Origin: Chiloscyllium plagiosum
Taxonomy: Eukaryota
Direction: 5' to 3'
Assembly (NCBI RefSeq): GCF_004010195.1
Contig: NC_057752.1
Coordinates: forward strand, 98,956 to 162,955
Length of the DNA: 64,000 nt
Positions 1 to 64,000 of the stretch are shown here, in pieces. Positions within the stretch are counted from its first letter, which is position 1, and each line of letters starts with the position of its first letter. Made by a program: the position numbers and the translations under genes. The notes beneath the pieces are model-generated. The model was not told where the DNA came from and did no database searches. It saw only the letters and a program-made list of their open reading frames with translations.

Positions 1-240
1 CTCCAGCCGATCACCCTCACCTTAACCTCCTTCCACCTATCGCATTTCCAACGCCCCTCCCCCAAGTCCCTCCTCCCTACCTTTTATCTTAGCCCACTTG
101 GCACACTTTCCTCATTCCTGAAGGGCTCATGCCCGAAACGTCGATTCTCCTGCTCCTTGGATGCTGCCTGACCTGCTGCGCTTTTCCAGCAACACATTTT
201 CAGCTCTGATCTCTAGCATCTGCAGTCCTCACTTTCTCCT
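1..240 (+). mobile_element. PLE 3' terminal repeat (partial)
   Basis: Near-identical to the arms at 45.5 and 46.7 kb; the hammerhead core has a 3-nt deletion (CCTGAAGGG). Confidence 0.8.
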
Positions 241-1018
241 AATATCAACAAATAGGCAAAAATATCATAATGATGTTAAAAGGCAAGGGCAAGTGCCCAC
301 AGATTTGTCAAGTAGCAGACTGAACAGCAAACGTACTCAAGAGGCAGCTAGATATAGCACTTAGAGTGAGTGGGATCAAAGGTTATGGGGAGAAAGCAGG
401 ATTCAGCTACTGGACAATCAACCGTAATTGCGATGAATGGCAGAGCAGGCTCGAAGGGCCAAATGGCCTTCTTCTATCTTCTATATTTCTATGTTGCTAT
501 GAAAGAAGCCAAGTAAATTAAGACCAGAGCTGTTCTGCTATTTTGCACTGGGAAGGCACATTTCAGTTTCTGTCTCCCTGGTGGTGGTGGTGTGGGGGTG
601 AATGAGCACATTTCAGAAGGATGGAGTTTGGTACAACAGTAAATATGAATTTCAGATAAAAAAATCCAAATAAATAGATTGACAATTTAAATAAGTAACA
701 AATAAAATTACTACTACAAAGTGCAACGCAGTAGAGTCATGCAGCAGCCTGTAATATGTGGTGTGCCAAAGGGATCAATGCCAGGGCCACAATTATTTAC
801 ACTATATGTGAACAACTTGAATGATGGAAGTAAATGTACTATCACTAAGTTTGTGGATGACACAAAAATGGGTGGGAAGGCAAGTGAGCATTTCCAGAGG
901 GATACAGACACATTAATTGAATGTGCAAAAACCTGACAGATGGAATATAGGAAATTAATGCATGGCAAGTATGGAACATGGGAAAATGTGAGGTAATGCA
1001 CTTTAGCAGGAGCTGAAT

Positions 1019-1312
1019 ATTAGATTAGATTAGATTCCCTACAGTGTGGAAACAGGCCCTTTGGCCCAACCAGTCCACACCGACCCTCTGAAGAGTAACC
1101 CACCCAGACACATTTCCCTCTGACTAATGCACCTAACACGTGGGCAATTTAGCATGGCCAATTCACCTGACCTGCACATCTTTGGACTGTGGGAGGAAAC
1201 CCAAGCAGACACTGGGAGAATGTGCAAACTCCACACAGACAGTCACCTCAGGCTGAAATTGAACCTGGGACCCTGGTGCTGTGAGGCAGCATTGCTAGCC
1301 ACCGTGCCACCC
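1019..1312 (-). mobile_element. HE1-type V-SINE
   Basis: Same domains on the minus strand, (TAGAT)n tail. Confidence 0.88.
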
Positions 1313-2171
1313 GTCGTTGAAATACAGAGATACACAGAAAGACTAAAGAAAGCTGCAGCAGAGAGGAAACTAAAAGCTTTAGTGCATAAGTAACAAAAAG
1401 CAAGCATACAAGTTCAGAAGGTAAAGGGAAGACAAACAAAATGCTGGCTTTAATCAGAGGGAATGGAGTATAAAATAGGGTGGTCTTGCCATCTGTGGTT
1501 AACTGAAAAAAGTCAAAGACAGCATCAACCATAAAAAGACATAATTGTCCAAAGATAGGTGGCAGGTCAGGAGACTGGACAGACTTTAAAAACAGCAACT
1601 TACAAAAACACTAATAAAGGAAGGAAAAATTAGAGTATAAAAGAAAGTTAGCCAAAAATATGAAAAGCAGATATGTAGAGTGTCTTCAAATATTTGATAA
1701 AGAAAAGAATTAACAAAGTAACTACAGGTCCTATAGAAAATGAGTCTGTAGAATAAGAAATGGATATTTTTAAGTCACTGGAGGGGATACAAGTAGCATT
1801 CCACAAATAGCTACACATCAGGATTTCAAACTGAGGAAGGAACTCAAGAATATTACAATTACCAGACAAGTAGTATTGAGTAAGTTGTCAGAATGGCAAG
1901 TCCCATGGCCCTGATAAATTTCATCCTAGATTTTTAAAAGAAGTCATCAGTGAGACAGTTGATGAGTTGATTTTAATTTTCCAAACCTCGTTAGATTCAG
2001 GGAAGGTTCTTTTAGATTGGAAAATAGGTAATCTAACTCCTTTATTCAAAGAAGGACGACAGAAAACAGGAAAGGAAAGGCCAATTAATTTAACATTTGT
2101 TACAGAGAACATATTAAAAGCTATTATTCGGGATGTTATAACAGGGCACTTGAATAATTTCAAGGCAGAGC

Positions 2172-5100
2172 CAACATTCAACATTACAGTGCAGTGCATG
2201 CCCTTCAGTCCTTGACGTTGTGCCGACCTGTGGAACCAATGTGAAGCCTATTTATCCTACACTATTCCATTTTCATCTATATGCTTATCCAATGACCATT
2301 TAAATGCCCTTAAAGTTGGCAAGCCTCCTACTTTCGCAGGCAGTGCATTCCACACCCCTACTACTCTGAGTAAAGAAACTCTCTCATTCATCTGTCCTAT
2401 ATCTATCACACCTCAATTTAAAGCTGTATCCCCTCGTGCTAGCCATCACCATCTGAGGAAGAAGGCTCTCACCGTCCACTCTATCTAATCCTCTGATTAT
2501 ATGTCTCAATTAAATCACTTCTCAATTTTCTTCTCTAACAAAACCAGCCTCAAGTCCCTCAGCCTTTCCTCATAAAACCTTCCCTCCATACCAGGCAACA
2601 TCCTGGTAAAGCTCTTCTGCACCATTTCCAAAGCTTCCACACCCTTCCTATAATGCAGTGATCAGAACTGTACGCAATACTCCAAGTGCAATCGCACCAG
2701 AGGTTTGTACAGCTGCAGTATGACCTCACGGCTCCGAAACTCAATTCCTCTACCAATAAAAGCTAACACACCATGTTTCTTCTTAACAACACTATCAACC
2801 TAGGTGGCAACTTTCAGGGATCTATGTACGTGGACACCAAGATCTCTCTGCTCATCCACACTCTTACCATTAACCCAGTACTCTTTATTCCTGTTGCTCC
2901 TTCCAAAGTGAATCATCTCACACTTTTCCACATTAAACTCCATTTGCCAAATCTCAGCCCAGCTCTGCAGCTTATCTATGTCCCTCTGTAACCTGCAACA
3001 TCATTCTGCACTGTCCACAACTCCAACTTTAGTGCCATCCGCAAATTTACAAACCCATTCTTCTATGCCCTCATCTAGGTCATTTATAAAAATGACCAAC
3101 AGCAGTGGACGCAAAACAGATCCTTGTGGTACACTATTAGTAACTGAACTCCCGGATGAATATTTTCCATCAACCATCACCCTCTGTCTTCTTTCAGTCT
3201 TCTTAAATCACCCTCAATCCCATGCCTCCGTAATTTATGCAATAGCCTATCATGGAGCACCTTATCAAACACTTTACTGAAATCCATATCCAGCACATCA
3301 ACTGCTTTACCCTTATCCACCTGTTTGGTCACCATTTCAAAGAACTCGATAAGGTTTGTGAGGCGCGGCCTACCCTTCACAAAACCATGTTAACTATCCC
3401 TAATCAAATTATCCCTTTCGAGATGATTATAAATCCTAACACTTTACTCGCAACCAAAGAAAGGCTCGCTGGTGTATAATTACCAGGGTTGTCTCTACTC
3501 CCTTTCTTGAACAAGGGAACAACATTTGCTATCCTCCAGTCTTTTGGCACTATTCATGTAGACAATGACGACAAAGATCAAAGCCAAAGGCTCTGCAAAC
3601 TCCTCCCTGGCTTCTCAAAAGAATCCTTGGATAAATCCCATCCAGTCCAGGGGACTTATCTATTTTCACACTTTCCAGAATTGCGAACGCCTCCTCCTTG
3701 CGAACATCAATTGCACCTAGTCTAGTAGCCCGTATCTCAGTATTCTCCTCGAAAGCATTGCATTTTTCCAGTGTGAAAACTGACGAAAAATATTCATTTA
3801 GCGCTTCCCCTAACTCCTTGGACTCCATGCACAACTTCCCACTACTATCCTTGATTGGCCCTAAATCTTTCTCTAGTCATTCTTTTATTCCTGATGTACC
3901 GTGGGCGGCACGGTGGCACAGTGGTTAGCACTGCTGCCTCACAGCGCTGGAGACCCGGGTTCATTTCCCGCCTCAGGCGACTGACTGTGTGGAGTTTGCA
4001 CGTTCTCCCCGTGTCTGCGTGGGTTTCCTTCGGGTGCTCCGGTTTCCTCCCACAGTCCAAAGATGTGCAGGTCAGGTGAATTGGCCATGCTAAATTGCCC
4101 GTAGTGTTAGGTAAAGGGGTAAATGTAGGAATGGGTGGGTTGCGCTTCGGCAGGTCGGTGTGGACTTGTTGGGCCGAAGGGCCTGTTTCCACACTGTAAT
4201 GTAATGTAATCTAATCTAATCTACCTATAGAAAGTTTTAGGGTTTTCCTTGATCCTACCTGCTAAAGACTTCTCACGTCCCCTCCCAGCTCTTCTTAGCT
4301 CTCTCTTTAGGTCTTTCCTGGCTAATTTGTAACTCTCAAGCACCCTAACTGAGCCTTCACATCTCACCCTAACATAAGCCGCCTTCTTCCTCTTGACAAG
4401 ACATTCAACTTCTTTAGTAATCCACAGCTCCCTTGCTTGACCACTTCCTCCCTGCCTGACAGGTACGTACTTATCAAGCAGTAGCTATTCCTTGAATAAG
4501 CTCATTTCAATTGTGCTCATCCCCCACAGTTTCCTTCCCCATCCTATGCATCCTAAATCTCACCTAATCGCATCATAATTGTCTTTCTCCCAGCAATAAC
4601 CCTTGTCCTGCAGTACATACCTATCCCTTTCCATCACTAAAGTAAATGTAATTGAATTGCGGTCACTATCACCAAAGTGCTTACTTACCTCCAAATCTAA
4701 CACCTGGCCTGGTTCATCATCCAGTATCAAATCCAATGTGGCCTCGCCCCTTGTTGGCTTATCTATATACTATGTCAGGAAGTCATTTTGCACACATTGG
4801 ACAAAAATTGACCCATCTAAAGTACTTGAACTATAGTATTTCCAATCAATATTTGCAAAGTTAAAGTCCCCCATAACAACTACCCTGTTACTCTCGCTCC
4901 TATCCAGAATTATCTTTGCCATCCTTTCCTCTACATCTCTGGACCTATAGAAAACTCCCAACAGGGTGACCTCTCCTTTCCTGTTTCTAACCTCAGCCCG
5001 TACTACCTCAATAGTAGAGTCCTCAAACGCCCTTTCTGCCACCATAATGCTGTCCTTGACGAACAATGCCACACCTCCCCCTCTTTTACCATCTTCTCTG

Positions 5101-5288
5101 TTCTTACTGAAACATCTAATTCCCAGAACCTGCAACAACCATTCCTGTCCCTGCTCTATCCATGTCTCCGAAATGGCCACAACATCGAAGTCCCAGGTAC
5201 CAACTCATGCTGCAAGTTCACCCACCTTATTCCAGATGGTCCTGGTGTTGAAGTAGACACACTTCAAACCACCTTCCCGCTTGCCAGT
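2172..5288 (-). mobile_element. CR1 LINE ORF2 remnant (5'-truncated), nested in an older plus-strand CR1 and interrupted by a SINE
   Basis: Minus-strand fragments AISETW..GGGVAL..GDFNF (4770-5180), KSPGLDGIYPRIL, LTNLIEFFE. The older CR1 stops at ~2170 and resumes at ~5300 (KSCLTNLLELFE). Confidence 0.9.
3903..4221 (+). mobile_element. HE1-type tRNA-derived V-SINE, young full-length copy
   Basis: A box TGGCACAGTGG, B box GGTTCATTTCC, V-domain TGTGTGGAGTTTGCACGTTCTCCCCGTGTCTGCGTGGGTTTCC, (AATCT)n tail; CpGs retained. Confidence 0.9.
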
Positions 5289-6406
5289 AAAAACATGCAA
5301 GAGAAATCATGCTTAACTAATTTATTGGAGCTCTTTGAAGTAGTAACTTCTGCAGTAGATAGAGAGGAACAAGTGGATGCATTGTGTTTAGATTAAGTTA
5401 GTGGTGAAAATAAAAACTCAATGTTGGGGCTGACATACTATCCTGGATAGAAGGTTGGCTAGTTAACAGGAAGCAGAAAGAAAAAATAAGTGGTCTTTTT
5501 CAGGCTAGCAGGATGTCATGAATGATGTGCCACAGGGATTGGTACTGGGGTGTCAACTTTTACAATTTACATAAATTATTTGGATGAAGGGACTGAAGGT
5601 ATGGTAGCTAAATTTGGTTATAACACAAGGTTAGGCAGAAATGTGAGCTGTGAAGAGGACATAAAAAGCCTACCAACGGACATAGATAGGTTAAGTGAGT
5701 GGGTAAAGATCTAGCAAATGCAGTACAATGTGGGAAAGTGTGAACTTGTTTATTTGGCAGAAAGACTTTAAAAAATTATCTAAATGGTGAAAGGTCACAA
5801 AGCTTTGAGATGCAGAGATCTGGATATCCAAGTGTATGAATCACAAACAGTTCGTACTGTACGTGGGTACAACAAGTAATCAGGAAAGGTAATAGAATGT
5901 TACATTGTATTGTAAGAGGGACTGAAATGTCAGAGTAGGGAGGTTATGCTTTAGTTATCCAGGGCATTGGCGAGACCGCATCTGGAGCGGTGTACAATAC
6001 TGGTCACTGTACTTACAGAAGGATGCTAATTCATTGGAAACAGTTCCAAGAAGGTTTATTGGACTAATACTTGGAATAAGTGGATTGCCTTATCAGGAAA
6101 GGTTCAGCAGGTTTGGTCTTGGCCTTATCCTCTGAAGTTTAGAAGAGTCAGAGTTGACTTAAACGAAACATGCAAGAGTCTGAGGGGACTTGATTGGGTG
6201 ATGCGGAAAGAATGTTTCCTCTTGTTGGAGATTTAGAACTAGGGGTCTTGTCTAAAAATAAGTGGGTGATCCATTTAAAGCAGAAATGGAAACAATTTAT
6301 TCCACTCACACAGGGATGTCTCTTTAAAAGTCCCTTCCTCAAAAAAAAATAAGATTTAAGCATCCATTGTCTTAAGGCAGAATTAGATCCTTCAACAAAA
6401 ACTTAT

Positions 6407-6803
6407 CTGATCCGAGTTTCACCTCAACTTTGCATTCCTGCATATTCCCAGTAATCTTTCATCCCCTTGGTAGTCAATGACTTATCTAAATTAAAACAAA
6501 GAACTGCATTTGCTGAAGTTCTGAAACAAAAACAGAAATTCTGGGAGAAGCTCAGCTGGTCTGGCAGTATCTGGGGACAGAAAGCTGAGTTAGCGTTTTA
6601 AGTCCTGCGACCCTTCTTCAGAATCTTCTTGCTCTCTTCAAATGCTGCCAGACCTGCTGAATTTCTCCAGGAATTTCTGTTTTCTTTCAGATCTCCAGCA
6701 AACGCAGTCCTTTGTTTTATTTAGATAAATCAATGACTACCAAGGGGATGAAAGATTACTGGGAATATGCAGGAATGCAGAGTTGAGGTGAAACTCAGAT
6801 CAG
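6407..6803. repeat. ~400-bp imperfect palindrome (PLE core plus CR1-derived outer arms)
   Basis: 6407-6490 is the reverse complement of 6720-6803 (4 mismatches in 84 bp by eye); inner arms are PLE terminal repeats. Confidence 0.88.
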
Positions 6804-7059
6804 CCACAATCTTATTGACTGGTGGAGCAGATTAAATGGGCCAAGTGGCCTACTTTTGTTACTACTTTGTATGTTCGTAAGACCTAGTCAGACCATTCCC
6901 AGAATACTATGAAGAGTTTTAGCCCCCTTATCTAAGGAAATATACACGAGCATTGGAGGTAGTTCAGACAAGGTTCATTTGCTTGATCCTGGGTATGGAT
7001 GGATTTTCTGAGGCAAGGCTGACAAGGTTGGGCCTGTATTCATAGGAATTTAGAAGAAT

Positions 7060-8908
7060 CCTTCAAGTAGGAGTATATTCAAGAGTGAAATCAGGAGGGC
7101 AAAAACAGGACATGAGAAAGCAGTGGCAAAGAGGGTTAAGGAAAATCCCAAGGAGATTCTACTAATACATTAAGGGCAAAAGAGTAACTTGGGAGAGAAT
7201 TGGCCCCTTAAAGCAATTAGGCTATGTATGGAACTGCAGGAGGTAGGTGAGATACTAAACTAGTATTGCGCATCAGTATTTACTGTGGAGAAGGATGTAG
7301 AAAGCTAGAGAACTTGGAGAAATAAATAGTGATACTGTACCCGAAAAAGTGTCCATATTACAGAGGTAGTGGTGCCAGACGTCTTAAAACACATCAAGGC
7401 AGATAATCCCTGAGACCTGATCAGGGGAATCCGAGAACTTTGTGGGAAGCTAAGGACGAGTATGCTGGGTCCCTTGCTAAGGTAGTTGCATCATCGATAG
7501 CCACCGGGGAGGTGCCAGAAGAGTGGAGGGTTACTAATGTGGTGCAATTATTTAAAGAAAGGTGGTAAGGAAAAGCCAGGGAACTGTAGACCAGTGAGTC
7601 TGACATCAGTGGTGGTAAGTTGTTGGAGGGAATTTTGAGGGACAGGATTTAGATGCATTTGGAAAGGCAAGGACTGATTAGGAATAGTCAACATGGCCGT
7701 GTGTGGGGGAAATTGTGTCTCTTTAATTTAATTGAGTTTTTTTGAGTGACAAAGAAGATCGAGGACAGAGTGGTAGACATGGAACTTAAGACGTTCAACG
7801 AGATTCTGCATGGTAGGCTGGTTAGATCAAATGGTATCAGGGGAGCTAAATAATTGGTTACAAAACTGGCTTGAAAGAAGGAGACAAAGGGTGGTGGAAG
7901 GTCATTTTTCGGACTGGAGGCTTGTGACCAGTGGTGTGCCACAAGGATCAGTGCTGGGTCCACTGCTTCTTTGTCATTTATATAAATGATTCAGATGTGA
8001 ACATAGGAATGGCTAGTAAGTTTGCATATGACACCAAAACTGGTAGTGTAGTGGACAGTGAAGGTGGTTACCTCAGAGTACAATGGGATCAAATGGGCCA
8101 ATGGGCTGATGAATGGCAGATGAAATTTAATTTAGATAAATGGGAGATGTTTCATTTTAAGGTAAATCAAGGCAGGACTTATACACTTAATGGCAGAGTC
8201 CTGGGCAGTGTTGCCAAAGAGACCTTGGGTGCAGGTTCATAGTTCCTTGAAGTCCTTGGTGTCGCAGGTAGACAGGATAGTGAAGGCGGCATTTGGTACA
8301 CTTGCCATTATTGGTCAGTGCATTGAGTATAGGAGTTGGAAGGTCATGTTACGGCTCTACAGAACATTAGTTAGGCTACATTTGGAATACCGCATTCAAT
8401 CCTAGTCTCCCTGCTATAGGAAGGATATTATTAAACTTGAAAGAGTTCAGAAAAGATTTACAAGGATGTTGTCAAAGTTGGATGATTCGAGCTATAGGGA
8501 GAGGCTGAATAGACTGGGGCTATTTTCCCTGGAGCATTGAATGACCTTATAGATATTTATAAAATCATGAGGGGTGCGGAGAGGGTGAATAGCCCAGGGT
8601 AAGGGAGTCCAAAACTAGAGGGCATAGGTTTAGGGTGAGAGGGGAAAAGTTTGAAAGGGACCTGAAGGGCAACTTTTTCACACAGAAGGTGGTGAGTGTA
8701 TGGAATGAACTGCCACAGAAAGTGGTGGAGACGGGTACAATGACAACATTTAAAAGGCATCTGGATGGGTATATATAAATAGGAAAGGTTTAGAGGGATA
8801 TGGACCAGATGTTGACAAATGGGACTAGATTAATTTAGGATATCCGGTCAGCATGGGAGTGTTGGACTAAAGGGTCTGTTTCCATGCTGCACAACTTGAT
8901 GACTCTGA
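7060..8908 (+). mobile_element. CR1 LINE 3' fragment (RT and 3'UTR)
   Basis: VIYINDSD..KFAYDTK..WQMKFNLDK; similar to 61.6-63.4 kb; ends in a TGACTCT-type tail. Confidence 0.9.
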
Positions 8909-8997
8909 TGCTCCTAAATTTAGCATCAGTTCATATCAGTAGGACCATTGTGAATAAAAATTAGTTAACCTTTTAAAAACATGCCATTTGATATCTT

Positions 8998-9220
8998 TAT
9001 GGTGCTGGAAAAGCACAGCCAGTCAGGCAGCATCCAATGACCAGCAGAATCGATGTTTCGAGCGTAAGCTCTTCATCAGGAATGAGCTCATTCTTGACGA
9101 AGGGCTTATGCCTGTAACGTCAATGCTCCTGCTCCTCAGACGCTGCCTGACCGACTATGCTTTTCCAGCACCATACTCTTCAATTCATCTCCAGCATCAG
9201 CAGTCCTCACTTTCTGCTAT
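8998..9220. mobile_element. Fold-back PLE terminal-repeat insertion (89-bp arms, no spacer)
   Basis: 8998-9086 is the diverged reverse complement of 9087-9175; centre AATGAG|CTCATT. Confidence 0.85.
9048..9083 (-). ncRNA. Minimal hammerhead motif (family A, compensated stem II)
   Basis: Minus strand CTGATGA A GAGC-TTAC-GCTC GAAA CA TC GATT. Confidence 0.6.
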
Positions 9221-9636
9221 TCAATTTCTTTAGTTTGCTTTTACGCTTTGACATTAATATAGCAATAAATATCAATACAGTATGGATTTTTTGAAGATTG
9301 TTGGAAAGAGAGCCATGTTGCCAAGGCTCTTCACCTTTCATTCATCAAGACAAACACAAGAAAGCAAAATTTTTTTAAAAATCACCGTAACTTGTACTAT
9401 GGGAGAGTAGATGCTGATTGGTTGGCACGTCATGGCTAAGCATGCATAATTTCTTTCACTCTTAGGATGTTGCGGTCGGTACAAAAAGACATTCTGCATA
9501 TCTCACAATTGAACAATTTAGTGTACGAATTCCACTGCAAGTGAAATGCCAGATATGTAGGCTGCAGCCCCAGCAATCGGCTAATCAAATCGAAAGCATG
9601 CCCCTTTGGCTCTATGTAACAGGCAGAGAACAGACT

Positions 9637-9846
9637 CTCCTCCCTGACCTATCACCTTCATCCCCTCCCCCACTCACCCATTGTACTCTATGCTACTTTC
9701 TCCCCACCCCCACCCTCCTCTAGCTTATCTCTCCACGCTTCAGGCTCACTGCCTTTATTCCTGATGAAGGGCTTTTGCCCGAAACGTCGATTTCGAAGCT
9801 CCTTGGATGCTGCCTGAACTGCTGTGCTCTTCCAGCACCACTAATC
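9637..9846 (+). mobile_element. Young PLE terminal-repeat insertion with 13-bp TSD
   Basis: Flanked by CAGAGAACAGACT at 9624-9636 and 9847-9859; contains an intact hammerhead core. Confidence 0.85.
9757..9792 (+). ncRNA. Minimal type-I hammerhead ribozyme motif (PLE family A)
   Basis: ATTC CTGATGA A GGGC-TTTT-GCCC GAAA CG TC GATT: intact core, stem II and palindromic ACGT in place of stem III. Confidence 0.75.
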
Positions 9847-10334
9847 CAGAGAACAGACTGTACTCTACCAGGCCACACTGGCAAAATCCAAAAGACAAAT
9901 TCCTCAATCGGGCAGCATTTGCTGAACAATCCAAATGTATTCTGATAGCTGCATTCACAATCAATTTAAGATAATCAGTTGAGTTCATAATGTGGCTCAT
10001 TTACACTTGCTAGAGGCAAAACACACAGCAAACACTCTACAAACAAAAGGTGTATGGTTAAGCCTTGCACCTTGATTGAATCACCTAAGAGCTTGGGAAG
10101 CCTACAGCTCCTGGTTCCTTTTTCCATGGCAATGACTCATCCAATTAGAATCGATTTGGCAGCCAATCAGCACCATTTCCTCCTTTCATGTGAGTTGTAA
10201 TTGTCTGAAATTTGGCATTCTTGTGCATGTCCTGATGACTGCAAGTTGAAAAGTTTTAATAATGTGTCTCTCTAATCAGCAATATTCAAGTACTGTACTA
10301 CCAAGCGACTGTTATTATGATCTTTGAGTCAGAC

Positions 10335-10454
10335 CTTTCGGTATTTCTTTGGCACCATGTACAGATGAGGCTCTTCCTCCCTTCCAATAGGAGACTCGGG
10401 GATTTGATTGTAGCTGTCAAATTCTGCATCCATCTCCTTCAATTTATATGGAAC
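10335..10454 (-). CDS. PAN2: PAN2 coding exon 8; gene continues beyond the window's left edge
   Basis: VPYKLKEMDAEFDSYNQIPESPIGREEEPHLYMVPKKYRK; acceptor CTGTTTGTAG, donor AAG|GTCTGA; 120 nt. The expected next exon (VTIKYSKLG...) was not seen in 1-10334. Confidence 0.94.
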
Positions 10455-11739
10455 CTACAAACAGGTAACTTACTTCAACAAATAATAAGTCATTCTAAAA
10501 AGCAGTGAACTCCACTAATGGTCTAATGAGTAACAGTGATCCCAGTGTACAACCGAAGCTGGACCACATGGAACAGAATAGATCAACTCCAGCAGCAACT
10601 CCTGGCTGAGCTGAGTTAGCCGAGCTCAGCTTGGACAGCTGTAACGAGAAGCACGACAATTAATATCTACCAAGAAAAGGAAGGATAAAAATTAAAATTA
10701 GGATTAATAATGCAGCGACCTCTGCCACAAAGTATATTGTGCAGAACCAGGCATTGCCATTATGCTTCTGTGGTCAAATAACTTTCCAACCTTCACTGTC
10801 AAGCTGCATCCATGAAGACTGGCCACTTGGGAGCAGTATCAGTGGGTTGCTGGTTCCCACAGAGCCACAAAATTCGAGCTTTCGGAAAATTCACAAAGAG
10901 TGATAAAATTTTAAGTGCTACCTCTAATTTTCAACACCAAGCAGAGTTCTGGATTTTGTTTGCAAATTTAAAAGCTGCACTGTTTTCAACAGCAAACATT
11001 GGTTTTGTTTGTACCAATTAGGATGTGCCATAAGCTTTGCACTTGATTCCCTTTGTGGCAAACTGGTCTATTTCATTCAAATGCACCAGCAAATGTTTAG
11101 GAATTCAAAACAAGTTGAATTGGACTTTCCCCAGTTTCTGCTAGAAGGTTACAAGAGGTTATAGAATGGTATGTTATGAAATGTATAGTGGCACTCAAAC
11201 TCAGAGTAATTGCAGAGTTCCCATCTCAGCCTGACCAGAAGTTTGTGGCTTCCTTGCAGGGAAATTCATAGATTGCTGCCTTTGTTCATCTGTCACAACT
11301 TGTAACTCCATAATATCTTTGACTAGAAGTCCGTGATCAGGTGGTCTGCCCATCAATACAGCTTCTGAACAAAATGGAAAAGATCCAGAAAAGGAGAGAA
11401 AGCATAATTTATTAGGGCAATACTTCTCATACTGTTTTCCAGCATGACCCCAGATGCTGGCAAAAAACAAATTAGCAACAAAGCAGCACATTAACAGTAT
11501 ATAATTAAAATTTGTGTCTTATAAATTAACATAAAAGATGTAATGTATTTTTTTTAAAGTATTTTATTTTAAAAATTATCTTCTCAAGCCCAATGACAAC
11601 ACACAGAGTAACTAGTCTTTTTTACCCCCACAACACACATCACAGGAAGTAGACATTTCCCCCATACATATACAAGCTGTAATCTTTTCAATCACTCACC
11701 ACTCCCCGCATGGTCGCCAGCTAACATTCCCCGACCCTT

Positions 11740-13060
11740 ACCAATTCCTCACTGCACCTGAATGTTAGTCTTCAGTGAATAATTGACAAGAACACCCAAG
11801 TCCCTCTGTATAGCTACACTTGCTAACCTCTCACCACTCAAGAAAAGGTTTACCTTTTCTTTGTACCAAAGTGGATAACCTCTCAAACTATGTTCCTGTC
11901 AAATCAGTAAGCCTGTCCAAATCCTCCAAACACATTACTCACAGCACATGTCCCTACATGGCTGTGTATACTCTGCAAATTTGGAAATATTATATTTGGT
12001 CCTCACATTCAAATCAATGAAAAGAATTGTGAACATCTGGGGCCCAAGCACTGATCCTTGCATTACCCTACTAGTCAATCCTCCAATGTGAAAACAGTCT
12101 GTTTATTGCTACTGTTTTCTGTTTGTTAGCCAATCCTTAATCAGTGTCGGTACATTAGCTTCTGTACCATGTGCTTTAATTTTGTTAACCAACCTCCTAT
12201 TGGGGACTTTATCAAAAGATTTCTGAAAATCCTAGTATGGTAAACTCCCTGATATCAAGCACACGCAGATAACAGAATACCGGATAATGGAGACTTTGCT
12301 CTATACTACATCTATCAACTCCCCTTTATCAATTTTGTTAGTAACAGCCTCATAAAACTCAAAATTTATCAAACACTATTATCCATTCAGAATCCACATT
12401 GGTATCATGATCTGATTGGGCAAAGTGTCCACTTAACATGTCGTTTATGATGGAGTACAGCTTTTCCCTACTACTGATGGTCAATAGTTTCTTGTTTTAT
12501 CCCTTGATCCTTTCTTAAATAATGGGTGACATTTGCAAGCTTTCAGTGTGCAGGAATCATTACAGAATCTCTGGAATTATTTTCTGAAAGTTATCATCAA
12601 TGCATTAATTATCTCTAAAACCCCTTCCTTCAACACTCTGATCAGGTCACAGGAACATAAATTTCTGCCCCATTAATTTCTCCAGGACTACCTTCTTAAC
12701 AATATTAATTTCCATTTAACTCCTCATTCTCCCATTTGACTCTGCAGTCCCCTGAGGAACCGTCACCATCATTTCTTTCTAAAATAGAATACTGACAGAC
12801 AAACAATATTCTCAGGGACACCTGCACAACCTACCTGGTTTTTTAGACTGTCTGTTAATCACCCATTCCTTTTCTGCCTGTACACTTCTATTCTACAGTG
12901 CAAACACGTCCCTACACATGCAATCCATGTGCTCCTCTGAGTGACTTCAACTGCTGCTCAAGTTCCGAAAGCCAGAACTCAAGTTTATGTAGCTGTTAAC
13001 ATTTTCCGAAGATGTATTGTCTGAGACATATGTTCTGTCCATGATGTCACACGCACTGCA
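11740..13060 (-). mobile_element. Highly degraded CR1 fragments
   Basis: Minus-strand remnants of the QGSVLGP and DFQKxFDKVP coding motifs. Confidence 0.6.
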
Positions 13061-13879
13061 GGGTATGTACCCTGCTTGTCCCCATGGACTTGCTATCCTC
13101 TAACTCTGAAAACTGTTGCCCTTAGATTACCTTTAGCCCTTTTGCTCATTTGCAAGCAAATCATGACTCACAGAGCTGTCTGTCCAGAGTCTGTTGTCCA
13201 TCATCACCATTGCTACCTCAGACGAGGGAAAGCATGCATCCCAAAACACTATTTCAGTGACCTCATTGGGGGGTCATGACCCACCATTGAGGACAACCAC
13301 CCGATGAAGGAGCAGCGCTCCGAAAGCTAGTGCTTCCAAATAAACCTGTTGGACTACAACTGGTGTTGCGTGATTTTTAACTTTGTACACCCCAGTCCAA
13401 CACCAACACCTCCAAATTATTTATTTGAAGTTGTTTTCTCGATGAAAATGGAATTTTTTTCTAAAAGTATTTTGAAAAAACTTAGAACTGTTTCAATTGT
13501 TTAAAACAAAACATGTTAATGGTGAAGAATGAGACATCACATTTTGCTACATTCCTGTACATTAATAGGTGTGCTCCATAGTATGAAAAAACATCAGTGC
13601 CACACATGGTACCCCTCTTCAGTAACCATTCTTCTGGTGTAGACCTAAACAGTGAATAACAGCAGATTGTTTCAATCACAAAGGGCATCATAACCAAGCC
13701 CAATATTGTTTCCTGGTCTCCACACATTTCGGTGGCAACTGCTGGATAGCAAACAAGCATGGGAACCATCTATGGTCTTCCCCTCTCTATTGAGGCCAAC
13801 TACAAAGTTTTCATTGCCACTCCAGCTACCTCAGAAAAGACCAGGAAATGAATCAAGTATTTTTTAGTAGGAATATGGC

Positions 13880-16520
13880 TAATTGGGGTAGGGTGGATGG
13901 GGAACATTCAATTGGAAGGGAGCTTAAAAGTCAAAGAGGCGCAGGGCAGTGAAGAGGTGAATAATAAATCCAAGTGCAACAGGAAGGGGTAGAAAATACA
14001 GGCAGAAGAATGCAGCAGAAATTAGAACCAGAATAAGTAACAATGGTAAAATTAGAAAGCTTAAGATTCTTTATGCAAATGTACGCAGCATTTGTAACAA
14101 GATAAATGAGTTGACGGCACAAACAGAAATAAATAAATGATTTGACAGCTTTAAAGAAGTGATTGTAGGGTGACTAAAACTGGGACCTCAATATTCAAGG
14201 ATTTTCACTTTCCAAAAGAATAGGAAAAAAGGAAAAGGAGGTGGGATAGAGTTGTTAATAAAGAAAGGGTGGTGGCGAGCAGTGATCCAGATGCAATGAG
14301 TGGAACCAGTTTGGACAGAAATAAGAAATGGCAAAGGAAAGATGTCACAGGTGGCAATCGTCTATAAGCCCCTGAAGAGCAGCTTTACTCTAGGACAAAG
14401 TATAAATTGAGAAATGATGGAGATGAACAAGAAGAGCACTACAATTATCATGGGTAATTTTAATCTCCATATTGACTGAACAAATCAGGTGGGCAAGAGT
14501 AACATGGAAGAGGAACTTCTAAAGTGCATCTAAGCTTCTTTGTTAGGGCAGTGCATTGCACAATCTACCCAGGCACAGGCTATTTTGGATCTACTAATGT
14601 ATAATGAGATCGTTAAAGATGCTCTACAGGGTAGCAATCACACATGGTAGAATTTTCCACTTAGTTTGATGGACAGTATTTGGGTCTCAAACCAGTGTCC
14701 TCAACTTAAATAAGAACCATTAGAGAGGTATTAAGAAAGTGTTGTCTAAATCAGACCAGGAAAATAGACTAACAGGAAAGTAGTGGATTAGCAGTGGCAG
14801 ACATTTATATAGGTATTTCATAACACTCAGCAAAAATTTATTCCAGTCAAAAAGAAAGATTTGATGAGAAGGATGAACAACTGGTGATTAACAAAAGCCG
14901 GTCAAAGAGAATATCCAATCAAAATTAAAGCAAGTAAAGCAGCAAAACCTAGTGGTAGACCAGAGGATTTGGACTGCTTTGGAAACCAGTGGCAGATGAC
15001 TAAAACTAATAAAGTGAGAGAAAACTGATTCTACAAGAAAATTGGCATGAAATATAAAAACAAACAGCAAGAGTTTCTACAGGTATAAAGAAAGAAAGTA
15101 GCTAAAGTAAATGTGGTACCCTTGGAGGATGCAACTGGGGAATTAATAACAAAGATGGGAAAGGGCAGATAATTCAAACCAATAAATTGCACTTGACTGC
15201 CTGCATCCTTGAAGTTAAGTGGCTGCAGAGATAGTGGAAGCATTCGTTCAAATCTTCCAGAAATCACTGGATTCTGGGAGAGTTCCAGCAGATTGTAAAA
15301 CTGCTAATGTGATTCCCCTGTTCAAAAAGGGAGGGAAATAGAAAAGGAGGAAATTATGGGTTAACATCTATTGTTGGGAAAATACTAGAATTCATTAAGA
15401 AATAGCAGGACATATAGAAAAGCTCAACAAAATCTAAAAGAGTCAACATGGTTAAAGCAAAATAATGCTTGACAAATTTGCTAGAATTCTTTGAGGAAAT
15501 AAGAAGCAAAGTTGAAAGGGGGGAACCAGTAGATAGGATTACTGGGTCTTTTTCAGGTAGGAAATATGTAATTAGTGAAGTGCCACACGGATCAGTCCTT
15601 GGGCCTCTATTTGCTATCTATATTAATAACAGTGTGCAATGTATCCAAATTTAATGATCATAGAATCCCTACAGAGCAGCTAGAGGTCATCCCAGCCTAT
15701 CAGGTCTGCACTGACCATCCAAAGAGCATCCCACCCACGATGCAGAGGCCTTAGAGAGGGCGCAAAAGAGGTTTACCAAGATGTTGTCTGGATTGGAGTC
15801 TATCAGCTAGAAAGAGAGATTGGACAAGATTTGGATTGTTTTCAACAGAGCATCATTAAGGAGCAACCTGATAGAAATATATAAAATTCTGAGAGGCATG
15901 GTTGGGATGAACAGTCTTTTTCTCAGGGTAGAAATGTCAAATACGTGGGGGCATAGGTTTGAGGTGAGGGGGGAAAAAGGTCATGTGCAAGGAATGTTTA
16001 TTTTTAAGAGAGTGGTAGGTGCTTGGAACACGCTGCCAGGAAAGTTGGTTGAAGCAGATACAATAGCAACATTAAGAGACTTTTAAACAGACACACGAAC
16101 AGAGAATGAACAGATGGAATTAATTTAGAATGGCATTATGGTGGCACACTCGTGGTGAGCCGAAGGGCCTGTTCCTGTGCTGTACTGTACTGTTCTAAGT
16201 TTCCACTAGTGAGGCAATCTCAAACAAGATGACAGTTATAGAATAACAGTATGTTTATTTAAAGCTGATTTGCAAAGTAATTTCTTCTCCTAGAGGGTAG
16301 TGAGAATGCGGACTTGTCTACCCCAAAAGAGTTGTGGAGGCTAGATCACTGAAATAATTTACAGGAGATAGATGCATTTTTAAAATATTGGGGAGATGAG
16401 GGCTATGAGGAGCTGGCATGGAAGAGTTGAGGTCTAGACAGATCAGCCACGAGCTTATAGAATGGTGGGGCAGGCTTGAGGGGCCGAAAGACCTACTCCT
16501 GTTCCTGTTTCTCATGTTCG
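13880..16520 (+). mobile_element. Old CR1 ORF2 remnant with nested younger CR1/SINE pieces (~15655-16200)
   Basis: YANVRSI, GGG, GNFN, LTNLLEFFEE, VPHGSVLGP motifs; CR1 3'UTR at 16400-16520. Confidence 0.8.
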
Positions 16521-16757
16521 GCTCACTAACATTGCCTTTACTGAGTGGATCATCAGGGAAGCTGATTAATATTCTTCCCAAAAAGTAGATTTATTTTTTA
16601 AATAAAAGAAGTTCATCTAGCAACATCTTTCCAAATAAAGGTACTAAACAATAATAACTTCCAGCATGATGTGTGTTCCATCCTATACCAAAACATTTAT
16701 TCATTTAAGGTCACAAGTAAACGCACTATTTAATTACAGGTACAGATTTGTTTTTAC

Positions 16758-16854
16758 CTGATTTCTCAGTTTTGTTTTGGGATTCGGCGCATATCCAATA
16801 AACCCAACTTTCTTCATAGTACGCAGTATCTCAAGATCGACAGGTGGAGCTCGT
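16758..16854 (-). CDS. PAN2: PAN2 coding exon 7 (linker region)
   Basis: (R)RAPPVDLEILRTMKKVGFIGYAPNPKTKLRNQ; acceptor TTTTGTTTCAG, donor CAG|GTAAAA; 97 nt. Confidence 0.95.
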
Positions 16855-17649
16855 CTGAAACAAAATAATCACAAGGGTAATTAATCTAAAACAGATTAAA
16901 GGGTCATTTTTAGTTACTGGAGAATTGCAAGACCTCCAAAAGTGAACTATGTCTCTCAAAGAAGATTGAGTACATTGGGACATTCTGTAATACCAGACTA
17001 TTAATATATTTCTGCTTGCTTTATTCTTCTTTCCAGAAATTATATAATCATAAATTGTATATCTACTGTACTGTAGCAATTTCATGTCACAAAGAATATG
17101 CAAATAGTTTAACTTCCCCTATCATTATGCTCATCCAAATGTAAAACATGAACAAGTAACCAGGAAATAATAGGAGTCAAATAAGATGATCTGATACAGC
17201 ATTGGCCACACCGTAAGATTTGAGTGTTGCAAATGGGAAATCCAGGTCTTGTGTGTAACTTTATAATAGCATTCGCATAAACCACAGTAAGACTGCATTA
17301 TCAGAACCAAATCAATTCTAAGATACTTCATTCCCTCACGCAATTCCAACATTCGGTATCAAATTTAAGAAGAGATTGAACATATCTCTTCACGGCCCTG
17401 CACGTTTGGGTACAAACAAGTTTTTCCACTGTGACAGACTACAGCTTCATCCACAATTCTGCAGCTGTATTTCTGATCTAACAGGTCAAGGAGAGGTGAG
17501 GGTAATGTTATCAACTTTTCTTGATCACAAGCAGGGAATTCACAAAAGTGTACTCTCATATTTCCTAATTATGGGTTACATAACAATGGAGACTAAGAGT
17601 AAATTAGTGCCAGGCTGTTCTTTAAGAATAAGGCACATGGTTGAAAATA

Positions 17650-17863
17650 GGAGAAAGTGAGGACTGCAGATGCTGGAGATCAGAGTTGAGAGTGTGGTGC
17701 TGGAAAAGCACAGCAGATCGGGCAGCATCCAAGGAACAGCAGAATCGACATTTTGGGCACAAGCTTCCCGATTTCTGATGAAGGGCTTATGCCCGAAACG
17801 TTGATCCTCCTGCTTCTTAGATGCTGCCTGACCTGCTGTGCTTTTCCAGCACCACACTCTTGA
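17650..17863. mobile_element. Fold-back PLE terminal-repeat insertion with TSD
   Basis: Inverted arms; ATGGTTGAAAATA at 17637-17649 and 17867-17879. Confidence 0.88.
17771..17806 (+). ncRNA. Minimal hammerhead motif (family A)
   Basis: CTGATGA A GGGC-TTAT-GCCC GAAA CG TT GA. Confidence 0.65.
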
Positions 17864-18440
17864 CATATGGTTGAAAATACCCAAAAAGGAATGGTAAGCA
17901 CAATTAGAATAAGAAATCAATGTATGCTGTTCAACATTACCTCAATTCATGATCTATCAGGTAATACCAGTGACTAACACTTAGAGGGACAACAAAGAAT
18001 TTAGTGCATGTTGTTGGTTAAGAAAGTCATGCAAGTAAGTCAATTTGAGAATTATTCATTATATGTGACGGTCTCCGATGTTACTATCTAAATTGAGGAG
18101 ACTGGTATCGCCTGTAAATAGATAAAACACGAGAAATAGAAGCAAATGTAGGAGAGAGGAGTCAAATGATTAGTGTCAAATCGCACTAGTGGCATCCACT
18201 TAGAGAAATAAAGAATATTATCAATGAAAGGAATGGGACTTTAGTTGGAAGTTATTAACATGAGGGATTGCTGAGAAGTTAACATAAGGGAAGTGAGCAT
18301 CCAAAGTTAAATGTGGTGGAAAAATAGCAATGCATTGAATGTACTTTTGCTGTTAAAAACATCTAATTGGTTTGAGAAAACTTGCATTCGTGTGCTTCAG
18401 TGCGCATTTTACAAGTGTCCAGCGATAAACTTTCAGTTAC

Positions 18441-18783
18441 CTGGGTGTAACACTACAGTTTGCTGTTGGCCAGTCAGACAATAGAGATTCAGTAATAAGA
18501 GGGACAGGAATGAGCGATAAAGGCAAAAGATCATCGTTCCAATCTAGATGTGGTAGAGTATCTACCATACATGGCATTGGAAACTCAGTCTCACGAGAAT
18601 AGGCATTAAACGTAGCATCTGGTGAGTCTGCCCATAGATGTACACATCCTCCAGAGTCTCCAAACACCAAAGCTTGCTTGCTAGAAGATACATCAAATGT
18701 CATGACTAATTGTCCTACAGTGTTAATGTGGAAAATATCTGCTGGGCTTGCAAGGCCTGTTGGTTCACAAAATTGGCATTGCC
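18441..18783 (-). CDS. PAN2: PAN2 coding exon 6
   Basis: (G)QCQFCEPTGLASPADIFH...LLSDWPTANCSVTP(R); acceptor TTCTTTTCCAG, donor CAG|GTAACT; 343 nt. Confidence 0.96.
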
Positions 18784-19789
18784 CTGGAAAAGAACAAATG
18801 GAGAACAAAGATAACTAGAACAAACTGGCTTGAACAAGATCTTTTGCCAGACATACTAGCATGCTGGCTGTTTTAAGTCCACACTCCATATACTACATAA
18901 CTCACGAATAGTTTCTACAACAGTGGCATTTGCCAGAAGTGGTTTGTGTTAGGACACAGTCAGCTTTAGGATTAAAGAGGAAATCTGGAAGCTTGTCAGA
19001 TTCCAGACAGCACATTGCAAGACATTCACCATATCAAATCTAAACAGTAGTGCTCTAGTCTACCATAAATATCAAGTATGTTGAAGCCTTTAATACATTC
19101 CCAAAGATTTTCTAGGTTACAGCACAAACAACTTCAAATGTTAACATTTCACCCTTTCATACTTTTGTGATTTTTGCTGCTGGTTTATTGTGGTTATCTT
19201 TCTTTTAACATTGCCACATCATCGCTATTATCGATCTCAATTTCATCAAGTATCTGAATTTTATTTTAAATTAATCCCACACAGAGCTAGACGAGCAGAA
19301 ACAAATTTTTACTAAAAATAGAATTCAACAGAAAAACATAGCACTGGCTAAATGAAAATAAAACATGTAGTAAACATTAAAAACTGTTTGGAGCGAGGCT
19401 TCAGTCATTTATGGCTGTGTTTAATTATTTGCAGTAACTGAAGTAATAGTTTGAAATAACATGTAAAAACTCTGGCATGAATCCATCATGCATGCAAATT
19501 TATGTCATACTTTTTTTGAAGCGAATAATGAATTCCTTTCCTGCTGATTTCTTCATTTTGGGGAAAAACTGGGGAAGTACAAGGTTTGCAAACCAAAACA
19601 AATTTTCCCTAACAATTAACCTCGAGCTGATCCTGCAGCAGTAGATTAATGTCCAGGACCTTACATGGCATAATAATCCTGTCATTTTGGGACAGCATAT
19701 TGTCCAACACACCACAAGCATTATCATATCTGTTAATAAAGTTTATAGACATAAATGCTCTGTAAAAACGCTGGCCTTTTGAGTTGTAC

Positions 19790-20057
19790 CTGATTGAGAG
19801 ATGATGGCCAGTCTTGATGTGTATGTAGGAATAAATCTCAGGAACAGAGGATCCACGTGAACCTGCAACGGGCTGATTGCCCGCATCATACGGAGATCAT
19901 ACACCATCAAGAATCTGTCACATGACAAGCCATTCATTCGATTTGAAAAGCCACATGTTACCAATAGGTTTCCATGTACATCAAAATCAGAGAGGCTTCC
20001 AGAGTAAGCATCAAATTCATGCTCCATTTTAAAACTTCTCAAATCTCGGAGGGATAC
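19790..20057 (-). CDS. PAN2: PAN2 coding exon 5
   Basis: VSLRDLRSFKMEHEFDAYSGSLSDFDVHGNLL...RFIPTYTSRLAIISQS(G); acceptor TGTCTTTTAG, donor CAG|GTACAA; 268 nt. Confidence 0.96.
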
Positions 20058-21591
20058 CTAAAAGACAAGGATAATTACAACGCACAAAAAGCAAGTTGCA
20101 TTGTTTACCTCAATGATTCATCGAATAAACCCGCTGCCACTATGGTACTATCATAATCTAGGAAAATTCCATGTTCAATTCTTGCCACAGAGCAGGAGGG
20201 ATACTCCAAATTAGTCTCACCATTTGTGGGTTGCCGGGGGAAAGGTGGGAGTGGGGAAATAATATATCTAGGGCACCCTAACCACTATCCAATAATCTCT
20301 ACTCGAAGTATGCACATATTGTTGAAACTGGAACACAGAATTAGACTCAGCTGTAATGCTTCCTTCCCATCAATCTGCTAACACTCAGGACTTCAGCTCA
20401 AACAGAAGAATGGCCACAGGTGGGGTGACCACATCCTTAAACCACCTTGAGAAGGGGAGAAAGAGGGGAAATTTGGGAAGAAAACAAGTTAAACTTGATC
20501 AACCATTATGGTCTTTGTGGGAGATTAGCTATCAATTCCAACAGTTGACACCACTAATTTGTTCTTCCTATTTTCTTACAACTATTTCAGTTCTGCTTCT
20601 GCTGTAAAATTCTAAAAAAGTCTCACTTCTCCATTGGTGGCTATAACCACTTGCCCTGAATGTTTACGTGATTTTGGAGCTGCTACCTCACTCAATTATT
20701 TCAAATTATAAAATCACAAAATTAAATGAGACTCAACTCAAAAAATACTAAAGTTACATTTGCTTCCGAAAAGTGTTTCAAACGAGCACTGAGGGAGGGG
20801 GGATAGGGTGGAGATGAATCCAGCAGGGATTTTCCATTCATTTCGATGTAAGATGTGCATCGGATCAGTTGCAATGCCCCCTTCACTAATTAAGAAGCAT
20901 AATGGGAGGCAGATTAGAAAAAGTCTTTTAATGTACTTTCAAGCAAACAAGCACAAGATGGAGACTCATAACATACCCCAATAGTGCTTTAATTAGCATT
21001 CTGGCCATTACGGAGGGACACAAATTTTGTTTTTAGTTAAATTTGTGTGTTCAAAGAGGAATATGTCAGTACTGGGGAATTCTTTCCATTTCAGGCAACA
21101 AGCATTAACAGTTCAGGGATAATGCAGCCAGATCAGAGTAAGTCTTCCTCTATTCAGCCCCAAACCAAGAACTGTGCTCCTGATTGAACCAATGTAAATT
21201 TTTCATATCGCAGACAAGCAATCCTGTGGTCTCTGCTTGAGATGCCAAATATTGTGCAACATCCATAGTCTTATTGCCATTAGGAATTGGACCGACTCTA
21301 TCCAAACTGGTTAGGCAGTACCCTTAAAGCCAGCAAAAACGACCGTATTCTGAAACTGGGCTGGTTTTAAACCCAGAACCCAAAAGGTAAAAGACTAGTG
21401 ATGAATCAACAGCATTATCCACTTCCCAATTTTCCAAATTCAATTCTTGGTGAGTGTTGAATTCGCTGAGAAAGAACAGCAATAGCAAGACAGCTAAATG
21501 CTTTCCTAGGTAAAAACACAAATTTGTTCAATACTTAAACAGAGCAATCTTTTTGACTTTCCAATAAAATTTACATCGAAGTTATCCGAGG

Positions 21592-22993
21592 AAGGTTTCT
21601 TATGGCAGACTGGTTAGCAAGGTTAAATCACATGGAATACAGGGAGAACTAGCCATTTGGATACAGAACTGGCTTGAACTTAGAAGACAGAGTATGGTGG
21701 TGGAGGATTGCTTTTCAGACTGGAGACCAGTAACCAGTGGTGTGCCACAAGGATCGGTGCTGGGTCCACTGCTTTTCATCATTTATATAAATGATTTCGA
21801 TGTATAGTTAGTAAGTTTGCAGGTGACACCAAAATTGGAGATGTAGTGGACAGCAAAGAAGTTACCACAGTGTACAATGGGCTGAGGAGTGGCACATGGA
21901 GTTTAATTTAGATAAATGTGAGGTGCCACATTTTGGAAAGGTGAATCAGAGCAGGACTTATACATTTAATGGTAAGGTCCTGGGGAATGTTGCTGAACAA
22001 AGAGACCTTGGACTGCAGGTTCATAGTTGCTTGAAAGTGGAGTCACAGGTAGATAGGATAGTGAAGGCGGCCTTTATTGGTCAGAGCATTGAGTATATGA
22101 GTTGGGAAGTCATATTGCGGCTGTACAGGACATTGGTTAGGCCACTTTTGGAATAGTGTGTTCAATTCTGTATTCCCTCCTATAGGAAGGATGTTGTGAA
22201 ACTTGAAAGGCTTCAGCAAAGATTTACAAGGATATTGCCTGGGTTGGAGGATTTGAGCTCCAGGGAGAGACTGAATAGGCTGGGGCTGTTTTCCCTAGAG
22301 CGTCAGGCTGACGGGTGGCCTTATAGAAGTTTATAAAATCATGAGGGGCACAGATAGGGTAAATAGACAAGGTCTTTCCCTAGGATGGGAGAGTCCAGAA
22401 CTAGAGGACATAGGTTTAGGGTGAGAGAGGAAAGATACAAAAGGGACCTAAGGGACAACTTTTTCCACACAGAGCTGTCAGAGGAAATAGTGGAGGCTGG
22501 AACAATAACAACATTTAAAAGGCATCTGGATGGGTAAAAGAATAGATTAGATTAGATTACTTACAGTGTGGAAACAGGCCCTTCAGCCCAACAAGTCCAC
22601 ACCGACCCGCCGAAGCGCAACCCACCCATACCCCTACATTTACCCCTTACCTAACACTACGGGCAATTTAGCATGGCCAATTCACCTGACCTGCACATCT
22701 TTGGACTGTGGGAGGAAACCGGAGCACCCGGAGGAAACCCACGCAGACACAGGGAGAATGTGCAAACTCCACACAGTCAGTCGCCTGAGGCGGGTATTGA
22801 ACCCGGGTCTCTGGCGCTGTGAGGCAGCAGTGCTAACCACTGTGCCACCGTGCTGCCCACAGAATAGGAAGAGCTTCGAGGGATAAGGGCCAAGTGCTGG
22901 CAAATGGGGTTGGATTAATTTAGGATATCTGGTCAGCATGGACGAATTGGACCAAAGGATCTGTTTCTATGTTGTACATCTCTGTGACTCTGA
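21592..22993 (+). mobile_element. CR1 3' fragment interrupted by an HE1-type SINE
   Basis: MEFNLDKCEV...LYRTLVRPLLE (21896-22156); tail CTCTGTGACTCTGA. Confidence 0.9.
22546..22860 (-). mobile_element. HE1-type V-SINE, young full-length copy
   Basis: Near-identical to 3903-4221; flanked by AGAATAG direct repeats. Confidence 0.9.
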
Positions 22994-23099
22994 CAGCTCA
23001 CGTCTGATTTAGTTCAGCAGAACTTCCTGAACAACTCAATATTCGTAGGTAATCCCCACGCTACTGATTGCCGGATCCAAACTAAAATTTGGACTTAGG

Positions 23100-23887
23100 T
23101 AAACTGCAGAATTGGGCTGAGGTGTGGCAAATGGAGTTCAGTGCAGATAAATGTGACGTGATTCACTTTGGGAAGAATAACAGGAAGGCAGTCTACTGGG
23201 TCAATGGAAAGATTCTTGGTAGTGTGGATGTGCAGAGGATCTTGGTGCCCATGTACATAGATCCCTGAAAGTTGCCACCCAGGTTCCTAGTGCTGTTAAG
23301 GCAGCATACAACATGTTTGGTTTTATTGGTAGAGGGATCGAGTTCCAGATCAGCGATGTCATGCTGCAACTGTACAAACGTTAGTGCGCCTCACTTCAAA
23401 TATTGCGTACAGTTCTGGTCGCCCCATTACAGGAAGGATGTGGAAGCATTGGAAAAGGTACAGAGGAGATTTACCAGAATTTTGCCTGGTCTGGAGCAAA
23501 GGTCTTATGAGGAAAGGCTGAGGGACTTGGGTCTGTTCTCATTGAAGACAAGAAGGCTAAGAAGGGATTTGATAGAGACATACAAGATGATCAGAGAATT
23601 AGATAGGGTAGACAGTGAAACACTTTTTCCGAGGATGATGACGTCAGCTTGTACGAGGGGGCATAGCTGCAAATTGAGAGGTGATAGATTTAAGACAGAT
23701 GTCAGAGGCAGGTTCTTTACTCAGAGTGGTAAGGGCATGGAATGCCCTACCTGCCAATGTAGTTAACTCAGCCACATTAGGGAGATTTAACAATCCTTCG
23801 ATAAGCACATGGGTGGGCTTAGACTAGTTCACAGGTCGGCGCAACATCGAGGGCCAAAGGGCCTGTTCTGCGCTGTATTGTTCTATG
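23100..23887 (+). mobile_element. CR1 3' fragment
   Basis: YCVQFWSPHYRKDVEALEKVQRRFTR...RRLRRDLIETYK (23272-23766). Confidence 0.9.
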
Positions 23888-24032
23888 CTCATGTGGACAG
23901 AGGGCTCTGAAATTAATTACTAACAAAGGCCACTGAAACATATAGCTTCAACAAGTTGAATTTATTAATGGAGTGAAAAGGGATTGCGGGATATACCGAA
24001 ATGATGGGAATAATGTGTGTTTGGCCTAGCAT

Positions 24033-27000
24033 CATAGAACATTACAGCGCAGTACAGGCCCTCCTCCTCCCCTCCCCTCCCCTCCATCCTCCACCACCCC
24101 CTCCATGTTGTGTTGACATGTGAAACCAATCTGAAGCCCATCTAACTCTCACTATTCAATTTTCATCCACATGTTTATCCAATGACCATTTAAATGCCCT
24201 TAAAGTTGGCAAGTCTACTACTGTTGCAGACAGTTCGTTCTCCACCCTTACTACTGAGTAAAGAAACTACCTCTGACATGTGTCCTACATCTATCATCCC
24301 TCAATTTAAAGCTATGTCCCTTCGTGCTAGCCATCACCATCTGAGGAAATTGGCTCTCAATGTCCAACCTATCGAAACCTCTGATCAACTTGTATTTGTC
24401 TATTAAGTCGCCGCTCAATCTTCTTCTCCGTAATGAAGACAGCTTCAAGTCCCTCAGGCTTTCCTAGTAAGACCTTCCCTTCATACCAGGCAACATCCTG
24501 GTAAATCTCTTCTGCACCCTTTCCAATGTTTCCACACACTTCCTATAACACGGCCACCAGACCTGTACACAATACTCCAAGTGTGGCAGCACCAGAGTTT
24601 TGTACAGCTGCAACATGACCTCGTGGCTCCGAAACTCAATTCCTCTGCCAATAAAGGCTAACACACCATACACCTTCTTAACAACACTATCAACCAGGGC
24701 GGCAACTTTCAGGGATCTATGTACATGGACACAGAGATCTCTCTGTTCATCCACACTACCAAGAATCTTACCATTAGCCCAGTACTCTGCATTCCTGTTA
24801 CTCCGTCCAAAGTGAATCACCTCACAGTTCCCCGCATTTAACTTCATTTGCCACCTCTCGGCCCATCTCTGTAGCTTATCTTTGTCCCTCTGCAATCTGC
24901 AACATCCTTCCACACTGTCCACAACTCCACCGACTTTAGTGTCATCCGCAAATTTACTAAACCATCTTCTATGCCCTCATCCAGGTCATTTATAAAAATG
25001 ACAAACAGCAATGGCCCCAAAAAAGATCCTTGTGGTAAACGACTAGTAAATGAACTCCAGGATGAACATTTCCCATCAACCACCACACTCTGCCTTCTTA
25101 CAACTAGCCAATTACATATCCAAACTGCTAAATTGCCCTTAATCCTATGCCTCTATTTTCTGCAATAACCTACCATGGGGAACCTTATCAAACACTTGAC
25201 TGAAATCTGTATACACCACATCAACTGCTTTATCCTAATCCACCTGTTTGGTCACCTTCTCAAAAGAACTCAATAAGGTTAGTGAGGCACGACCTACCCT
25301 TCACAAAGCTATGTTGACTATCCCTAATCAAATTATTCCTCTCTCTAGATGATTATAAATCCTATACTTATAACCCTTTTCCAACACTTTACCCACAATC
25401 AAAGTAAAGCTCACTGGTCTATAATTACCAGGGTTGTCTCTATTCCCTTTCTTGAACAAGGGAACATTTGCTATCCTCCAGTCTTCTAACACTATTCCTG
25501 TAGACAATGGTGACAAAGATCAAAGCCAAAGGCTCTGCAAACTGCTCCTTAGCATCCCAGAGAATCCTAGGATAAATACCATCCAGCTCAGGGGACTTAT
25601 CTATTTTCACACTTTCCAGAATTGCTCACACTACCTCCTATGAACCTCAATCCTGTCTAGTTTAGTAGTTTGTATCTCAGTATTCTCCTCGACAGCATTG
25701 TCTTTTTTCATGTGAATACTGACGGAAAATATTCATTTAGCACCTCTCCTATCTTCTCGGACTCCATACACAATTTTTCACTACTGTCCTTGACTGGCCC
25801 TCATCTTGCCCTAGTCATTCTTTTATTCCTGATATACCTATAGAAAGCTTTCGGGTTTTCTTGATCCTACCTGCCAACGACTTCTCATGTTCCCTCCTGG
25901 CTCTTCTTCGCTGTTTCTTTGGGCTCTCCCTGGCAAAGTTGTAACTCTCAAGTGCCCTAACTGAGCCTTTACATCTCATCTTTACATGACCCTCCTTCTT
26001 CTTCTTGACAAGAAATTCAAGTTCTTTAGTAAACCACGGTTCCCTCACTTAACCACTTCCTCCCTGCCTGACCGGTACATACTTAACAAGGACATGCAGT
26101 AGCTGTTCCTTGAATAAGCTCCACATTTCAATTGTGCCCATCCCCTGCAGTTTCCTTCCCCAACCCATGCATCCTAAATCTCACTTAATTACATCATAAT
26201 TGCCTTTCCCCCAGCTATAACTCTTGCCCTGCGGTACATACCTGGCCCTTTCCATCACTAAAGTAACTGTAACCAAATTATAATCACTATCACCAAAGTG
26301 CTCACTTACCTCCAAATCTGGCCTGGTTCATTACCCAGTACCAAATCCAACGTGGCCTCACTTCTTGTTGGCTTGTCTATATACTGTATCAGGAAACTAT
26401 CCTGCACACATTGGACAAAATCTGACCCATCTAAAGTATTCGAACTATAGTATTTCCAGTCAATATTTGCAAAGTTAAAGACCCCCATAACAACTACCCT
26501 GTCAGCTTCACTCCTATTCAGAATCACCTTTCTACATCTCTGGAACTATTTGGAGGCCTATAGAAAACTCCCAACAGGGTGACCTTTCCTTTCCTCTTTC
26601 TAACCTCAGTAGACAGGTCATCATCAGACGTCCTTTCTGCCACCGTAATACTGTCCTTGACTAACAATGCCACACCTCCCCCTCTTTTACCACCTTCCTT
26701 GTTCTTACTGAAACATCGAAACCCAGGAACCTGCAACAACCATTCCTCTCTCTCCTCTATCCATGTCTCCAAAATGGCCACAACATTGAAGTCCCAGGTA
26801 CCAGATGGCCCTGGCGTTGAAGCAGACACACTTCAAACCACATTCCTGCCCGCCAGTACACTCTTGCGACCTTGAAACCTTACTTATGACCTCGCTACTC
26901 TCAACTTCCTATACACTGGAGCTACAATTCAGGTTTCCATCCCCCGCTAAATTATTTTAAACCCTCCCGAAGAGCATTAGCAAATATTCCCCCCAGGATA

Positions 27001-27085
27001 TTGGCACCCCTCTGGTTCAGGTGCAGATCATCCCGTTTGTAGAGGTCCCACCTACCCCAGAATGAGCCCAAATTATCCAGGTCCT
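24033..27085 (-). mobile_element. CR1 ORF2 remnant, same subfamily as 2172-5288
   Basis: Minus-strand APE (AILETW, GGGVAL) and RT ([27 protein letters not shown]) fragments, collinear with the 2.2-5.3 kb copy. Confidence 0.92.
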
Positions 27086-27138
27086 TAGTCTATTGCGACA
27101 AATTATTGTATTAAGTTCAATACATCCAGTATAAATAC

Positions 27139-27216
27139 CTTTCCTGATGTATGGCCACAAAAGAAGAAGCGGTTGGACTGTCGCATGATTGTAACTCCTG
27201 GAACTTCAACTGTGTA
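27139..27216 (-). CDS. PAN2: PAN2 coding exon 4
   Basis: YTVEVPGVTIMRQSNRFFFCGHTSGK; acceptor TTTCTCTTCCCAG, donor AAG|GTATTT; 78 nt. Confidence 0.95.
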
Positions 27217-27619
27217 CTGGGAAGAGAAACAAAAATCAAGTAGTGTATATTAAGATGAAATATTCTTCATTAATCTTTCAAAGGCTCTCACAACTTGTGT
27301 TTGAGCCAAAAAGGAATTTTTACTATGAAGGAAATAACAGATGGCAAAAGGTGCAGCAGTGGTTAGTCATACTAACCTTTAACCTGCCTTGAAATGTAGC
27401 CCAGACTACACTGAAGGTCTATTTTTCAAGGAACCATAAACGCTTGGATAATCTCAACCCAAGTCCTACTAGTTGTGTGCCTAAAACACCTCACAAAAAT
27501 CACAAAGCATGATGGGTTTAGAAAATGGGAAGCAAAAAGAAGCACATATTGACCCTCAAAGATTGGTTGAGGCAACAGAGAAAGAACAAGTCAAAGTTAC
27601 AGCAAGACAGTTGGCAACG

Positions 27620-28245
27620 GTTCGCTTTAGCATTTATTGCCAGGAGAATGGAATATAAACAGAGACATTTTACTGCCTCTATACAGGCTTTTGTGAAACC
27701 TCATCTTGAGTACTGTGTATAGATTTGGTTCCTATTTGCAAAAGGATATAATTGTTTTAGAAGCATTTCAGAGTAGGTTCACGAGTTACTCTTAGATAAA
27801 GCACCCACCTTGTAAAGAAAAGTTAAACAAGCTGGGCCAATACCCAATAGAGTTTAGAACAGTGAGGCGATCTTATCAAAACAAATAAGATCTTGAGGGA
27901 ACTTGATCAGGTGGATACTGGGAAGATGATTCCTCTTGTGGGGGTGACTAGATAATTTAAAAATAAGAGGTCTCCCTTTTAAAAAGGAGATTAAGATTTT
28001 TTTTTTCCTCAACGGGTCATTAATTTGGAATTCTCATCTCCAGAAAGCAGGAGACTGTCATTGAATTTATTCAAAGTGGAATTAGATAAGATTTTTAATG
28101 GACAAAGGACATAGATCGTTATGTCACAAAACAGACAGGAAAATGGAATGAAAACCACAACTAGAATCAGCTATGATCTTATCAAATGACATCGTAGGCT
28201 CAAAGGGTGACTGGCCCACTCCTGCACATAAGTCCTATTTTCTTA
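27620..28245 (+). mobile_element. Old CR1 3' fragment
   Basis: LAFIARRMEYK..FVKPHLEYCV followed by a CR1-type 3'UTR. Confidence 0.75.
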
Positions 28246-28847
28246 TCTCAAATTAGTCAGCATTACCTAAAGATGCTAAGTAAAAACTGATATGTTCATT
28301 TAAAATCTCCCTTCAAATTATTAGAAATAGAATCATTGCCAAGTAATACTGATCATGTATCTACATGGATTAAAACAGCTACTCACAGCTGATCTTAATG
28401 GATCCTCTCAAGCATTTCTCTCAGTTGAAAGGTTCAACAACATGCTTGCGTCACATCACATCATTTCCCTGCTCTTCCTGGAATGGCAAAAGGCTTAGTA
28501 GTTCCTTTAGGGAACATTGGGACCACTTCAAGATAACTCTCTATTGCCTACCAATTCACTGCACAGCTGTGAAGTGTTTCAGGTTTTCTTTCCCGCTTCC
28601 TTCTGTGCTACCTTCCAGCCTGTGTTGAATATTGCTGACAGGTTGCCTGGAGTGCAGCATTTGTAACATTGAGTAACCATCTGCACACACTTATCCTGCA
28701 AGAGGTTTTCTTCACAATATTTCATGGACCCTAGTCCAAGAATCTCTGAATCATACCACCACAGTAACTATGGGAAGAGCAGGATTAAAATCATGAATCA
28801 AATTATTTAAAACTAATAAAATGTAATATTATAGCTCAGGACTTTAC

Positions 28848-28968
28848 CTTTTCACTTTCTTGCACTGCATTTAAGTCTACTTCTATGACATGATTTTGAA
28901 GGCCCCCCAAGAGAACAGAGTTGTTGTCAGTGAGAAGAAGACTGTGCATGTCCTCAACTTCATCCATA
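28848..28968 (-). CDS. PAN2: PAN2 coding exon 3
   Basis: (A)MDEVEDMHSLLLTDNNSVLLGGLQNHVIEVDLNAVQESEK; acceptor ATTTCTAG, donor AAG|GTAAAG; 121 nt, completes the phase-2 codon. Confidence 0.95.
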
Positions 28969-30125
28969 CTAGAAATTTTGAAAAATGTAGTGTAAGTAAT
29001 TGCATAGACAAGAATAAGGAATACAGTCAAACACTACATATTCATGTTTAGCACTGTGCCAACACACATTGGATAAAACACTATTTGTTGCTTCAATGAA
29101 ATAAGACAATTCAAAACTCTATGTCACCATTTACTACTTAGCATGAAACATTATTAAACAAAACATTGTAACTAAGTTAACTAGTATCTCAATTAGGTTG
29201 TATTTTTCCACTAATATGATGTCACAAAGTGACTCCAATCTTTCACAGAGTGAAGGTGAGCATATATAAAGTCAGAAGTGTATAGAATGCTCACTGTTCC
29301 CACATCATTCAATGCAATATTGTAAACCTCCAAATTACCATTTTGCTTGACCTGAAGACATACAGGAGCCATTCAATATGTGAGACAGAATTGGGAGCTT
29401 TACTATTTAACAGATCAAACAATCTTGAATCCCACAGCTCTCACGCACTACAGATTTAACTCATGTTCAATGTCCATTTGATAGCAAAACATTTTTAAAA
29501 CTACCCTGCTTCTTCACCAGGACATTTACGTCATTGTTCTTTTGGATATATTTAAGAGAAAAGATGACTGCAGGAAAGTGATTGTAACTCTGTGCCTGAT
29601 GACAAACACTCTGCTTTCATGTTCACAGATGAATTATCAATTTGGAGTTTCTCAATCAAAGAACAGATTTTTTTTTTTAAAGTTGCACAAACCTCCAAAA
29701 TTTCAGATTGAAGTAACAATTTTTAAAAAAAATTATAAACATAAAATGAAGACTAAAATCAACAACAGCATATTAAGGAAAAGCAAAATAAAAGTTAAAC
29801 TAAGTTTAAAAAGCCAGAGAACAACAGAATTAAATGTTTGATCTAAGATTTGTGCTTCAGGTGACGAATTTAGTGTGACTGTTATAATGACAAATCTATT
29901 TCTGACTTTTACATAGATTAATTACTGTGTTCAAATTGTATGTATTTGAGTAGAAATCACATAAACCAAATTCACACAGGGAGCCAGGAAGCATTTACTC
30001 TCAGCTAAGGGTTATCTAAAGTAACTTTTCATAATTACTCAAACTTATAAGCATTTGAATTGCATGGATTTTATAAAATGAGAGGCTCCCTCTGTAGCCT
30101 CGCCAAATAACATCACAAAGACTAA

Positions 30126-30285
30126 TTAGATTAGATTACTTACAGTGTGGAAACAGGCCCTTCGGCACAACAAGTCCACACCGACCCGCCGAAGCGCAAC
30201 CCACCCATACCCCTACATTTGCCCCTTACCTAACACTACGGGCAATTTAGCATGGCCAATTCACCTGACCTGCACATCTTTGGAC
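30126..30285 (-). mobile_element. HE1-type SINE, 5'-truncated young copy
   Basis: Nearly identical to 22546-22706. Confidence 0.88.
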
Positions 30286-30739
30286 AATAATTAACATGAC
30301 AGACCAGAATTCCCAAGGTACAATCTTTATCTTCCATTTTTCTTTCTTCAGAAAGTGCTGCCCCATTCTGAAATGCAATTCCAAAAGTTGCAACAGCCCT
30401 CTTGAAATTTTGCAAAGTTGCTATTGCTCACATAACCTATAACACTGACTAATGCCGCATTCTTCACCATCAATCGAAGTGAAACCTTACAGCCACATCC
30501 GGCCAGATTCTCACCAAACATTAATATATACAACTAGCCAAAGAGTGACACTGGGCGAAGCAACAGTTGAAGTGACACAAGAATAGCCACTCAAGTTACA
30601 CATGGCCGGTCAGCATCGTGGAAACATACAGCCCAATCAACATCATCACAAGAGAGGTGAAAATTGGGGGTCTGGGGAAGAAAGAAAGAGAGGAATAAAA
30701 CTGTAGGTGTGTCAACATAACAACTTAATCGTATGATTA

Positions 30740-31232
30740 AACAAAGTTAGAGTTTAGGAATTTTGCAGTGGCTAACTCACCTCCTGATTTCCCAAAAACC
30801 TGTTTACCATCTACAAGGCACAATTCAGGAGATTTATGGAATACTCCCCACTTGTCTGGATGAACACAACTCCAAGCACACCCATGACATTCAACATTAT
30901 CCAAGACAAAGTAACCCACTTGATCGGTTATCCCAGCTGCTAAATTTAATAATTCATTCCCTCCACCACCCATACACAGTGGCAGCAGCATGTACTATCT
31001 ACAAGATGCACCACAGCAACTCACCAAGGTCCCTTCAACAGCACTTTCCAAACCTGCAAATTCTACCACTTAGAAGAACAGCAAATGCATGGGAGCTTAC
31101 TCCCTTATTCTAAAAGTACCTCCGTCATGTAAGCTGCAGTAATTCAATAAGGCAACTCACCATCATCTTCTCAAGTTTAATTAGGGATGGGTATTAAATG
31201 CTGGCCCGACCAGCAATGCTCACATTCCAAAC
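30740..31232 (+). mobile_element. 3' end of a non-LTR retrotransposon (clade uncertain)
   Basis: IHSLHHPYTVAAACTIYKMHH-type RT C-terminus. A related tail occurs on the minus strand at 40680-40870 and 55020-55120. Confidence 0.6.
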
Positions 31233-31340
31233 AGGAAGGGGGAAAAAAAAACTCCAATACTCTTTACCTCTTCAACTCATCTGTTCATCTACTTTTAATG
31301 CCCTGCCTTTAGGTTACAGGGTCTAAACTTAAAAACTTAC

Positions 31341-31510
31341 GCATAATCAAACATTATAAGTCCTCCTCGAGTAAAGCACTTGAGGTTATTCTTATTTAAA
31401 AAGAGCACTCCACTGTCTATGCTTTGGATGTGACGTATGTCATCAGTGGCGTTAACTTGAAAGGATGAGTAGCGTTCCATAGTGGGACCAAAGAAGGAGG
31501 TTGCATGGCC
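31341..31510 (-). CDS. PAN2: PAN2 coding exon 2 (WD40 region)
   Basis: GHATSFFGPTMERYSSFQVNATDDIRHIQSIDSGVLFLNKNNLKCFTRGGLIMFDY; acceptor TTTCTGTCTAG, donor GC|GTAAGT; 170 nt. Not in the ORF track. Confidence 0.96.
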
Positions 31511-32862
31511 CTAGACAGAAAAATTTCAAAGACGAATTTAGTCGCATTCTTCTGAGACAAAGGAGTCAAGCACCACACCAATCCAAAGCAAACTCAAAGA
31601 TTCCCAAAAGTATTACATAGCAAGAGCAGCAACAAACATAAACTATTTATCAAAAACCATTATTTTCTTTTACTAATGACAATGCAAAAGGATTTTGAAT
31701 CCTATTTCCAAAACACAATTTTTTAACAATTAAAAATTACAAGTAATTTGGAAGGTTCTGTTCACCACATGCAGGATCACCCCTCAGATCTGTGGTGTAC
31801 AATAATTAACACTACACAGGTCTACATCAAAATTAAGCTGTCAACATTAAAAAGGCAGCATGCTTAGACAGCTCTATGTTGATAAGTCTTGGGAAAACAA
31901 AACTTTCAATTTTAAAAAATGAATAAAACAGACTTTTCAAATATTTATTGTGCATCGTGTTAATTTAACAGAAAAAGAATGCAAGGAAATAACATGTATA
32001 TGCAGCAAAACTATACTGTGTGGGATGACACTGAATCAACATATTTCTCTGTGACTGACAGCTTGTGATTTTGTATCAAGTCACCTGAGCAGAACTGAAA
32101 ACTTCCTCATCTCACCCAAGCTGATAGTAAGGACCAGCCAGGTGGCCTTTTGGGATTTCTTCACAAGGTAAGGGAGTGTGTGAAGGAAAAGTAGATTTTC
32201 TAGCGATCGCCCAGGAGCCATTTTTGCATCAACATTGCAGAATCCTGGAAAGCGGACAGATTCCAATCCCACATCAACCATCAACACAATTATGAGCATT
32301 CAAAATGCAACTTTTTTTAAAAAAGAATTCTGAATGCTTATGCTATATTTGCAAATTGATCAGTACTATTTGTTTTGACTCAACTGCATAAATCATTAAC
32401 TTAAAAAGAGAAACTCTCGGAACAGGTGATAATAATTTATCATAATCTGTGTCTGATTATAAGGGTCCTTTTGTGGTGCAGTGGTAGTATCCCTACCCCT
32501 GAACTGAGAGACAGGTTCGAAGTTCCACCAGCTCCAGAGGTGTGTAATAACATCTCTGAATAGGCCAATTAGGAAAAATAGGTCTTTATCTGATTATAGT
32601 CGGATTATTTTAAACAGATACACCCGACAACTAACTTCAAAATCAATCTTTTTATCATACTTTTAAATTTTACAAGTCAAATTGCAACTCAGTGGGTTAG
32701 GACTCATCAGCAGATTCTGGACCATCCCTGTTATATCAAGTGACCTGTAAGCTGTACAAATACAACATACCAATCAATTATCCACTGGTATACCCAAAGG
32801 CCTCTATCCTAGAACTGAGACCCATTACTTTACTTGATTGGAGGTTAATGTACTACACTTAC

Positions 32863-33174
32863 CCCATGATTTCCCACCCAGAGCAATTCATCTTGAAGGT
32901 CAAAATGTGATGCAGTTACAGGGACTCCGACTTCTGCAACAACCCTGTGCAGCGCTGAATACATTCCCTCCACAAGGTGTACAGATTCAGATACTGAGAC
33001 CGGCATGCCATCCAGCTGGACACCATCTGCTTCCAGTTCCACATTCTGCAGTAAGTTGGGGTCAAGCCGTGGGTCCAGGGAATGCTCAATTGAATTGTCC
33101 AGGGAAGGGTCAATGCCAGGATGCAGGGATGGTGAGTATTCCCCAAGGCCAGAATCAAGACCATCAAAATTCAT
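32863..33174 (-). CDS. PAN2: PAN2 coding exon 1 (start codon; exon begins at 33182 with 8 nt of UTR)
   Basis: Translates MNFDGLDSGLGEYSPSLHPG...SHFDLQDELLWVGNHG, matching the vertebrate PAN2 N-terminus. Context AAACCATGA with an in-frame TAA just upstream; acceptor TTTTCATCCCTAG before 33182; donor GGG|GTAAGT; 312 nt, phase 0. Confidence 0.96.
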
Positions 33175-33789
33175 GGTTTATTCTAGGGATGAAAAGAATA
33201 GAAGTACTTGGGAGAGAAATAAGTTCCAATTTATGTGGCAGTTATTTAAACCCATCTTAGCCAAAACATGTATGCAAAACAAATATCATTTCCACTTTAT
33301 TCCCCCAACTGAAAACATCCTGTCTTCTCTTGTTACTACACCATGTAGTAGAAAGGTTACATTCGTCAAGCCTGTGCCAGAGAGCTGGAAATACTTCAAA
33401 AAGTCTTATATGACTACAAATGGTTGCTAGCCACCATACAATGTGCAGAAAACATTCAACAAAATTCGAAATTAATACACAATTATACTGCAGAACACGG
33501 AAGCCGGAAGTTCATAATGAAAGATACTCAGATTAAAATTAGAAAATCACAAAACGCCTTCCAAACTCCAGTGATGTAGTACATAAAATGACAGGCCAGT
33601 GCCTCTAGGACAAGGCAGATGGGATTCAACCAAACCCGTGATAATGCTGTCATTTTAAAAAGGTTTTCTTGTCCTTGTTTTTTTTGAAGAGAGGTCATAA
33701 AGGCAGAGGTGCCAAACAAACAAATAACAAAGTCTCGTTTAACAATGAACCTCTGACTTTCTTCTAAGATTTCTCTCATGATGCTATTC

Positions 33790-34106
33790 CCTCCTGCCAG
33801 TAAGAATCGGTGTTTGAATTTGTCGTTTTGCCAAGGGGTGTGTTTATGGGATGTTACTGTACTGGAACAGTTAATTGGTAACAGTTACTGTATTGGGTTA
33901 GTTAAGTTTGCCAATAATTAAGTTATTCTAAATTCTGCTTTCTTTTGTTTGTGTTTAAGTAAATTGTTTTGTTTAAGCTGAGTGGTTTGATGAGTCGCAT
34001 CATACCTGGAACACCCACTTCACATCTGTCTTTAAAATAAGAAAAAGCTATGATCTAGGCTACCTTCTTAAAAATATTTTGAGGGGATCTGGTCTGGTCC
34101 ATAACA
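33790..34106. mobile_element. Possible LTR remnant
   Basis: T-rich segment contrasting with A-rich flanks and ending ...GGTCCATAACA (LTR-like CA end); second end and TSD not identified. Confidence 0.3.
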
Positions 34107-34225
34107 GACCTCAAATATCAACATAATCTGAGCACACAATAACCTGCCTTTTTGTAGGTGATTCTAGTACTGTTATCCAATTATCAAACTAAACATAACA
34201 CACAAAACATTCGGCTTACACTTAC

Positions 34226-34270
34226 CAATGATTTCTAAAATCCAATTTTCCAATTATGACAATATCAAAG
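34226..34270 (-). other. Candidate 45-nt non-coding 5'UTR exon of PAN2
   Basis: Minus strand: branch-like GACTAAT ~50 nt upstream, acceptor TTTTCTTTGCATTATTTGTAG, consensus donor TTG|GTAAGT. The acceptor on coding exon 1 requires an upstream exon. Confidence 0.5.
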
Positions 34271-35220
34271 CTACAAATAATGCAAAGAAAACATAATTTC
34301 AAATTATCACCCATTTTTAATTAGTCATATCCAAACCACTTTGGTAGAAGTACTTTTCCAAACTAAACAAGGAGGATTTCTCCAATGTTACAGTAAAACA
34401 CAAATCCTATAAAACTTCTTTTTCAAAAGACATTGATCCCTTGCTGGGCACATGATGGCCCCTAATCCAAGTGAACACCATTCATTTTGGAATAGTAAAT
34501 GCTGACAAGCAACTTAATCCTGCAGGACATCACAACCTACTTCCAACAATTATAACTGGATAGTGAACAGCAGTGAGAATCCTGACCAACTTTTCTCTTT
34601 TTAATGTTGATAGATGATCAACAACATAGAAGTTACTGGAAATTCAAATCTCATATAGGACATAAAATTGTTGGTTGAGATTACATGACACAGACTCAGG
34701 AGTTGTTCTCTTTCACAAATGCGTATTACCAAAATTGTAACTAAAACTTAATGCTGCCCCAATGTATTTAACAATACTTTCTCTTGGTAGCAATTTCATC
34801 AATATTGCAATGCAGGAATTAGATGTTCAAAGTACAAAACAGATTAAAGGAAACTCGCTGAAGCAAAAACTCATGTCAATTTTCAAATGCCAAAACGAAA
34901 CTTTATGGCAGGCCAAGTAGAGGACAGTTTTTGTGGACAGGAAGTCACAAATTAAATGATGTATCTGCTATCCAGGACCCCTACATTCCCGATGTATTTA
35001 TGTGGAATGAATCAAATGATAATTCATGGCATGGTATTAGGAAGATAGAACATATAAATCCAAAAACCAAGAAGTAACAAAATAAGAGAGTGTGCAGCAA
35101 ACTAGGCTATTTTGTGTATTTCCTAAAAGCAGACTCCCGAGTAACACATACCATGGGGAAAGAAAAGGGGAACCAACACCATAAAAGACAAAATAAACTT
35201 TAACCTAGCAATCAAACTTT

Positions 35221-36000
35221 TCACTGATCGTTAACGTTTTTATGAAGTCTTCTAGCCATTCTAGTATTTCACACAGAACTGGCGCAGGTGGAAGGTAGTC
35301 CCCTTGGCGAAAATTGACTGAGTTAGTTTGCTATAATTTGTGCTGTTTTCCATTTTTTAAACTCGTAATCTCAAACAATTATCGTCAGGCTGTCATTTCG
35401 ACGATATTCAACAGCCATAGGCGATGGTTAAAACAGGGATTTGAAAAAAAACGTCAGCCAGGCCCAGCCAACATGCTGATTGCCTTTTCCAGTTACTTCA
35501 CATTAAATTCTTATTACATGGCTCACTTATCACGCATTAATATTGAACCTACCAGCACTTCCTTTTTATCATTTATCGTTTCACATTACACACAAAAACA
35601 TAACCAACTACCATTAAAACAAAGCTCAAAAAAGCCCAACAACAATACTACCCACAATCCACTGCAACAGCCATATTATTCTGATGGGCAAGCGTTCCAC
35701 CCAATCTATAATCGTTGGAGGCGGGGTTTCAAGCCCGGCTGTGTACGGATGCTGCTTGGTTCCTCAAGCAAAGTAAAAATCGAAAGTAGATCCAGAAGAG
35801 CATAACGCGCGAGGGAAGCAGTACAAGAAGGTTGCGGAAACTTGATGTAAATTCTTATCATTGGTATGCGAATCTTTGTAGTTAAATTCGTTTTTGAGGT
35901 ACAACCGCAGTAGTTTTGCTCCTCAGCCTGGTTCATGATGGGTATGAGTATTGTTGCTATATCTCCAGGAATTAAAGATGAATTCCTGTTCGGAATAAAA
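35221..36000. promoter_or_regulatory. CpG-undepleted non-repeat island; candidate PAN2 promoter/first exon
   Basis: About 26 CpGs by hand count in 780 bp of AT-rich DNA, versus strong CpG depletion in neighbouring unique sequence. Contains GGAGGCGGGG (~35717), CCAAT/ATTGG (35701, ~35860) and CGCGCG (~35806); lies 2-3 kb upstream of the ATG exon. Confidence 0.45.
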
Positions 36001-36639
36001 CATAGCTTTAAAAAATTGAACATTTTCAATTATTTTGGAGAAACTGAGTGAAAAAGGCAGTTTATGGAAGTTACTTAGGGTCAAGTATCACGTGGTAGCA
36101 CCACTGATCCAGAATCTGGTTTCCAGCATCTGCAGTCATTGTTTTTATCCAGTACTATATACAGCCAGAGCTCGCAATACTAGGCACAGTTTAGAGGTAC
36201 AATTTTAAAGCAGCTTGGTGTTTTGCAAAGGTGAATTTTAACAAAACAGTATGCATAAATGTGAAGCGGTTACAAATGTAAAAGCAATACACACAGTATG
36301 TCATAAAATCTGGTATTTGACAGATGGATGATTGAAAGGGCTGAAGAAGTCATCCTGGACTCAAAACATTAACTCTGTTTTCTTTCCACAGATGCTGCCA
36401 GATCTGCTGAATTTATCTCGCAATTTCTGTTTTTCGTTTGAATGAAAGGGCAGTTCCATTATTGCATATAGACTATTTCATAACCCTATCCATCTTTCAA
36501 ATGCTGAATCTCATTTTGGACTTGGCTAAAGCAAATGTGTCACAACTTAAAGCTCATAAACGTTTGATTAATTTTATCAGAATTCTTCGAAGAAGTAAAA
36601 AAAAGTGGACAATGGAGACAATGACTTGTTGGCATTGGA

Positions 36640-37430
36640 GACAGACTAGAAGAGGCATATTAGGTTGGTCCCAGGCAAGGGGGGATTTTCTTATGAGGCG
36701 AATTAGGTTAGGTCAGTATTCATTGGAATTAAGACACATAAGAAGCAATTTTATTGAAACATACAAGATTCTTAGGGGAGTTTGACAGAGTAGATATCAA
36801 AAGGTTATTTCCTTTTGTGGAAGAGTCTAGGACCAGAGGGAGTAATGGATCACGCCTTTAGGGTAGAAATTAGGAGGAATTTCTTCTTTGAGGGTAGTTA
36901 ATATTTTTGTCCTAATCAACCTGTTTAGAGATGCTATTACCTGGTTCTGGAACAAGTGGGACTTGAACTTAGGCCTCCTGGCTCAGAGGTTAACACATCA
37001 GGTTAAGACCCTTTGGACTAAAAGATACCACTGAAATTCAAATTCAGAATCTCATGGTTACAAGGCACCACTAAGCCAAGGCACCTCCTTAAGTATCTCA
37101 TTTAATCCTCAGATTGGATTTTGCACCAGAATTTGAACCCAAAGCTCAAGGTTTGCATGCTCAGCAACAGAGCTACTACATCACCACATCTAGCCAGAGA
37201 GTAGTGAATCTAGTGGAATTCTTTACTACAAATAGCTGTAGTAGCTGGTTCATCAAGTAAATTCACTGCTGGAGTAGACAGATTTGTAATCAGTAAGAGA
37301 ATCAAGAGTATTGGGGAAAAAGCATGAAAGTGGAGTTCAGGGTTATCAGATCAGCCATAATCTAATGGAGCATGACTCAATAGGCTGAATGGTCTATTTC
37401 TGCTCCTATGTCTTATGTTCTTATGGGAAA
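36640..37430 (+). mobile_element. Old CR1 3' fragment with internal insertions
   Basis: RLGQYSLELRHIRSNFIETYKILRG; CR1 3'UTR at 37330-37425. Confidence 0.7.
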
Positions 37431-37532
37431 CTCCAGATCTGATATACTTGGATTTCCAAAGGAGCATTTAATAAGGTACCACATCAAAGGTTGCTACACA
37501 CAATAAGGTCTAATAGCATAGGGGATAACACT

Positions 37533-37838
37533 GAATCATAGAAGCCCTACAGTGCAGAAAGAGGCCATTCAGCCCATTGAAACTGCACCAACCCTCCAAA
37601 GAGCATCACACCCAGGCCTACACTCCCTGTAAGCCCACGTTTCCCATAGCTAACCCACCAAAGCCTGCACATCCCCGGACACTATGAACAATTTAGCATG
37701 GCCAATCCACCTAACCTGCACATCTTTGGACTGTGGGAGGAAACTGGAGCACCCAGTGGAAACCCACGCAGACATGGGGAGAATGTGCAAACTCCACACA
37801 GCCACCCAAGCCGAAATTGAACCCGGGTCTCTGGTGCT
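37533..37838 (-). mobile_element. HE1-type V-SINE (older)
   Basis: V-domain and B box on the minus strand. Confidence 0.85.
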
Positions 37839-39447
37839 TACATAGAAACACTGAAAGAGGACATTCAATCCAGTATGTCCCTACTAGCTGAATAAACCAA
37901 CTACATAATCTAATCCCTCTTAATTCTCATATTTGTATGTTCACCGGCATATGGGACTGGCAGCAATCCTGAGACCACCTGCCTTTCAGTCTCTTACATA
38001 TCTCCCTGAAATCCACTTTCAGGACCTCATCCCTATTCCTGTATAAGTCATTGATATCAATGTGCATGACCTCACCCTCCCCTGCAGTCACTTTGTAGCA
38101 TCCTTTACTTTGGCACTTGGAAGGCAACATACTGTCCTCTAGTCATATCATTGGCTGCAGAAACTCCAGTCTCATTCCTTAATAGTGGAATCCCCTCTCA
38201 CTATTGCTCTTCTATTCTCTATTTCTCTCTCCCTCCCATCCCATATACCTGAGCTTACACTGCTTCCAACTTTGCTGTGGTTGCACTCTCCTGAGCAAAA
38301 TGGAGAGAGGAATGGTTAGTAAACAGGAAGCATAAATGGCTTATTTTCAGGTTGATAAGCAATGATTTGTGGGGTGCGACAGAGATAAGTGGGGGTCCCA
38401 ACTATTTACAATCTGTATCATTTGGATGAAGGGACAGAATGCATGGTTACTATATTTGCTGATGCCACCGCTACGTCAGGAGGTAAAGTTGCCATAGTAC
38501 CACTGTCATTCAAGAGAGAGACAACTAGTGGTGGTTTAACCTGAAGGTCACCACACCCAAGGCAAGGGGAGAGGTTGTGAATGAGAGTCCTTGATAACTG
38601 CAGCCAGTGTGGGAATTGAACTCATGCTGTTGTCATCATTCTGTATCATAAATTTGCTAACTGCTCATAGGTTGGATGCTGAGAGGATGTTGCCCCTTCT
38701 CAGGAGAGTCTAGAACTAGTGGACACAGTTTAAAAATTAGGAGTTTCCCATTTAAAATTGAAATTAATCATAATTTTTACAGAAGATCATTGGTCTGTGG
38801 AATTCTCTTCCATAGAGAGTGGCTTTTCCACAGTAGTAGCTGGGTCATTAAGTATATTTAAGACTGGGTTAGATAGATTTCTGGTTGACCGAGGAGTTAA
38901 GGGGGACAAACAGGTAGGTGGAGACCACAATCAAATCAGCCTTGATCTTATTGAATGGTGGAGCAGGCTTGAAGGCCTGCTTGTGCTCCTATTTCTTGTG
39001 TTCTTGACTTATCCCCAGATAAAAAGCAAACTCAAAAATAGCCCAGATTATAAACCTATGACACAAAGCAATTGGACATAATTTATGCTATAAGTGTAGT
39101 CATTCCTTTACTTGTAGAAAAAGAAAATGTAAATTGGAAATAATTCTGGCTGACACCTTGCTGCAGTTTTAAGCTACGACCTTTCAGATGAGTGTTCCAT
39201 CAAAGCTCCAGCTACCTGATCAAGTAGACTATTTCAAGAAGAGAGGAGAGTTCTCCTGGTATCCTGAGCAACATTTATTCCTCAATCAGCATCACATGAT
39301 TAGATTATTACCTCCCTGATGTAAGTGAGAGCTTCCTTTTGAACAAATTGATTGCCATGTTTCCTACTTTATATATTTTTTCCTACTTTATATAGTGGCA
39401 GCATTTCCAAAAGTACGTAATTGGTTGTCAAGCACCCTAGAATATTC

Positions 39448-39554
39448 TGATGTTGTGTCAGGTTCTGATGTTGTGTCAAATGATGTTGTGTCATTTGTGT
39501 CAAATGACACAAATGATGTTGTGTCAAAGTGATGTTGTGTCTGATGTTGTGTCA
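39448..39554. repeat. Irregular cluster of six TGATGTTGTGTC copies with an internal 12-bp hairpin
   Basis: Copies start at 39448, 39466, 39481, 39514, 39530 and 39542; TCATTTGTGTCA-AA-TGACACAAATGA at 39491-39516. Confidence 0.9.
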
Positions 39555-40084
39555 AATTATATACAAAACTCTTTAAGTATATGAAAACTTGAAGGGGATT
39601 TCAAATTTTGAATATACAAAATAGGTCCTGCATTTCGGGGCTCTGAAACGTCCCCTATGAAATTGTCAGTTTTAAAGATGATCCATTCTGGCTCTTCACA
39701 TTTGTAGTGGTCTTAGTGGATTTTTAATCCAAAAGGTGGTGTGGGTGGGGGAATAACATTGGGATTTTCAATAAACCAACTTGAACATTGTTTTCCAAAA
39801 GTTAGTTGAACAACTACTCTCTCACAGTCAATCACCATTGCCATTCTAATTTCTGGAGACACTGGGCAGAATCTTCCCACCTTGAAAATATTCTCCATTG
39901 GAGATAAATGGGCAAGTAGGAAGAGGCAATACATGCTGGCTCAGCCAGTGATGCCCACATCCCATGAGTGAATAAATAAAAGGGCTTGACCACAACAGTC
40001 TATGGTGGGCAGATTCCCAAGGCTGCAGGCCTAAGCAGAGAACCTACAGCTTTGGAAGGCCAACATCTCCACTAATAGGACTGC

Positions 40085-40362
40085 TTTAATTAAACATATC
40101 AATGAACCTAAACCTGCAACCCATTCTAAAAGATGAAAGACTTAACAGCAATCTAGGTTTGTTCAATATATCATATCAGTTGCATGACACTATAACCTTT
40201 TGCTATAAAGTCTGTATCTTATGATCCTGCTCTACAGCTTCCTTATGAGGGAGCAGCACTCCGAAACCTAGTATTTCCAAATAAACCTGTTGGACTATAA
40301 CCTGGTGTTGTGTGATTTTTAACTTCGTCCACTCTCGTCCAACACCGGCACCTCCACATCAT
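40085..40362 (+). mobile_element. PLE terminal repeat (third family), degenerate hammerhead
   Basis: Matches 63890-64000 and 13295-13420; core CTTATGA GGGAGCAGCACTCC GAAACCTA. Confidence 0.75.
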
Positions 40363-41724
40363 TAAAAAGTCTGGTAATTTGCAGGTTGGCATGACTAGAA
40401 AGGTGCCAGGAAAATTTCTTATCCCTTCAAAGAAGAAAACCTGTCAACCTTACGTGGTCCATGCTACTTGGGACGCCAGTCTCACACTACCTGGTTGGCT
40501 CTCAATATGACAGTTTTTTAAATTCACTTATGGGACATAGACATCATTCCTGATTAAGAGCTTTTGCCCAAAACATCGATTTTCCTGCTCCTTGGATGTT
40601 GCCTGACCTGCTGTGCTTTTCCAGCACCACTCAAATATTGACTGTAATCTCCAGCATCTGCAGTACCCGCTTTTGCCATGGACATCACTGTCTGGCCAGC
40701 AGTTTATTGCCTGTCCCTGGTTGCCACTTGAGAAGGTGATGGTGAGCTGCCACCTTGAACCGCTGCAGTCCATCTGCTGTAGGTAGATTCTTAGAAAAGG
40801 AATTCCAGGATTTTGACCAAGTGACACTGAAGGAACGGAAATATATTTCCAAGTCAGGATGGTGAGTGGCTTGGAATTAGAGGAAAGCAATAAATTTGGC
40901 CACACCAGCATCAGTCATGTGCTAAAAACCTTTAAGTGTTACTATTATGGATGAACTTATTATTTTGTTGTACTTTTAGATATTAGTTGATGTGTGAAAT
41001 GCATTACACATGTTAGGTTTCATATCTCCTCCAGAAATCCTGTTTATTAAAAGTAAATAATCCATAAATGGAGACTCACCAATGGGGGATAAAGAGGAAC
41101 TGGCTCATTTGAAGGTAAACCTCCCCTTCCAATGTTGGTGTAAAAAAACTAAAATAAAATAACATTGACTAGAATTAGTTGGATTTCCCATGATTAATTT
41201 AGAATAAAAAGAAAAAATGGCTTTTTACTCCAGGTGTAGCTCCTCTCTGGTTTGATAAGAATGTATACACAAGAAGTCCAAATTCTGTTCCCTTGGTACC
41301 AACTCTCCCCCTCTCCTTGATAACAGTTTGAGAGGAAGTCAAGATGTTCACAGCCTTCATGTCACATTTGACCCCAAGATGAGCTTCCAACTTCATACTC
41401 ACACAGTCACCAAAATTGCCTTTTTCCATCTCTTGACATGCCCAATTTTGCCCCTTTCTCAGCTCTCATGCTGAATCAGTCATCTATGCCTTTCTTATCT
41501 CTAGACTTGACTATTCTAAAGCTCTCTTAGCTGGTCTCCTACATTCTATCCCCCCTTATACCTCAGCTAATCAGAAATTCTATTGCCTATGTCTTAAGTC
41601 ATATTAAATGAGAGGAAAAGAACAATAGAGGAACAGACATGTAGACAATTCATTGAAGTATACAAATAATAATAATAATAGGGTAATTATGGGATCTCAA
41701 CTTCCCAACATTAATTGGAATAGA

Positions 41725-43000
41725 CATAGGGAAGATAGGGGTGAGGGCTGAGGTGCAGGAAATGAGTAGGACCCAGCTGAGGGCGCTATCAATTATGGTT
41801 CTGGGGAATACTTGGTTGAAGAAGAAGGTGGATATTTCAAGGAGAAAGTGAGGACTGCAGATGCTGGAGATCAGAGCTGAAAATGTGTTGCTGGAAAAGC
41901 GCAGCAGGTCAGACAGCATCCAAGGAGCAGGAGAATCGACGTTTCGGGCATAAGCCCTTCTTATTTCAAGGCCCCTTGTCAAAGTTGGCATCATCAAATC
42001 AGGTGCAACAGAGACAGAGGAACTGGAGAATGGTAGCAGGGTGTGAGAATGTATAGTTAAGGTAACTGTGGGTGTGGGTGAGTTTGTAGTGGATGTTGGT
42101 GGCCAGCCTATCCCCAGAAATGGAAATAGAGATGTCAAGGAAAGGAAGGGAGGAGTCAGAGATGAACCAGATGAAGGTGAGAGTGGGGTGGAAATTGGAA
42201 GCAAAATTGTGGAATTTTTCAAATTCTGGATGAGAGAGGAAACAACACCAATGATGTCATTGATGTACCAGAGAAAGAGTTGTGGGTGAGGACTAGAGCA
42301 GGATTAGAATAAGGAATGTTCCACATACCCCACAAAGATACAGGTATATCTGGGGCCCATGTGAGTACCTGTGGCGATCCCTTGGACCTGAAGAAAATGG
42401 GAGCAGTTAAAGGAGAACATGTTCAAAATGAGGACAAGCTCAGTCAGGTGGAGGAGGGTGGTGGTGGACAGGGACAGTTCAGGCCTTTTCTCTAAGAAGA
42501 AGCAGAGAGCCCTGAGACCATGCTGATGAGACCGCGTAAAGTGATTGCACGTCCATAATGAAGAAGATGTGGCAGGACCCTGTGAACTGGGATTTCTGAA
42601 ACTGACAGAAAACATTAGAAGAATTGTGGATGTAATTGGAAAGGGACTGGACAAGCATAGAAAAAAATTGAGTCGAAGTTGGATGAGATGAGTTCTGGGA
42701 GGCAGAAGCAGGCAGAAACGATGGGTCTGTCCAGGCAGTCCTGTAGGTAGAAGAAAGTAGAAGCGGACTTTGCAGGGTTGGGCGAGTATGAGCTTGGAGG
42801 CAGTTAGTAGGGGGAGATCACCAAATGAAATGAAATTAATGACTATTGTGGTCACAATGGTCTTGTGTTCCTTGGTGGGGTCATGGTCCAGGGGGAGATA
42901 TCTGAGAGCTGGCACTCAGTCTCCACAATGGAGAGGTCAGTCTGCCAGACAACAGCCCCACCCTTGTCGACTGGCTTAATTATAAAGTCAGCATTGGATC
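41725..43000 (-). mobile_element. Penelope-like element reverse transcriptase remnant
   Basis: YLPLDHDPT..RFY..LTELVLILNMFSFNCSHFLQVQGIATGTHMGPRY..VEHSLF, then LFLWYINDIIG (YIDD motif), typical of PLE RT. A younger PLE end is nested at ~41840-41965 between ATTTCAAGG repeats. Confidence 0.88.
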
Positions 43001-43212
43001 TGAGAGTCTGAGCCTGAGGCAGTCACTGAGGAATGTGATGTAGTTGTGGAAAGAAGTTTTGGTAAATACCTTGCCAAACACTTGGGAGCGACAATAAAAG
43101 TAAAGACTGCGAACAAGAAAAAAGACGAGAACAGAAATTCTGTTGGAGATAGGAGCAGAACTTCTTCAAGGTGAGCATACCTGGAAGAGATGTGGCAGTG
43201 AGTTAAACACGA

Positions 43213-43855
43213 AGCAAAAAAACCAAAGAACTGCAGACACTGGAAACAAAATCAGAAATTGCTGGGAAAACTCAGCTTTTCTGGGCAGCATCAGTGGAGA
43301 GAAAGCAGTTAATGTTTTGGGTCAAGTGACCCTTGTTTAGAATTGATTGTAGCTAGGAAAAGGTTGATATATATATATTAGAAAAGGGATGGGAGAGGGG
43401 GAGCTGAGCCTTGCTAGAGCATTGTAGCAAGCCCAAGACAGAGATGTTGGCCAGGAAACACAGTGGTGGAGCAAGCTTAGCACAAGCTGGAAGAACAACA
43501 CCTCATATTCTGCTTGGGAACTCCGCAAACTTCTGAATTCAATATCAAGTTCAATAATTTTAGGGACTGAGCACCTCCTATCTCCTTACTCCAAACCCCA
43601 TACACCTGGCCCTGTCATCACATGGTTTGCTACCACAAACAACCCATTGTCAGCCCGAACAGTCCCCAGTAGCAGCTATTCATTCTCCCAAGCTCTGTCT
43701 GCCCAACTGTTTTTCTCTCTATTTAGGCCTCATGCCTCCTCTAACCTTTTCCTAGCCACAATCAGTTCTGACAAAGGGTCACTGGACCTGAAACATTTAA
43801 CTTTCTCTTCACAGATACTACCAGACCTGCTGAGTTTTTCCAGCAATTTCTGATG
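43213..43855 (+). mobile_element. Penelope-like 3' fragment with an inverted terminal-repeat copy
   Basis: Plus strand KLEEQHLIFCLGT..FNIKFNNFR (~43485-43565; PLE endonuclease C-terminus) followed by the terminal repeat. An inverted copy of the terminal repeat lies at 43213-43345. Confidence 0.8.
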
Positions 43856-44976
43856 ATGGAATCCAGGGTAATTGGGCAAGTTAGATCCAAAATTGGATTA
43901 GTAGTAGGAGACAGAGGGTGGTGGTCGAAGGCTGTTTATGTGACTGGAGGCCAGTGTCCAGTGGCATACCACAGGGATCAGCATTGGGTCCCTTATTTTT
44001 CGTGATATATATAAACGATAATAGATTAGAATGTGGGGGTGGAGAGAGGATAATTAAGTTTGTAGATGACACACCAATTGGCCAAGTGGTTAATAGTGAG
44101 TAAGAAGGTCTTAGGTATTTAACCCTGAAAACTGTGGAGTGATGCACTTTGGAAGGAGTACAAGACAAGGGAGTACTTATTAAATGGGAGAACACTAGGA
44201 AGCTCAGACAAACATAGGGATTTGGGATGTTTGCCCACAGATCCCTAAAGGCAGCTCGGCAGGAAAATAGGGTAGTTAGGAAGGCATATGTAACATGTGC
44301 CTTTATCAGTCGTTGCACAGATTATAAGAGCAGGGAGGTTATGTTGGAGCAATACAAAACTTTGGTTAGTTCTGGTCGTCTCACTATAGGAAGGATATGA
44401 TTGCACTGAATGGGATGCAGAAGAAATTCACCAGAATGTTACCTGGTGTTGACTGCTTTAGCTATGAAGAGAGACTGCATAAACTCGTTGTTTTCTTCAA
44501 GGGGGAACCTGTCTGAGGTATATAAGACTATGAGGGGCAAGATGGATAGAAAGCAGCTGTTCCCCTTATGGTGAAGGACAGGAGATTTAGAGGGGATTAG
44601 AGAAAATATTTTTTCATTGAGTGGGTTCTGGGAATCTGGAATGCATTGCCTGGGGGGGTTAGTAGAGGCGGAAACTTCACAACCTTTTAAAAGTACTTGG
44701 ATGAGCACTTGAAATGTCAGGACTGGACTGCCCTGAACAAGGGTTACACCCGAAACGTTGACTTCTCCAGCTCCTGATGCTGCCTGGCTTGCTGTGTTCT
44801 TCCAGCTTCCTCCTCGTCTACCTTGGATTCCAGCATCTGCAGTTTTTTTCTCTCTAATTTGAAATGTTGTAACATTTAAGGCAATGGGCCAAGTACTTGA
44901 AAGTTGGATTCGTGTAAATAGGCTTTTATTTGTCGACATAAACTCAATGGGTTGAAGAGCCTCTATTGTATGACTG
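43856..44976 (+). mobile_element. CR1 3' fragment with nested PLE piece (~44720-44857)
   Basis: VVEGCLCDWRPVSSGIPQGSALGPLFFVIYIND..KFVDDT. The nested piece is flanked by TTGAAATGT repeats. Confidence 0.85.
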
Positions 44977-45391
44977 TGCTTGCTGAATTGTACTGGCTTC
45001 CAGTCAGACAAGTCTTGATTTTAAAATTCTCCTCCTTGTTTTCAAATCCCCCCATTTCCTCACCTCTCCCTTCTCCCGATCTTTTTAATCTCTTCTTGCC
45101 CCACAATCCTTCAAGATATCTAAGCTGCTCTAATTCTGGCCTCTCAAGCATCTCTGATTTTAATCACTCCACCATTGCTGGCTACTCTTTCAGTTGCCTA
45201 AGCCTTTAGCTCTGGAATACTCTACCTAGATCTCGGCCTCCTCTCTTCCTCACTTTCCTCTTATAAGACACTCTTTAAAACCTAGGTTTTTGACCAAACC
45301 TTTGGTCATCCGACCATATTTCATTGTATGGTTCCGTGTTGTATTTTGTTTTATAATGCTCCTTTGAAGCACCTTGGGATGTTTTATTACA

Positions 45392-45596
45392 TGGAAAAGC
45401 GCAGCAGGTCAGGCAGCATCAAAGGAGCAGGAGAATCGACGTTTTGGGCATAAGCCCTTCTTCCTTCTTCAGGAAGAAGGGCTTATGCCCAAAACGTCGA
45501 TACTCCTGCTCCTTTGATGCTGCCTGACCTGCTGCGCTTTTCCAGCAACACACTTTTCAGCTCTGATCTCCAGCATCTGCAGTCCTCACTTTCTCC
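45392..45596. mobile_element. Fold-back PLE terminal-repeat insertion with 14-bp TSD
   Basis: 74-bp arms 45392-45465 and 45471-45544 (1 mismatch); TSD ATGTTTTATTACAT at 45379-45392 and 45597-45610. Confidence 0.92.
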
Positions 45597-46561
45597 ATGT
45601 TTTATTACATTAAAGGCAGTGTATAAATATAAATATCAATAGCCACTTAAAGGGGCGCTGTAACAGGAACAAACGTCAAAGGAATCTTAAAAAATTAAAG
45701 CATATATTATTGTTGTATATGCCCACTTCTGTAATATGAGTTGTGTATTTCAAGGAAATTACAGGCAGAGAGCAAGGGGAAGAGTATGAATGGCTTTGGA
45801 ATACTTATTTAGAAATACAACTTGAATAAAATAATACCACTACAAAGAAGGTGAAATTCTTCCATCATCTAATTTTCATTAAAAAATGTAAACCTGTTCC
45901 AAACTATCCTACTCAATACTATAGTTACAGTGTGGGGTAAACCAGGAGTTCCAGGGTGCTAAAGCCAGTCAGTAAAGCCTGTAAGTGGGTTTTTTTTATG
46001 ATTCAATGCAAACAGGAGAGGAACTTCAGAAATTTTTAGTGAAGGAAGTTCACTGAGTAATGGGACAAAACTATCATAAAGTCAGTACCTGGAAGGCTGA
46101 AGTATAAACACTCCTGGAATCTCACTTTAACAGGTTATAGCTTCAGGGGCTAGGCTGTTGTCAGAATAAATTCCAATGGAGGAAGTACATCATGCTTTGT
46201 AGAAGAGCATGTAGCACTATGCCAGCCCAGGACAGGTACTCTAAATGAAAAGCAAAGTTGAGAAGCAATTCATGCTTTGACACATGCTTCTTCAAAAAGC
46301 ACTGACATGCAGGCACACGCTAGTATCACAAACCATTGTCCATGCAAACCATCACCTCATCACCCAAAATTTAATTCAAATGTTTGTCACATAGTTAAAG
46401 GGCAAGATTTTCCCTGTTAGACTAGAATCTGTATTCCTATTCCTTCTGATAGGATTAATTAATTACCTCAAAGTAAAGGAACTTCAAAGGGAGTAGCAAC
46501 CGCGAGTGAGTTTTACATCCAATTTGAAAGGGAGAAGAGTAAGTCTAACACTAACATTTTA

Positions 46562-46780
46562 AGAGCTGAAAATGTGTTGCTGGAAAAGCGCAGCAGGTCA
46601 GGCAGCATCCAAGGAGCAGGAGAATTGATGTTTCGGGCATAAGCCCTTCTTCAGCCCTTCTTCGGGCTTATGCCCGAAACGTCGATTCTCCTGCTCCTTG
46701 GATGCTGCCTGACCTGCTGCGCTTTTCCAGCAACACATTTTCAGCTCTGATCTCCAGCATCTGTAGTCCTCACTTTCTCC
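46562..46780. mobile_element. Fold-back PLE terminal-repeat insertion with 15-bp TSD
   Basis: 85-bp arms 46562-46646 and 46664-46748 (2 CpG-type mismatches); TSD CACTAA(C/T)ATTTTAAG at 46549-46563 and 46780-46794. Confidence 0.92.
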
Positions 46781-47176
46781 ACTAATATTTTAAGGGAAAC
46801 TAAGTCAAGGCAACAATGTGGGCATAAAAGCTGATGTGAACTGGGACACTAAGTTAGGAGAAAGCTCAATAAAGAAACGACGGTAAACATTCAAGAGAAT
46901 ATTTCAGGATACTCAGAATAAGTATATTCCTACTATAGAGAAAAGTGCCAAGGGGAGGATCCACCATCTGTGGTTAACTAAAGAAATTAAGGAAATCATC
47001 ACACTTAAGGAAAATGCTTAAAATTGCAACAATGGCATGTCAGATTATAGATCAGTACATAAAGAATGGCAGAGAATTATTAAAACGTTAATCAGGAAAA
47101 AGTAATTACAATATAAGAGGAAAATAGCTAGAAATGTAAAAGATGGGTAACAAGAGCTGATATAGGTATTTAAAAA

Positions 47177-47498
47177 GGGTGGCATGGTGCCTCAGCGGTT
47201 AGCACTGGTGCCTCACAGCGCCAGCGGCCTGGGTTTGATTCCAGCTTTGGGCAACTGTCTGTGCGGAGTTTGCATATTCTCCCCGTGTCTGTATGGGTTT
47301 CCACCCACAGTCCAAAGGTGTGCAGGTTAGGTGGATTGGCCATGCTAAACTGCCCATAGTGTCCTGGGATGTGCAGGCGAGTGGATTAGCCATGGGAAAT
47401 GTAGGATTATAGGGGTGGGGTGGGTGGGATGCTCTTCAGAGAATCAGTGTGGGCTCAATAGGCTAAATGGCCTGCTTCCACACTGAAGGGATTCTATG
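47177..47498 (+). mobile_element. HE1-type V-SINE (older)
   Basis: tRNA-like head, V-domain, GGGATTCTATG tail. Confidence 0.85.
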
Positions 47499-48279
47499 TA
47501 AAATGAGAGGTAAAATAACTGTTGGTACTTGAGGTGTTAAAAAATCAATAATAAAGAAATGGTGGATGAAATTAACAAATATTTTGACCTGTCTTCACTA
47601 TAGCAGAAAAAAAACATTCCAGTAATAGCTGTAAATTAGGAGGTGGAAGAAAGAGAGGAACTTGGTGAAATTACAATTACCAAGGGATCAGTACTGAGCA
47701 AACTGATTGAGTAGTGGGATGACAAGTCTCTGGGTCCTGACAGACTTCATCCTAGGATTTTAAAGGGAGCTAGTGAGGTAGTAAATGCAGTTCTAGGGAA
47801 GGGTCACTTGACCTGAAATGTTAACTGCGATTTCTCTCCACAGATGCTGTCAGACCTGCTGAGCTTTTCCAGCAATTTCTATTTTTGTTTCTGATTTACA
47901 GTATCCGCAATTCTTTCATGTTTTATTTAGTAAATGCGTTGGTCTTGATTTTCTAAAGTACCCTAGATTCTGTAAAGCTTCCATCAGACTGGAAAATAGC
48001 ACACATATTCTCTCTATTTAAAAAGGAGGAGGTAGAAAACAGGAAACTATAGGCATTAGCTTGATGTAGGTCATGGAGAAGGTGTTAGGATCTATTGTTA
48101 AGGTTATAACTGGGCACTTAGAAAAATTCAAAGTAAGCAGGAAGAGTCATGTGGTTTTGTGAAAGGGAAATCATGTTTAACCAATTTATTGGAGTTCTCT
48201 GAAGGAGTAACATACACTGTGGATAATAGAAAGCTCATTGATGTGTTGTGCTTGAATTTCCAAAAGGTATTTGATAAGC

Positions 48280-48588
48280 TGGATGGCACAGTGGCACAGT
48301 GGTTAGCACTGCTGTCTCACAGTGCCAGAGACCTGGGTTCAATTCCCATCTCAGGCAACTGTCTGTATGGAGTTTGCACATTCTCTGTGTGGATTTCCTC
48401 TGGGTGCTCCGGTTTCCTCCCACAGTCCAAAAATGTGCAGTTAGGTGAATTGGCCATGCTAAATTGCCTGTAGTGTTAGGTAAAAGGATAAATATAGGGG
48501 AATGGGTCTGGGTGGGTTGCTCTTTGGAGGGTCGGTGTGGAATTGTTGGGCCAAAGGGCCTGTTTTCACACTGTAAGTAATCTAATCA
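48280..48588 (+). mobile_element. HE1-type V-SINE
   Basis: tRNA-like head, V-domain, AATCTAATC tail; splits the CR1 RT. Confidence 0.87.
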
Positions 48589-50128
48589 TAAAAGATTACT
48601 AAGCACGTGGTGTAGGGTGTAACATACTAGCATGGATAGAAGATTAACTGACTGGCAGAAAACACAGAGTATGCATAAATGGGTCTTTTTCTGATTGGCA
48701 GGAAGTGATGAATGTGGTCCCATAGAGGTCTGTGCTGAGGCATCAACGTTTTACAATCTATATTAATTACTTAGATGAGGAGAGTGAAGCATGGCAGCTA
48801 AACCTGCAGATGGCACAAAAATTGGTAGTAAAGCATGTTGTGGAGAAGACATAAGGAGGTGGTAGATGGATATAGTTAGGTTGAGTGAGTGCGGAAACAT
48901 CTGGCAGATGGAGTATAGTGTGGATAATGTGAAATTGTTCACTCTGACAGGAAGAATGAAAATGCAGAGTAGATTTAAATGGAAAGTGTCTGTAGAATTC
49001 TGAGGTGCACAGGGATCGAGATGTTCTAGTGCATGAGTCAAAAAAGTTAGTATGCAGGTACATCAAGTAATTAAGAAGACTAATGGGCTGTTATGACAAG
49101 AAGAATTGAACTTAGAACTCAGATAAATGGGGCATTGCAGCTCAAGTACTGTGTCAATTTTGGTCTCTTGATTTAGAGAAGGATGTAAATGTGTTGGAGG
49201 TGGTTCAGGTAATCATTATTGGCAATAGATGTGAATGCAAAATTCGAAACACAAACAGATCAGTCATCATCTTGTTTCATGGCAGAGCAGCTTTGAGGAG
49301 CTGAATGGCCAATATCTGTTCCTGATTTACATGCATGTATGTAGATATTTATGACTCCATAAAGTAAAGTTTAATAATTACCTACAGATCTTCCTGCAGA
49401 CTAGGTCTCTGGGCACTCTAATCAGTAAACAATTAAAATATTATTGGGCTCCTAAGGACTCAGATTTGTGTGTACTGATGAGGCTCCAGTCTGCCTCAAC
49501 AAAAGGGCTCAGTTAAAGGTGGCAGCAATGGAAACAGTTAAGTAAGTTTTCAGCCATGATTATGACTATTCAGCTATCTGATTATTATGAAGTGAGGGTG
49601 AGTTAAAATCACCCCATTAATTTTAGTTAACACAGCAGAATGATTCATTGAAAACATGCATACATAATGATACAGAAGAATGTGGTAGAACAATGATAAA
49701 CTGTACTTCTGAATGTATAATGTATATTTGTGCCAAGGATATTCCTTGCTTTGATAAATTCTTGATCTAAGCCTGATCATGAGATCAAAGCAATGAGTTG
49801 AGACTAGACATGGCTGTACAGGAAAAGGAAAAAAATCACAGCGGAGAGCAAAGCACTTTGGAGCAAGAGTAGGCCATTCGGCCCTTCAAGCCTTCTCCAC
49901 CACTCAATAAGACCATGGCTGACCTGATTGTGGTCTCAAATCCACTTTTCTGTCTGTCCCCCACAACCCTTGATTCCCAACTTGATCAGCAATCTATCTA
50001 ACTCAGCCTTGAACAAATTCAATAACTACAGCCTCCACTGCTTTCTGGAAAAGAGAATTCCACAAACCATTATTAACCCTCTGAGAAACAAAAAATCCTC
50101 ATCTCCATCTTGAAAGGATGACCTATTA

Positions 50129-50477
50129 TGTTGTGGTTCTGTTCGCCAAGCTGGAAATTTTTGTTGCAAACGTTTCGTCCCCTGTCTAGGTGACATCTTC
50201 AGTGCTTGGGAGCCTCCTGTGAAGCGCTTCTGTGGTGTTTCCTCCGGCATTTATAGTGGCCTGTCCATGCTGCTTCCGGTTGTCCACTATAAATGCCGGA
50301 GGGACAGGCCACTATAAATGCCGGAGGAAACACCACAGAAGCGCTTCACAGGAGGCTCCCAAGCACTGAGGATGTCACCTAGACAGGGGACGAAATGTTT
50401 GCAACAAAAATTTCCAGCTCAGCAAACAGAACCACAACAACGAGCACCCGAGTTACAAATCTTCACCCAAACTTTGG
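50129..50477. mobile_element. Fold-back insertion of a second PLE family with 11-bp TSD
   Basis: 138-bp arms 50129-50266 and 50302-50439; TSD TGACCTATTAT at 50119-50129 and 50478-50488. Confidence 0.9.
50166..50205 (-). ncRNA. Minimal hammerhead motif (family B); mirror copy on + at ~50363-50402
   Basis: Minus strand GCA CTGAAGA T GTCACCT-AGAC-AGGGGAC GAAA CG TT TGC; stem I GCA/TGC. Confidence 0.75.
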
Positions 50478-52204
50478 TGACCTATTATTTTTAAATTGTG
50501 TCCTCTCATTCTAGTCTCCTTCAGTATCCACCCTACCATGTCACCTCAGGATTCTATATGTTTCAATAAGATCAGTACTCATTCTTCTAAACTCCAATAG
50601 GTAAAGGTTTAACCTATTAAATCTTACTTCATAAGATAAGTCCTTCATTCTAGGAATTAGTGAAATGACCTCCTACCCTTTTCAAATAAAGGGGGACACT
50701 GGTGAAATGATGGTGGATGTACTTATAGAGCTACATGCATCAAAATATCTCAAAACACATTGCTTGCAGTTTATTTGAAGTTCAATGACTACTTTGTGAG
50801 GAAATGTGACAGCCACTCTTCACTTGAAATATCCTGTAAGTAGCAATGATAAATTTATAGGGACTTCATTAATACATGCAAATCGGAGTACTCTGGTGTG
50901 CAATTATTTTTGGCAAAGGTTTGTGATCTTTTTTGTCCAGACATTTCCATGTTGCTAAGCCTCACTATGGTGGAAAATCTGACTACCATATCACGAATGA
51001 ATGTGTCATTTGTGACCACATGGTCCCTATAGAATTGTATCCTATTAATGCCTTTGGAGGAGAGAAAATTTGTATTAAAATGTAAAACAAATTCTTCTGG
51101 AGAAATAAAGAAAAAGCTGAATATGTGACATAATTTTTATTTTCTGATTATTTCTTCTGGAAATGTTTATCTATAGCACTAGCACCCTTCACTGCCTCAC
51201 CAAACAACACATTCTTCACTTAATAGTCCTGGCAGTAAACATAAGCAGGTGAAGATGGAGAAATTATATGTGCAAATTTGATTCTGTCCTTCTCTGGCAT
51301 CTACATACACATTTTCCAGCAGTAGTCACTGGAACAGAGTCCTGGTTGGTTTTTGCCATCCCTAGGTTAGGTCCATAAAGTCAAACACAGTTCCATAACA
51401 CGGGACAGTAAATCAGAGTTAATGATGAAACTTGTTTTGCTCACTGCTGAAGTTTTCTTTGTAATTCTGTTCTTCAGGTAGATGTTAAAGATCCCACGCC
51501 ACTATTTGAAGAAAAGCAGTATTTTGGTCAGCATTCATCTCACAATTAGCTCTTCCTACAAAAGTGGATTCATGGGTCAATCACATAATTTGTTGTGTTT
51601 GGTATCTTGGCAGCTGCACTTTCCTACATAACACTCATAGCACTTCAAAATAATTCAGTGCATTAGATGTTTCTGAGAAGTGAAATAAGATGCTATTTAC
51701 TTACAAATTATTTTGGCAATGAAGGAAGATGAGCTGACCTATCTTACAAGCATTTATGCCCTGTGGCAATTTGCAAAAATAAGTACAGCTAAATACGATC
51801 CAGTTCTTGGAAATGCGTCACAAACAGAAGTAGCCCCCAGAAAAAATTTTCATGACATAACTTGTCTCTCATCTGATGGAAAATTACTGGCAATGATCAC
51901 TCTGAACACTTAACTATGACATTTGGAAAAGACACGGAAATAATTGAGACACCTGTGTCTATCAGTGAATTGTGCAACCACTTGGGAATCTGTGATGCAA
52001 ACTTGGAAGGACTTGGTGAGAATTGCTTATTGCTTTGTTACATTTTAACTTTGATTTCTCTTTTTGTAATATTTTGCTGCTGCCCCAATCTACCCCTTCT
52101 CTTCTGAAGGTGCCTGATCATTTGCTGCAATTTAGGTTTACTGGCACCAACTATATCTTGTACTCCACCATCACCTTTTCCCCTGTCATTATTCCTTATG
52201 TTTG

Positions 52205-52605
52205 AGCCTTGATGATGAATAACTCTGACTTGTCTGAGTCAGGATATTGTGGGTTCAAATCCCATTCCAGAGACTTGAGCACAAAATTCAGTCACTGAGG
52301 CATCATTGCACTGTTTGAAATACTGTCTTTTGGATGAGCTATTAAACCTATTCTCTCAGATGGACATAAAAGATCCAAAGGAACTATTTAAAAATGAGGA
52401 CTAGAATTCTTTGTCATGCCCTGACCAATATTTATCTCTCAATCAACGCCTAAAACTAGTTTGCCAAACTTATTGTTCCAATGCAGAAGCGTGGTATCTG
52501 AAAATTAGTTTCTGTTTTTCTACATGACCAGCATGACTGCACTATAAAAGTACTTTGTTGGGCATAAAGCACTCTGTGATAAAAAGGCACAGAATAAATG
52601 CACAT
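52205..52605 (+). mobile_element. Deu-domain SINE (SacSINE1-like); decayed relatives at ~39160-39445 and ~51470-51705
   Basis: B box GGTTCAAATCCC followed by a Deu-like core (GTCTTTTGGATGAG..TAAACC..CTCTCAGATGGACATAAAAGATCC..CCTGACCAATATTTATCTCTCAATCAAC). Confidence 0.65.
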
Positions 52606-54139
52606 TTTTCCATCATCAAGATTAGGCTTGAATAAGCATTATGGTTATGCAATTAAAATACCTTTCAAAAGAATTTTAAAATTATTTACCCACTTCCCTT
52701 TTAAAAGTTACTATAGATTCTGCTTTCTTCACTGTTTCTGGATGAGCTTCCCACATTCTCAAAATATTAAGCATCAAAAACAAATCCCCTTTCTTCTCCC
52801 TTTTTTTTGCTGACAATCTTTAGCCTATGTTCTCTCATAACTGACTCACCAACCAATGGGGATAATTTGTTTTTCCCATTTACCTTATTAAAGGCCCTTA
52901 CAACTTCGATTGCATATTTGTCATAAACCTTTGAACCTAAGTCTGATGTGATAATTGTTCAAACCCAAAGCAGCAGCAGTCTAAACACAGCCGAGGGTCA
53001 CTTGTAAACCCTTTCCTTCACATATAGGCATTTGGGTGATCTCAGTCAGAATATTCCTACACACAAGGCTCATTTATTAATTGTGTGTACTCTGATACAT
53101 GTAGATTATCAGGGAATTCCACTGTTCAGTAATGCTTCACAATATTTGAAGTAATTAATCACGATTTCTGTTCCTGGTCATTATTTAGCTACCCTGGCTG
53201 TGTGGACCTGATTGGGAGGGTGTGACCTCATGTTCTGACTAGATTATTAGTTCAAGCCTATAATAACAACAAAATATTGCAGATGCTGGAAATCTGAAAT
53301 AACACAGGAAGTGCTGGAGAAATTTAGCAGGTCTGGCAGCATCTGTGGAGAGAGAAACAGAGTTAACATCTGAAGTCCAACATGACTTTTCTTCAGAACT
53401 TCAGCCTACTAGCCCAGTAAGGTAATCACTACATTACCATTCTCGTGACTGAAATTCTAACATAAGTTAAAAGGGGTTTGGAAATGTATTTGTAAAACCA
53501 TATAAATGATGGGGGAATTGGGATCAGAGTAGACAGATTCATCTGAAGAACTAGCACTGGAATAAGTGTGAAGGGGGCAAATTACTTCTCTATAATTCCC
53601 AGCTCCAAATTTCTACCTCCAGTTTAATAGTTTCTCTGCATAACAAAATCAAAGATGAGCATTTCTTCATGTATAATCGAACAAATCAGTCCTAGCTTTT
53701 CCTTTGAGAGAAATTGGTTCAAATCCCACCATGGCAAATGGAGAAATTTGAATTCAATAAAAAATGTGGAACAGAGAGCTGACCTAATGGTGACCATGTA
53801 ACAACTATCAATTGTCATAAAAAAACATCTGGGTCCGCTAATGTCCTATAGGGAAGGAAGTCTGCTGTCCTCACCTGGTCTGACTTACATGTGACTCTAG
53901 ATCCACTGAAATGCAGTTGACTCTTAACTGCCCTGTAGGCAACTCAGAACAGCCGAGCCAACAACATCCAGATGACGTGAATAAATATTTTGAAAAATTA
54001 ACACGTGTGGAAAATTATTCACTACCAGAGATACCAGAAACTTAACTTTCAATCTAGGGTAATAACTTCCCAGATCCCAACTGTTGGTTATGTGACACAA
54101 CCTTCAAATATAAATGTCCACGAGGCTTCATCTGGAGGC

Positions 54140-54179
54140 TCACTGATGATGTTACCTAGTATGGTGATGAAACATCTGA
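54140..54179 (+). ncRNA. Minimal hammerhead motif (family B relative, in PLE fragment ~54050-54256)
   Basis: TCA CTGATGA T GTTACC-TAGTAT-GGTGAT GAAA CA TC TGA; stem I TCA/TGA covaries with GCA/TGC of the 50.2-kb copy. Confidence 0.65.
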
Positions 54180-55654
54180 AAAACAAACCTTCCAGCTCAG
54201 TGAGCAAACCTACATCCAGAACCTCAACCTGAGCTACAAATCTTCTCAAAACTCGCTATGTCCTAATTGGGTTATGCCAAGTTCAATGCCCAGTTAGCAG
54301 CACTGAGTTCTACCTGCAAAGCACTAAGCTTAAAGGGAGACGGCAGCCATGATGATGCCTGCCTGCTGCTATCTTGCAGAGAACAGGAGGCAACACACTG
54401 GAGAGCAAGTAGTTTCACCATACACAAAATTAGCCAAATGGCCAACTGAGCAGCATTGCAAGAAAACAAAATCCCTTATGGTAAAAATGTTTCATCACAA
54501 AAGAAAACTTAATTGGTCCCAACACTGAAACTGACAGCTATACACCAACATGCAATAGACTGTTCAACTTTAGAAAAATATAAGAAAAATATAGACTGTT
54601 CAATTTTACCAATCTGCAATTCAAAAATCATCTTCCAGCCCATTAACAAGCTCACCATGGAGCTTCTATGCCATTAGTTGGAGGCAAGTGCATTCCCAAC
54701 TTCTCCTACCTCCATCATTTTCAAAATTCCAACATGTCCAGAAGTGTTGGAATTTTGCCATGCCATCCAGGTGTGCTTTTCAAAGTGCACTCACATCAAT
54801 CTTACCTGATGGACAATTGAGAATCCTGGCCCAATGCTTTCAATGTGTTAGGGTATCTTCTTGCAAAACTGTGGTATGTGAGGAGCAAACTTGGATTTCC
54901 ATGATAAGTGTAGAAATTTGTGGGATTATCCTGGGCTGTCAAATTGTGACAAATTTCAAATGACGAGAAGCCTGATCCTCAGTTCATAGAGCTGAGCTAA
55001 TTCCTTATATTTTTATCATTTGTTCATGAGATGTGAGCATCATTGGCAAGTTCAGCATTTATTGCACACCACTAATTGCCCTTGAGAAGTTGGCGAGCCC
55101 CTTCTTTAACCACTGGAGTCCGCATGGTGTATGCGGACATTGTGGGTACAGTGTAGCATGGGCTAAAACATCACATTAATTATGTCATTTGGAAAATTGT
55201 GCATTTAGTCTTTACGTCAGAGAAAATAACTTTGTTGAGAGTTTAGTACAAAGGGGAATGAGCTCATTCATCAGCATGGCCTCTTTATCGTATTATTGAA
55301 ATTTATTTCCAGCTAACTCAGTGTTAGCAACCACTTCCCCAAAAACTGGCCATGAATATTTGGTCAGATACAGCCCTTGTCTACTTTCTTATGTCCTTAA
55401 GTGTGTGGGAACCAGGAACCAACATATGCAATTTAAACTTCAATTTTTCTGTGATTAAAGAAAAGTGTGCAGAATCAAGAGGAATTTCCAGCTTATCAGG
55501 AAAATTATATTACTCTCCCCAATTAGCACTATTGGAAAGTGAATTGTATTGACACACATGTCATTTAAGGACAGAACTGAGCTCAGTTGTAGTTAGTTCT
55601 TTGTTTCAGATGAGATATTAAAATAAAGTCCTGTCTTCCCCCCCTCAGGTAATA

Positions 55655-55975
55655 TGGAGGTAGGTGATGGCCTAGTGTTATTATCACAAGCCAATTGATC
55701 CAGAGGCCCAGATAATGTTCTGGGGACCTGGGTTCAAATCCTACCATAGTGGAATTTGAATTCAATAATAATCTGGAAATAAGAGTCTAACGATGACCAT
55801 GAAACCATTGTCAGGAAAAACTCATCTTGTTACTAATGGCCTTTAGGGAAGGAACTCTGCAGGCCTCCATGTGACTCCAGACCCATAGCAACATGGTTGA
55901 CTCTTAACTGCCCTCTGGGCAAATAGAGATGGGCAATAAGTGCTGGTCCAGCCAGAGACATCCACGAATGAATTA
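55655..55975 (+). mobile_element. tRNA-derived SINE of another family (second copy ~53712-53985)
   Basis: TGGCCTAGTG A box, GGTTCAAATCC B box, shared body GGAATTTGAATTCAATAA..CTAATG..TAGGGAAGGAA..GTTGACTCTTAACTGCCCT. Confidence 0.7.
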
Positions 55976-56054
55976 TATTTTTAAAAATTAAGAAAAGCTG
56001 GAAATTTGTCCTCTCCTAAGGCCATACAGAAAGCATGAATACAGAATACAGAAA

Positions 56055-56940
56055 CTTAATAAGCTTGCAAATGACACCAGGATTGGTGGTAAAGTGAACC
56101 ATGAAGAAGGTTATCTACGATTACAAAGAAATCATGATCAATTGGGTCAATGGGCTGAAAAGTGGCAAATGGAGTTTAATTTGGATAAATGCAAGGTATT
56201 GCATTTTGGCAAAACAAACAAAGACAAGACTTCTACAACAAAAAGTAGGCCTTGGGCAGTGTTATAGAACAGAGAGACCTCGGGGTTCAGGTACAGAATT
56301 CTTTGAACTTTGCATCACATATAGATAGGATGGTTAAGAAGGTGTTGAGCATGCTTGCCTTCATTAGTCAGATCTTTGAGTATAAGAGTTGGGACACAAT
56401 GTTGAGGTTATATGGTACATTACTGAGACCGCTTTCAGAGTACTGTGTCCGGTTCTGGTCTTCATGTTATAGGAATGATGTTATTAAGCTGGAGAGGATT
56501 CAGAAGAGATTTACCAGGAATGGGGTGCTTGAGATATAAGGAGAGCCTGGGACTTTATTCACTGTAATGCAGGAGGTTCAAAGGTGATCTTATAGAGGTT
56601 TATAAAATCATAAGGGGTATGGATAAGGTGAGTGGCATGTGTCTTCTCCCTGGAGTGGGGGATTTTAAGACTGGGGGCATATTTTTAAGGTGAGAGGAGA
56701 AAGATTTAAAAAAGACATGGAGGCAATTTTTTTTACACAGAGAGTGGTTTGTGTCTGGAATGAACTTCCAGAGAAATGATGGATGCGGGTACATTTACAA
56801 CATTTGAAAGACATTTGGATAAGTACAGGAATAAGAAATGTTAGGAGGGATATGGGCCAAGTGCAGGCAGGTGGGATTATGGTCGGCATGGACTGGTTGG
56901 ACCAAAGGGTCTGTTCCCATGCTGTGTGACTCTATAACTA
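56055..56940 (+). mobile_element. CR1 3' fragment
   Basis: EQRDLGVQV..LRPLSEYCVRFWS..LERIQKRFTR; tail TGACTCTATAACT. Confidence 0.88.
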
Positions 56941-57679
56941 AATGACTCGATAACTAAATAGTCTCTTTGACTATTACTGCTCCTAGATCTTTAACTCACT
57001 AAAACCTCCTCAAGGGTGCTTCACAATAATGTAATCAGCCAATATTCGACACCAATTAAGCCACATGAGAATATATCATGATAAGTGACCAAAAGCTTGG
57101 TCAAAAACGACATTTTAAGGAGGATCTTGAGGCAAGAGAGAATGGTGTGGAGAGGTTTAAATAGAGAATTTCACAACTTAGGTCCCAGACAGTTGAAGGC
57201 TCAGCCATCAATGTATGGGGCAAGGGTACGGGTGATACACAAGAGGCCATAATTGGGGAACATAGAATTCATGGAATGTTGAATATTTAAAATATATGTA
57301 TCTATGTGTGCTGTTTGAGTATGTTTTTTTACCAGTCACACTGTAATCTACAAGATATTAGATCTCTATGGGCCAACCAGATGAGGCAACATTTGGTATG
57401 ACAATCAGAGAAACGATCTTACAATACATTGTAAATCTGAGTTAAACAAACTTAAAGGAAATTATCTGTTCTACCTAGAAGTTGTCAGATTACTAAGTTT
57501 AATTTTCAGAAGTTATACATAACAGATAATGTCCTGAAACATGTTACTCATGTTTTGTGGGTTGTCCAGAAAAGATATTGAACATCGATAGAAGAAGCAA
57601 GATAATACCACTCCTTTCTCTCGCTTACTAAATTTTCTCTGTTTCACATCACAGTCAGATGGCTTAAGCAGGACAGCAG

Positions 57680-57982
57680 GGCTGCACAGTGGCACAGTGG
57701 TTAGCACTGCTGCCTCACAGTACCAGGGACCCGGATTCCATTCAAGCCTTGGGTGATTGTCTCTGTGGAGTTTGCACATTCTCCCGTGTCTGCGTGGGTT
57801 TCCTCTGGGTGCTCCAGATATGTCCCACAGTCCAAAGATGTACAAGTTAGGGTAATTGCCATGCCAAACGTTGCCTTTTAGTGTCCAGTTTATGTGGGTT
57901 AGCCATGGTAGGTCTGGGTGGATACCCTTCAGAGGGTCAATGCAACCTCAATGGGCTCTTTCTGTACTGTAGGGATTCTATA
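57680..57982 (+). mobile_element. HE1-type V-SINE (older)
   Basis: tRNA-like head, V-domain, GGGATTCTAT tail. Confidence 0.85.
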
Positions 57983-60900
57983 AGCAATGGAACATAAGTG
58001 GAGAGCATTGAAGAGAGAAAATAAAGGTATTGAGAGAGAAAACTAAGAGAGGAAGAAAAAAGAGCTTCAAACAAGAGATAATAAGAATAAAAAACAGAAT
58101 TAATGAAAAGCACAAAAGAGAACGGAAGATCGTTAGAAAACCTTTTATCTTAATTCACTGGCAAAATGGAGATTAAAATGATGAGTATGAGCTAATACAT
58201 GTTTATGACTGAGGGGCATGAGTAGTGTCAAGTTCTGACCCGGTGACACTAGATTAATCAATATCACCCTTCTTGATCTAATTGAAGTAAGTGTGGACAA
58301 TTGCCAAGGAAGTTTGCGTTTGAGTTAAGCTTCATTAACTGCTGCTAACAATGTAAAAATGTCAATGTTTGTATCTTAAATAACTGATTTACCTAATCAT
58401 TGCTCATTCACATGCATATTTTGGTTTCAGATTTTAGCCTTAAATTTCTATCTCCTTTTTTCTTGTTCACAATTTTTGAACCATTCACTCCTTTCTCCTT
58501 CCCTTCCTGTTGCCCAGTTGTGACATCTTTCACTTCTCCCCTCTTCAGTCCCTTTAACTTCCAACCACACAGTCTGTCCCCAAAACTCCTCCTGACAAAC
58601 CCTACCTCATCACTACTCTTCAGCCATCCTATTCTCCTGCCACTTTCAAACATGACTTCCTCTTGGATAAACCCACAGTTCCTATTGTTACTCTCTTAAC
58701 ACTTGCGGAAGGGTCTATCAGTTGTCATCAATTCCTTTTTATGAGCAGCAATTCAAACTGTCCATTCCTCCTTTCTTGCTGACCTGTCCGCTTAGCATAT
58801 CTATTTAAAGGGGCAAAGTTAAAAATCCCACAACACCAGGCTATAGTCCAACAGGTTTATTTGGGAGTACTAGCTTTCAGAGGGCTGCTTCTTCATCAGG
58901 TAGCTTTGGAAGAGGATCATAAGACACAGAATTTAAAGCAAGTCAAAACAATGGCACTTTTAAAAGGGAGAAAAACAGACAAAAGGCAGTGAGAACATGG
59001 TCAATGAGGGTGAGTTAAAAAGAAACCAACACTGCTAACTGACACAGCAGTGAATCTGCACAGTTACTGCCTTTGTGTTTGAGTTCATATATTGCTGGAC
59101 GTCAGAATGCATCAAGGAAAAATTAACAAGCAGCGAAATTCACAGCTGACCTTGAAGGAACCTGTGTGGAAGAGCTCACAGCACAGGAACAAATAAGTAC
59201 ATAGCTTTTAATGTGTAACCTGGCTGTAAGTCTGCAGTAGTGAGTAGAGTGGGTTCTTTCTTGATTACGTGTTTTATTGAAATCTGTCTCTTGATTAAAT
59301 TTAAAAAATATAAACCATAAGTACTAAGTTAGCCTGGAGCACTGTTTTTTAGAGCAAAAAGACAGTGCTATTTTCTGGGTCTGTAGATTGGAAAGGATCA
59401 AAGATGGCCTTTAGTAACGTGATATGATCTTCTTGTCGGATGTGGGAGTTTAGGGAGAGTTTTCATGTTACTGATGATTATGTCTGCAGGAGGTGTCTTT
59501 GGTTGCGAGTCCTATCAGATCGCATGGATTGGTTGGAGCGACAGTTAGAAGAAATAAGGAGTTTACAAGAGCTAGGAGATGTGATAGATGGCAGTTATAG
59601 GAAGGGCAAAAAGCCACAGATACAGTGAGATAGATGGGTTATCTCTAGGAAAGGTAGGAAGGGTAGGCAGGTAGTGCAGGAGTTTTCTGTGTCTATTCCC
59701 ATTTCAAACAAGTATGCTGTTTTGGAAAATGGAGGGGGTTGATGGACTCTCAGAGGAATGTAGCACAATAATCCAAGTTTCTGGTATCGAGACTGGCTCT
59801 AATGTAATGAAGGGTACATTGGGATCCAAGCGATTGATTGTGATAGGGGACTCTCTAGTCAGAGGCACGGACAGACATTTCTGCAGCTAGCAGCGAAAAA
59901 TCAGAATGGTGTGTTGCCTCCCTGGTGCCAGGATCTAGGATGTCTCAGAGAGGGTGCAGAATGTTGTCAAAGGGGAGAGGACCAGCAGGAGGTCATTGTA
60001 CACATTAGAACCAACGACATAGGAAGGGAAAAGGATGAGATTCTGAAGGGAGAATATAGAAGGTTAGGCAGGAATTTAAAAAAGAGGTCCTTGGGGGTAG
60101 TAATATCTGGATTACTCTCAGTGCTACAAGTTAGTGAGGGTAGGAATAGGAGGATCTAGCAAATGAATGCGTGGCTGAGGAGCTGGTGCCGGGAGAAGGT
60201 TTCACATTTTTGGATCATTGGAATCTATTCTGGGGTAGAAGTGTCCTGTACAAGAAGGACGGATTGCACCTGAATTGGAAGGGGACTAATATACTAGCAG
60301 GGAGATTTGCTAGAGCTACTCGGAGGATTTAAACTAGTAAGGGGGGGGCGGGGGGGAGGAACCCAGGGAGATAGTGAGGAAAGAGGTCAATCTGAGACTG
60401 GTACAGGTGGGAAAGGGAATGAGTCAAACAGGGCAGGAAGGAACAAAGCAGAGAACAAGGTAGGACTGATAAATTAAACTGCACTTACTTCAATGCAAGA
60501 GGCCGAACAGCGAAGGCAGATGAACTCAGGGTATGGTTAGGAACATGGGGCTGGGATATCATAGCAATTACAGAAACATGGCTCAGGGATGGACAGAACT
60601 GGGAGCTTAATGTTCTCGGATAAAAATGCTATAGGAAGGATAGAAAGGGTGGCAAGAGAGGAGGGGGAGTGACGTTTTTGATAAGGGATAGCATTACTGC
60701 TGTACTTAGGGAGGATATTCCTGGGAATATATCCAGGGAAGTTATTTGAGTGGAACTGAGAAGTAAGAAAGGCCTTATTAGGATTGTATTCCTAATAGCA
60801 GGAAATTGAGAAACAAATTTGTAAGGAGATCTCAGTTATCTGTAAGAATATTAGGGTGATAATGGTCGGGGATCTTAACTTTCCAAACATAGACTGGGAC

Positions 60901-61114
60901 TGCCATAGTGTTAAGGGTTTAGATGGAGAGGAATTTGTTAAGTATGTACAAGAAAATTTTCTGATTCAGTATGTGAATGTACCTATGAGAGAAGGTGCAA
61001 AACTTGACCTACTCTTGGGAAATAAGGCAGGGCAGGTGACTGAGGTGTCAGTGGGGGAGCACTTTGGGGCCAGCAACCATAATTCTATTAGTTTTAAAAT
61101 AGTGATGAACAGGG

Positions 61115-61232
61115 TTAAAAATCACACAACACCAGGTTATAGTCCAACAGGTTTAATTGGAAGCACTAGCTTTCGGAGCGATGCTCCTTCATCAGGTGAT
61201 TGTGACAGTCCAACACCGGCATCTCCAAATCA
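61115..61232 (-). mobile_element. Third PLE-family short insertion with internal inversion, inside CR1 ORF2
   Basis: TSD TGATG(A/G)ACAGGG at 61103-61114 and 61233-61244; same family as 13295-13420, 40085-40362 and 58817-58941. Confidence 0.85.
61164..61198 (-). ncRNA. Minimal hammerhead motif (family C), intact
   Basis: Minus strand CAC CTGATGA A GGAGC-ATC-GCTCC GAAA GC TA GTG; stem I CAC/GTG, palindromic AGCT. Decayed copies at 13298-13332 (+), ~40238-40272 (+) and 58868-58902 (-). Confidence 0.75.
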
Positions 61233-63423
61233 TGATGGACAGGGATAGACAGGGTCTAAACGTTAAAGTTCTAAATTGGAGGAAGGCTAATTTTGACAGT
61301 ATTGCGCAAGAACTTTAAAAGCTGATTGGGGGCAGATGTTCGAATGTCTAGGGACAGCTGGAAAATGGGAAGCCTTCAAAAAATGAGATAACGAGAGTCC
61401 AGAGAAAGTATATTCCTGTTAGGGTGAAAGGAAAGGCTGATAGGTGTAGGGAATGCTGAATGACCAAAGAAATTGAGGGTTTGGTTCAGAAAAAGAAGGA
61501 AGCATATGTCAGGCATAGACAGGATAGATCGAGTGAATCCTTCGAAGAGTATAAAGGCAGTAGGAGTGCACTTAAGAGGGAAGTCAGGAGGGCAAAAAGG
61601 GGAAATGAGGCAGCTTTGGCAAATAGAGTTAAGGAGAATCCAAAGGGATTTTATAAATAAATTAAGGACAAAAGGGTAACTAGGGAGAGAATAGGGCTCC
61701 TCAAAGATCAGCAAAGTGGCCTTTGTGTGGAGATGGGGGAGATACTAAACAAGTACTTTGCATCAGTGTTTACTGTGGAGAAAGACAGGGAAGATATAGA
61801 ATGTGGGGAAATAGATGATGACATCTTGAAAAATGTTAATATTTCAGAGGAGGAGGTGCTGGATGTCTTGAAATGCATAAAAGTGGATGAATCCCCAGGA
61901 CCTGATCACATGTACCCTAGAACTCTGTGGGAAGCTGAGCCCCTTGATGAGATATTTGTATCACTGATAGTCATAGGTGAGGTGCCGGAAGACTGGAGGT
62001 TGGCTAACGTGGTGCCACTATTTAAGAAAGGTGGTAAGGATAAGCCAGGGAACTATAGACAAGTGAGCCTGATGTTGGTGGTGGGCAAGTTGTTGGAGGG
62101 AATCCTGAGGGACAGGATGTACATGTATTTGGAAGCACAAGGACTGATTAGGGATAATCACCATAGCTTTGTGCATGGGAAATCATATCTCACAAACTTG
62201 ATTGAGTTTTTTGAAGAAGTAAGAAGGAAGATTGATGAGGGCAGAGCAGTGGACGTGATCTATATGGATTTCAGTAAGGCATTAGACAAGATTCCCCATG
62301 GGAGACTGGTTAGCAAGGTTAGATCTCATGGAATACTGGGAGAACTAGCCATTTGGACACAGAACTGGCTCGAAGGTAGAAGACAGAGGGTGGTGGTGGA
62401 GGGTTGTTTTTCAAACTGGATGCCTGTGACCGGTGGTGTGCCACAAGGATTGATACTAGGTCCAATACTTTTCGTCATTTATATAAATGATTTGGATGTG
62501 AACATAGGATGTATAGTTAGTAAATTTGCAGATGACACCAACATTGGAGGTGTCGTTCACAGCGAAGAAGGTTATCTCAGAGTACAATGGGATCTTGATC
62601 TGATGGGCCAATGGGCTGAGAAGTGGCAGATGGAGTTTAATTTAGATAAATGTGAGGTGCTGCATTTTGGAAAAGCAAATCAGAGCAGGACGTATACACG
62701 TAATGGTAAGGTCCTAGGGAGTGTTGCTGAATAAAGAGACCTTGGAGTGCAGGTTCATAGTTCATTGAAAGTAGAGTCTCAGGTAGATAGGATAGTGAAG
62801 AAGGCGTTTGGCATGCTTTCCTTTATTGGTATTGAGTACAGGAGTTGGAAGTCATATTGCGGCTGTTCAGGAATTTGGTTAGGCCACTTGTGGAATATTG
62901 TGGAATTATTGTGGAATAGTTCTAGTCTATCCAATTGGAAAGATGTTATGAAACTTGAAATGATTCAGAAAAGATTTACAAGGACGTTGCCAGGGCTGGA
63001 GGATTTGAGCTATAGAGAGAGGCTGAATAGGCTGGGGCTGTTTTCCCTGGAGCATCGGAGGCTCAGGGGTGACCTTATAGAAGTTTATAAAATCATGAGG
63101 GGCATGGATAAGATAAATAGACAATGTCTTTTCCCTGGGGTGATGGAGTCCAGAGATAGAGGGCATAGGTTTAGAGTGAGAGGGGAAAGATATAAAAGGG
63201 ACCTAAGGGGCAACTTTTTCACACAGAGGGTGGTGAATGTCTGAAATGACCTGCCAGAGAAAGTGGTGAAGGCATCTGGATGGGTATATGAATAGGAAGG
63301 GTTTAGAGGGGTATGGGCCAAGTGCTGGCAAATATTAGGTTGGGATATCTGGTTGGCATGGATGAGTTGAACAGAAGGGTCTGTTTCCATGCTGTACATC
63401 TCTATATCTCTCTCTGACTCTAT

Positions 63424-64000
63424 TACACACACACATACACCCCCCCCCCCCCACACTCACACCAACGCACACACCCTCTCACAGGTGCATATTCCATCAC
63501 ACACACAGTTTACCAAGCATACACACATGGTAACACACACTTTCTCATGCGTACTGACACTCATGCACACACTCACTCTCTCTCTTTCTCATGCAGCCAC
63601 GCACACATATAAGTCTCTGGGGTGAATTTGCATTTGCAGAATTATATTTTCAGATACAATCTATTTTGCTCAAAAAGCACACAGTCTGCTGACAGTCAAT
63701 GCAGGCAGTCAATCCATGTAATATTTTATAAATTCCTACTTTGGAAATAGAACAAGTCTGACTCAAGATTGGGCTACAGACAGACTCTAACCACACACCT
63801 TTAATGCATTGTCTGTGCTGAGATGTCTCTTTTTTTAAATAAAACTTTAAGTTATCTCGAGAATGTGACTTAAAAGAAGTTCTGGGATTTACATATTAAT
63901 GAACCAAAACCTTCAACCCATTCTAAAAGATGAAAGACTTTACAGCAATCTACGTTTGTTCAATATATCTCTTCAGTTGCATGACACTGTAATCTTTTGC
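63424..64000 (+). mobile_element. PLE 3' region (CA-rich tract plus terminal repeat), continues past the window
   Basis: 63890-64000 aligns with 40090-40205; CA-rich low-complexity tract at 63424-63610. Confidence 0.7.

Follow-up and report, generated by a model that had tools for sequence, protein, structure and literature searches.

Minimal hammerheads of Penelope-like elements in Chiloscyllium plagiosum and short copies starting at the 5' edge of the ribozyme

A 64,000-nt stretch of Chiloscyllium plagiosum contig NC_057752.1 (positions 98,956 to 162,955, forward strand; here called the window) contains 27 hammerhead-bearing stubs, whose motifs are confirmed as genuine hammerheads of the minimal type I, located in end repeats (pseudo-LTRs, pLTRs) of several families of Penelope-like elements (PLEs). 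Most placed family A stubs start at the 5' edge of the ribozyme, and in two families an untemplated G precedes the start, about 30 nt behind a TATA-like box; these features are new here. Most genomic copies are short, decaying stubs, probably produced by reverse transcription that began internally on the RNA and continued to a capped, uncut 5' end, the motifs being the end-repeat hammerheads of at least three PLE families. Minimal hammerheads in the pLTRs of metazoan PLEs, both motif and setting, were published in 2014 by Cervera and De la Pena (PMC4209133), and the role of the hammerhead in endonuclease-bearing (EN+) Penelope elements has been called unclear (PMC8557442). A probable RNA start at the edge of the ribozyme supplies exact coordinates for mapping 5' ends and a simple account of both short and inverted copies.

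The preliminary description had reported more than 15 dispersed copies of CTGAnGA..GAAA-NN-TH, and the motifs it described are present at every position it gave. An intact CTGANGA..GAAA-NN-TH core is retained in nine of the 27 stubs (9761, 17775, 50366 and 54143 on the forward strand; 9079, 46654, 50202, 58899 and 61195 on the reverse), while in the other 18 the core is broken or partly absent. A descriptor requiring the exact core, a stem II of at least 4 bp and GAAA..TH matched the window seven times, against a mean of 0.15 (maximum 1) in 40 Markov simulations. Rfam covariance models run on the window gave ten matches at E-values up to 10, with no hammerhead family among them. The large genome-wide number that had been anticipated was borne out in an unbiased 1.344 Mb sample, which held 91 motifs (68 motifs/Mb; none in the reversed sequence); extrapolated from 1.34 Mb, this means about 2x10^5 motif-intact copies by our own descriptor, a number that matters for shark repeat annotation since Rfam misses the motif. 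Among these 91, the unpaired base after A9 is followed by a 10.1-11.1 pair that is G-C in 61, G-U in 29 (CpG decay) and A-U in one. The palindrome said to replace helix III is also seen, as CG, GC or TA in 59, as TG or CA in 29 (CpG decay) and in other forms in three.

Pairing is conserved between families, as had been proposed. In 18 copies chosen by the motif, so that the test is incompletely independent, the stem I/II covariation score was 0.533 against 0.236 +/- 0.038 for shuffled sets; none of 500 shuffles scored as high, and slid controls gave 0.07-0.28. Stem II was 89% paired in this set and stem I 57%. All the stem I and II pairs that had been quoted occur in the sequence, but TAC/GTA is rare in family C, where the pair behind it is TA in two, TG in eight and CG in 39 of 56 copies, so that it is weak as covariation.

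Association with PLEs, claimed previously for at least three families, is seen in several ways. Loci retrieved by reverse transcriptase (RT) protein alone (the query and 11 others) carried a same-strand family A hammerhead downstream in all 12 cases, and endonuclease frames lie upstream of family B and C motifs. One long copy, L132, contains RVT_1 (E 2e-7) and GIY-YIG (E 6e-5) domains, both above the Pfam cut-offs, and ends in a family A hammerhead. By the linker rule of PMC8557442, families A and C appear to be Neptune-type and family B Poseidon-type. A CX4CxxC or CX3CCxxY linker precedes the endonuclease in families A and C; the Neptune arrangement, CX2-5CxxC linking RT to the GIY-YIG at the C terminus, is visible in L081 and L301 of family A and, in decayed form, in L034 of family C. 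The family B translations L066 and L086 have the C-terminal GIY-YIG without the linker, as in Penelope/Poseidon elements; the L066 piece had no Pfam match. Among the long copies examined, the longest open RT-to-endonuclease stretch is 726 aa (L301). Apparently longer 'open frames' were rejected as intact elements, being mostly assembly gaps. Two same-strand copies around an intact ORF were found in none of 12 candidate pairs, 12 RT loci and three long frames, where assembly gaps interfere; same-strand pairs 2-4 kb apart proved to be independent insertions rather than one element.

Family A is the commonest. Its copy at 9636..9850 (+), which has a pLTR upstream, an intact core at 9761 whose cut is predicted to fall after 9788, and a 13-bp target duplication, interrupts an older PLE remnant of family H (9490..10270, +) that has its own decayed hammerhead at 10232, representing a further decayed family. 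The part near 9.5 kb, which had been offered as support for the assignment, we take to be GIY-YIG-like by its motif, although endonuclease queries did not match it; it derives from the older element, later interrupted by insertion of the 9761 copy. Similarly, the RT noted at 42.3-42.9 kb is genuine, lying at 42.0-43.0 kb as part of an old Neptune-type remnant at 41692..42968 (-; 53-59% identity to Neptune-type RT, E 2e-35), but the family A stub within it (41840-41960, start +4, 10-bp duplication) is a later insertion. Single family A stubs also occur at 54..239 (+; 3-nt deletion in the core) and 40546..40678 (+; start -4, broken core, 7-bp duplication). Inverted pairs of the family lie at 9000..9215 (intact core 9079 on the minus strand, broken core 9094 on the plus), 17648..17862 (intact core 17775, +; 13-bp duplication), 45392..45597 (both arms starting within the core; 14-bp duplication) and 46562..46781 (8-bp duplication; the core 46654, -, is intact but stem I lacks its 5' arm).

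Family C comprises a stub at 13292..13418 (+) whose start, A(-7), is preceded by an additional G and which has core change U4>C and a full tail, a copy at 40094..40363 (+) with an upstream TATAAA box and G5>T, a copy at 58814..58941 (-) whose core 58899 is intact and stem II disrupted, and a stub at 61114..61233 (-) with start -8, intact core 61195 and a tail-only opposite-strand arm at 61206-61233. The family B inverted pair at 50129..50476 holds both intact cores 50202 (-) and 50366 (+) and has an 11-bp duplication; the copy at 54143, formerly grouped with it, belongs to a separate family B2 (54100..54256, +, core intact). Family D is decayed throughout: an inverted pair at 6486..6724 (core 6621, -, G12 lost), stubs at 36340..36440 (+; begins with the core, which has lost G12; 9-bp duplication), 47790..47932 (+; broken core, 10-bp duplication) and 53262..53402 (-; broken core), and a locus at 43216..43854 in which an inverted arm (43216-43365, -) is followed by an endonuclease C-terminus (about 43470-43565, +) leading to the broken core 43768. 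The motif at 44733 represents a separate family E (stub 44732..44857, +; stem II GGGT/ACCC, core G8>C).

Are these copies a working ribozyme population acting on host transcripts? Nine of the 27 stubs lie within introns of the coding part of PAN2, whose first eight coding exons, corresponding to aa 1-507 in the ray homologue, run from 33174 to 10323 on the reverse strand, the gene continuing beyond the window's left edge. This location, the roughly 2x10^5 motif-intact copies and the presence of stubs in polyA RNA would all suit such a host role, yet we regard it as very improbable. Two thirds of the window copies are broken. The family A core decays at a rate like that of neutral DNA: the catalytic G12 has changed in 35 of 125 copies, much as CpG sites elsewhere have (16-30%), only 64 keep all 11 core bases, and stem II changes are single transitions. 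We conclude that the window stubs are mostly dead copies. The presence of copies in PAN2 introns stands, but a working population bearing on that gene is not supported: the only intact copy sense to PAN2, 9079 (-), sits inside an inverted pair with arms 79% identical. Single minimal motifs did not cleave in vitro according to PMC4209133; minimal hammerheads are reported to cleave as dimers (Lunse et al., as cited in review PMC6765202), but since copies are dispersed there is no same-strand partner. Predicted minimum-energy folds of monomers and homodimers were inactive alternatives, with no active dimer, and were given no weight. The finding gives no pointer to a host regulatory system. The weak stem I of family A (ATTC/GATT), in which 93 of 125 copies have a U-U mismatch, had not been mentioned in the preliminary description.

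The structure of the insertions resembles that described for EN+ PLEs, with 5' truncation, an inverted 5' copy, a 30-40-bp tail and a target duplication (PMC8557442, PMC3846280, PMC2377424). An inverted partner accompanies 84 of 207 family A and 24 of 57 family C copies, target duplications are 7-14 bp and tails about 35 nt, and the 3' ends are bimodal, near +86..97 and +124..133. Both arms of inverted pairs end mostly at one G-marked position. Elsewhere, at +5, +57 and about +95-112, partner-arm starts number 1-5 per 100 rows, in a count that left out the +29/30 class.

The 5' ends of family A cluster around the 5' edge of the ribozyme rather than the cut site. After filtering out reference copies that held an inverted arm, all but three of the 207 copies could be placed, 129 of the 204 in -13..+18 and 61 in -5..+1; 51 of the 204 end at +2..+18, inside the ribozyme, which stalling would equally produce. 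The end rate at -5..+1 is 6.5% per nt, compared with 0.7-0.9% upstream and 0.2-0.35% downstream (Poisson P 3e-34). A missed subfamily as the cause of the shared start is ruled out by the flanks of edge-starting copies, which are unrelated sequence or inverted arms. Family B has no sharp peak (9 of 27 in -13..+18; one of 28 unplaced), and family D starts, with no long reference copies, were judged by eye.

A total of 4,121 A2 copies start at A(-3) preceded by a non-template base. Counting by hand over the first 100 rows of each listing, this base was G in 64 (background 0.30), compared with 22 of 100 for the control start at -1 (Fisher P 3e-9); restricted to A(-3) starts with unrelated flanks among the matches listed, it was G in 22 of 36. 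In family C the corresponding start is A(-7), with G before it in 73 of the 100 rows listed, or 58 of 85 without the 15 rows whose inverted arm could supply the G. Upstream, family C has TATAAA 32 nt before A(-7), and one family D copy has TATAAAA about 33 nt before A(-3). Most long family A copies, and family E, have TTTATC at about -35; it is not a consensus TATA box. In family B a TATA box lies at -52. In a polyA single-cell run, possibly from a different species, reads came from both strands and 89-94% ran on into unrelated sequence; there was no pile of read starts, and such data neither show nor exclude a start. A second run gave no matching reads.

These observations suggest that transcription starts at the G-marked position and that the extra G is a copied cap, as at full-length LINE-1 junctions (PMC11702581). 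Priming inside the upstream repeat, at its +90 or +125, would then generate copies of 95-130 nt that hold the ribozyme and lose the promoter box, and a dimeric protein priming on both target strands would generate inverted pairs. An anole element has been shown in vitro to initiate internally, to extend on both strands and to use uncut RNA as its main substrate (PMC11167929). Cleavage might occur in a dimer formed through the ACGT or AGCT palindrome or with the help of the element's protein; if the ribozyme does cut, the cut RNA would rarely be the template. More specifically, we lean towards a model in which Neptune-type RNA is capped 3-7 bases before the hammerhead core and serves as template uncut, with priming in its leader giving some 10^5 promoter-less stubs and inverted pairs. 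With the cap so placed, the ribozyme would be a 5'-terminal structure of the transcript. Cutting would remove only a capped leader of 31-35 nt, making the ribozyme a candidate decapping device or off switch, not a unit-length processor, and start sites of all families would be preserved in the genome as a fossil record. A rotifer pLTR is reported to have a putative TATA with an initiator (PMC8557442, PMC3846280, PMC2377424); the internal, TATA-less promoter of Drosophila Penelope (PMC2377424) counts against our reading, as do the lack of a sharp peak in family B and the position of its TATA box.

A shared edge could also arise if the reverse transcriptase stalled in a folded or protein-bound ribozyme and added a non-templated base, with no RNA start there. 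The spread of ends from -13 to +18, across the ribozyme's 5' half, would fit, as would the folding of the anole ribozyme only with the element's protein (PMC11167929). We nevertheless judge stalling unlikely: G enrichment is confined to A(-3) and not seen at -1, the G-marked start of family C lies 5 nt outside stem I while keeping a 30-32-nt spacing to TATAAA, and few ends (7 of 193, in +19..+32) fall at the structure's 3' edge, where stalling would first occur.

Still less likely is that the ribozyme cuts in vivo and cut RNA is the regular template, with copies beginning at the cut site (+29). Matches to a +29 start did number 193, against 53 at +31, but this apparent cleavage footprint was rejected as largely a filter effect, since the junction letters are fixed by the element and always pass the three-letter filter. 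CAG preceded the G in 28 of 30 copies inspected, which a cDNA ending at +29 could yield by snapping back, and two of the 30 were clean fold-backs at +29; in 18, however, the junction was to an inverted arm whose end lay at 0/-1, overlapping by GA. Other junctions made up about 20 of the first 100 rows, scaling to about 40, not above the 53 at +31. The unbiased sample contained no excess of stub starts at the cut site (four ends in +27..+32, local expectation 3.8, P 0.52), and no RNA starts were seen there in the polyA single-cell data; copies of cut RNA may at most form a minor class. The junction statistics agree, in vivo, with the one in vitro system in which cleavage was dispensable.

The motifs share with those of PMC4209133 the core, the unpaired base after A9, G10.1-C11.1 and the palindromic 15.2-16.2 pair, together with several covarying families per genome, mostly as single truncated copies, and opposite-strand pairs 100-700 bp apart. 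They differ in that family A has a shorter stem II (4 bp) and its stem I mismatch. The available text and supplement file 2 of that study include no shark, its counts are about 4,000 for coelacanth and 9,000 for Xenopus against the 2x10^5 estimated here with a different descriptor, and the start points of truncated copies are not analysed in its available text. In a largely open-access literature we located no account of PLE hammerheads in sharks, nor of PLE stubs that begin at a cap, though the supplements of a 2026 preprint covering one chondrichthyan genome (bioRxiv 10.64898/2026.07.22.740005) may list these families. Family B resembles PAc, the Poseidon element of Anolis carolinensis (Frangieh et al. 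2024, PMC11167929), in that stem II opens with an ATG, the cut site follows 28 nt later (26 nt in PAc), the 3' ends are AC-rich and of two kinds, which define a tail, and RNA ends are absent from the cut site. Unlike PAc, families A and C are seemingly Neptune-type and meet a stop codon a few codons after the core. That study locates the starts of reverse transcription but not its ends, and its available portions give no capped start; EN+ PLE papers (PMC8557442, PMC3846280, PMC2377424), as far as their available text goes, either offer no explanation of inverted junctions or invoke self-priming on an antisense template. Finally, non-LTR retrozymes (bioRxiv 10.64898/2026.07.22.740005) likewise carry type I hammerheads derived from PLE pLTRs, and occur in one chondrichthyan genome, but are defined by tandem arrays; the window has no tandem array of hammerhead units, and a retrozyme reading was therefore rejected. 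Outside the window, same-strand hammerhead neighbours do occur, rarely.

The dispersed hammerhead copies claimed in the preliminary description are present. A scan of the window for CTGANGA..GAAA gave 21 raw matches, seven of which have a stem II of at least 4 bp and a following TH, whereas 40 Markov simulations averaged 0.15. Self-BLAST of the window sorts the copies into families A, B, B2, C, D and E, many copies forming inverted pairs whose arms diverge from the motif. The census lists 27 stubs (short hammerhead-bearing copies of the ends of Penelope-like elements, PLEs), nine with an intact core. The Infernal/Rfam check proposed in the same description had a negative outcome, the Rfam scan of the window finding no hammerhead; nor does the window contain a tandem array of hammerhead units. 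One family D inverted pair (6407-6803) is flanked by an extra 80-bp inverted repeat of non-PLE sequence, and its hairpin produces a MIR7723 match that is spurious and falls short of the gathering score. At 61206-61233 an inverted arm comprising the 28-nt tail alone adjoins a family C stub, and 63891-64000 (+) is the upstream portion of another family C copy continuing past the window end.

The proposal that PLEs carry these minimal hammerheads is borne out by retrieval through the RT protein alone, a non-circular test of the link: in every one of the 12 loci fetched, the query and 11 others, a family A motif follows downstream on the same strand. The long copy L132 encodes Pfam RVT_1 and GIY-YIG and has the family A motif at its end. 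GIY-YIG frames upstream of long copies include a Cys linker in families A and C but not in B or B2; by the linker rule in the cited portion of PMC8557442, the former would be Neptune-type and the latter Poseidon-type. Copies stop at either of two 3' positions separated by about 35 nt, most window cases show target duplications of 7-14 bp, and an inverted partner accompanies 84 of 207 family A and 24 of 57 family C copies; these three features are marks of endonuclease-bearing PLE insertions in the excerpts cited from PMC8557442 and PMC3846280. Both protein remnants first adduced for the assignment, RT and GIY-YIG, are indeed PLE-like, but belong to older elements that family A stubs later invaded.

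Pairing is kept between families while sequence changes, as originally described: 18 copies drawn from seven families score 0.533 for covariation, where shuffles give 0.236 and slid controls do not exceed 0.278. Three traits named in the cited part of PMC4209133 as emerging outside its descriptor, an unpaired base after A9, G10.1-C11.1 and the palindrome, all hold in shark motifs from unbiased blocks. Within family A, copies are decaying. All 11 core bases survive in 64 of 125 copies, non-CpG core bases diverge by 4.2% and flanks by 6.1%, and most of the changes in stem II are single transitions. The CpG base G12 has mutated in 35 of the 125 copies, compared with 16-30% at other CpG sites. Selection acted on master elements, not on inserted copies. 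The active dimer did not emerge from energy-based folding. For family A copies reading CTGATGA (e.g. 9757-9794), the monomer is predicted to fold inactively, its core paired with bases of the cut site. A D-related family (L151, L179, L112) has TTGACAA instead of CTGANGA in more than one copy, perhaps a variant core or a family that has lost catalysis. Inverted pairs of family B are often centred on a palindrome upstream of the core (-32..-17).

Where stubs begin provides a testable mechanistic clue. With C3 of the core as +1, the family A cut is predicted after +28; starts were placed on copies recruited through their 3' part, whether or not they had the core. Of 204 placed family A copies, 129 start in -13..+18 and 61 in -5..+1, where the rate per base is 6.5%, against 0.7-0.9% upstream and 0.2-0.35% downstream. 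In the 67 non-inverted cases the flank pyrimidine fraction is 0.48, compared with 0.73 in true upstream sequence; nine of 11 shared flanks were missed inverted arms. The corresponding counts are 27 of 57 in family C, nine of them at -11..-7, and nine of 27 in family B, which has no sharp peak. Genome-wide, 4,121 A2 copies begin at A(-3) after a non-template base. Hand counting the first 100 of the 4,121 matches listed gave G 64, A 29 and T 7, and G stands in 22 of 36 listed rows with unrelated flanks (background 0.30). A control start at -1 has G in 22 of 100 listed, its pattern carrying one extra constraint that makes its total of 390 not directly comparable. For family C at A(-7), G precedes in 73 of the first 100 among 266 listed (P 7e-19), and the window copy at 13301 has the extra G. 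At full-length LINE-1 junctions, according to the portion cited of PMC11702581, an extra G marks the cap. Long family C copies have TATAAA 32 nt before A(-7). A comparable spacing to A(-3) is seen for TATAAAA in one D copy and for TTTATC in most long A copies.

Were stubs copied from cleaved RNA, ends should gather at the cut, yet ends at +27..+32 number four against 3.8 expected in the unbiased sample. Genome-wide patterns do give 193 starts at +29 versus 53 at +31. CAG precedes the G in 28 of 30 inspected +29 loci; inverted arms that end at 0/-1 make up 18 of the loci, one of which reads CAA, two are full fold-backs, and the rest are mostly short fold-back-like or other junctions. Since fixed junction letters pass the filter every time, the +29 excess is not proof of a cut-RNA class, and a small class of such copies may exist. 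Reads from one polyA single-cell RNA run showed no pile of ends; they covered both strands and mostly continued into unrelated sequence. At L241-L270, family A +30..+38 carries short fold-back extensions round a TTC loop just past the cut site (GAA on cDNA), which may reflect cDNA self-priming via a mini-hairpin.

We propose that transcription likely begins at the ribozyme 5' edge, the upstream repeat supplying the box, and that the element protein would prime internally at +90 or +125. For an anole element, the cited part of PMC11167929 describes internal priming, extension of both target strands and use of uncut RNA. Priming in the leader would run off the cap after 95-130 nt, leaving a stub that lacks the promoter; inverted pairs would arise where two of these events are joined head to head, and longer, randomly truncated copies from priming in the downstream repeat. 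Any cutting by the ribozyme may require a tandem transcript or the aid of a protein. Already published (PMC4209133, in the part cited) are the motif, the elements that host it and the dispersed opposite-strand arrangement; our search, mostly of open-access literature, found nothing on shark PLE hammerheads or a capped start of stubs.

The window represents 64 kb of a 3.56-Gb assembly. Exact patterns of 28-31 letters, whose reversed controls gave zero, match the whole assembly 48,023 times for the A core, 8,859 for the B core, 2,481 for the C core and 35,759 for the C 3' part. In seven unbiased 200-kb blocks (1,344,270 non-N bases) the descriptor found 91 motifs, 40-94 per Mb by block and none in reversed sequence; in the first four, Markov controls gave 0-4 against 51. 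Extrapolation to the genome gives about 2.4x10^5. This is an upper estimate, since gaps are counted in the assembly size and 32 of the 91 motifs no longer have the palindrome. A further family, G, seen at L098:8819 (+), combines a stem II of 6 bp with a TATAA box lying some 34 nt upstream.

PAN2 coding exons lie on the minus strand from 33174 to 10323, continuing left of the window. Ribozymes were said to reside in its introns, and nine stubs do, three of them sense to the gene; among these three the core is intact only at 9079, in a copy that is part of an inverted pair, and nothing points to a host role. An older PLE family at 9490-10270 (+), with relatives in L044, L106, L203 and L204, includes a decayed hammerhead of its own, whose position, 10232, is 91 nt away from a PAN2 exon.

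Much of the window consists of CR1-like LINE pieces, many of them shorter, and SINE copies, which we take to be tRNA-like. The LINE remnant at 61661-63244 (+) retains a 357-aa RT frame matching Pfam RVT_1. Weak U6 matches inside LINE remnants (8408-8516 and 62926-63034), far under the gathering score, are probably due to chance.

What the first reader, a model, noticed from the sequence alone, without database searches (positions are those of the whole stretch)
45379..46794. TSD-flanked fold-back insertions whose inversion junction falls at the hammerhead core
Seen: four independent family-A insertions (8998-9220, 17650-17863, 45392-45596, 46562-46780) are back-to-back inverted duplications of the same terminal repeat. 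In all four the symmetry centre is within about 10 nt of the CTGAnGA/stem II motif, and three have 13-15-bp TSDs. Junctions hold short templated duplications (CTTCTTC twice at ~45457-45470; AGCCCTTCTTC twice at 46642-46663). Known: PLEs often insert with an inverted terminal repeat. Inference: the ribozyme hairpin is a preferred stall or template-switch site in reverse transcription, or these ~200-bp palindromes mobilise as a non-autonomous unit.
Basis: partly seen in the sequence, partly recalled or inferred. Interest (0 to 1): 0.7.

Follow-up and report, generated by a model that had tools for sequence, protein, structure and literature searches.

The report
Penelope fold-backs start at hammerhead edge
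These small mirror-image insertions are ordinary leftovers of Penelope-like jumping genes; their centres sit at a hammerhead ribozyme motif because most copies of this repeat, folded or not, begin there, probably because the copied RNA itself begins there.

Summary
Observation confirmed: four head-to-head family-A insertions, centres within 7 nt of the hammerhead core, three clear TSDs, both templated duplications present. The architecture (inverted 5'-truncated copy, tail on one arm, TSD) is published for Penelope-like elements. The hotspot is real but not specific to inversions. In the window, 7 of 11 single-arm copies also begin at the core. In reads laid on the repeat, depth just upstream is about 15% of depth just downstream. 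Copies keep the whole ribozyme and stop on its far (5') side, which fits neither a stall at the hairpin nor run-off at the cleavage site. All four junctions differ, so the palindromes are not a mobile unit. Best reading: reverse transcription starts at two internal sites and runs off the RNA 5' end just upstream of the hammerhead; the arms then join by microhomology. One extra pattern: the tail-less arm reaches further upstream in 6 of 6 informative pairs (3 clear, 3 uncertain; plus one tie and one pair with two tails), which suggests twin priming on one RNA. The transcription start is not shown. The scan noted the same boundary in other pieces of this genome.

The parts
45379..45392 (.). Left target-site duplication of the 45k insertion (14 bp exact; last base shared with the element)
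45393..45475 (-). 45k tail-less inverted arm; reaches 3 nt upstream of the hammerhead core C (45472); holds a 7-nt slippage duplication at 45457-45470
45473..45596 (+). 45k tailed arm, starting at +2 (or +5) of the core; shares a 3-nt GAA microhomology with the other arm; both arms carry the same two variants
45597..45610 (.). Right target-site duplication of the 45k insertion
46549..46563 (.). Left target-site duplication of the 46k insertion (15 bp, 1 mismatch)
46562..46654 (-). 46k tail-less inverted arm, reaching the core C (46654); core box CTGAAGA present
46653..46663 (.). 11-nt templated duplication of 46642-46652 at the 46k junction
46664..46780 (+). 46k tailed arm, starting at stem II (+8); lacks the CTGA box
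46780..46794 (.). Right target-site duplication of the 46k insertion
8998..9220 (.). Older family-A fold-back; both arms start at -7, perfect palindrome at the centre; no convincing TSD
17637..17879 (-). Family-A fold-back with tailed arm on the minus strand (starts in stem II) and tail-less arm on plus (starts about -11, or -4 if part is filler); 13-bp TSD
40547..40676 (+). Single-arm family-A copy starting at -3 (-6 with microhomology); 11-bp TSD with 1 mismatch, score at the chance maximum
41843..41961 (-). Single-arm young family-A copy starting at +3/+4, 10-bp exact TSD, inserted into an older decayed PLE reading frame
9637..9846 (+). Single-arm tail-less copy starting about -124 (exception to the hotspot); 13-bp exact TSD
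1..239 (+). Family-A copy extending at least 117 nt upstream of the core (window edge); used as reference; has a 3-nt deletion in the core
61103..61244 (.). Family-C insertion: inverted tail-less arm running to about -8, then only the tail in forward orientation with about 11 nt missing between them; 12-bp TSD with 1 mismatch. Non-overlapping, twin-priming-like form
50119..50488 (.). Family-B fold-back with junction 54-97 nt upstream of the core, including a TATAAAT box and a 19-nt templated duplication; 11-bp exact TSD; exception to the hotspot
41650..43853 (.). Decayed PLE body (DKG motif, RT remnants on minus; endonuclease-end remnant on plus) with related A2 terminal repeats at 43220-43365 (minus) and 43743-43853 (plus)

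Best explanation
These are dead-on-arrival insertions of the terminal repeat (pLTR) of an endonuclease-bearing Penelope-like element. The enzyme nicks both target strands about 10-15 bp apart and primes reverse transcription at two internal sites: about 120 nt downstream of the hammerhead core (with tail) and about 70-90 nt downstream (without tail). Most cDNAs stop between about 10 nt upstream of the core and stem II. The most likely reason is that the uncleaved template RNA begins there, so RT runs off its 5' end. One cDNA gives a single-arm copy; two give a head-to-head fold-back, sealed with 2-4-nt microhomologies and short primer slips. The tail-less cDNA appears to lead and the tailed one to follow on the same RNA. 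Shown: architecture, TSDs, two 3'-end classes, 5'-end hotspot, unique junctions. Inferred: RNA 5' end as the cause (about 0.55), a single RNA with leader and follower (about 0.4).
For: Single-arm copies share the boundary: 7 of 11 in families A/A2/A3/C start at -15..+10; 17 of 25 arms overall, 17 of 28 with family B (offsets read by hand). In raw reads (X21) depth is 250 at ref 91-99 against 1662 at ref 127-135 (15%); the largest loose-end classes shown in both DNA runs are 'before 119/120' (X1 2331+676, X13 2014+658), and their consensus follows the element for only 6-9 nt upstream of the core C before turning AT-rich (agreement 0.41-0.43). Head-to-tail joints 239/240 to 119/120 also restart at the hammerhead. 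Two 3'-end classes: depth falls from 2442 to 1510 across ref 190-207, loose ends at 195/196 and 238-240, matching the two RT start sites of Anolis PAc, which nicks and extends both strands and uses uncleaved RNA (PMC11167929). At 45k and 46k each arm holds bases that the other lacks, so neither is a plain copy of the other. The tail-less arm reaches further upstream at 45k, 46k, 61k (clear) and 17k, 50k, 43k (uncertain); 9k is a tie. The 45k arms share two variants.
Against: No transcription start was measured; one search listed no place where many molecules begin or end. An initiator-like hexamer lies at -6..-1 in families A and A2, but several copies extend to -7 to -11, upstream of its A, and these bases also form helix I. 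In D. virilis the start site is about 121 nt upstream of the hammerhead (46 nt plus a 75-nt intron). Family B copies keep a TATAAAT box (0 of 3 arms in the hotspot). No symmetric 119-to-119 opposite-strand joint was among the 15 of 119 joints shown, so the frequency of symmetric fold-backs outside the window was not measured. The reference has a 3-nt gap at 119 that pins clips to that place, and diverged upstream sequence of other subfamilies would lower upstream depth. The shared 45k variants could come from gene conversion, and one is a CpG change seen in about 16% of X21 reads. The 9k and 17k arms differ by 14-21%, and one arm of each shares a variant that its partner lacks.
Confidence: 0.55

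Rival explanations
1. The folded hammerhead, perhaps with bound element protein, stalls RT or triggers a template switch.
For: All four centres are within 7 nt of the core. At 46k the junction can be read as two slips and a final switch through the self-complementary stem II. The PAc ribozyme is protein-assisted, so a protein footprint is possible.
Against: RT reads the RNA 3' to 5' and meets helix I 3' strand and stem II first, yet 7 of 8 fold-back arms keep all of stem II and the eighth starts inside its 5' strand. The hammerhead region folds no better than shuffles in family A (z -0.96 and -1.45). Single-arm copies stop at the same place.
Confidence: 0.2
2. The boundary is an RNA-processing site such as a splice acceptor or branch point at the 5' end of helix I, as in D. 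virilis Penelope.
For: In D. virilis the intron ends at the 5' end of helix I (PMC4209133). Family A2 has a pyrimidine tract, a CTAAC at about -26 and an AG at -4/-3; the 47.8k and 53k copies start at -4 and -3, and the 43k minus arm at -26.
Against: Family A has no AG at that place. A spliced template should add a common first exon upstream, but the loose-end consensus in the DNA runs is AT-rich with low agreement.
Confidence: 0.12
3. Two RNAs, paired through the palindromic helix III of their minimal hammerheads and each held by one subunit of a dimeric enzyme, are copied towards each other; the junction marks the dimer interface.
For: Minimal hammerheads act as dimers; PAc is predicted to be a dimer and extends both strands. 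One arm each of the 9k and 17k copies shares a variant that the partner arm lacks.
Against: It does not explain single-arm copies with the same boundary or why the tail-less arm reaches further. The 61k copy has non-overlapping arms. The arms pass the ACGT palindrome by 15-35 nt. Both arms belong to the same subfamily in 4 of 4 cases and share two variants at 45k.
Confidence: 0.12
4. The 200-bp palindromes move as a non-autonomous unit.
For: Similar total length (204-223 bp). Tail-to-tail joints (200-237, 208-240) and a 240-to-119 joint with 87 unlaid letters between (15 and 9 contigs) could be arrays of such units.
Against: Four of four junctions differ, and the short arms end at four different places (ref 188, about 196, about 200, 207). 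Length similarity follows from fixed starts and a fixed stop.
Confidence: 0.05
5. Ribozyme self-cleavage makes the RNA 5' end from which RT runs off.
For: One arm (6.6k, forward) starts a few bases past the cleavage site.
Against: Cleavage would fall 28 nt downstream of the core C; all 12 family-A arms in the window include sequence upstream of it, and no loose-end class near ref 142 was among the 18 rows shown (818 not shown). PAc uses uncleaved RNA.
Confidence: 0.04

Closest known systems
Insertion architecture of endonuclease-bearing Penelope-like elements (Arkhipova et al. 2013, PMC3846280; Craig et al. 2021, PMC8557442)
   Same: Head-to-head inverted 5'-truncated copy, inverted arm shorter by the tail, 30-40-bp tail on one end, TSD, palindromes at the inverted junction (passages).
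   Different: Here both arms are only about 80-125 bp, TSDs are 10-15 bp against 8-10 bp in the rotifer, and the 5' ends cluster at the hammerhead; the passages I saw do not describe such a hotspot or the arm asymmetry.
Poseidon of Anolis carolinensis (PAc; Frangieh et al. 2024, PMC11167929)
   Same: Two internal RT start sites downstream of the hammerhead, an AC-rich stretch at the tail-less end, AT-rich targets, both strands extended, uncleaved RNA as template.
   Different: In PAc the ORF starts at stem II; no open frame starts there in family A. The nearby decayed RT looks Neptune-like rather than Poseidon-like (recalled motifs, not tested). The paper's main text parts I read do not map 5' ends of genomic copies.
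[quoted passage not shown]
   Same: Core boxes with almost no helix III; mostly solo motifs from truncated PLEs; pairs on opposite strands 100-700 bp apart in Schistosoma.
   Different: Here the opposite-strand pairs abut and usually only one arm keeps the CTGA box.
L1 twin priming
   Same: Two nicks prime two cDNAs on one RNA, giving an inverted 5' part joined by microhomology; the 61k copy has this non-overlapping form.
   Different: L1 arms do not overlap; most fold-backs here duplicate 70-90 bp, which needs snap-back or strand displacement.
Non-LTR retrozymes (bioRxiv 10.64898/2026.07.22.740005)
   Same: Non-coding, hammerhead-bearing, pLTR-related.
   Different: Retrozymes are head-to-tail tandem arrays with a hammerhead in each unit; these are dispersed single or head-to-head copies with TSDs.

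Membership tests
EN+ Penelope-like element insertion | Minimal type I hammerhead in the terminal repeat | tested here: met
   CTGA[T/A]GA, 4-bp stem II and GAAAC-GUH found by motif scan at 9761, 17775 and, with a G-to-A change, at 9079 and 46654. Rfam gave no hammerhead hit at E<=1; these minimal forms lack helix III.
EN+ Penelope-like element insertion | Inverted 5'-truncated copy at the 5' end, head-to-head | tested here: met
EN+ Penelope-like element insertion | 30-40-bp tail on one end only | tested here: met
   Short arms end at ref 188-207, long arms at 239-241, a 33-51-bp difference; two 3'-end classes in reads.
EN+ Penelope-like element insertion | Target-site duplication at AT-rich sites | tested here: met
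   3 of 4 fold-backs with 13-15 bp.
EN+ Penelope-like element insertion | Linked ORF with PLE-type RT (DKG motif) and C-terminal GIY-YIG endonuclease | tested here: inconclusive
   A decayed ORF at 41650-43853 has a DKG motif and is flanked by the related A2 repeat. Pfam gave no hit for these frames, PDB none below E 0.6, the Atlas gave eukaryotic DUF8422/RT clusters at 0.88-0.90 (a lead). No ORF was found attached to family A itself in this window.
Neptune clade | Zn-finger-like linker between RT and EN; RT phylogeny | not tested
   The linker is not preserved in the window; the resemblance of RT motifs is recalled.
Non-LTR retrozyme | Head-to-tail tandem units, each with a complete hammerhead | tested here: not met
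   No tandem family-A units in the window; a few head-to-tail joints exist elsewhere.
MITE-like palindromic non-autonomous element | Same ends and same centre at many loci | tested here: not met
   4 of 4 junctions and short-arm ends differ.
Active hammerhead ribozyme | Self-cleavage | not testable with these tools
   No assay; both 45k arms have lost the G of GAAA.

The most novel reading that the evidence does not exclude
The fold-backs record the missing steps of the Penelope cycle: one RNA that starts at the 5' edge of an uncleaved hammerhead is primed twice; the tail-less cDNA leads, runs off the cap and folds or pairs back, and the tailed cDNA follows. The 'two RT start sites', the one-sided tail, the inverted pLTR and the huge number of solo minimal hammerheads in animal genomes would then be one mechanism, and the hammerhead would mark the transcript start rather than act as a processing site.
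Probability: 0.3. Interest if true: 0.6.

Novelty: new variant of a known kind. Interest (0 to 1): 0.33.

Why it matters
How Penelope-like elements make their inverted structures and what their hammerhead does are open questions (stated in PMC8557442 and PMC11167929). A genome with very many short copies gives a large fossil record of 5' ends and junctions. The sharp boundary and the arm asymmetry give simple predictions that can be counted in an assembly and tested in the existing in vitro system. The elements themselves are not a new class.

Tried and rejected
No whole genome was held, so the proposed genome-wide breakpoint plot could not be made; one read-laying run stood in for it. Pattern scans: metagenome 0 hits; metagenome 29 hits with a looser pattern, of which 12 matched the window only over 21-25 bases and 17 not at all at E<=1e-4, so chance; viral 0 hits. 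Rfam: only palindrome-driven miRNA models and weak U6 matches, all below gathering scores. No RNA holder was listed as on record; run X22 laid nothing. Strand bias in X21 was not used, because one expressed locus (188 reads, agreement 0.85) contributes to it. The apparent palindrome at 13258-13295 is not an element arm. The initiator-like hexamer was considered as proof of a start site and set aside: such hexamers are common (212 strict and 1610 loose matches on both strands) and copies extend past it. Snap-back of the tailed cDNA alone was rejected for 45k and 46k, because it requires the tailed arm to reach further upstream. Lunse et al. 2017 was not held. Three supplementary files of PMC11167929 held no text with my terms; its Fig. 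S2 coverage plot, which I could not see, may already show a 5' boundary. Paper searches that did not show a description of the hotspot: (open-licence library only; Arkhipova 2006 and Evgen'ev and Arkhipova 2005 not seen).

Full report
Setting. The window is intron-rich vertebrate DNA with exons of PAN2 on the minus strand (Pfam PAN2_N, E 4e-53) and many decayed retroelements. The repeat content looks like that of a cartilaginous fish (my recall; earlier scan notes say the same). No whole genome was held. Positions below are given either on the reference copy window:1-270 ('ref') or as offsets from the first C of the hammerhead core box (C = 0 = ref 118; stem II +8 to +19; cleavage would fall after +27).

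Observation. The four fold-backs are real, centred at 9086.5, 17774.5, 45468 and 46655, with arm identities of 79%, 86%, 99% and 98%. They are head-to-head. Three have clear TSDs of 13, 14 and 15 bp, scoring 12-14 where 150 random pseudo-insertions reached at most 8; the 9k copy has only a chance-level 9-bp match. The two junction duplications are present. In each copy one arm runs to ref 239-241 and the other stops at ref 188-207: this is the one-sided tail described for Penelope-like elements (PLEs).

The hotspot is not about inversion. I listed all hammerhead-bearing terminal repeats that I could find in the window and read each arm's 5' end by hand. Family A, 12 arms: -7, -7 (9k), about -11 and +5 to +10 (17k), -3 and +2/+5 (45k), 0 and +8 (46k), -3 (40.5k single), +3/+4 (41.9k single), and two exceptions, -124 (9.7k) and beyond -117 (window edge). 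Related families A2/A3, 8 arms: 0/+1, -4, -3, about -15 (four single copies), -2 and about +33 (6.6k), -26 and about -390 (43k). Family C, 5 arms: about -8 (13k), about -8 and tail only (61k), about -35 (58.8k), long (40.2k). So 17 of 25 arms, 12 of 18 insertions and 7 of 11 single-arm copies start between -15 and +10 (P 2e-9, 6e-7 and 2e-4 against uniform over -120..+60; window chosen after the fact; arms of one insertion are not independent). Left out of these counts: the three family-B arms (none in the hotspot; 17 of 28 with them) and a piece at 63891-64000 whose hammerhead lies beyond the window. The boundaries of the 13k and 44.7k copies are inferred without a TSD or an upstream reference, and the 53k TSD is imperfect.

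Beyond the window. I laid two DNA runs (contigs; organisms A and B) and two RNA runs on window:1-270 at 80% likeness; one RNA run laid nothing. In the raw reads (3773 laid) depth is 250-296 at ref 91-117, 1133 at 118-126, 1662 at 127-135, 2656 at 163-171 and about 1500 over the tail. The largest loose-end classes shown in both DNA runs lie before ref 119/120 (X1 2331 and 676; X13 2014 and 658). The reference has a 3-nt gap there, which pins the clips, but the consensus of the loose letters follows the element for only 6-9 nt upstream of the core C and then becomes AT-rich with agreement near 0.42. Head-to-tail joints (239/240 to 119/120) also restart at the hammerhead. Opposite-strand joints shown were 119-160, 119-204, 126-160, 135-204, and tail-to-tail 200-237 and 208-240. 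No symmetric joint at 119-119 was among the 15 rows shown (104 not shown); I cannot tell whether such joints are filtered, lost from contigs as hairpins, or rarer than the window suggests (4 of 8 family-A insertions). Contig depth is not copy number.

Mechanism. RT reads the RNA from the tail towards the hammerhead. A stall at the fold should leave copies without stem II, and run-off at the cleavage site should leave copies starting at +28. Instead 7 of 8 fold-back arms keep all of stem II and the eighth starts inside it, and the monomer fold is not unusually stable (z -0.96 and -1.45 for two family-A copies). The simplest reading is that the template RNA begins just upstream of the core. This agrees with the Anolis element, which starts RT at two internal sites downstream of the hammerhead, extends both target strands and uses uncleaved RNA (PMC11167929; I read parts 1-2 of 4, the main text and start of the methods). 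It is not shown: no 5' ends of RNA were measured, an initiator-like hexamer at -6..-1 in families A and A2 is passed by several copies, D. virilis Penelope starts about 121 nt upstream of its hammerhead (PMC2377424 passages; PMC4209133 parts 1-2 of 4), and family B keeps a TATA-like box.

How the arms are joined. At 45k the tail-less arm holds bases -3 to +1 that the tailed arm lacks; at 46k it holds 0 to +7. The tailed arm holds the tail. So neither arm is a plain copy of the other, and two RNA-templated cDNAs are needed. The tail-less arm reaches further upstream at 45k, 46k and 61k (clear), and at 17k, 50k and 43k (uncertain: diverged, possibly filler, or a different geometry); 9k is a tie and 6.6k has two tails. 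At 61k the forward piece is only the tail, with about 11 nt missing between the pieces, as in L1 twin priming (recalled); the 119-204 and 135-204 joints look like the same class. The 45k arms share two variants. Together these suggest one RNA primed twice, with the tail-less cDNA leading and running off, then either snapping back or pairing with the following cDNA; sequence alone cannot separate these two. Six of six has a one-sided chance of 1 in 64, three of three only 1 in 8, so this is a lead.

Mobile palindrome. Not supported: four different junctions and four different short-arm ends. The tail-to-tail joints and one 240-to-119 joint with 87 unlaid letters are unexplained and could be arrays.

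Known and new. The inverted copy, one-sided tail, TSD and junction palindromes are described (PMC3846280 passages; PMC8557442 passages), as are solo and opposite-strand minimal hammerheads. I also saw passages of PMC6765202 and part 1 of 5 plus passages of bioRxiv 10.64898/2026.07.22.740005. Eight searches showed no description of the 5'-end hotspot or of the arm asymmetry, but key older papers and a supplementary figure were not visible. Earlier scan notes on other pieces of this genome report the same boundary and the same guess; I had written the guess down before seeing them, and they are not independent evidence.

Verdict. Real, mostly ordinary PLE by-products, with a sharp 5' boundary and a possible arm asymmetry that refine a known but unexplained pathway. 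Novelty: new variant of a known kind. Interest 0.33; 0.6 if the one-RNA run-off model holds (probability about 0.3).

Noticed in passing
window 6392-6818: An A2-family fold-back with two tailed arms in which about 90-100 bp of the right-hand flank (a CR1-like 3' end, by recall) is also duplicated in inverted form on the left (88 of 99 identical). It looks like a hairpin that was extended through the tail into target DNA.
   Followed up: partly
window 41650-43853: A decayed PLE whose 5' part runs on the minus strand from a terminal repeat starting 26 nt upstream of its hammerhead, joined head-to-head through a short (TA)n filler to the 3' end of a copy on the plus strand; a young family-A copy has inserted into it at 41843-41961.
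   Followed up: partly
window 50119-50488 and 54100-54260: Family-B repeats carry a TATAAAT box about 40-50 nt upstream of the hammerhead core; the 50k junction has a 19-nt templated duplication that includes the box.
   Followed up: partly
window 1-270, reads: A recurrent joint from ref 240 back to ref 119 with 87 unlaid letters (15 contigs in X1, 9 in X13) could be a 209-bp tandem unit (retrozyme-like) or a chain of fold-backs; tail-to-tail joints at 200-237 and 208-240 also occur.
   Followed up: no
window 1-270, run X21: 188 reads leave the element at ref 238 into one common sequence containing AATAAA (agreement 0.85), suggesting one well-expressed transcript with a copy near its 3' end.
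   Followed up: no
window 9060-9079: The minus arm of the 9k copy has a stem II with a change on both sides (GAGC/GCTC for GGGC/GCCC) that keeps pairing; a single case.
   Followed up: no
window 23091-24887: Two CR1-like 3' fragments face each other as a 650-bp inverted pair at 77% identity; probably two independent insertions.
   Followed up: no
window 11201-35805: Exons of the host gene PAN2 on the minus strand (Pfam PAN2_N for 19743-20057); the 17k fold-back lies between its exons and could form a double-stranded hairpin in the pre-mRNA.
   Followed up: no
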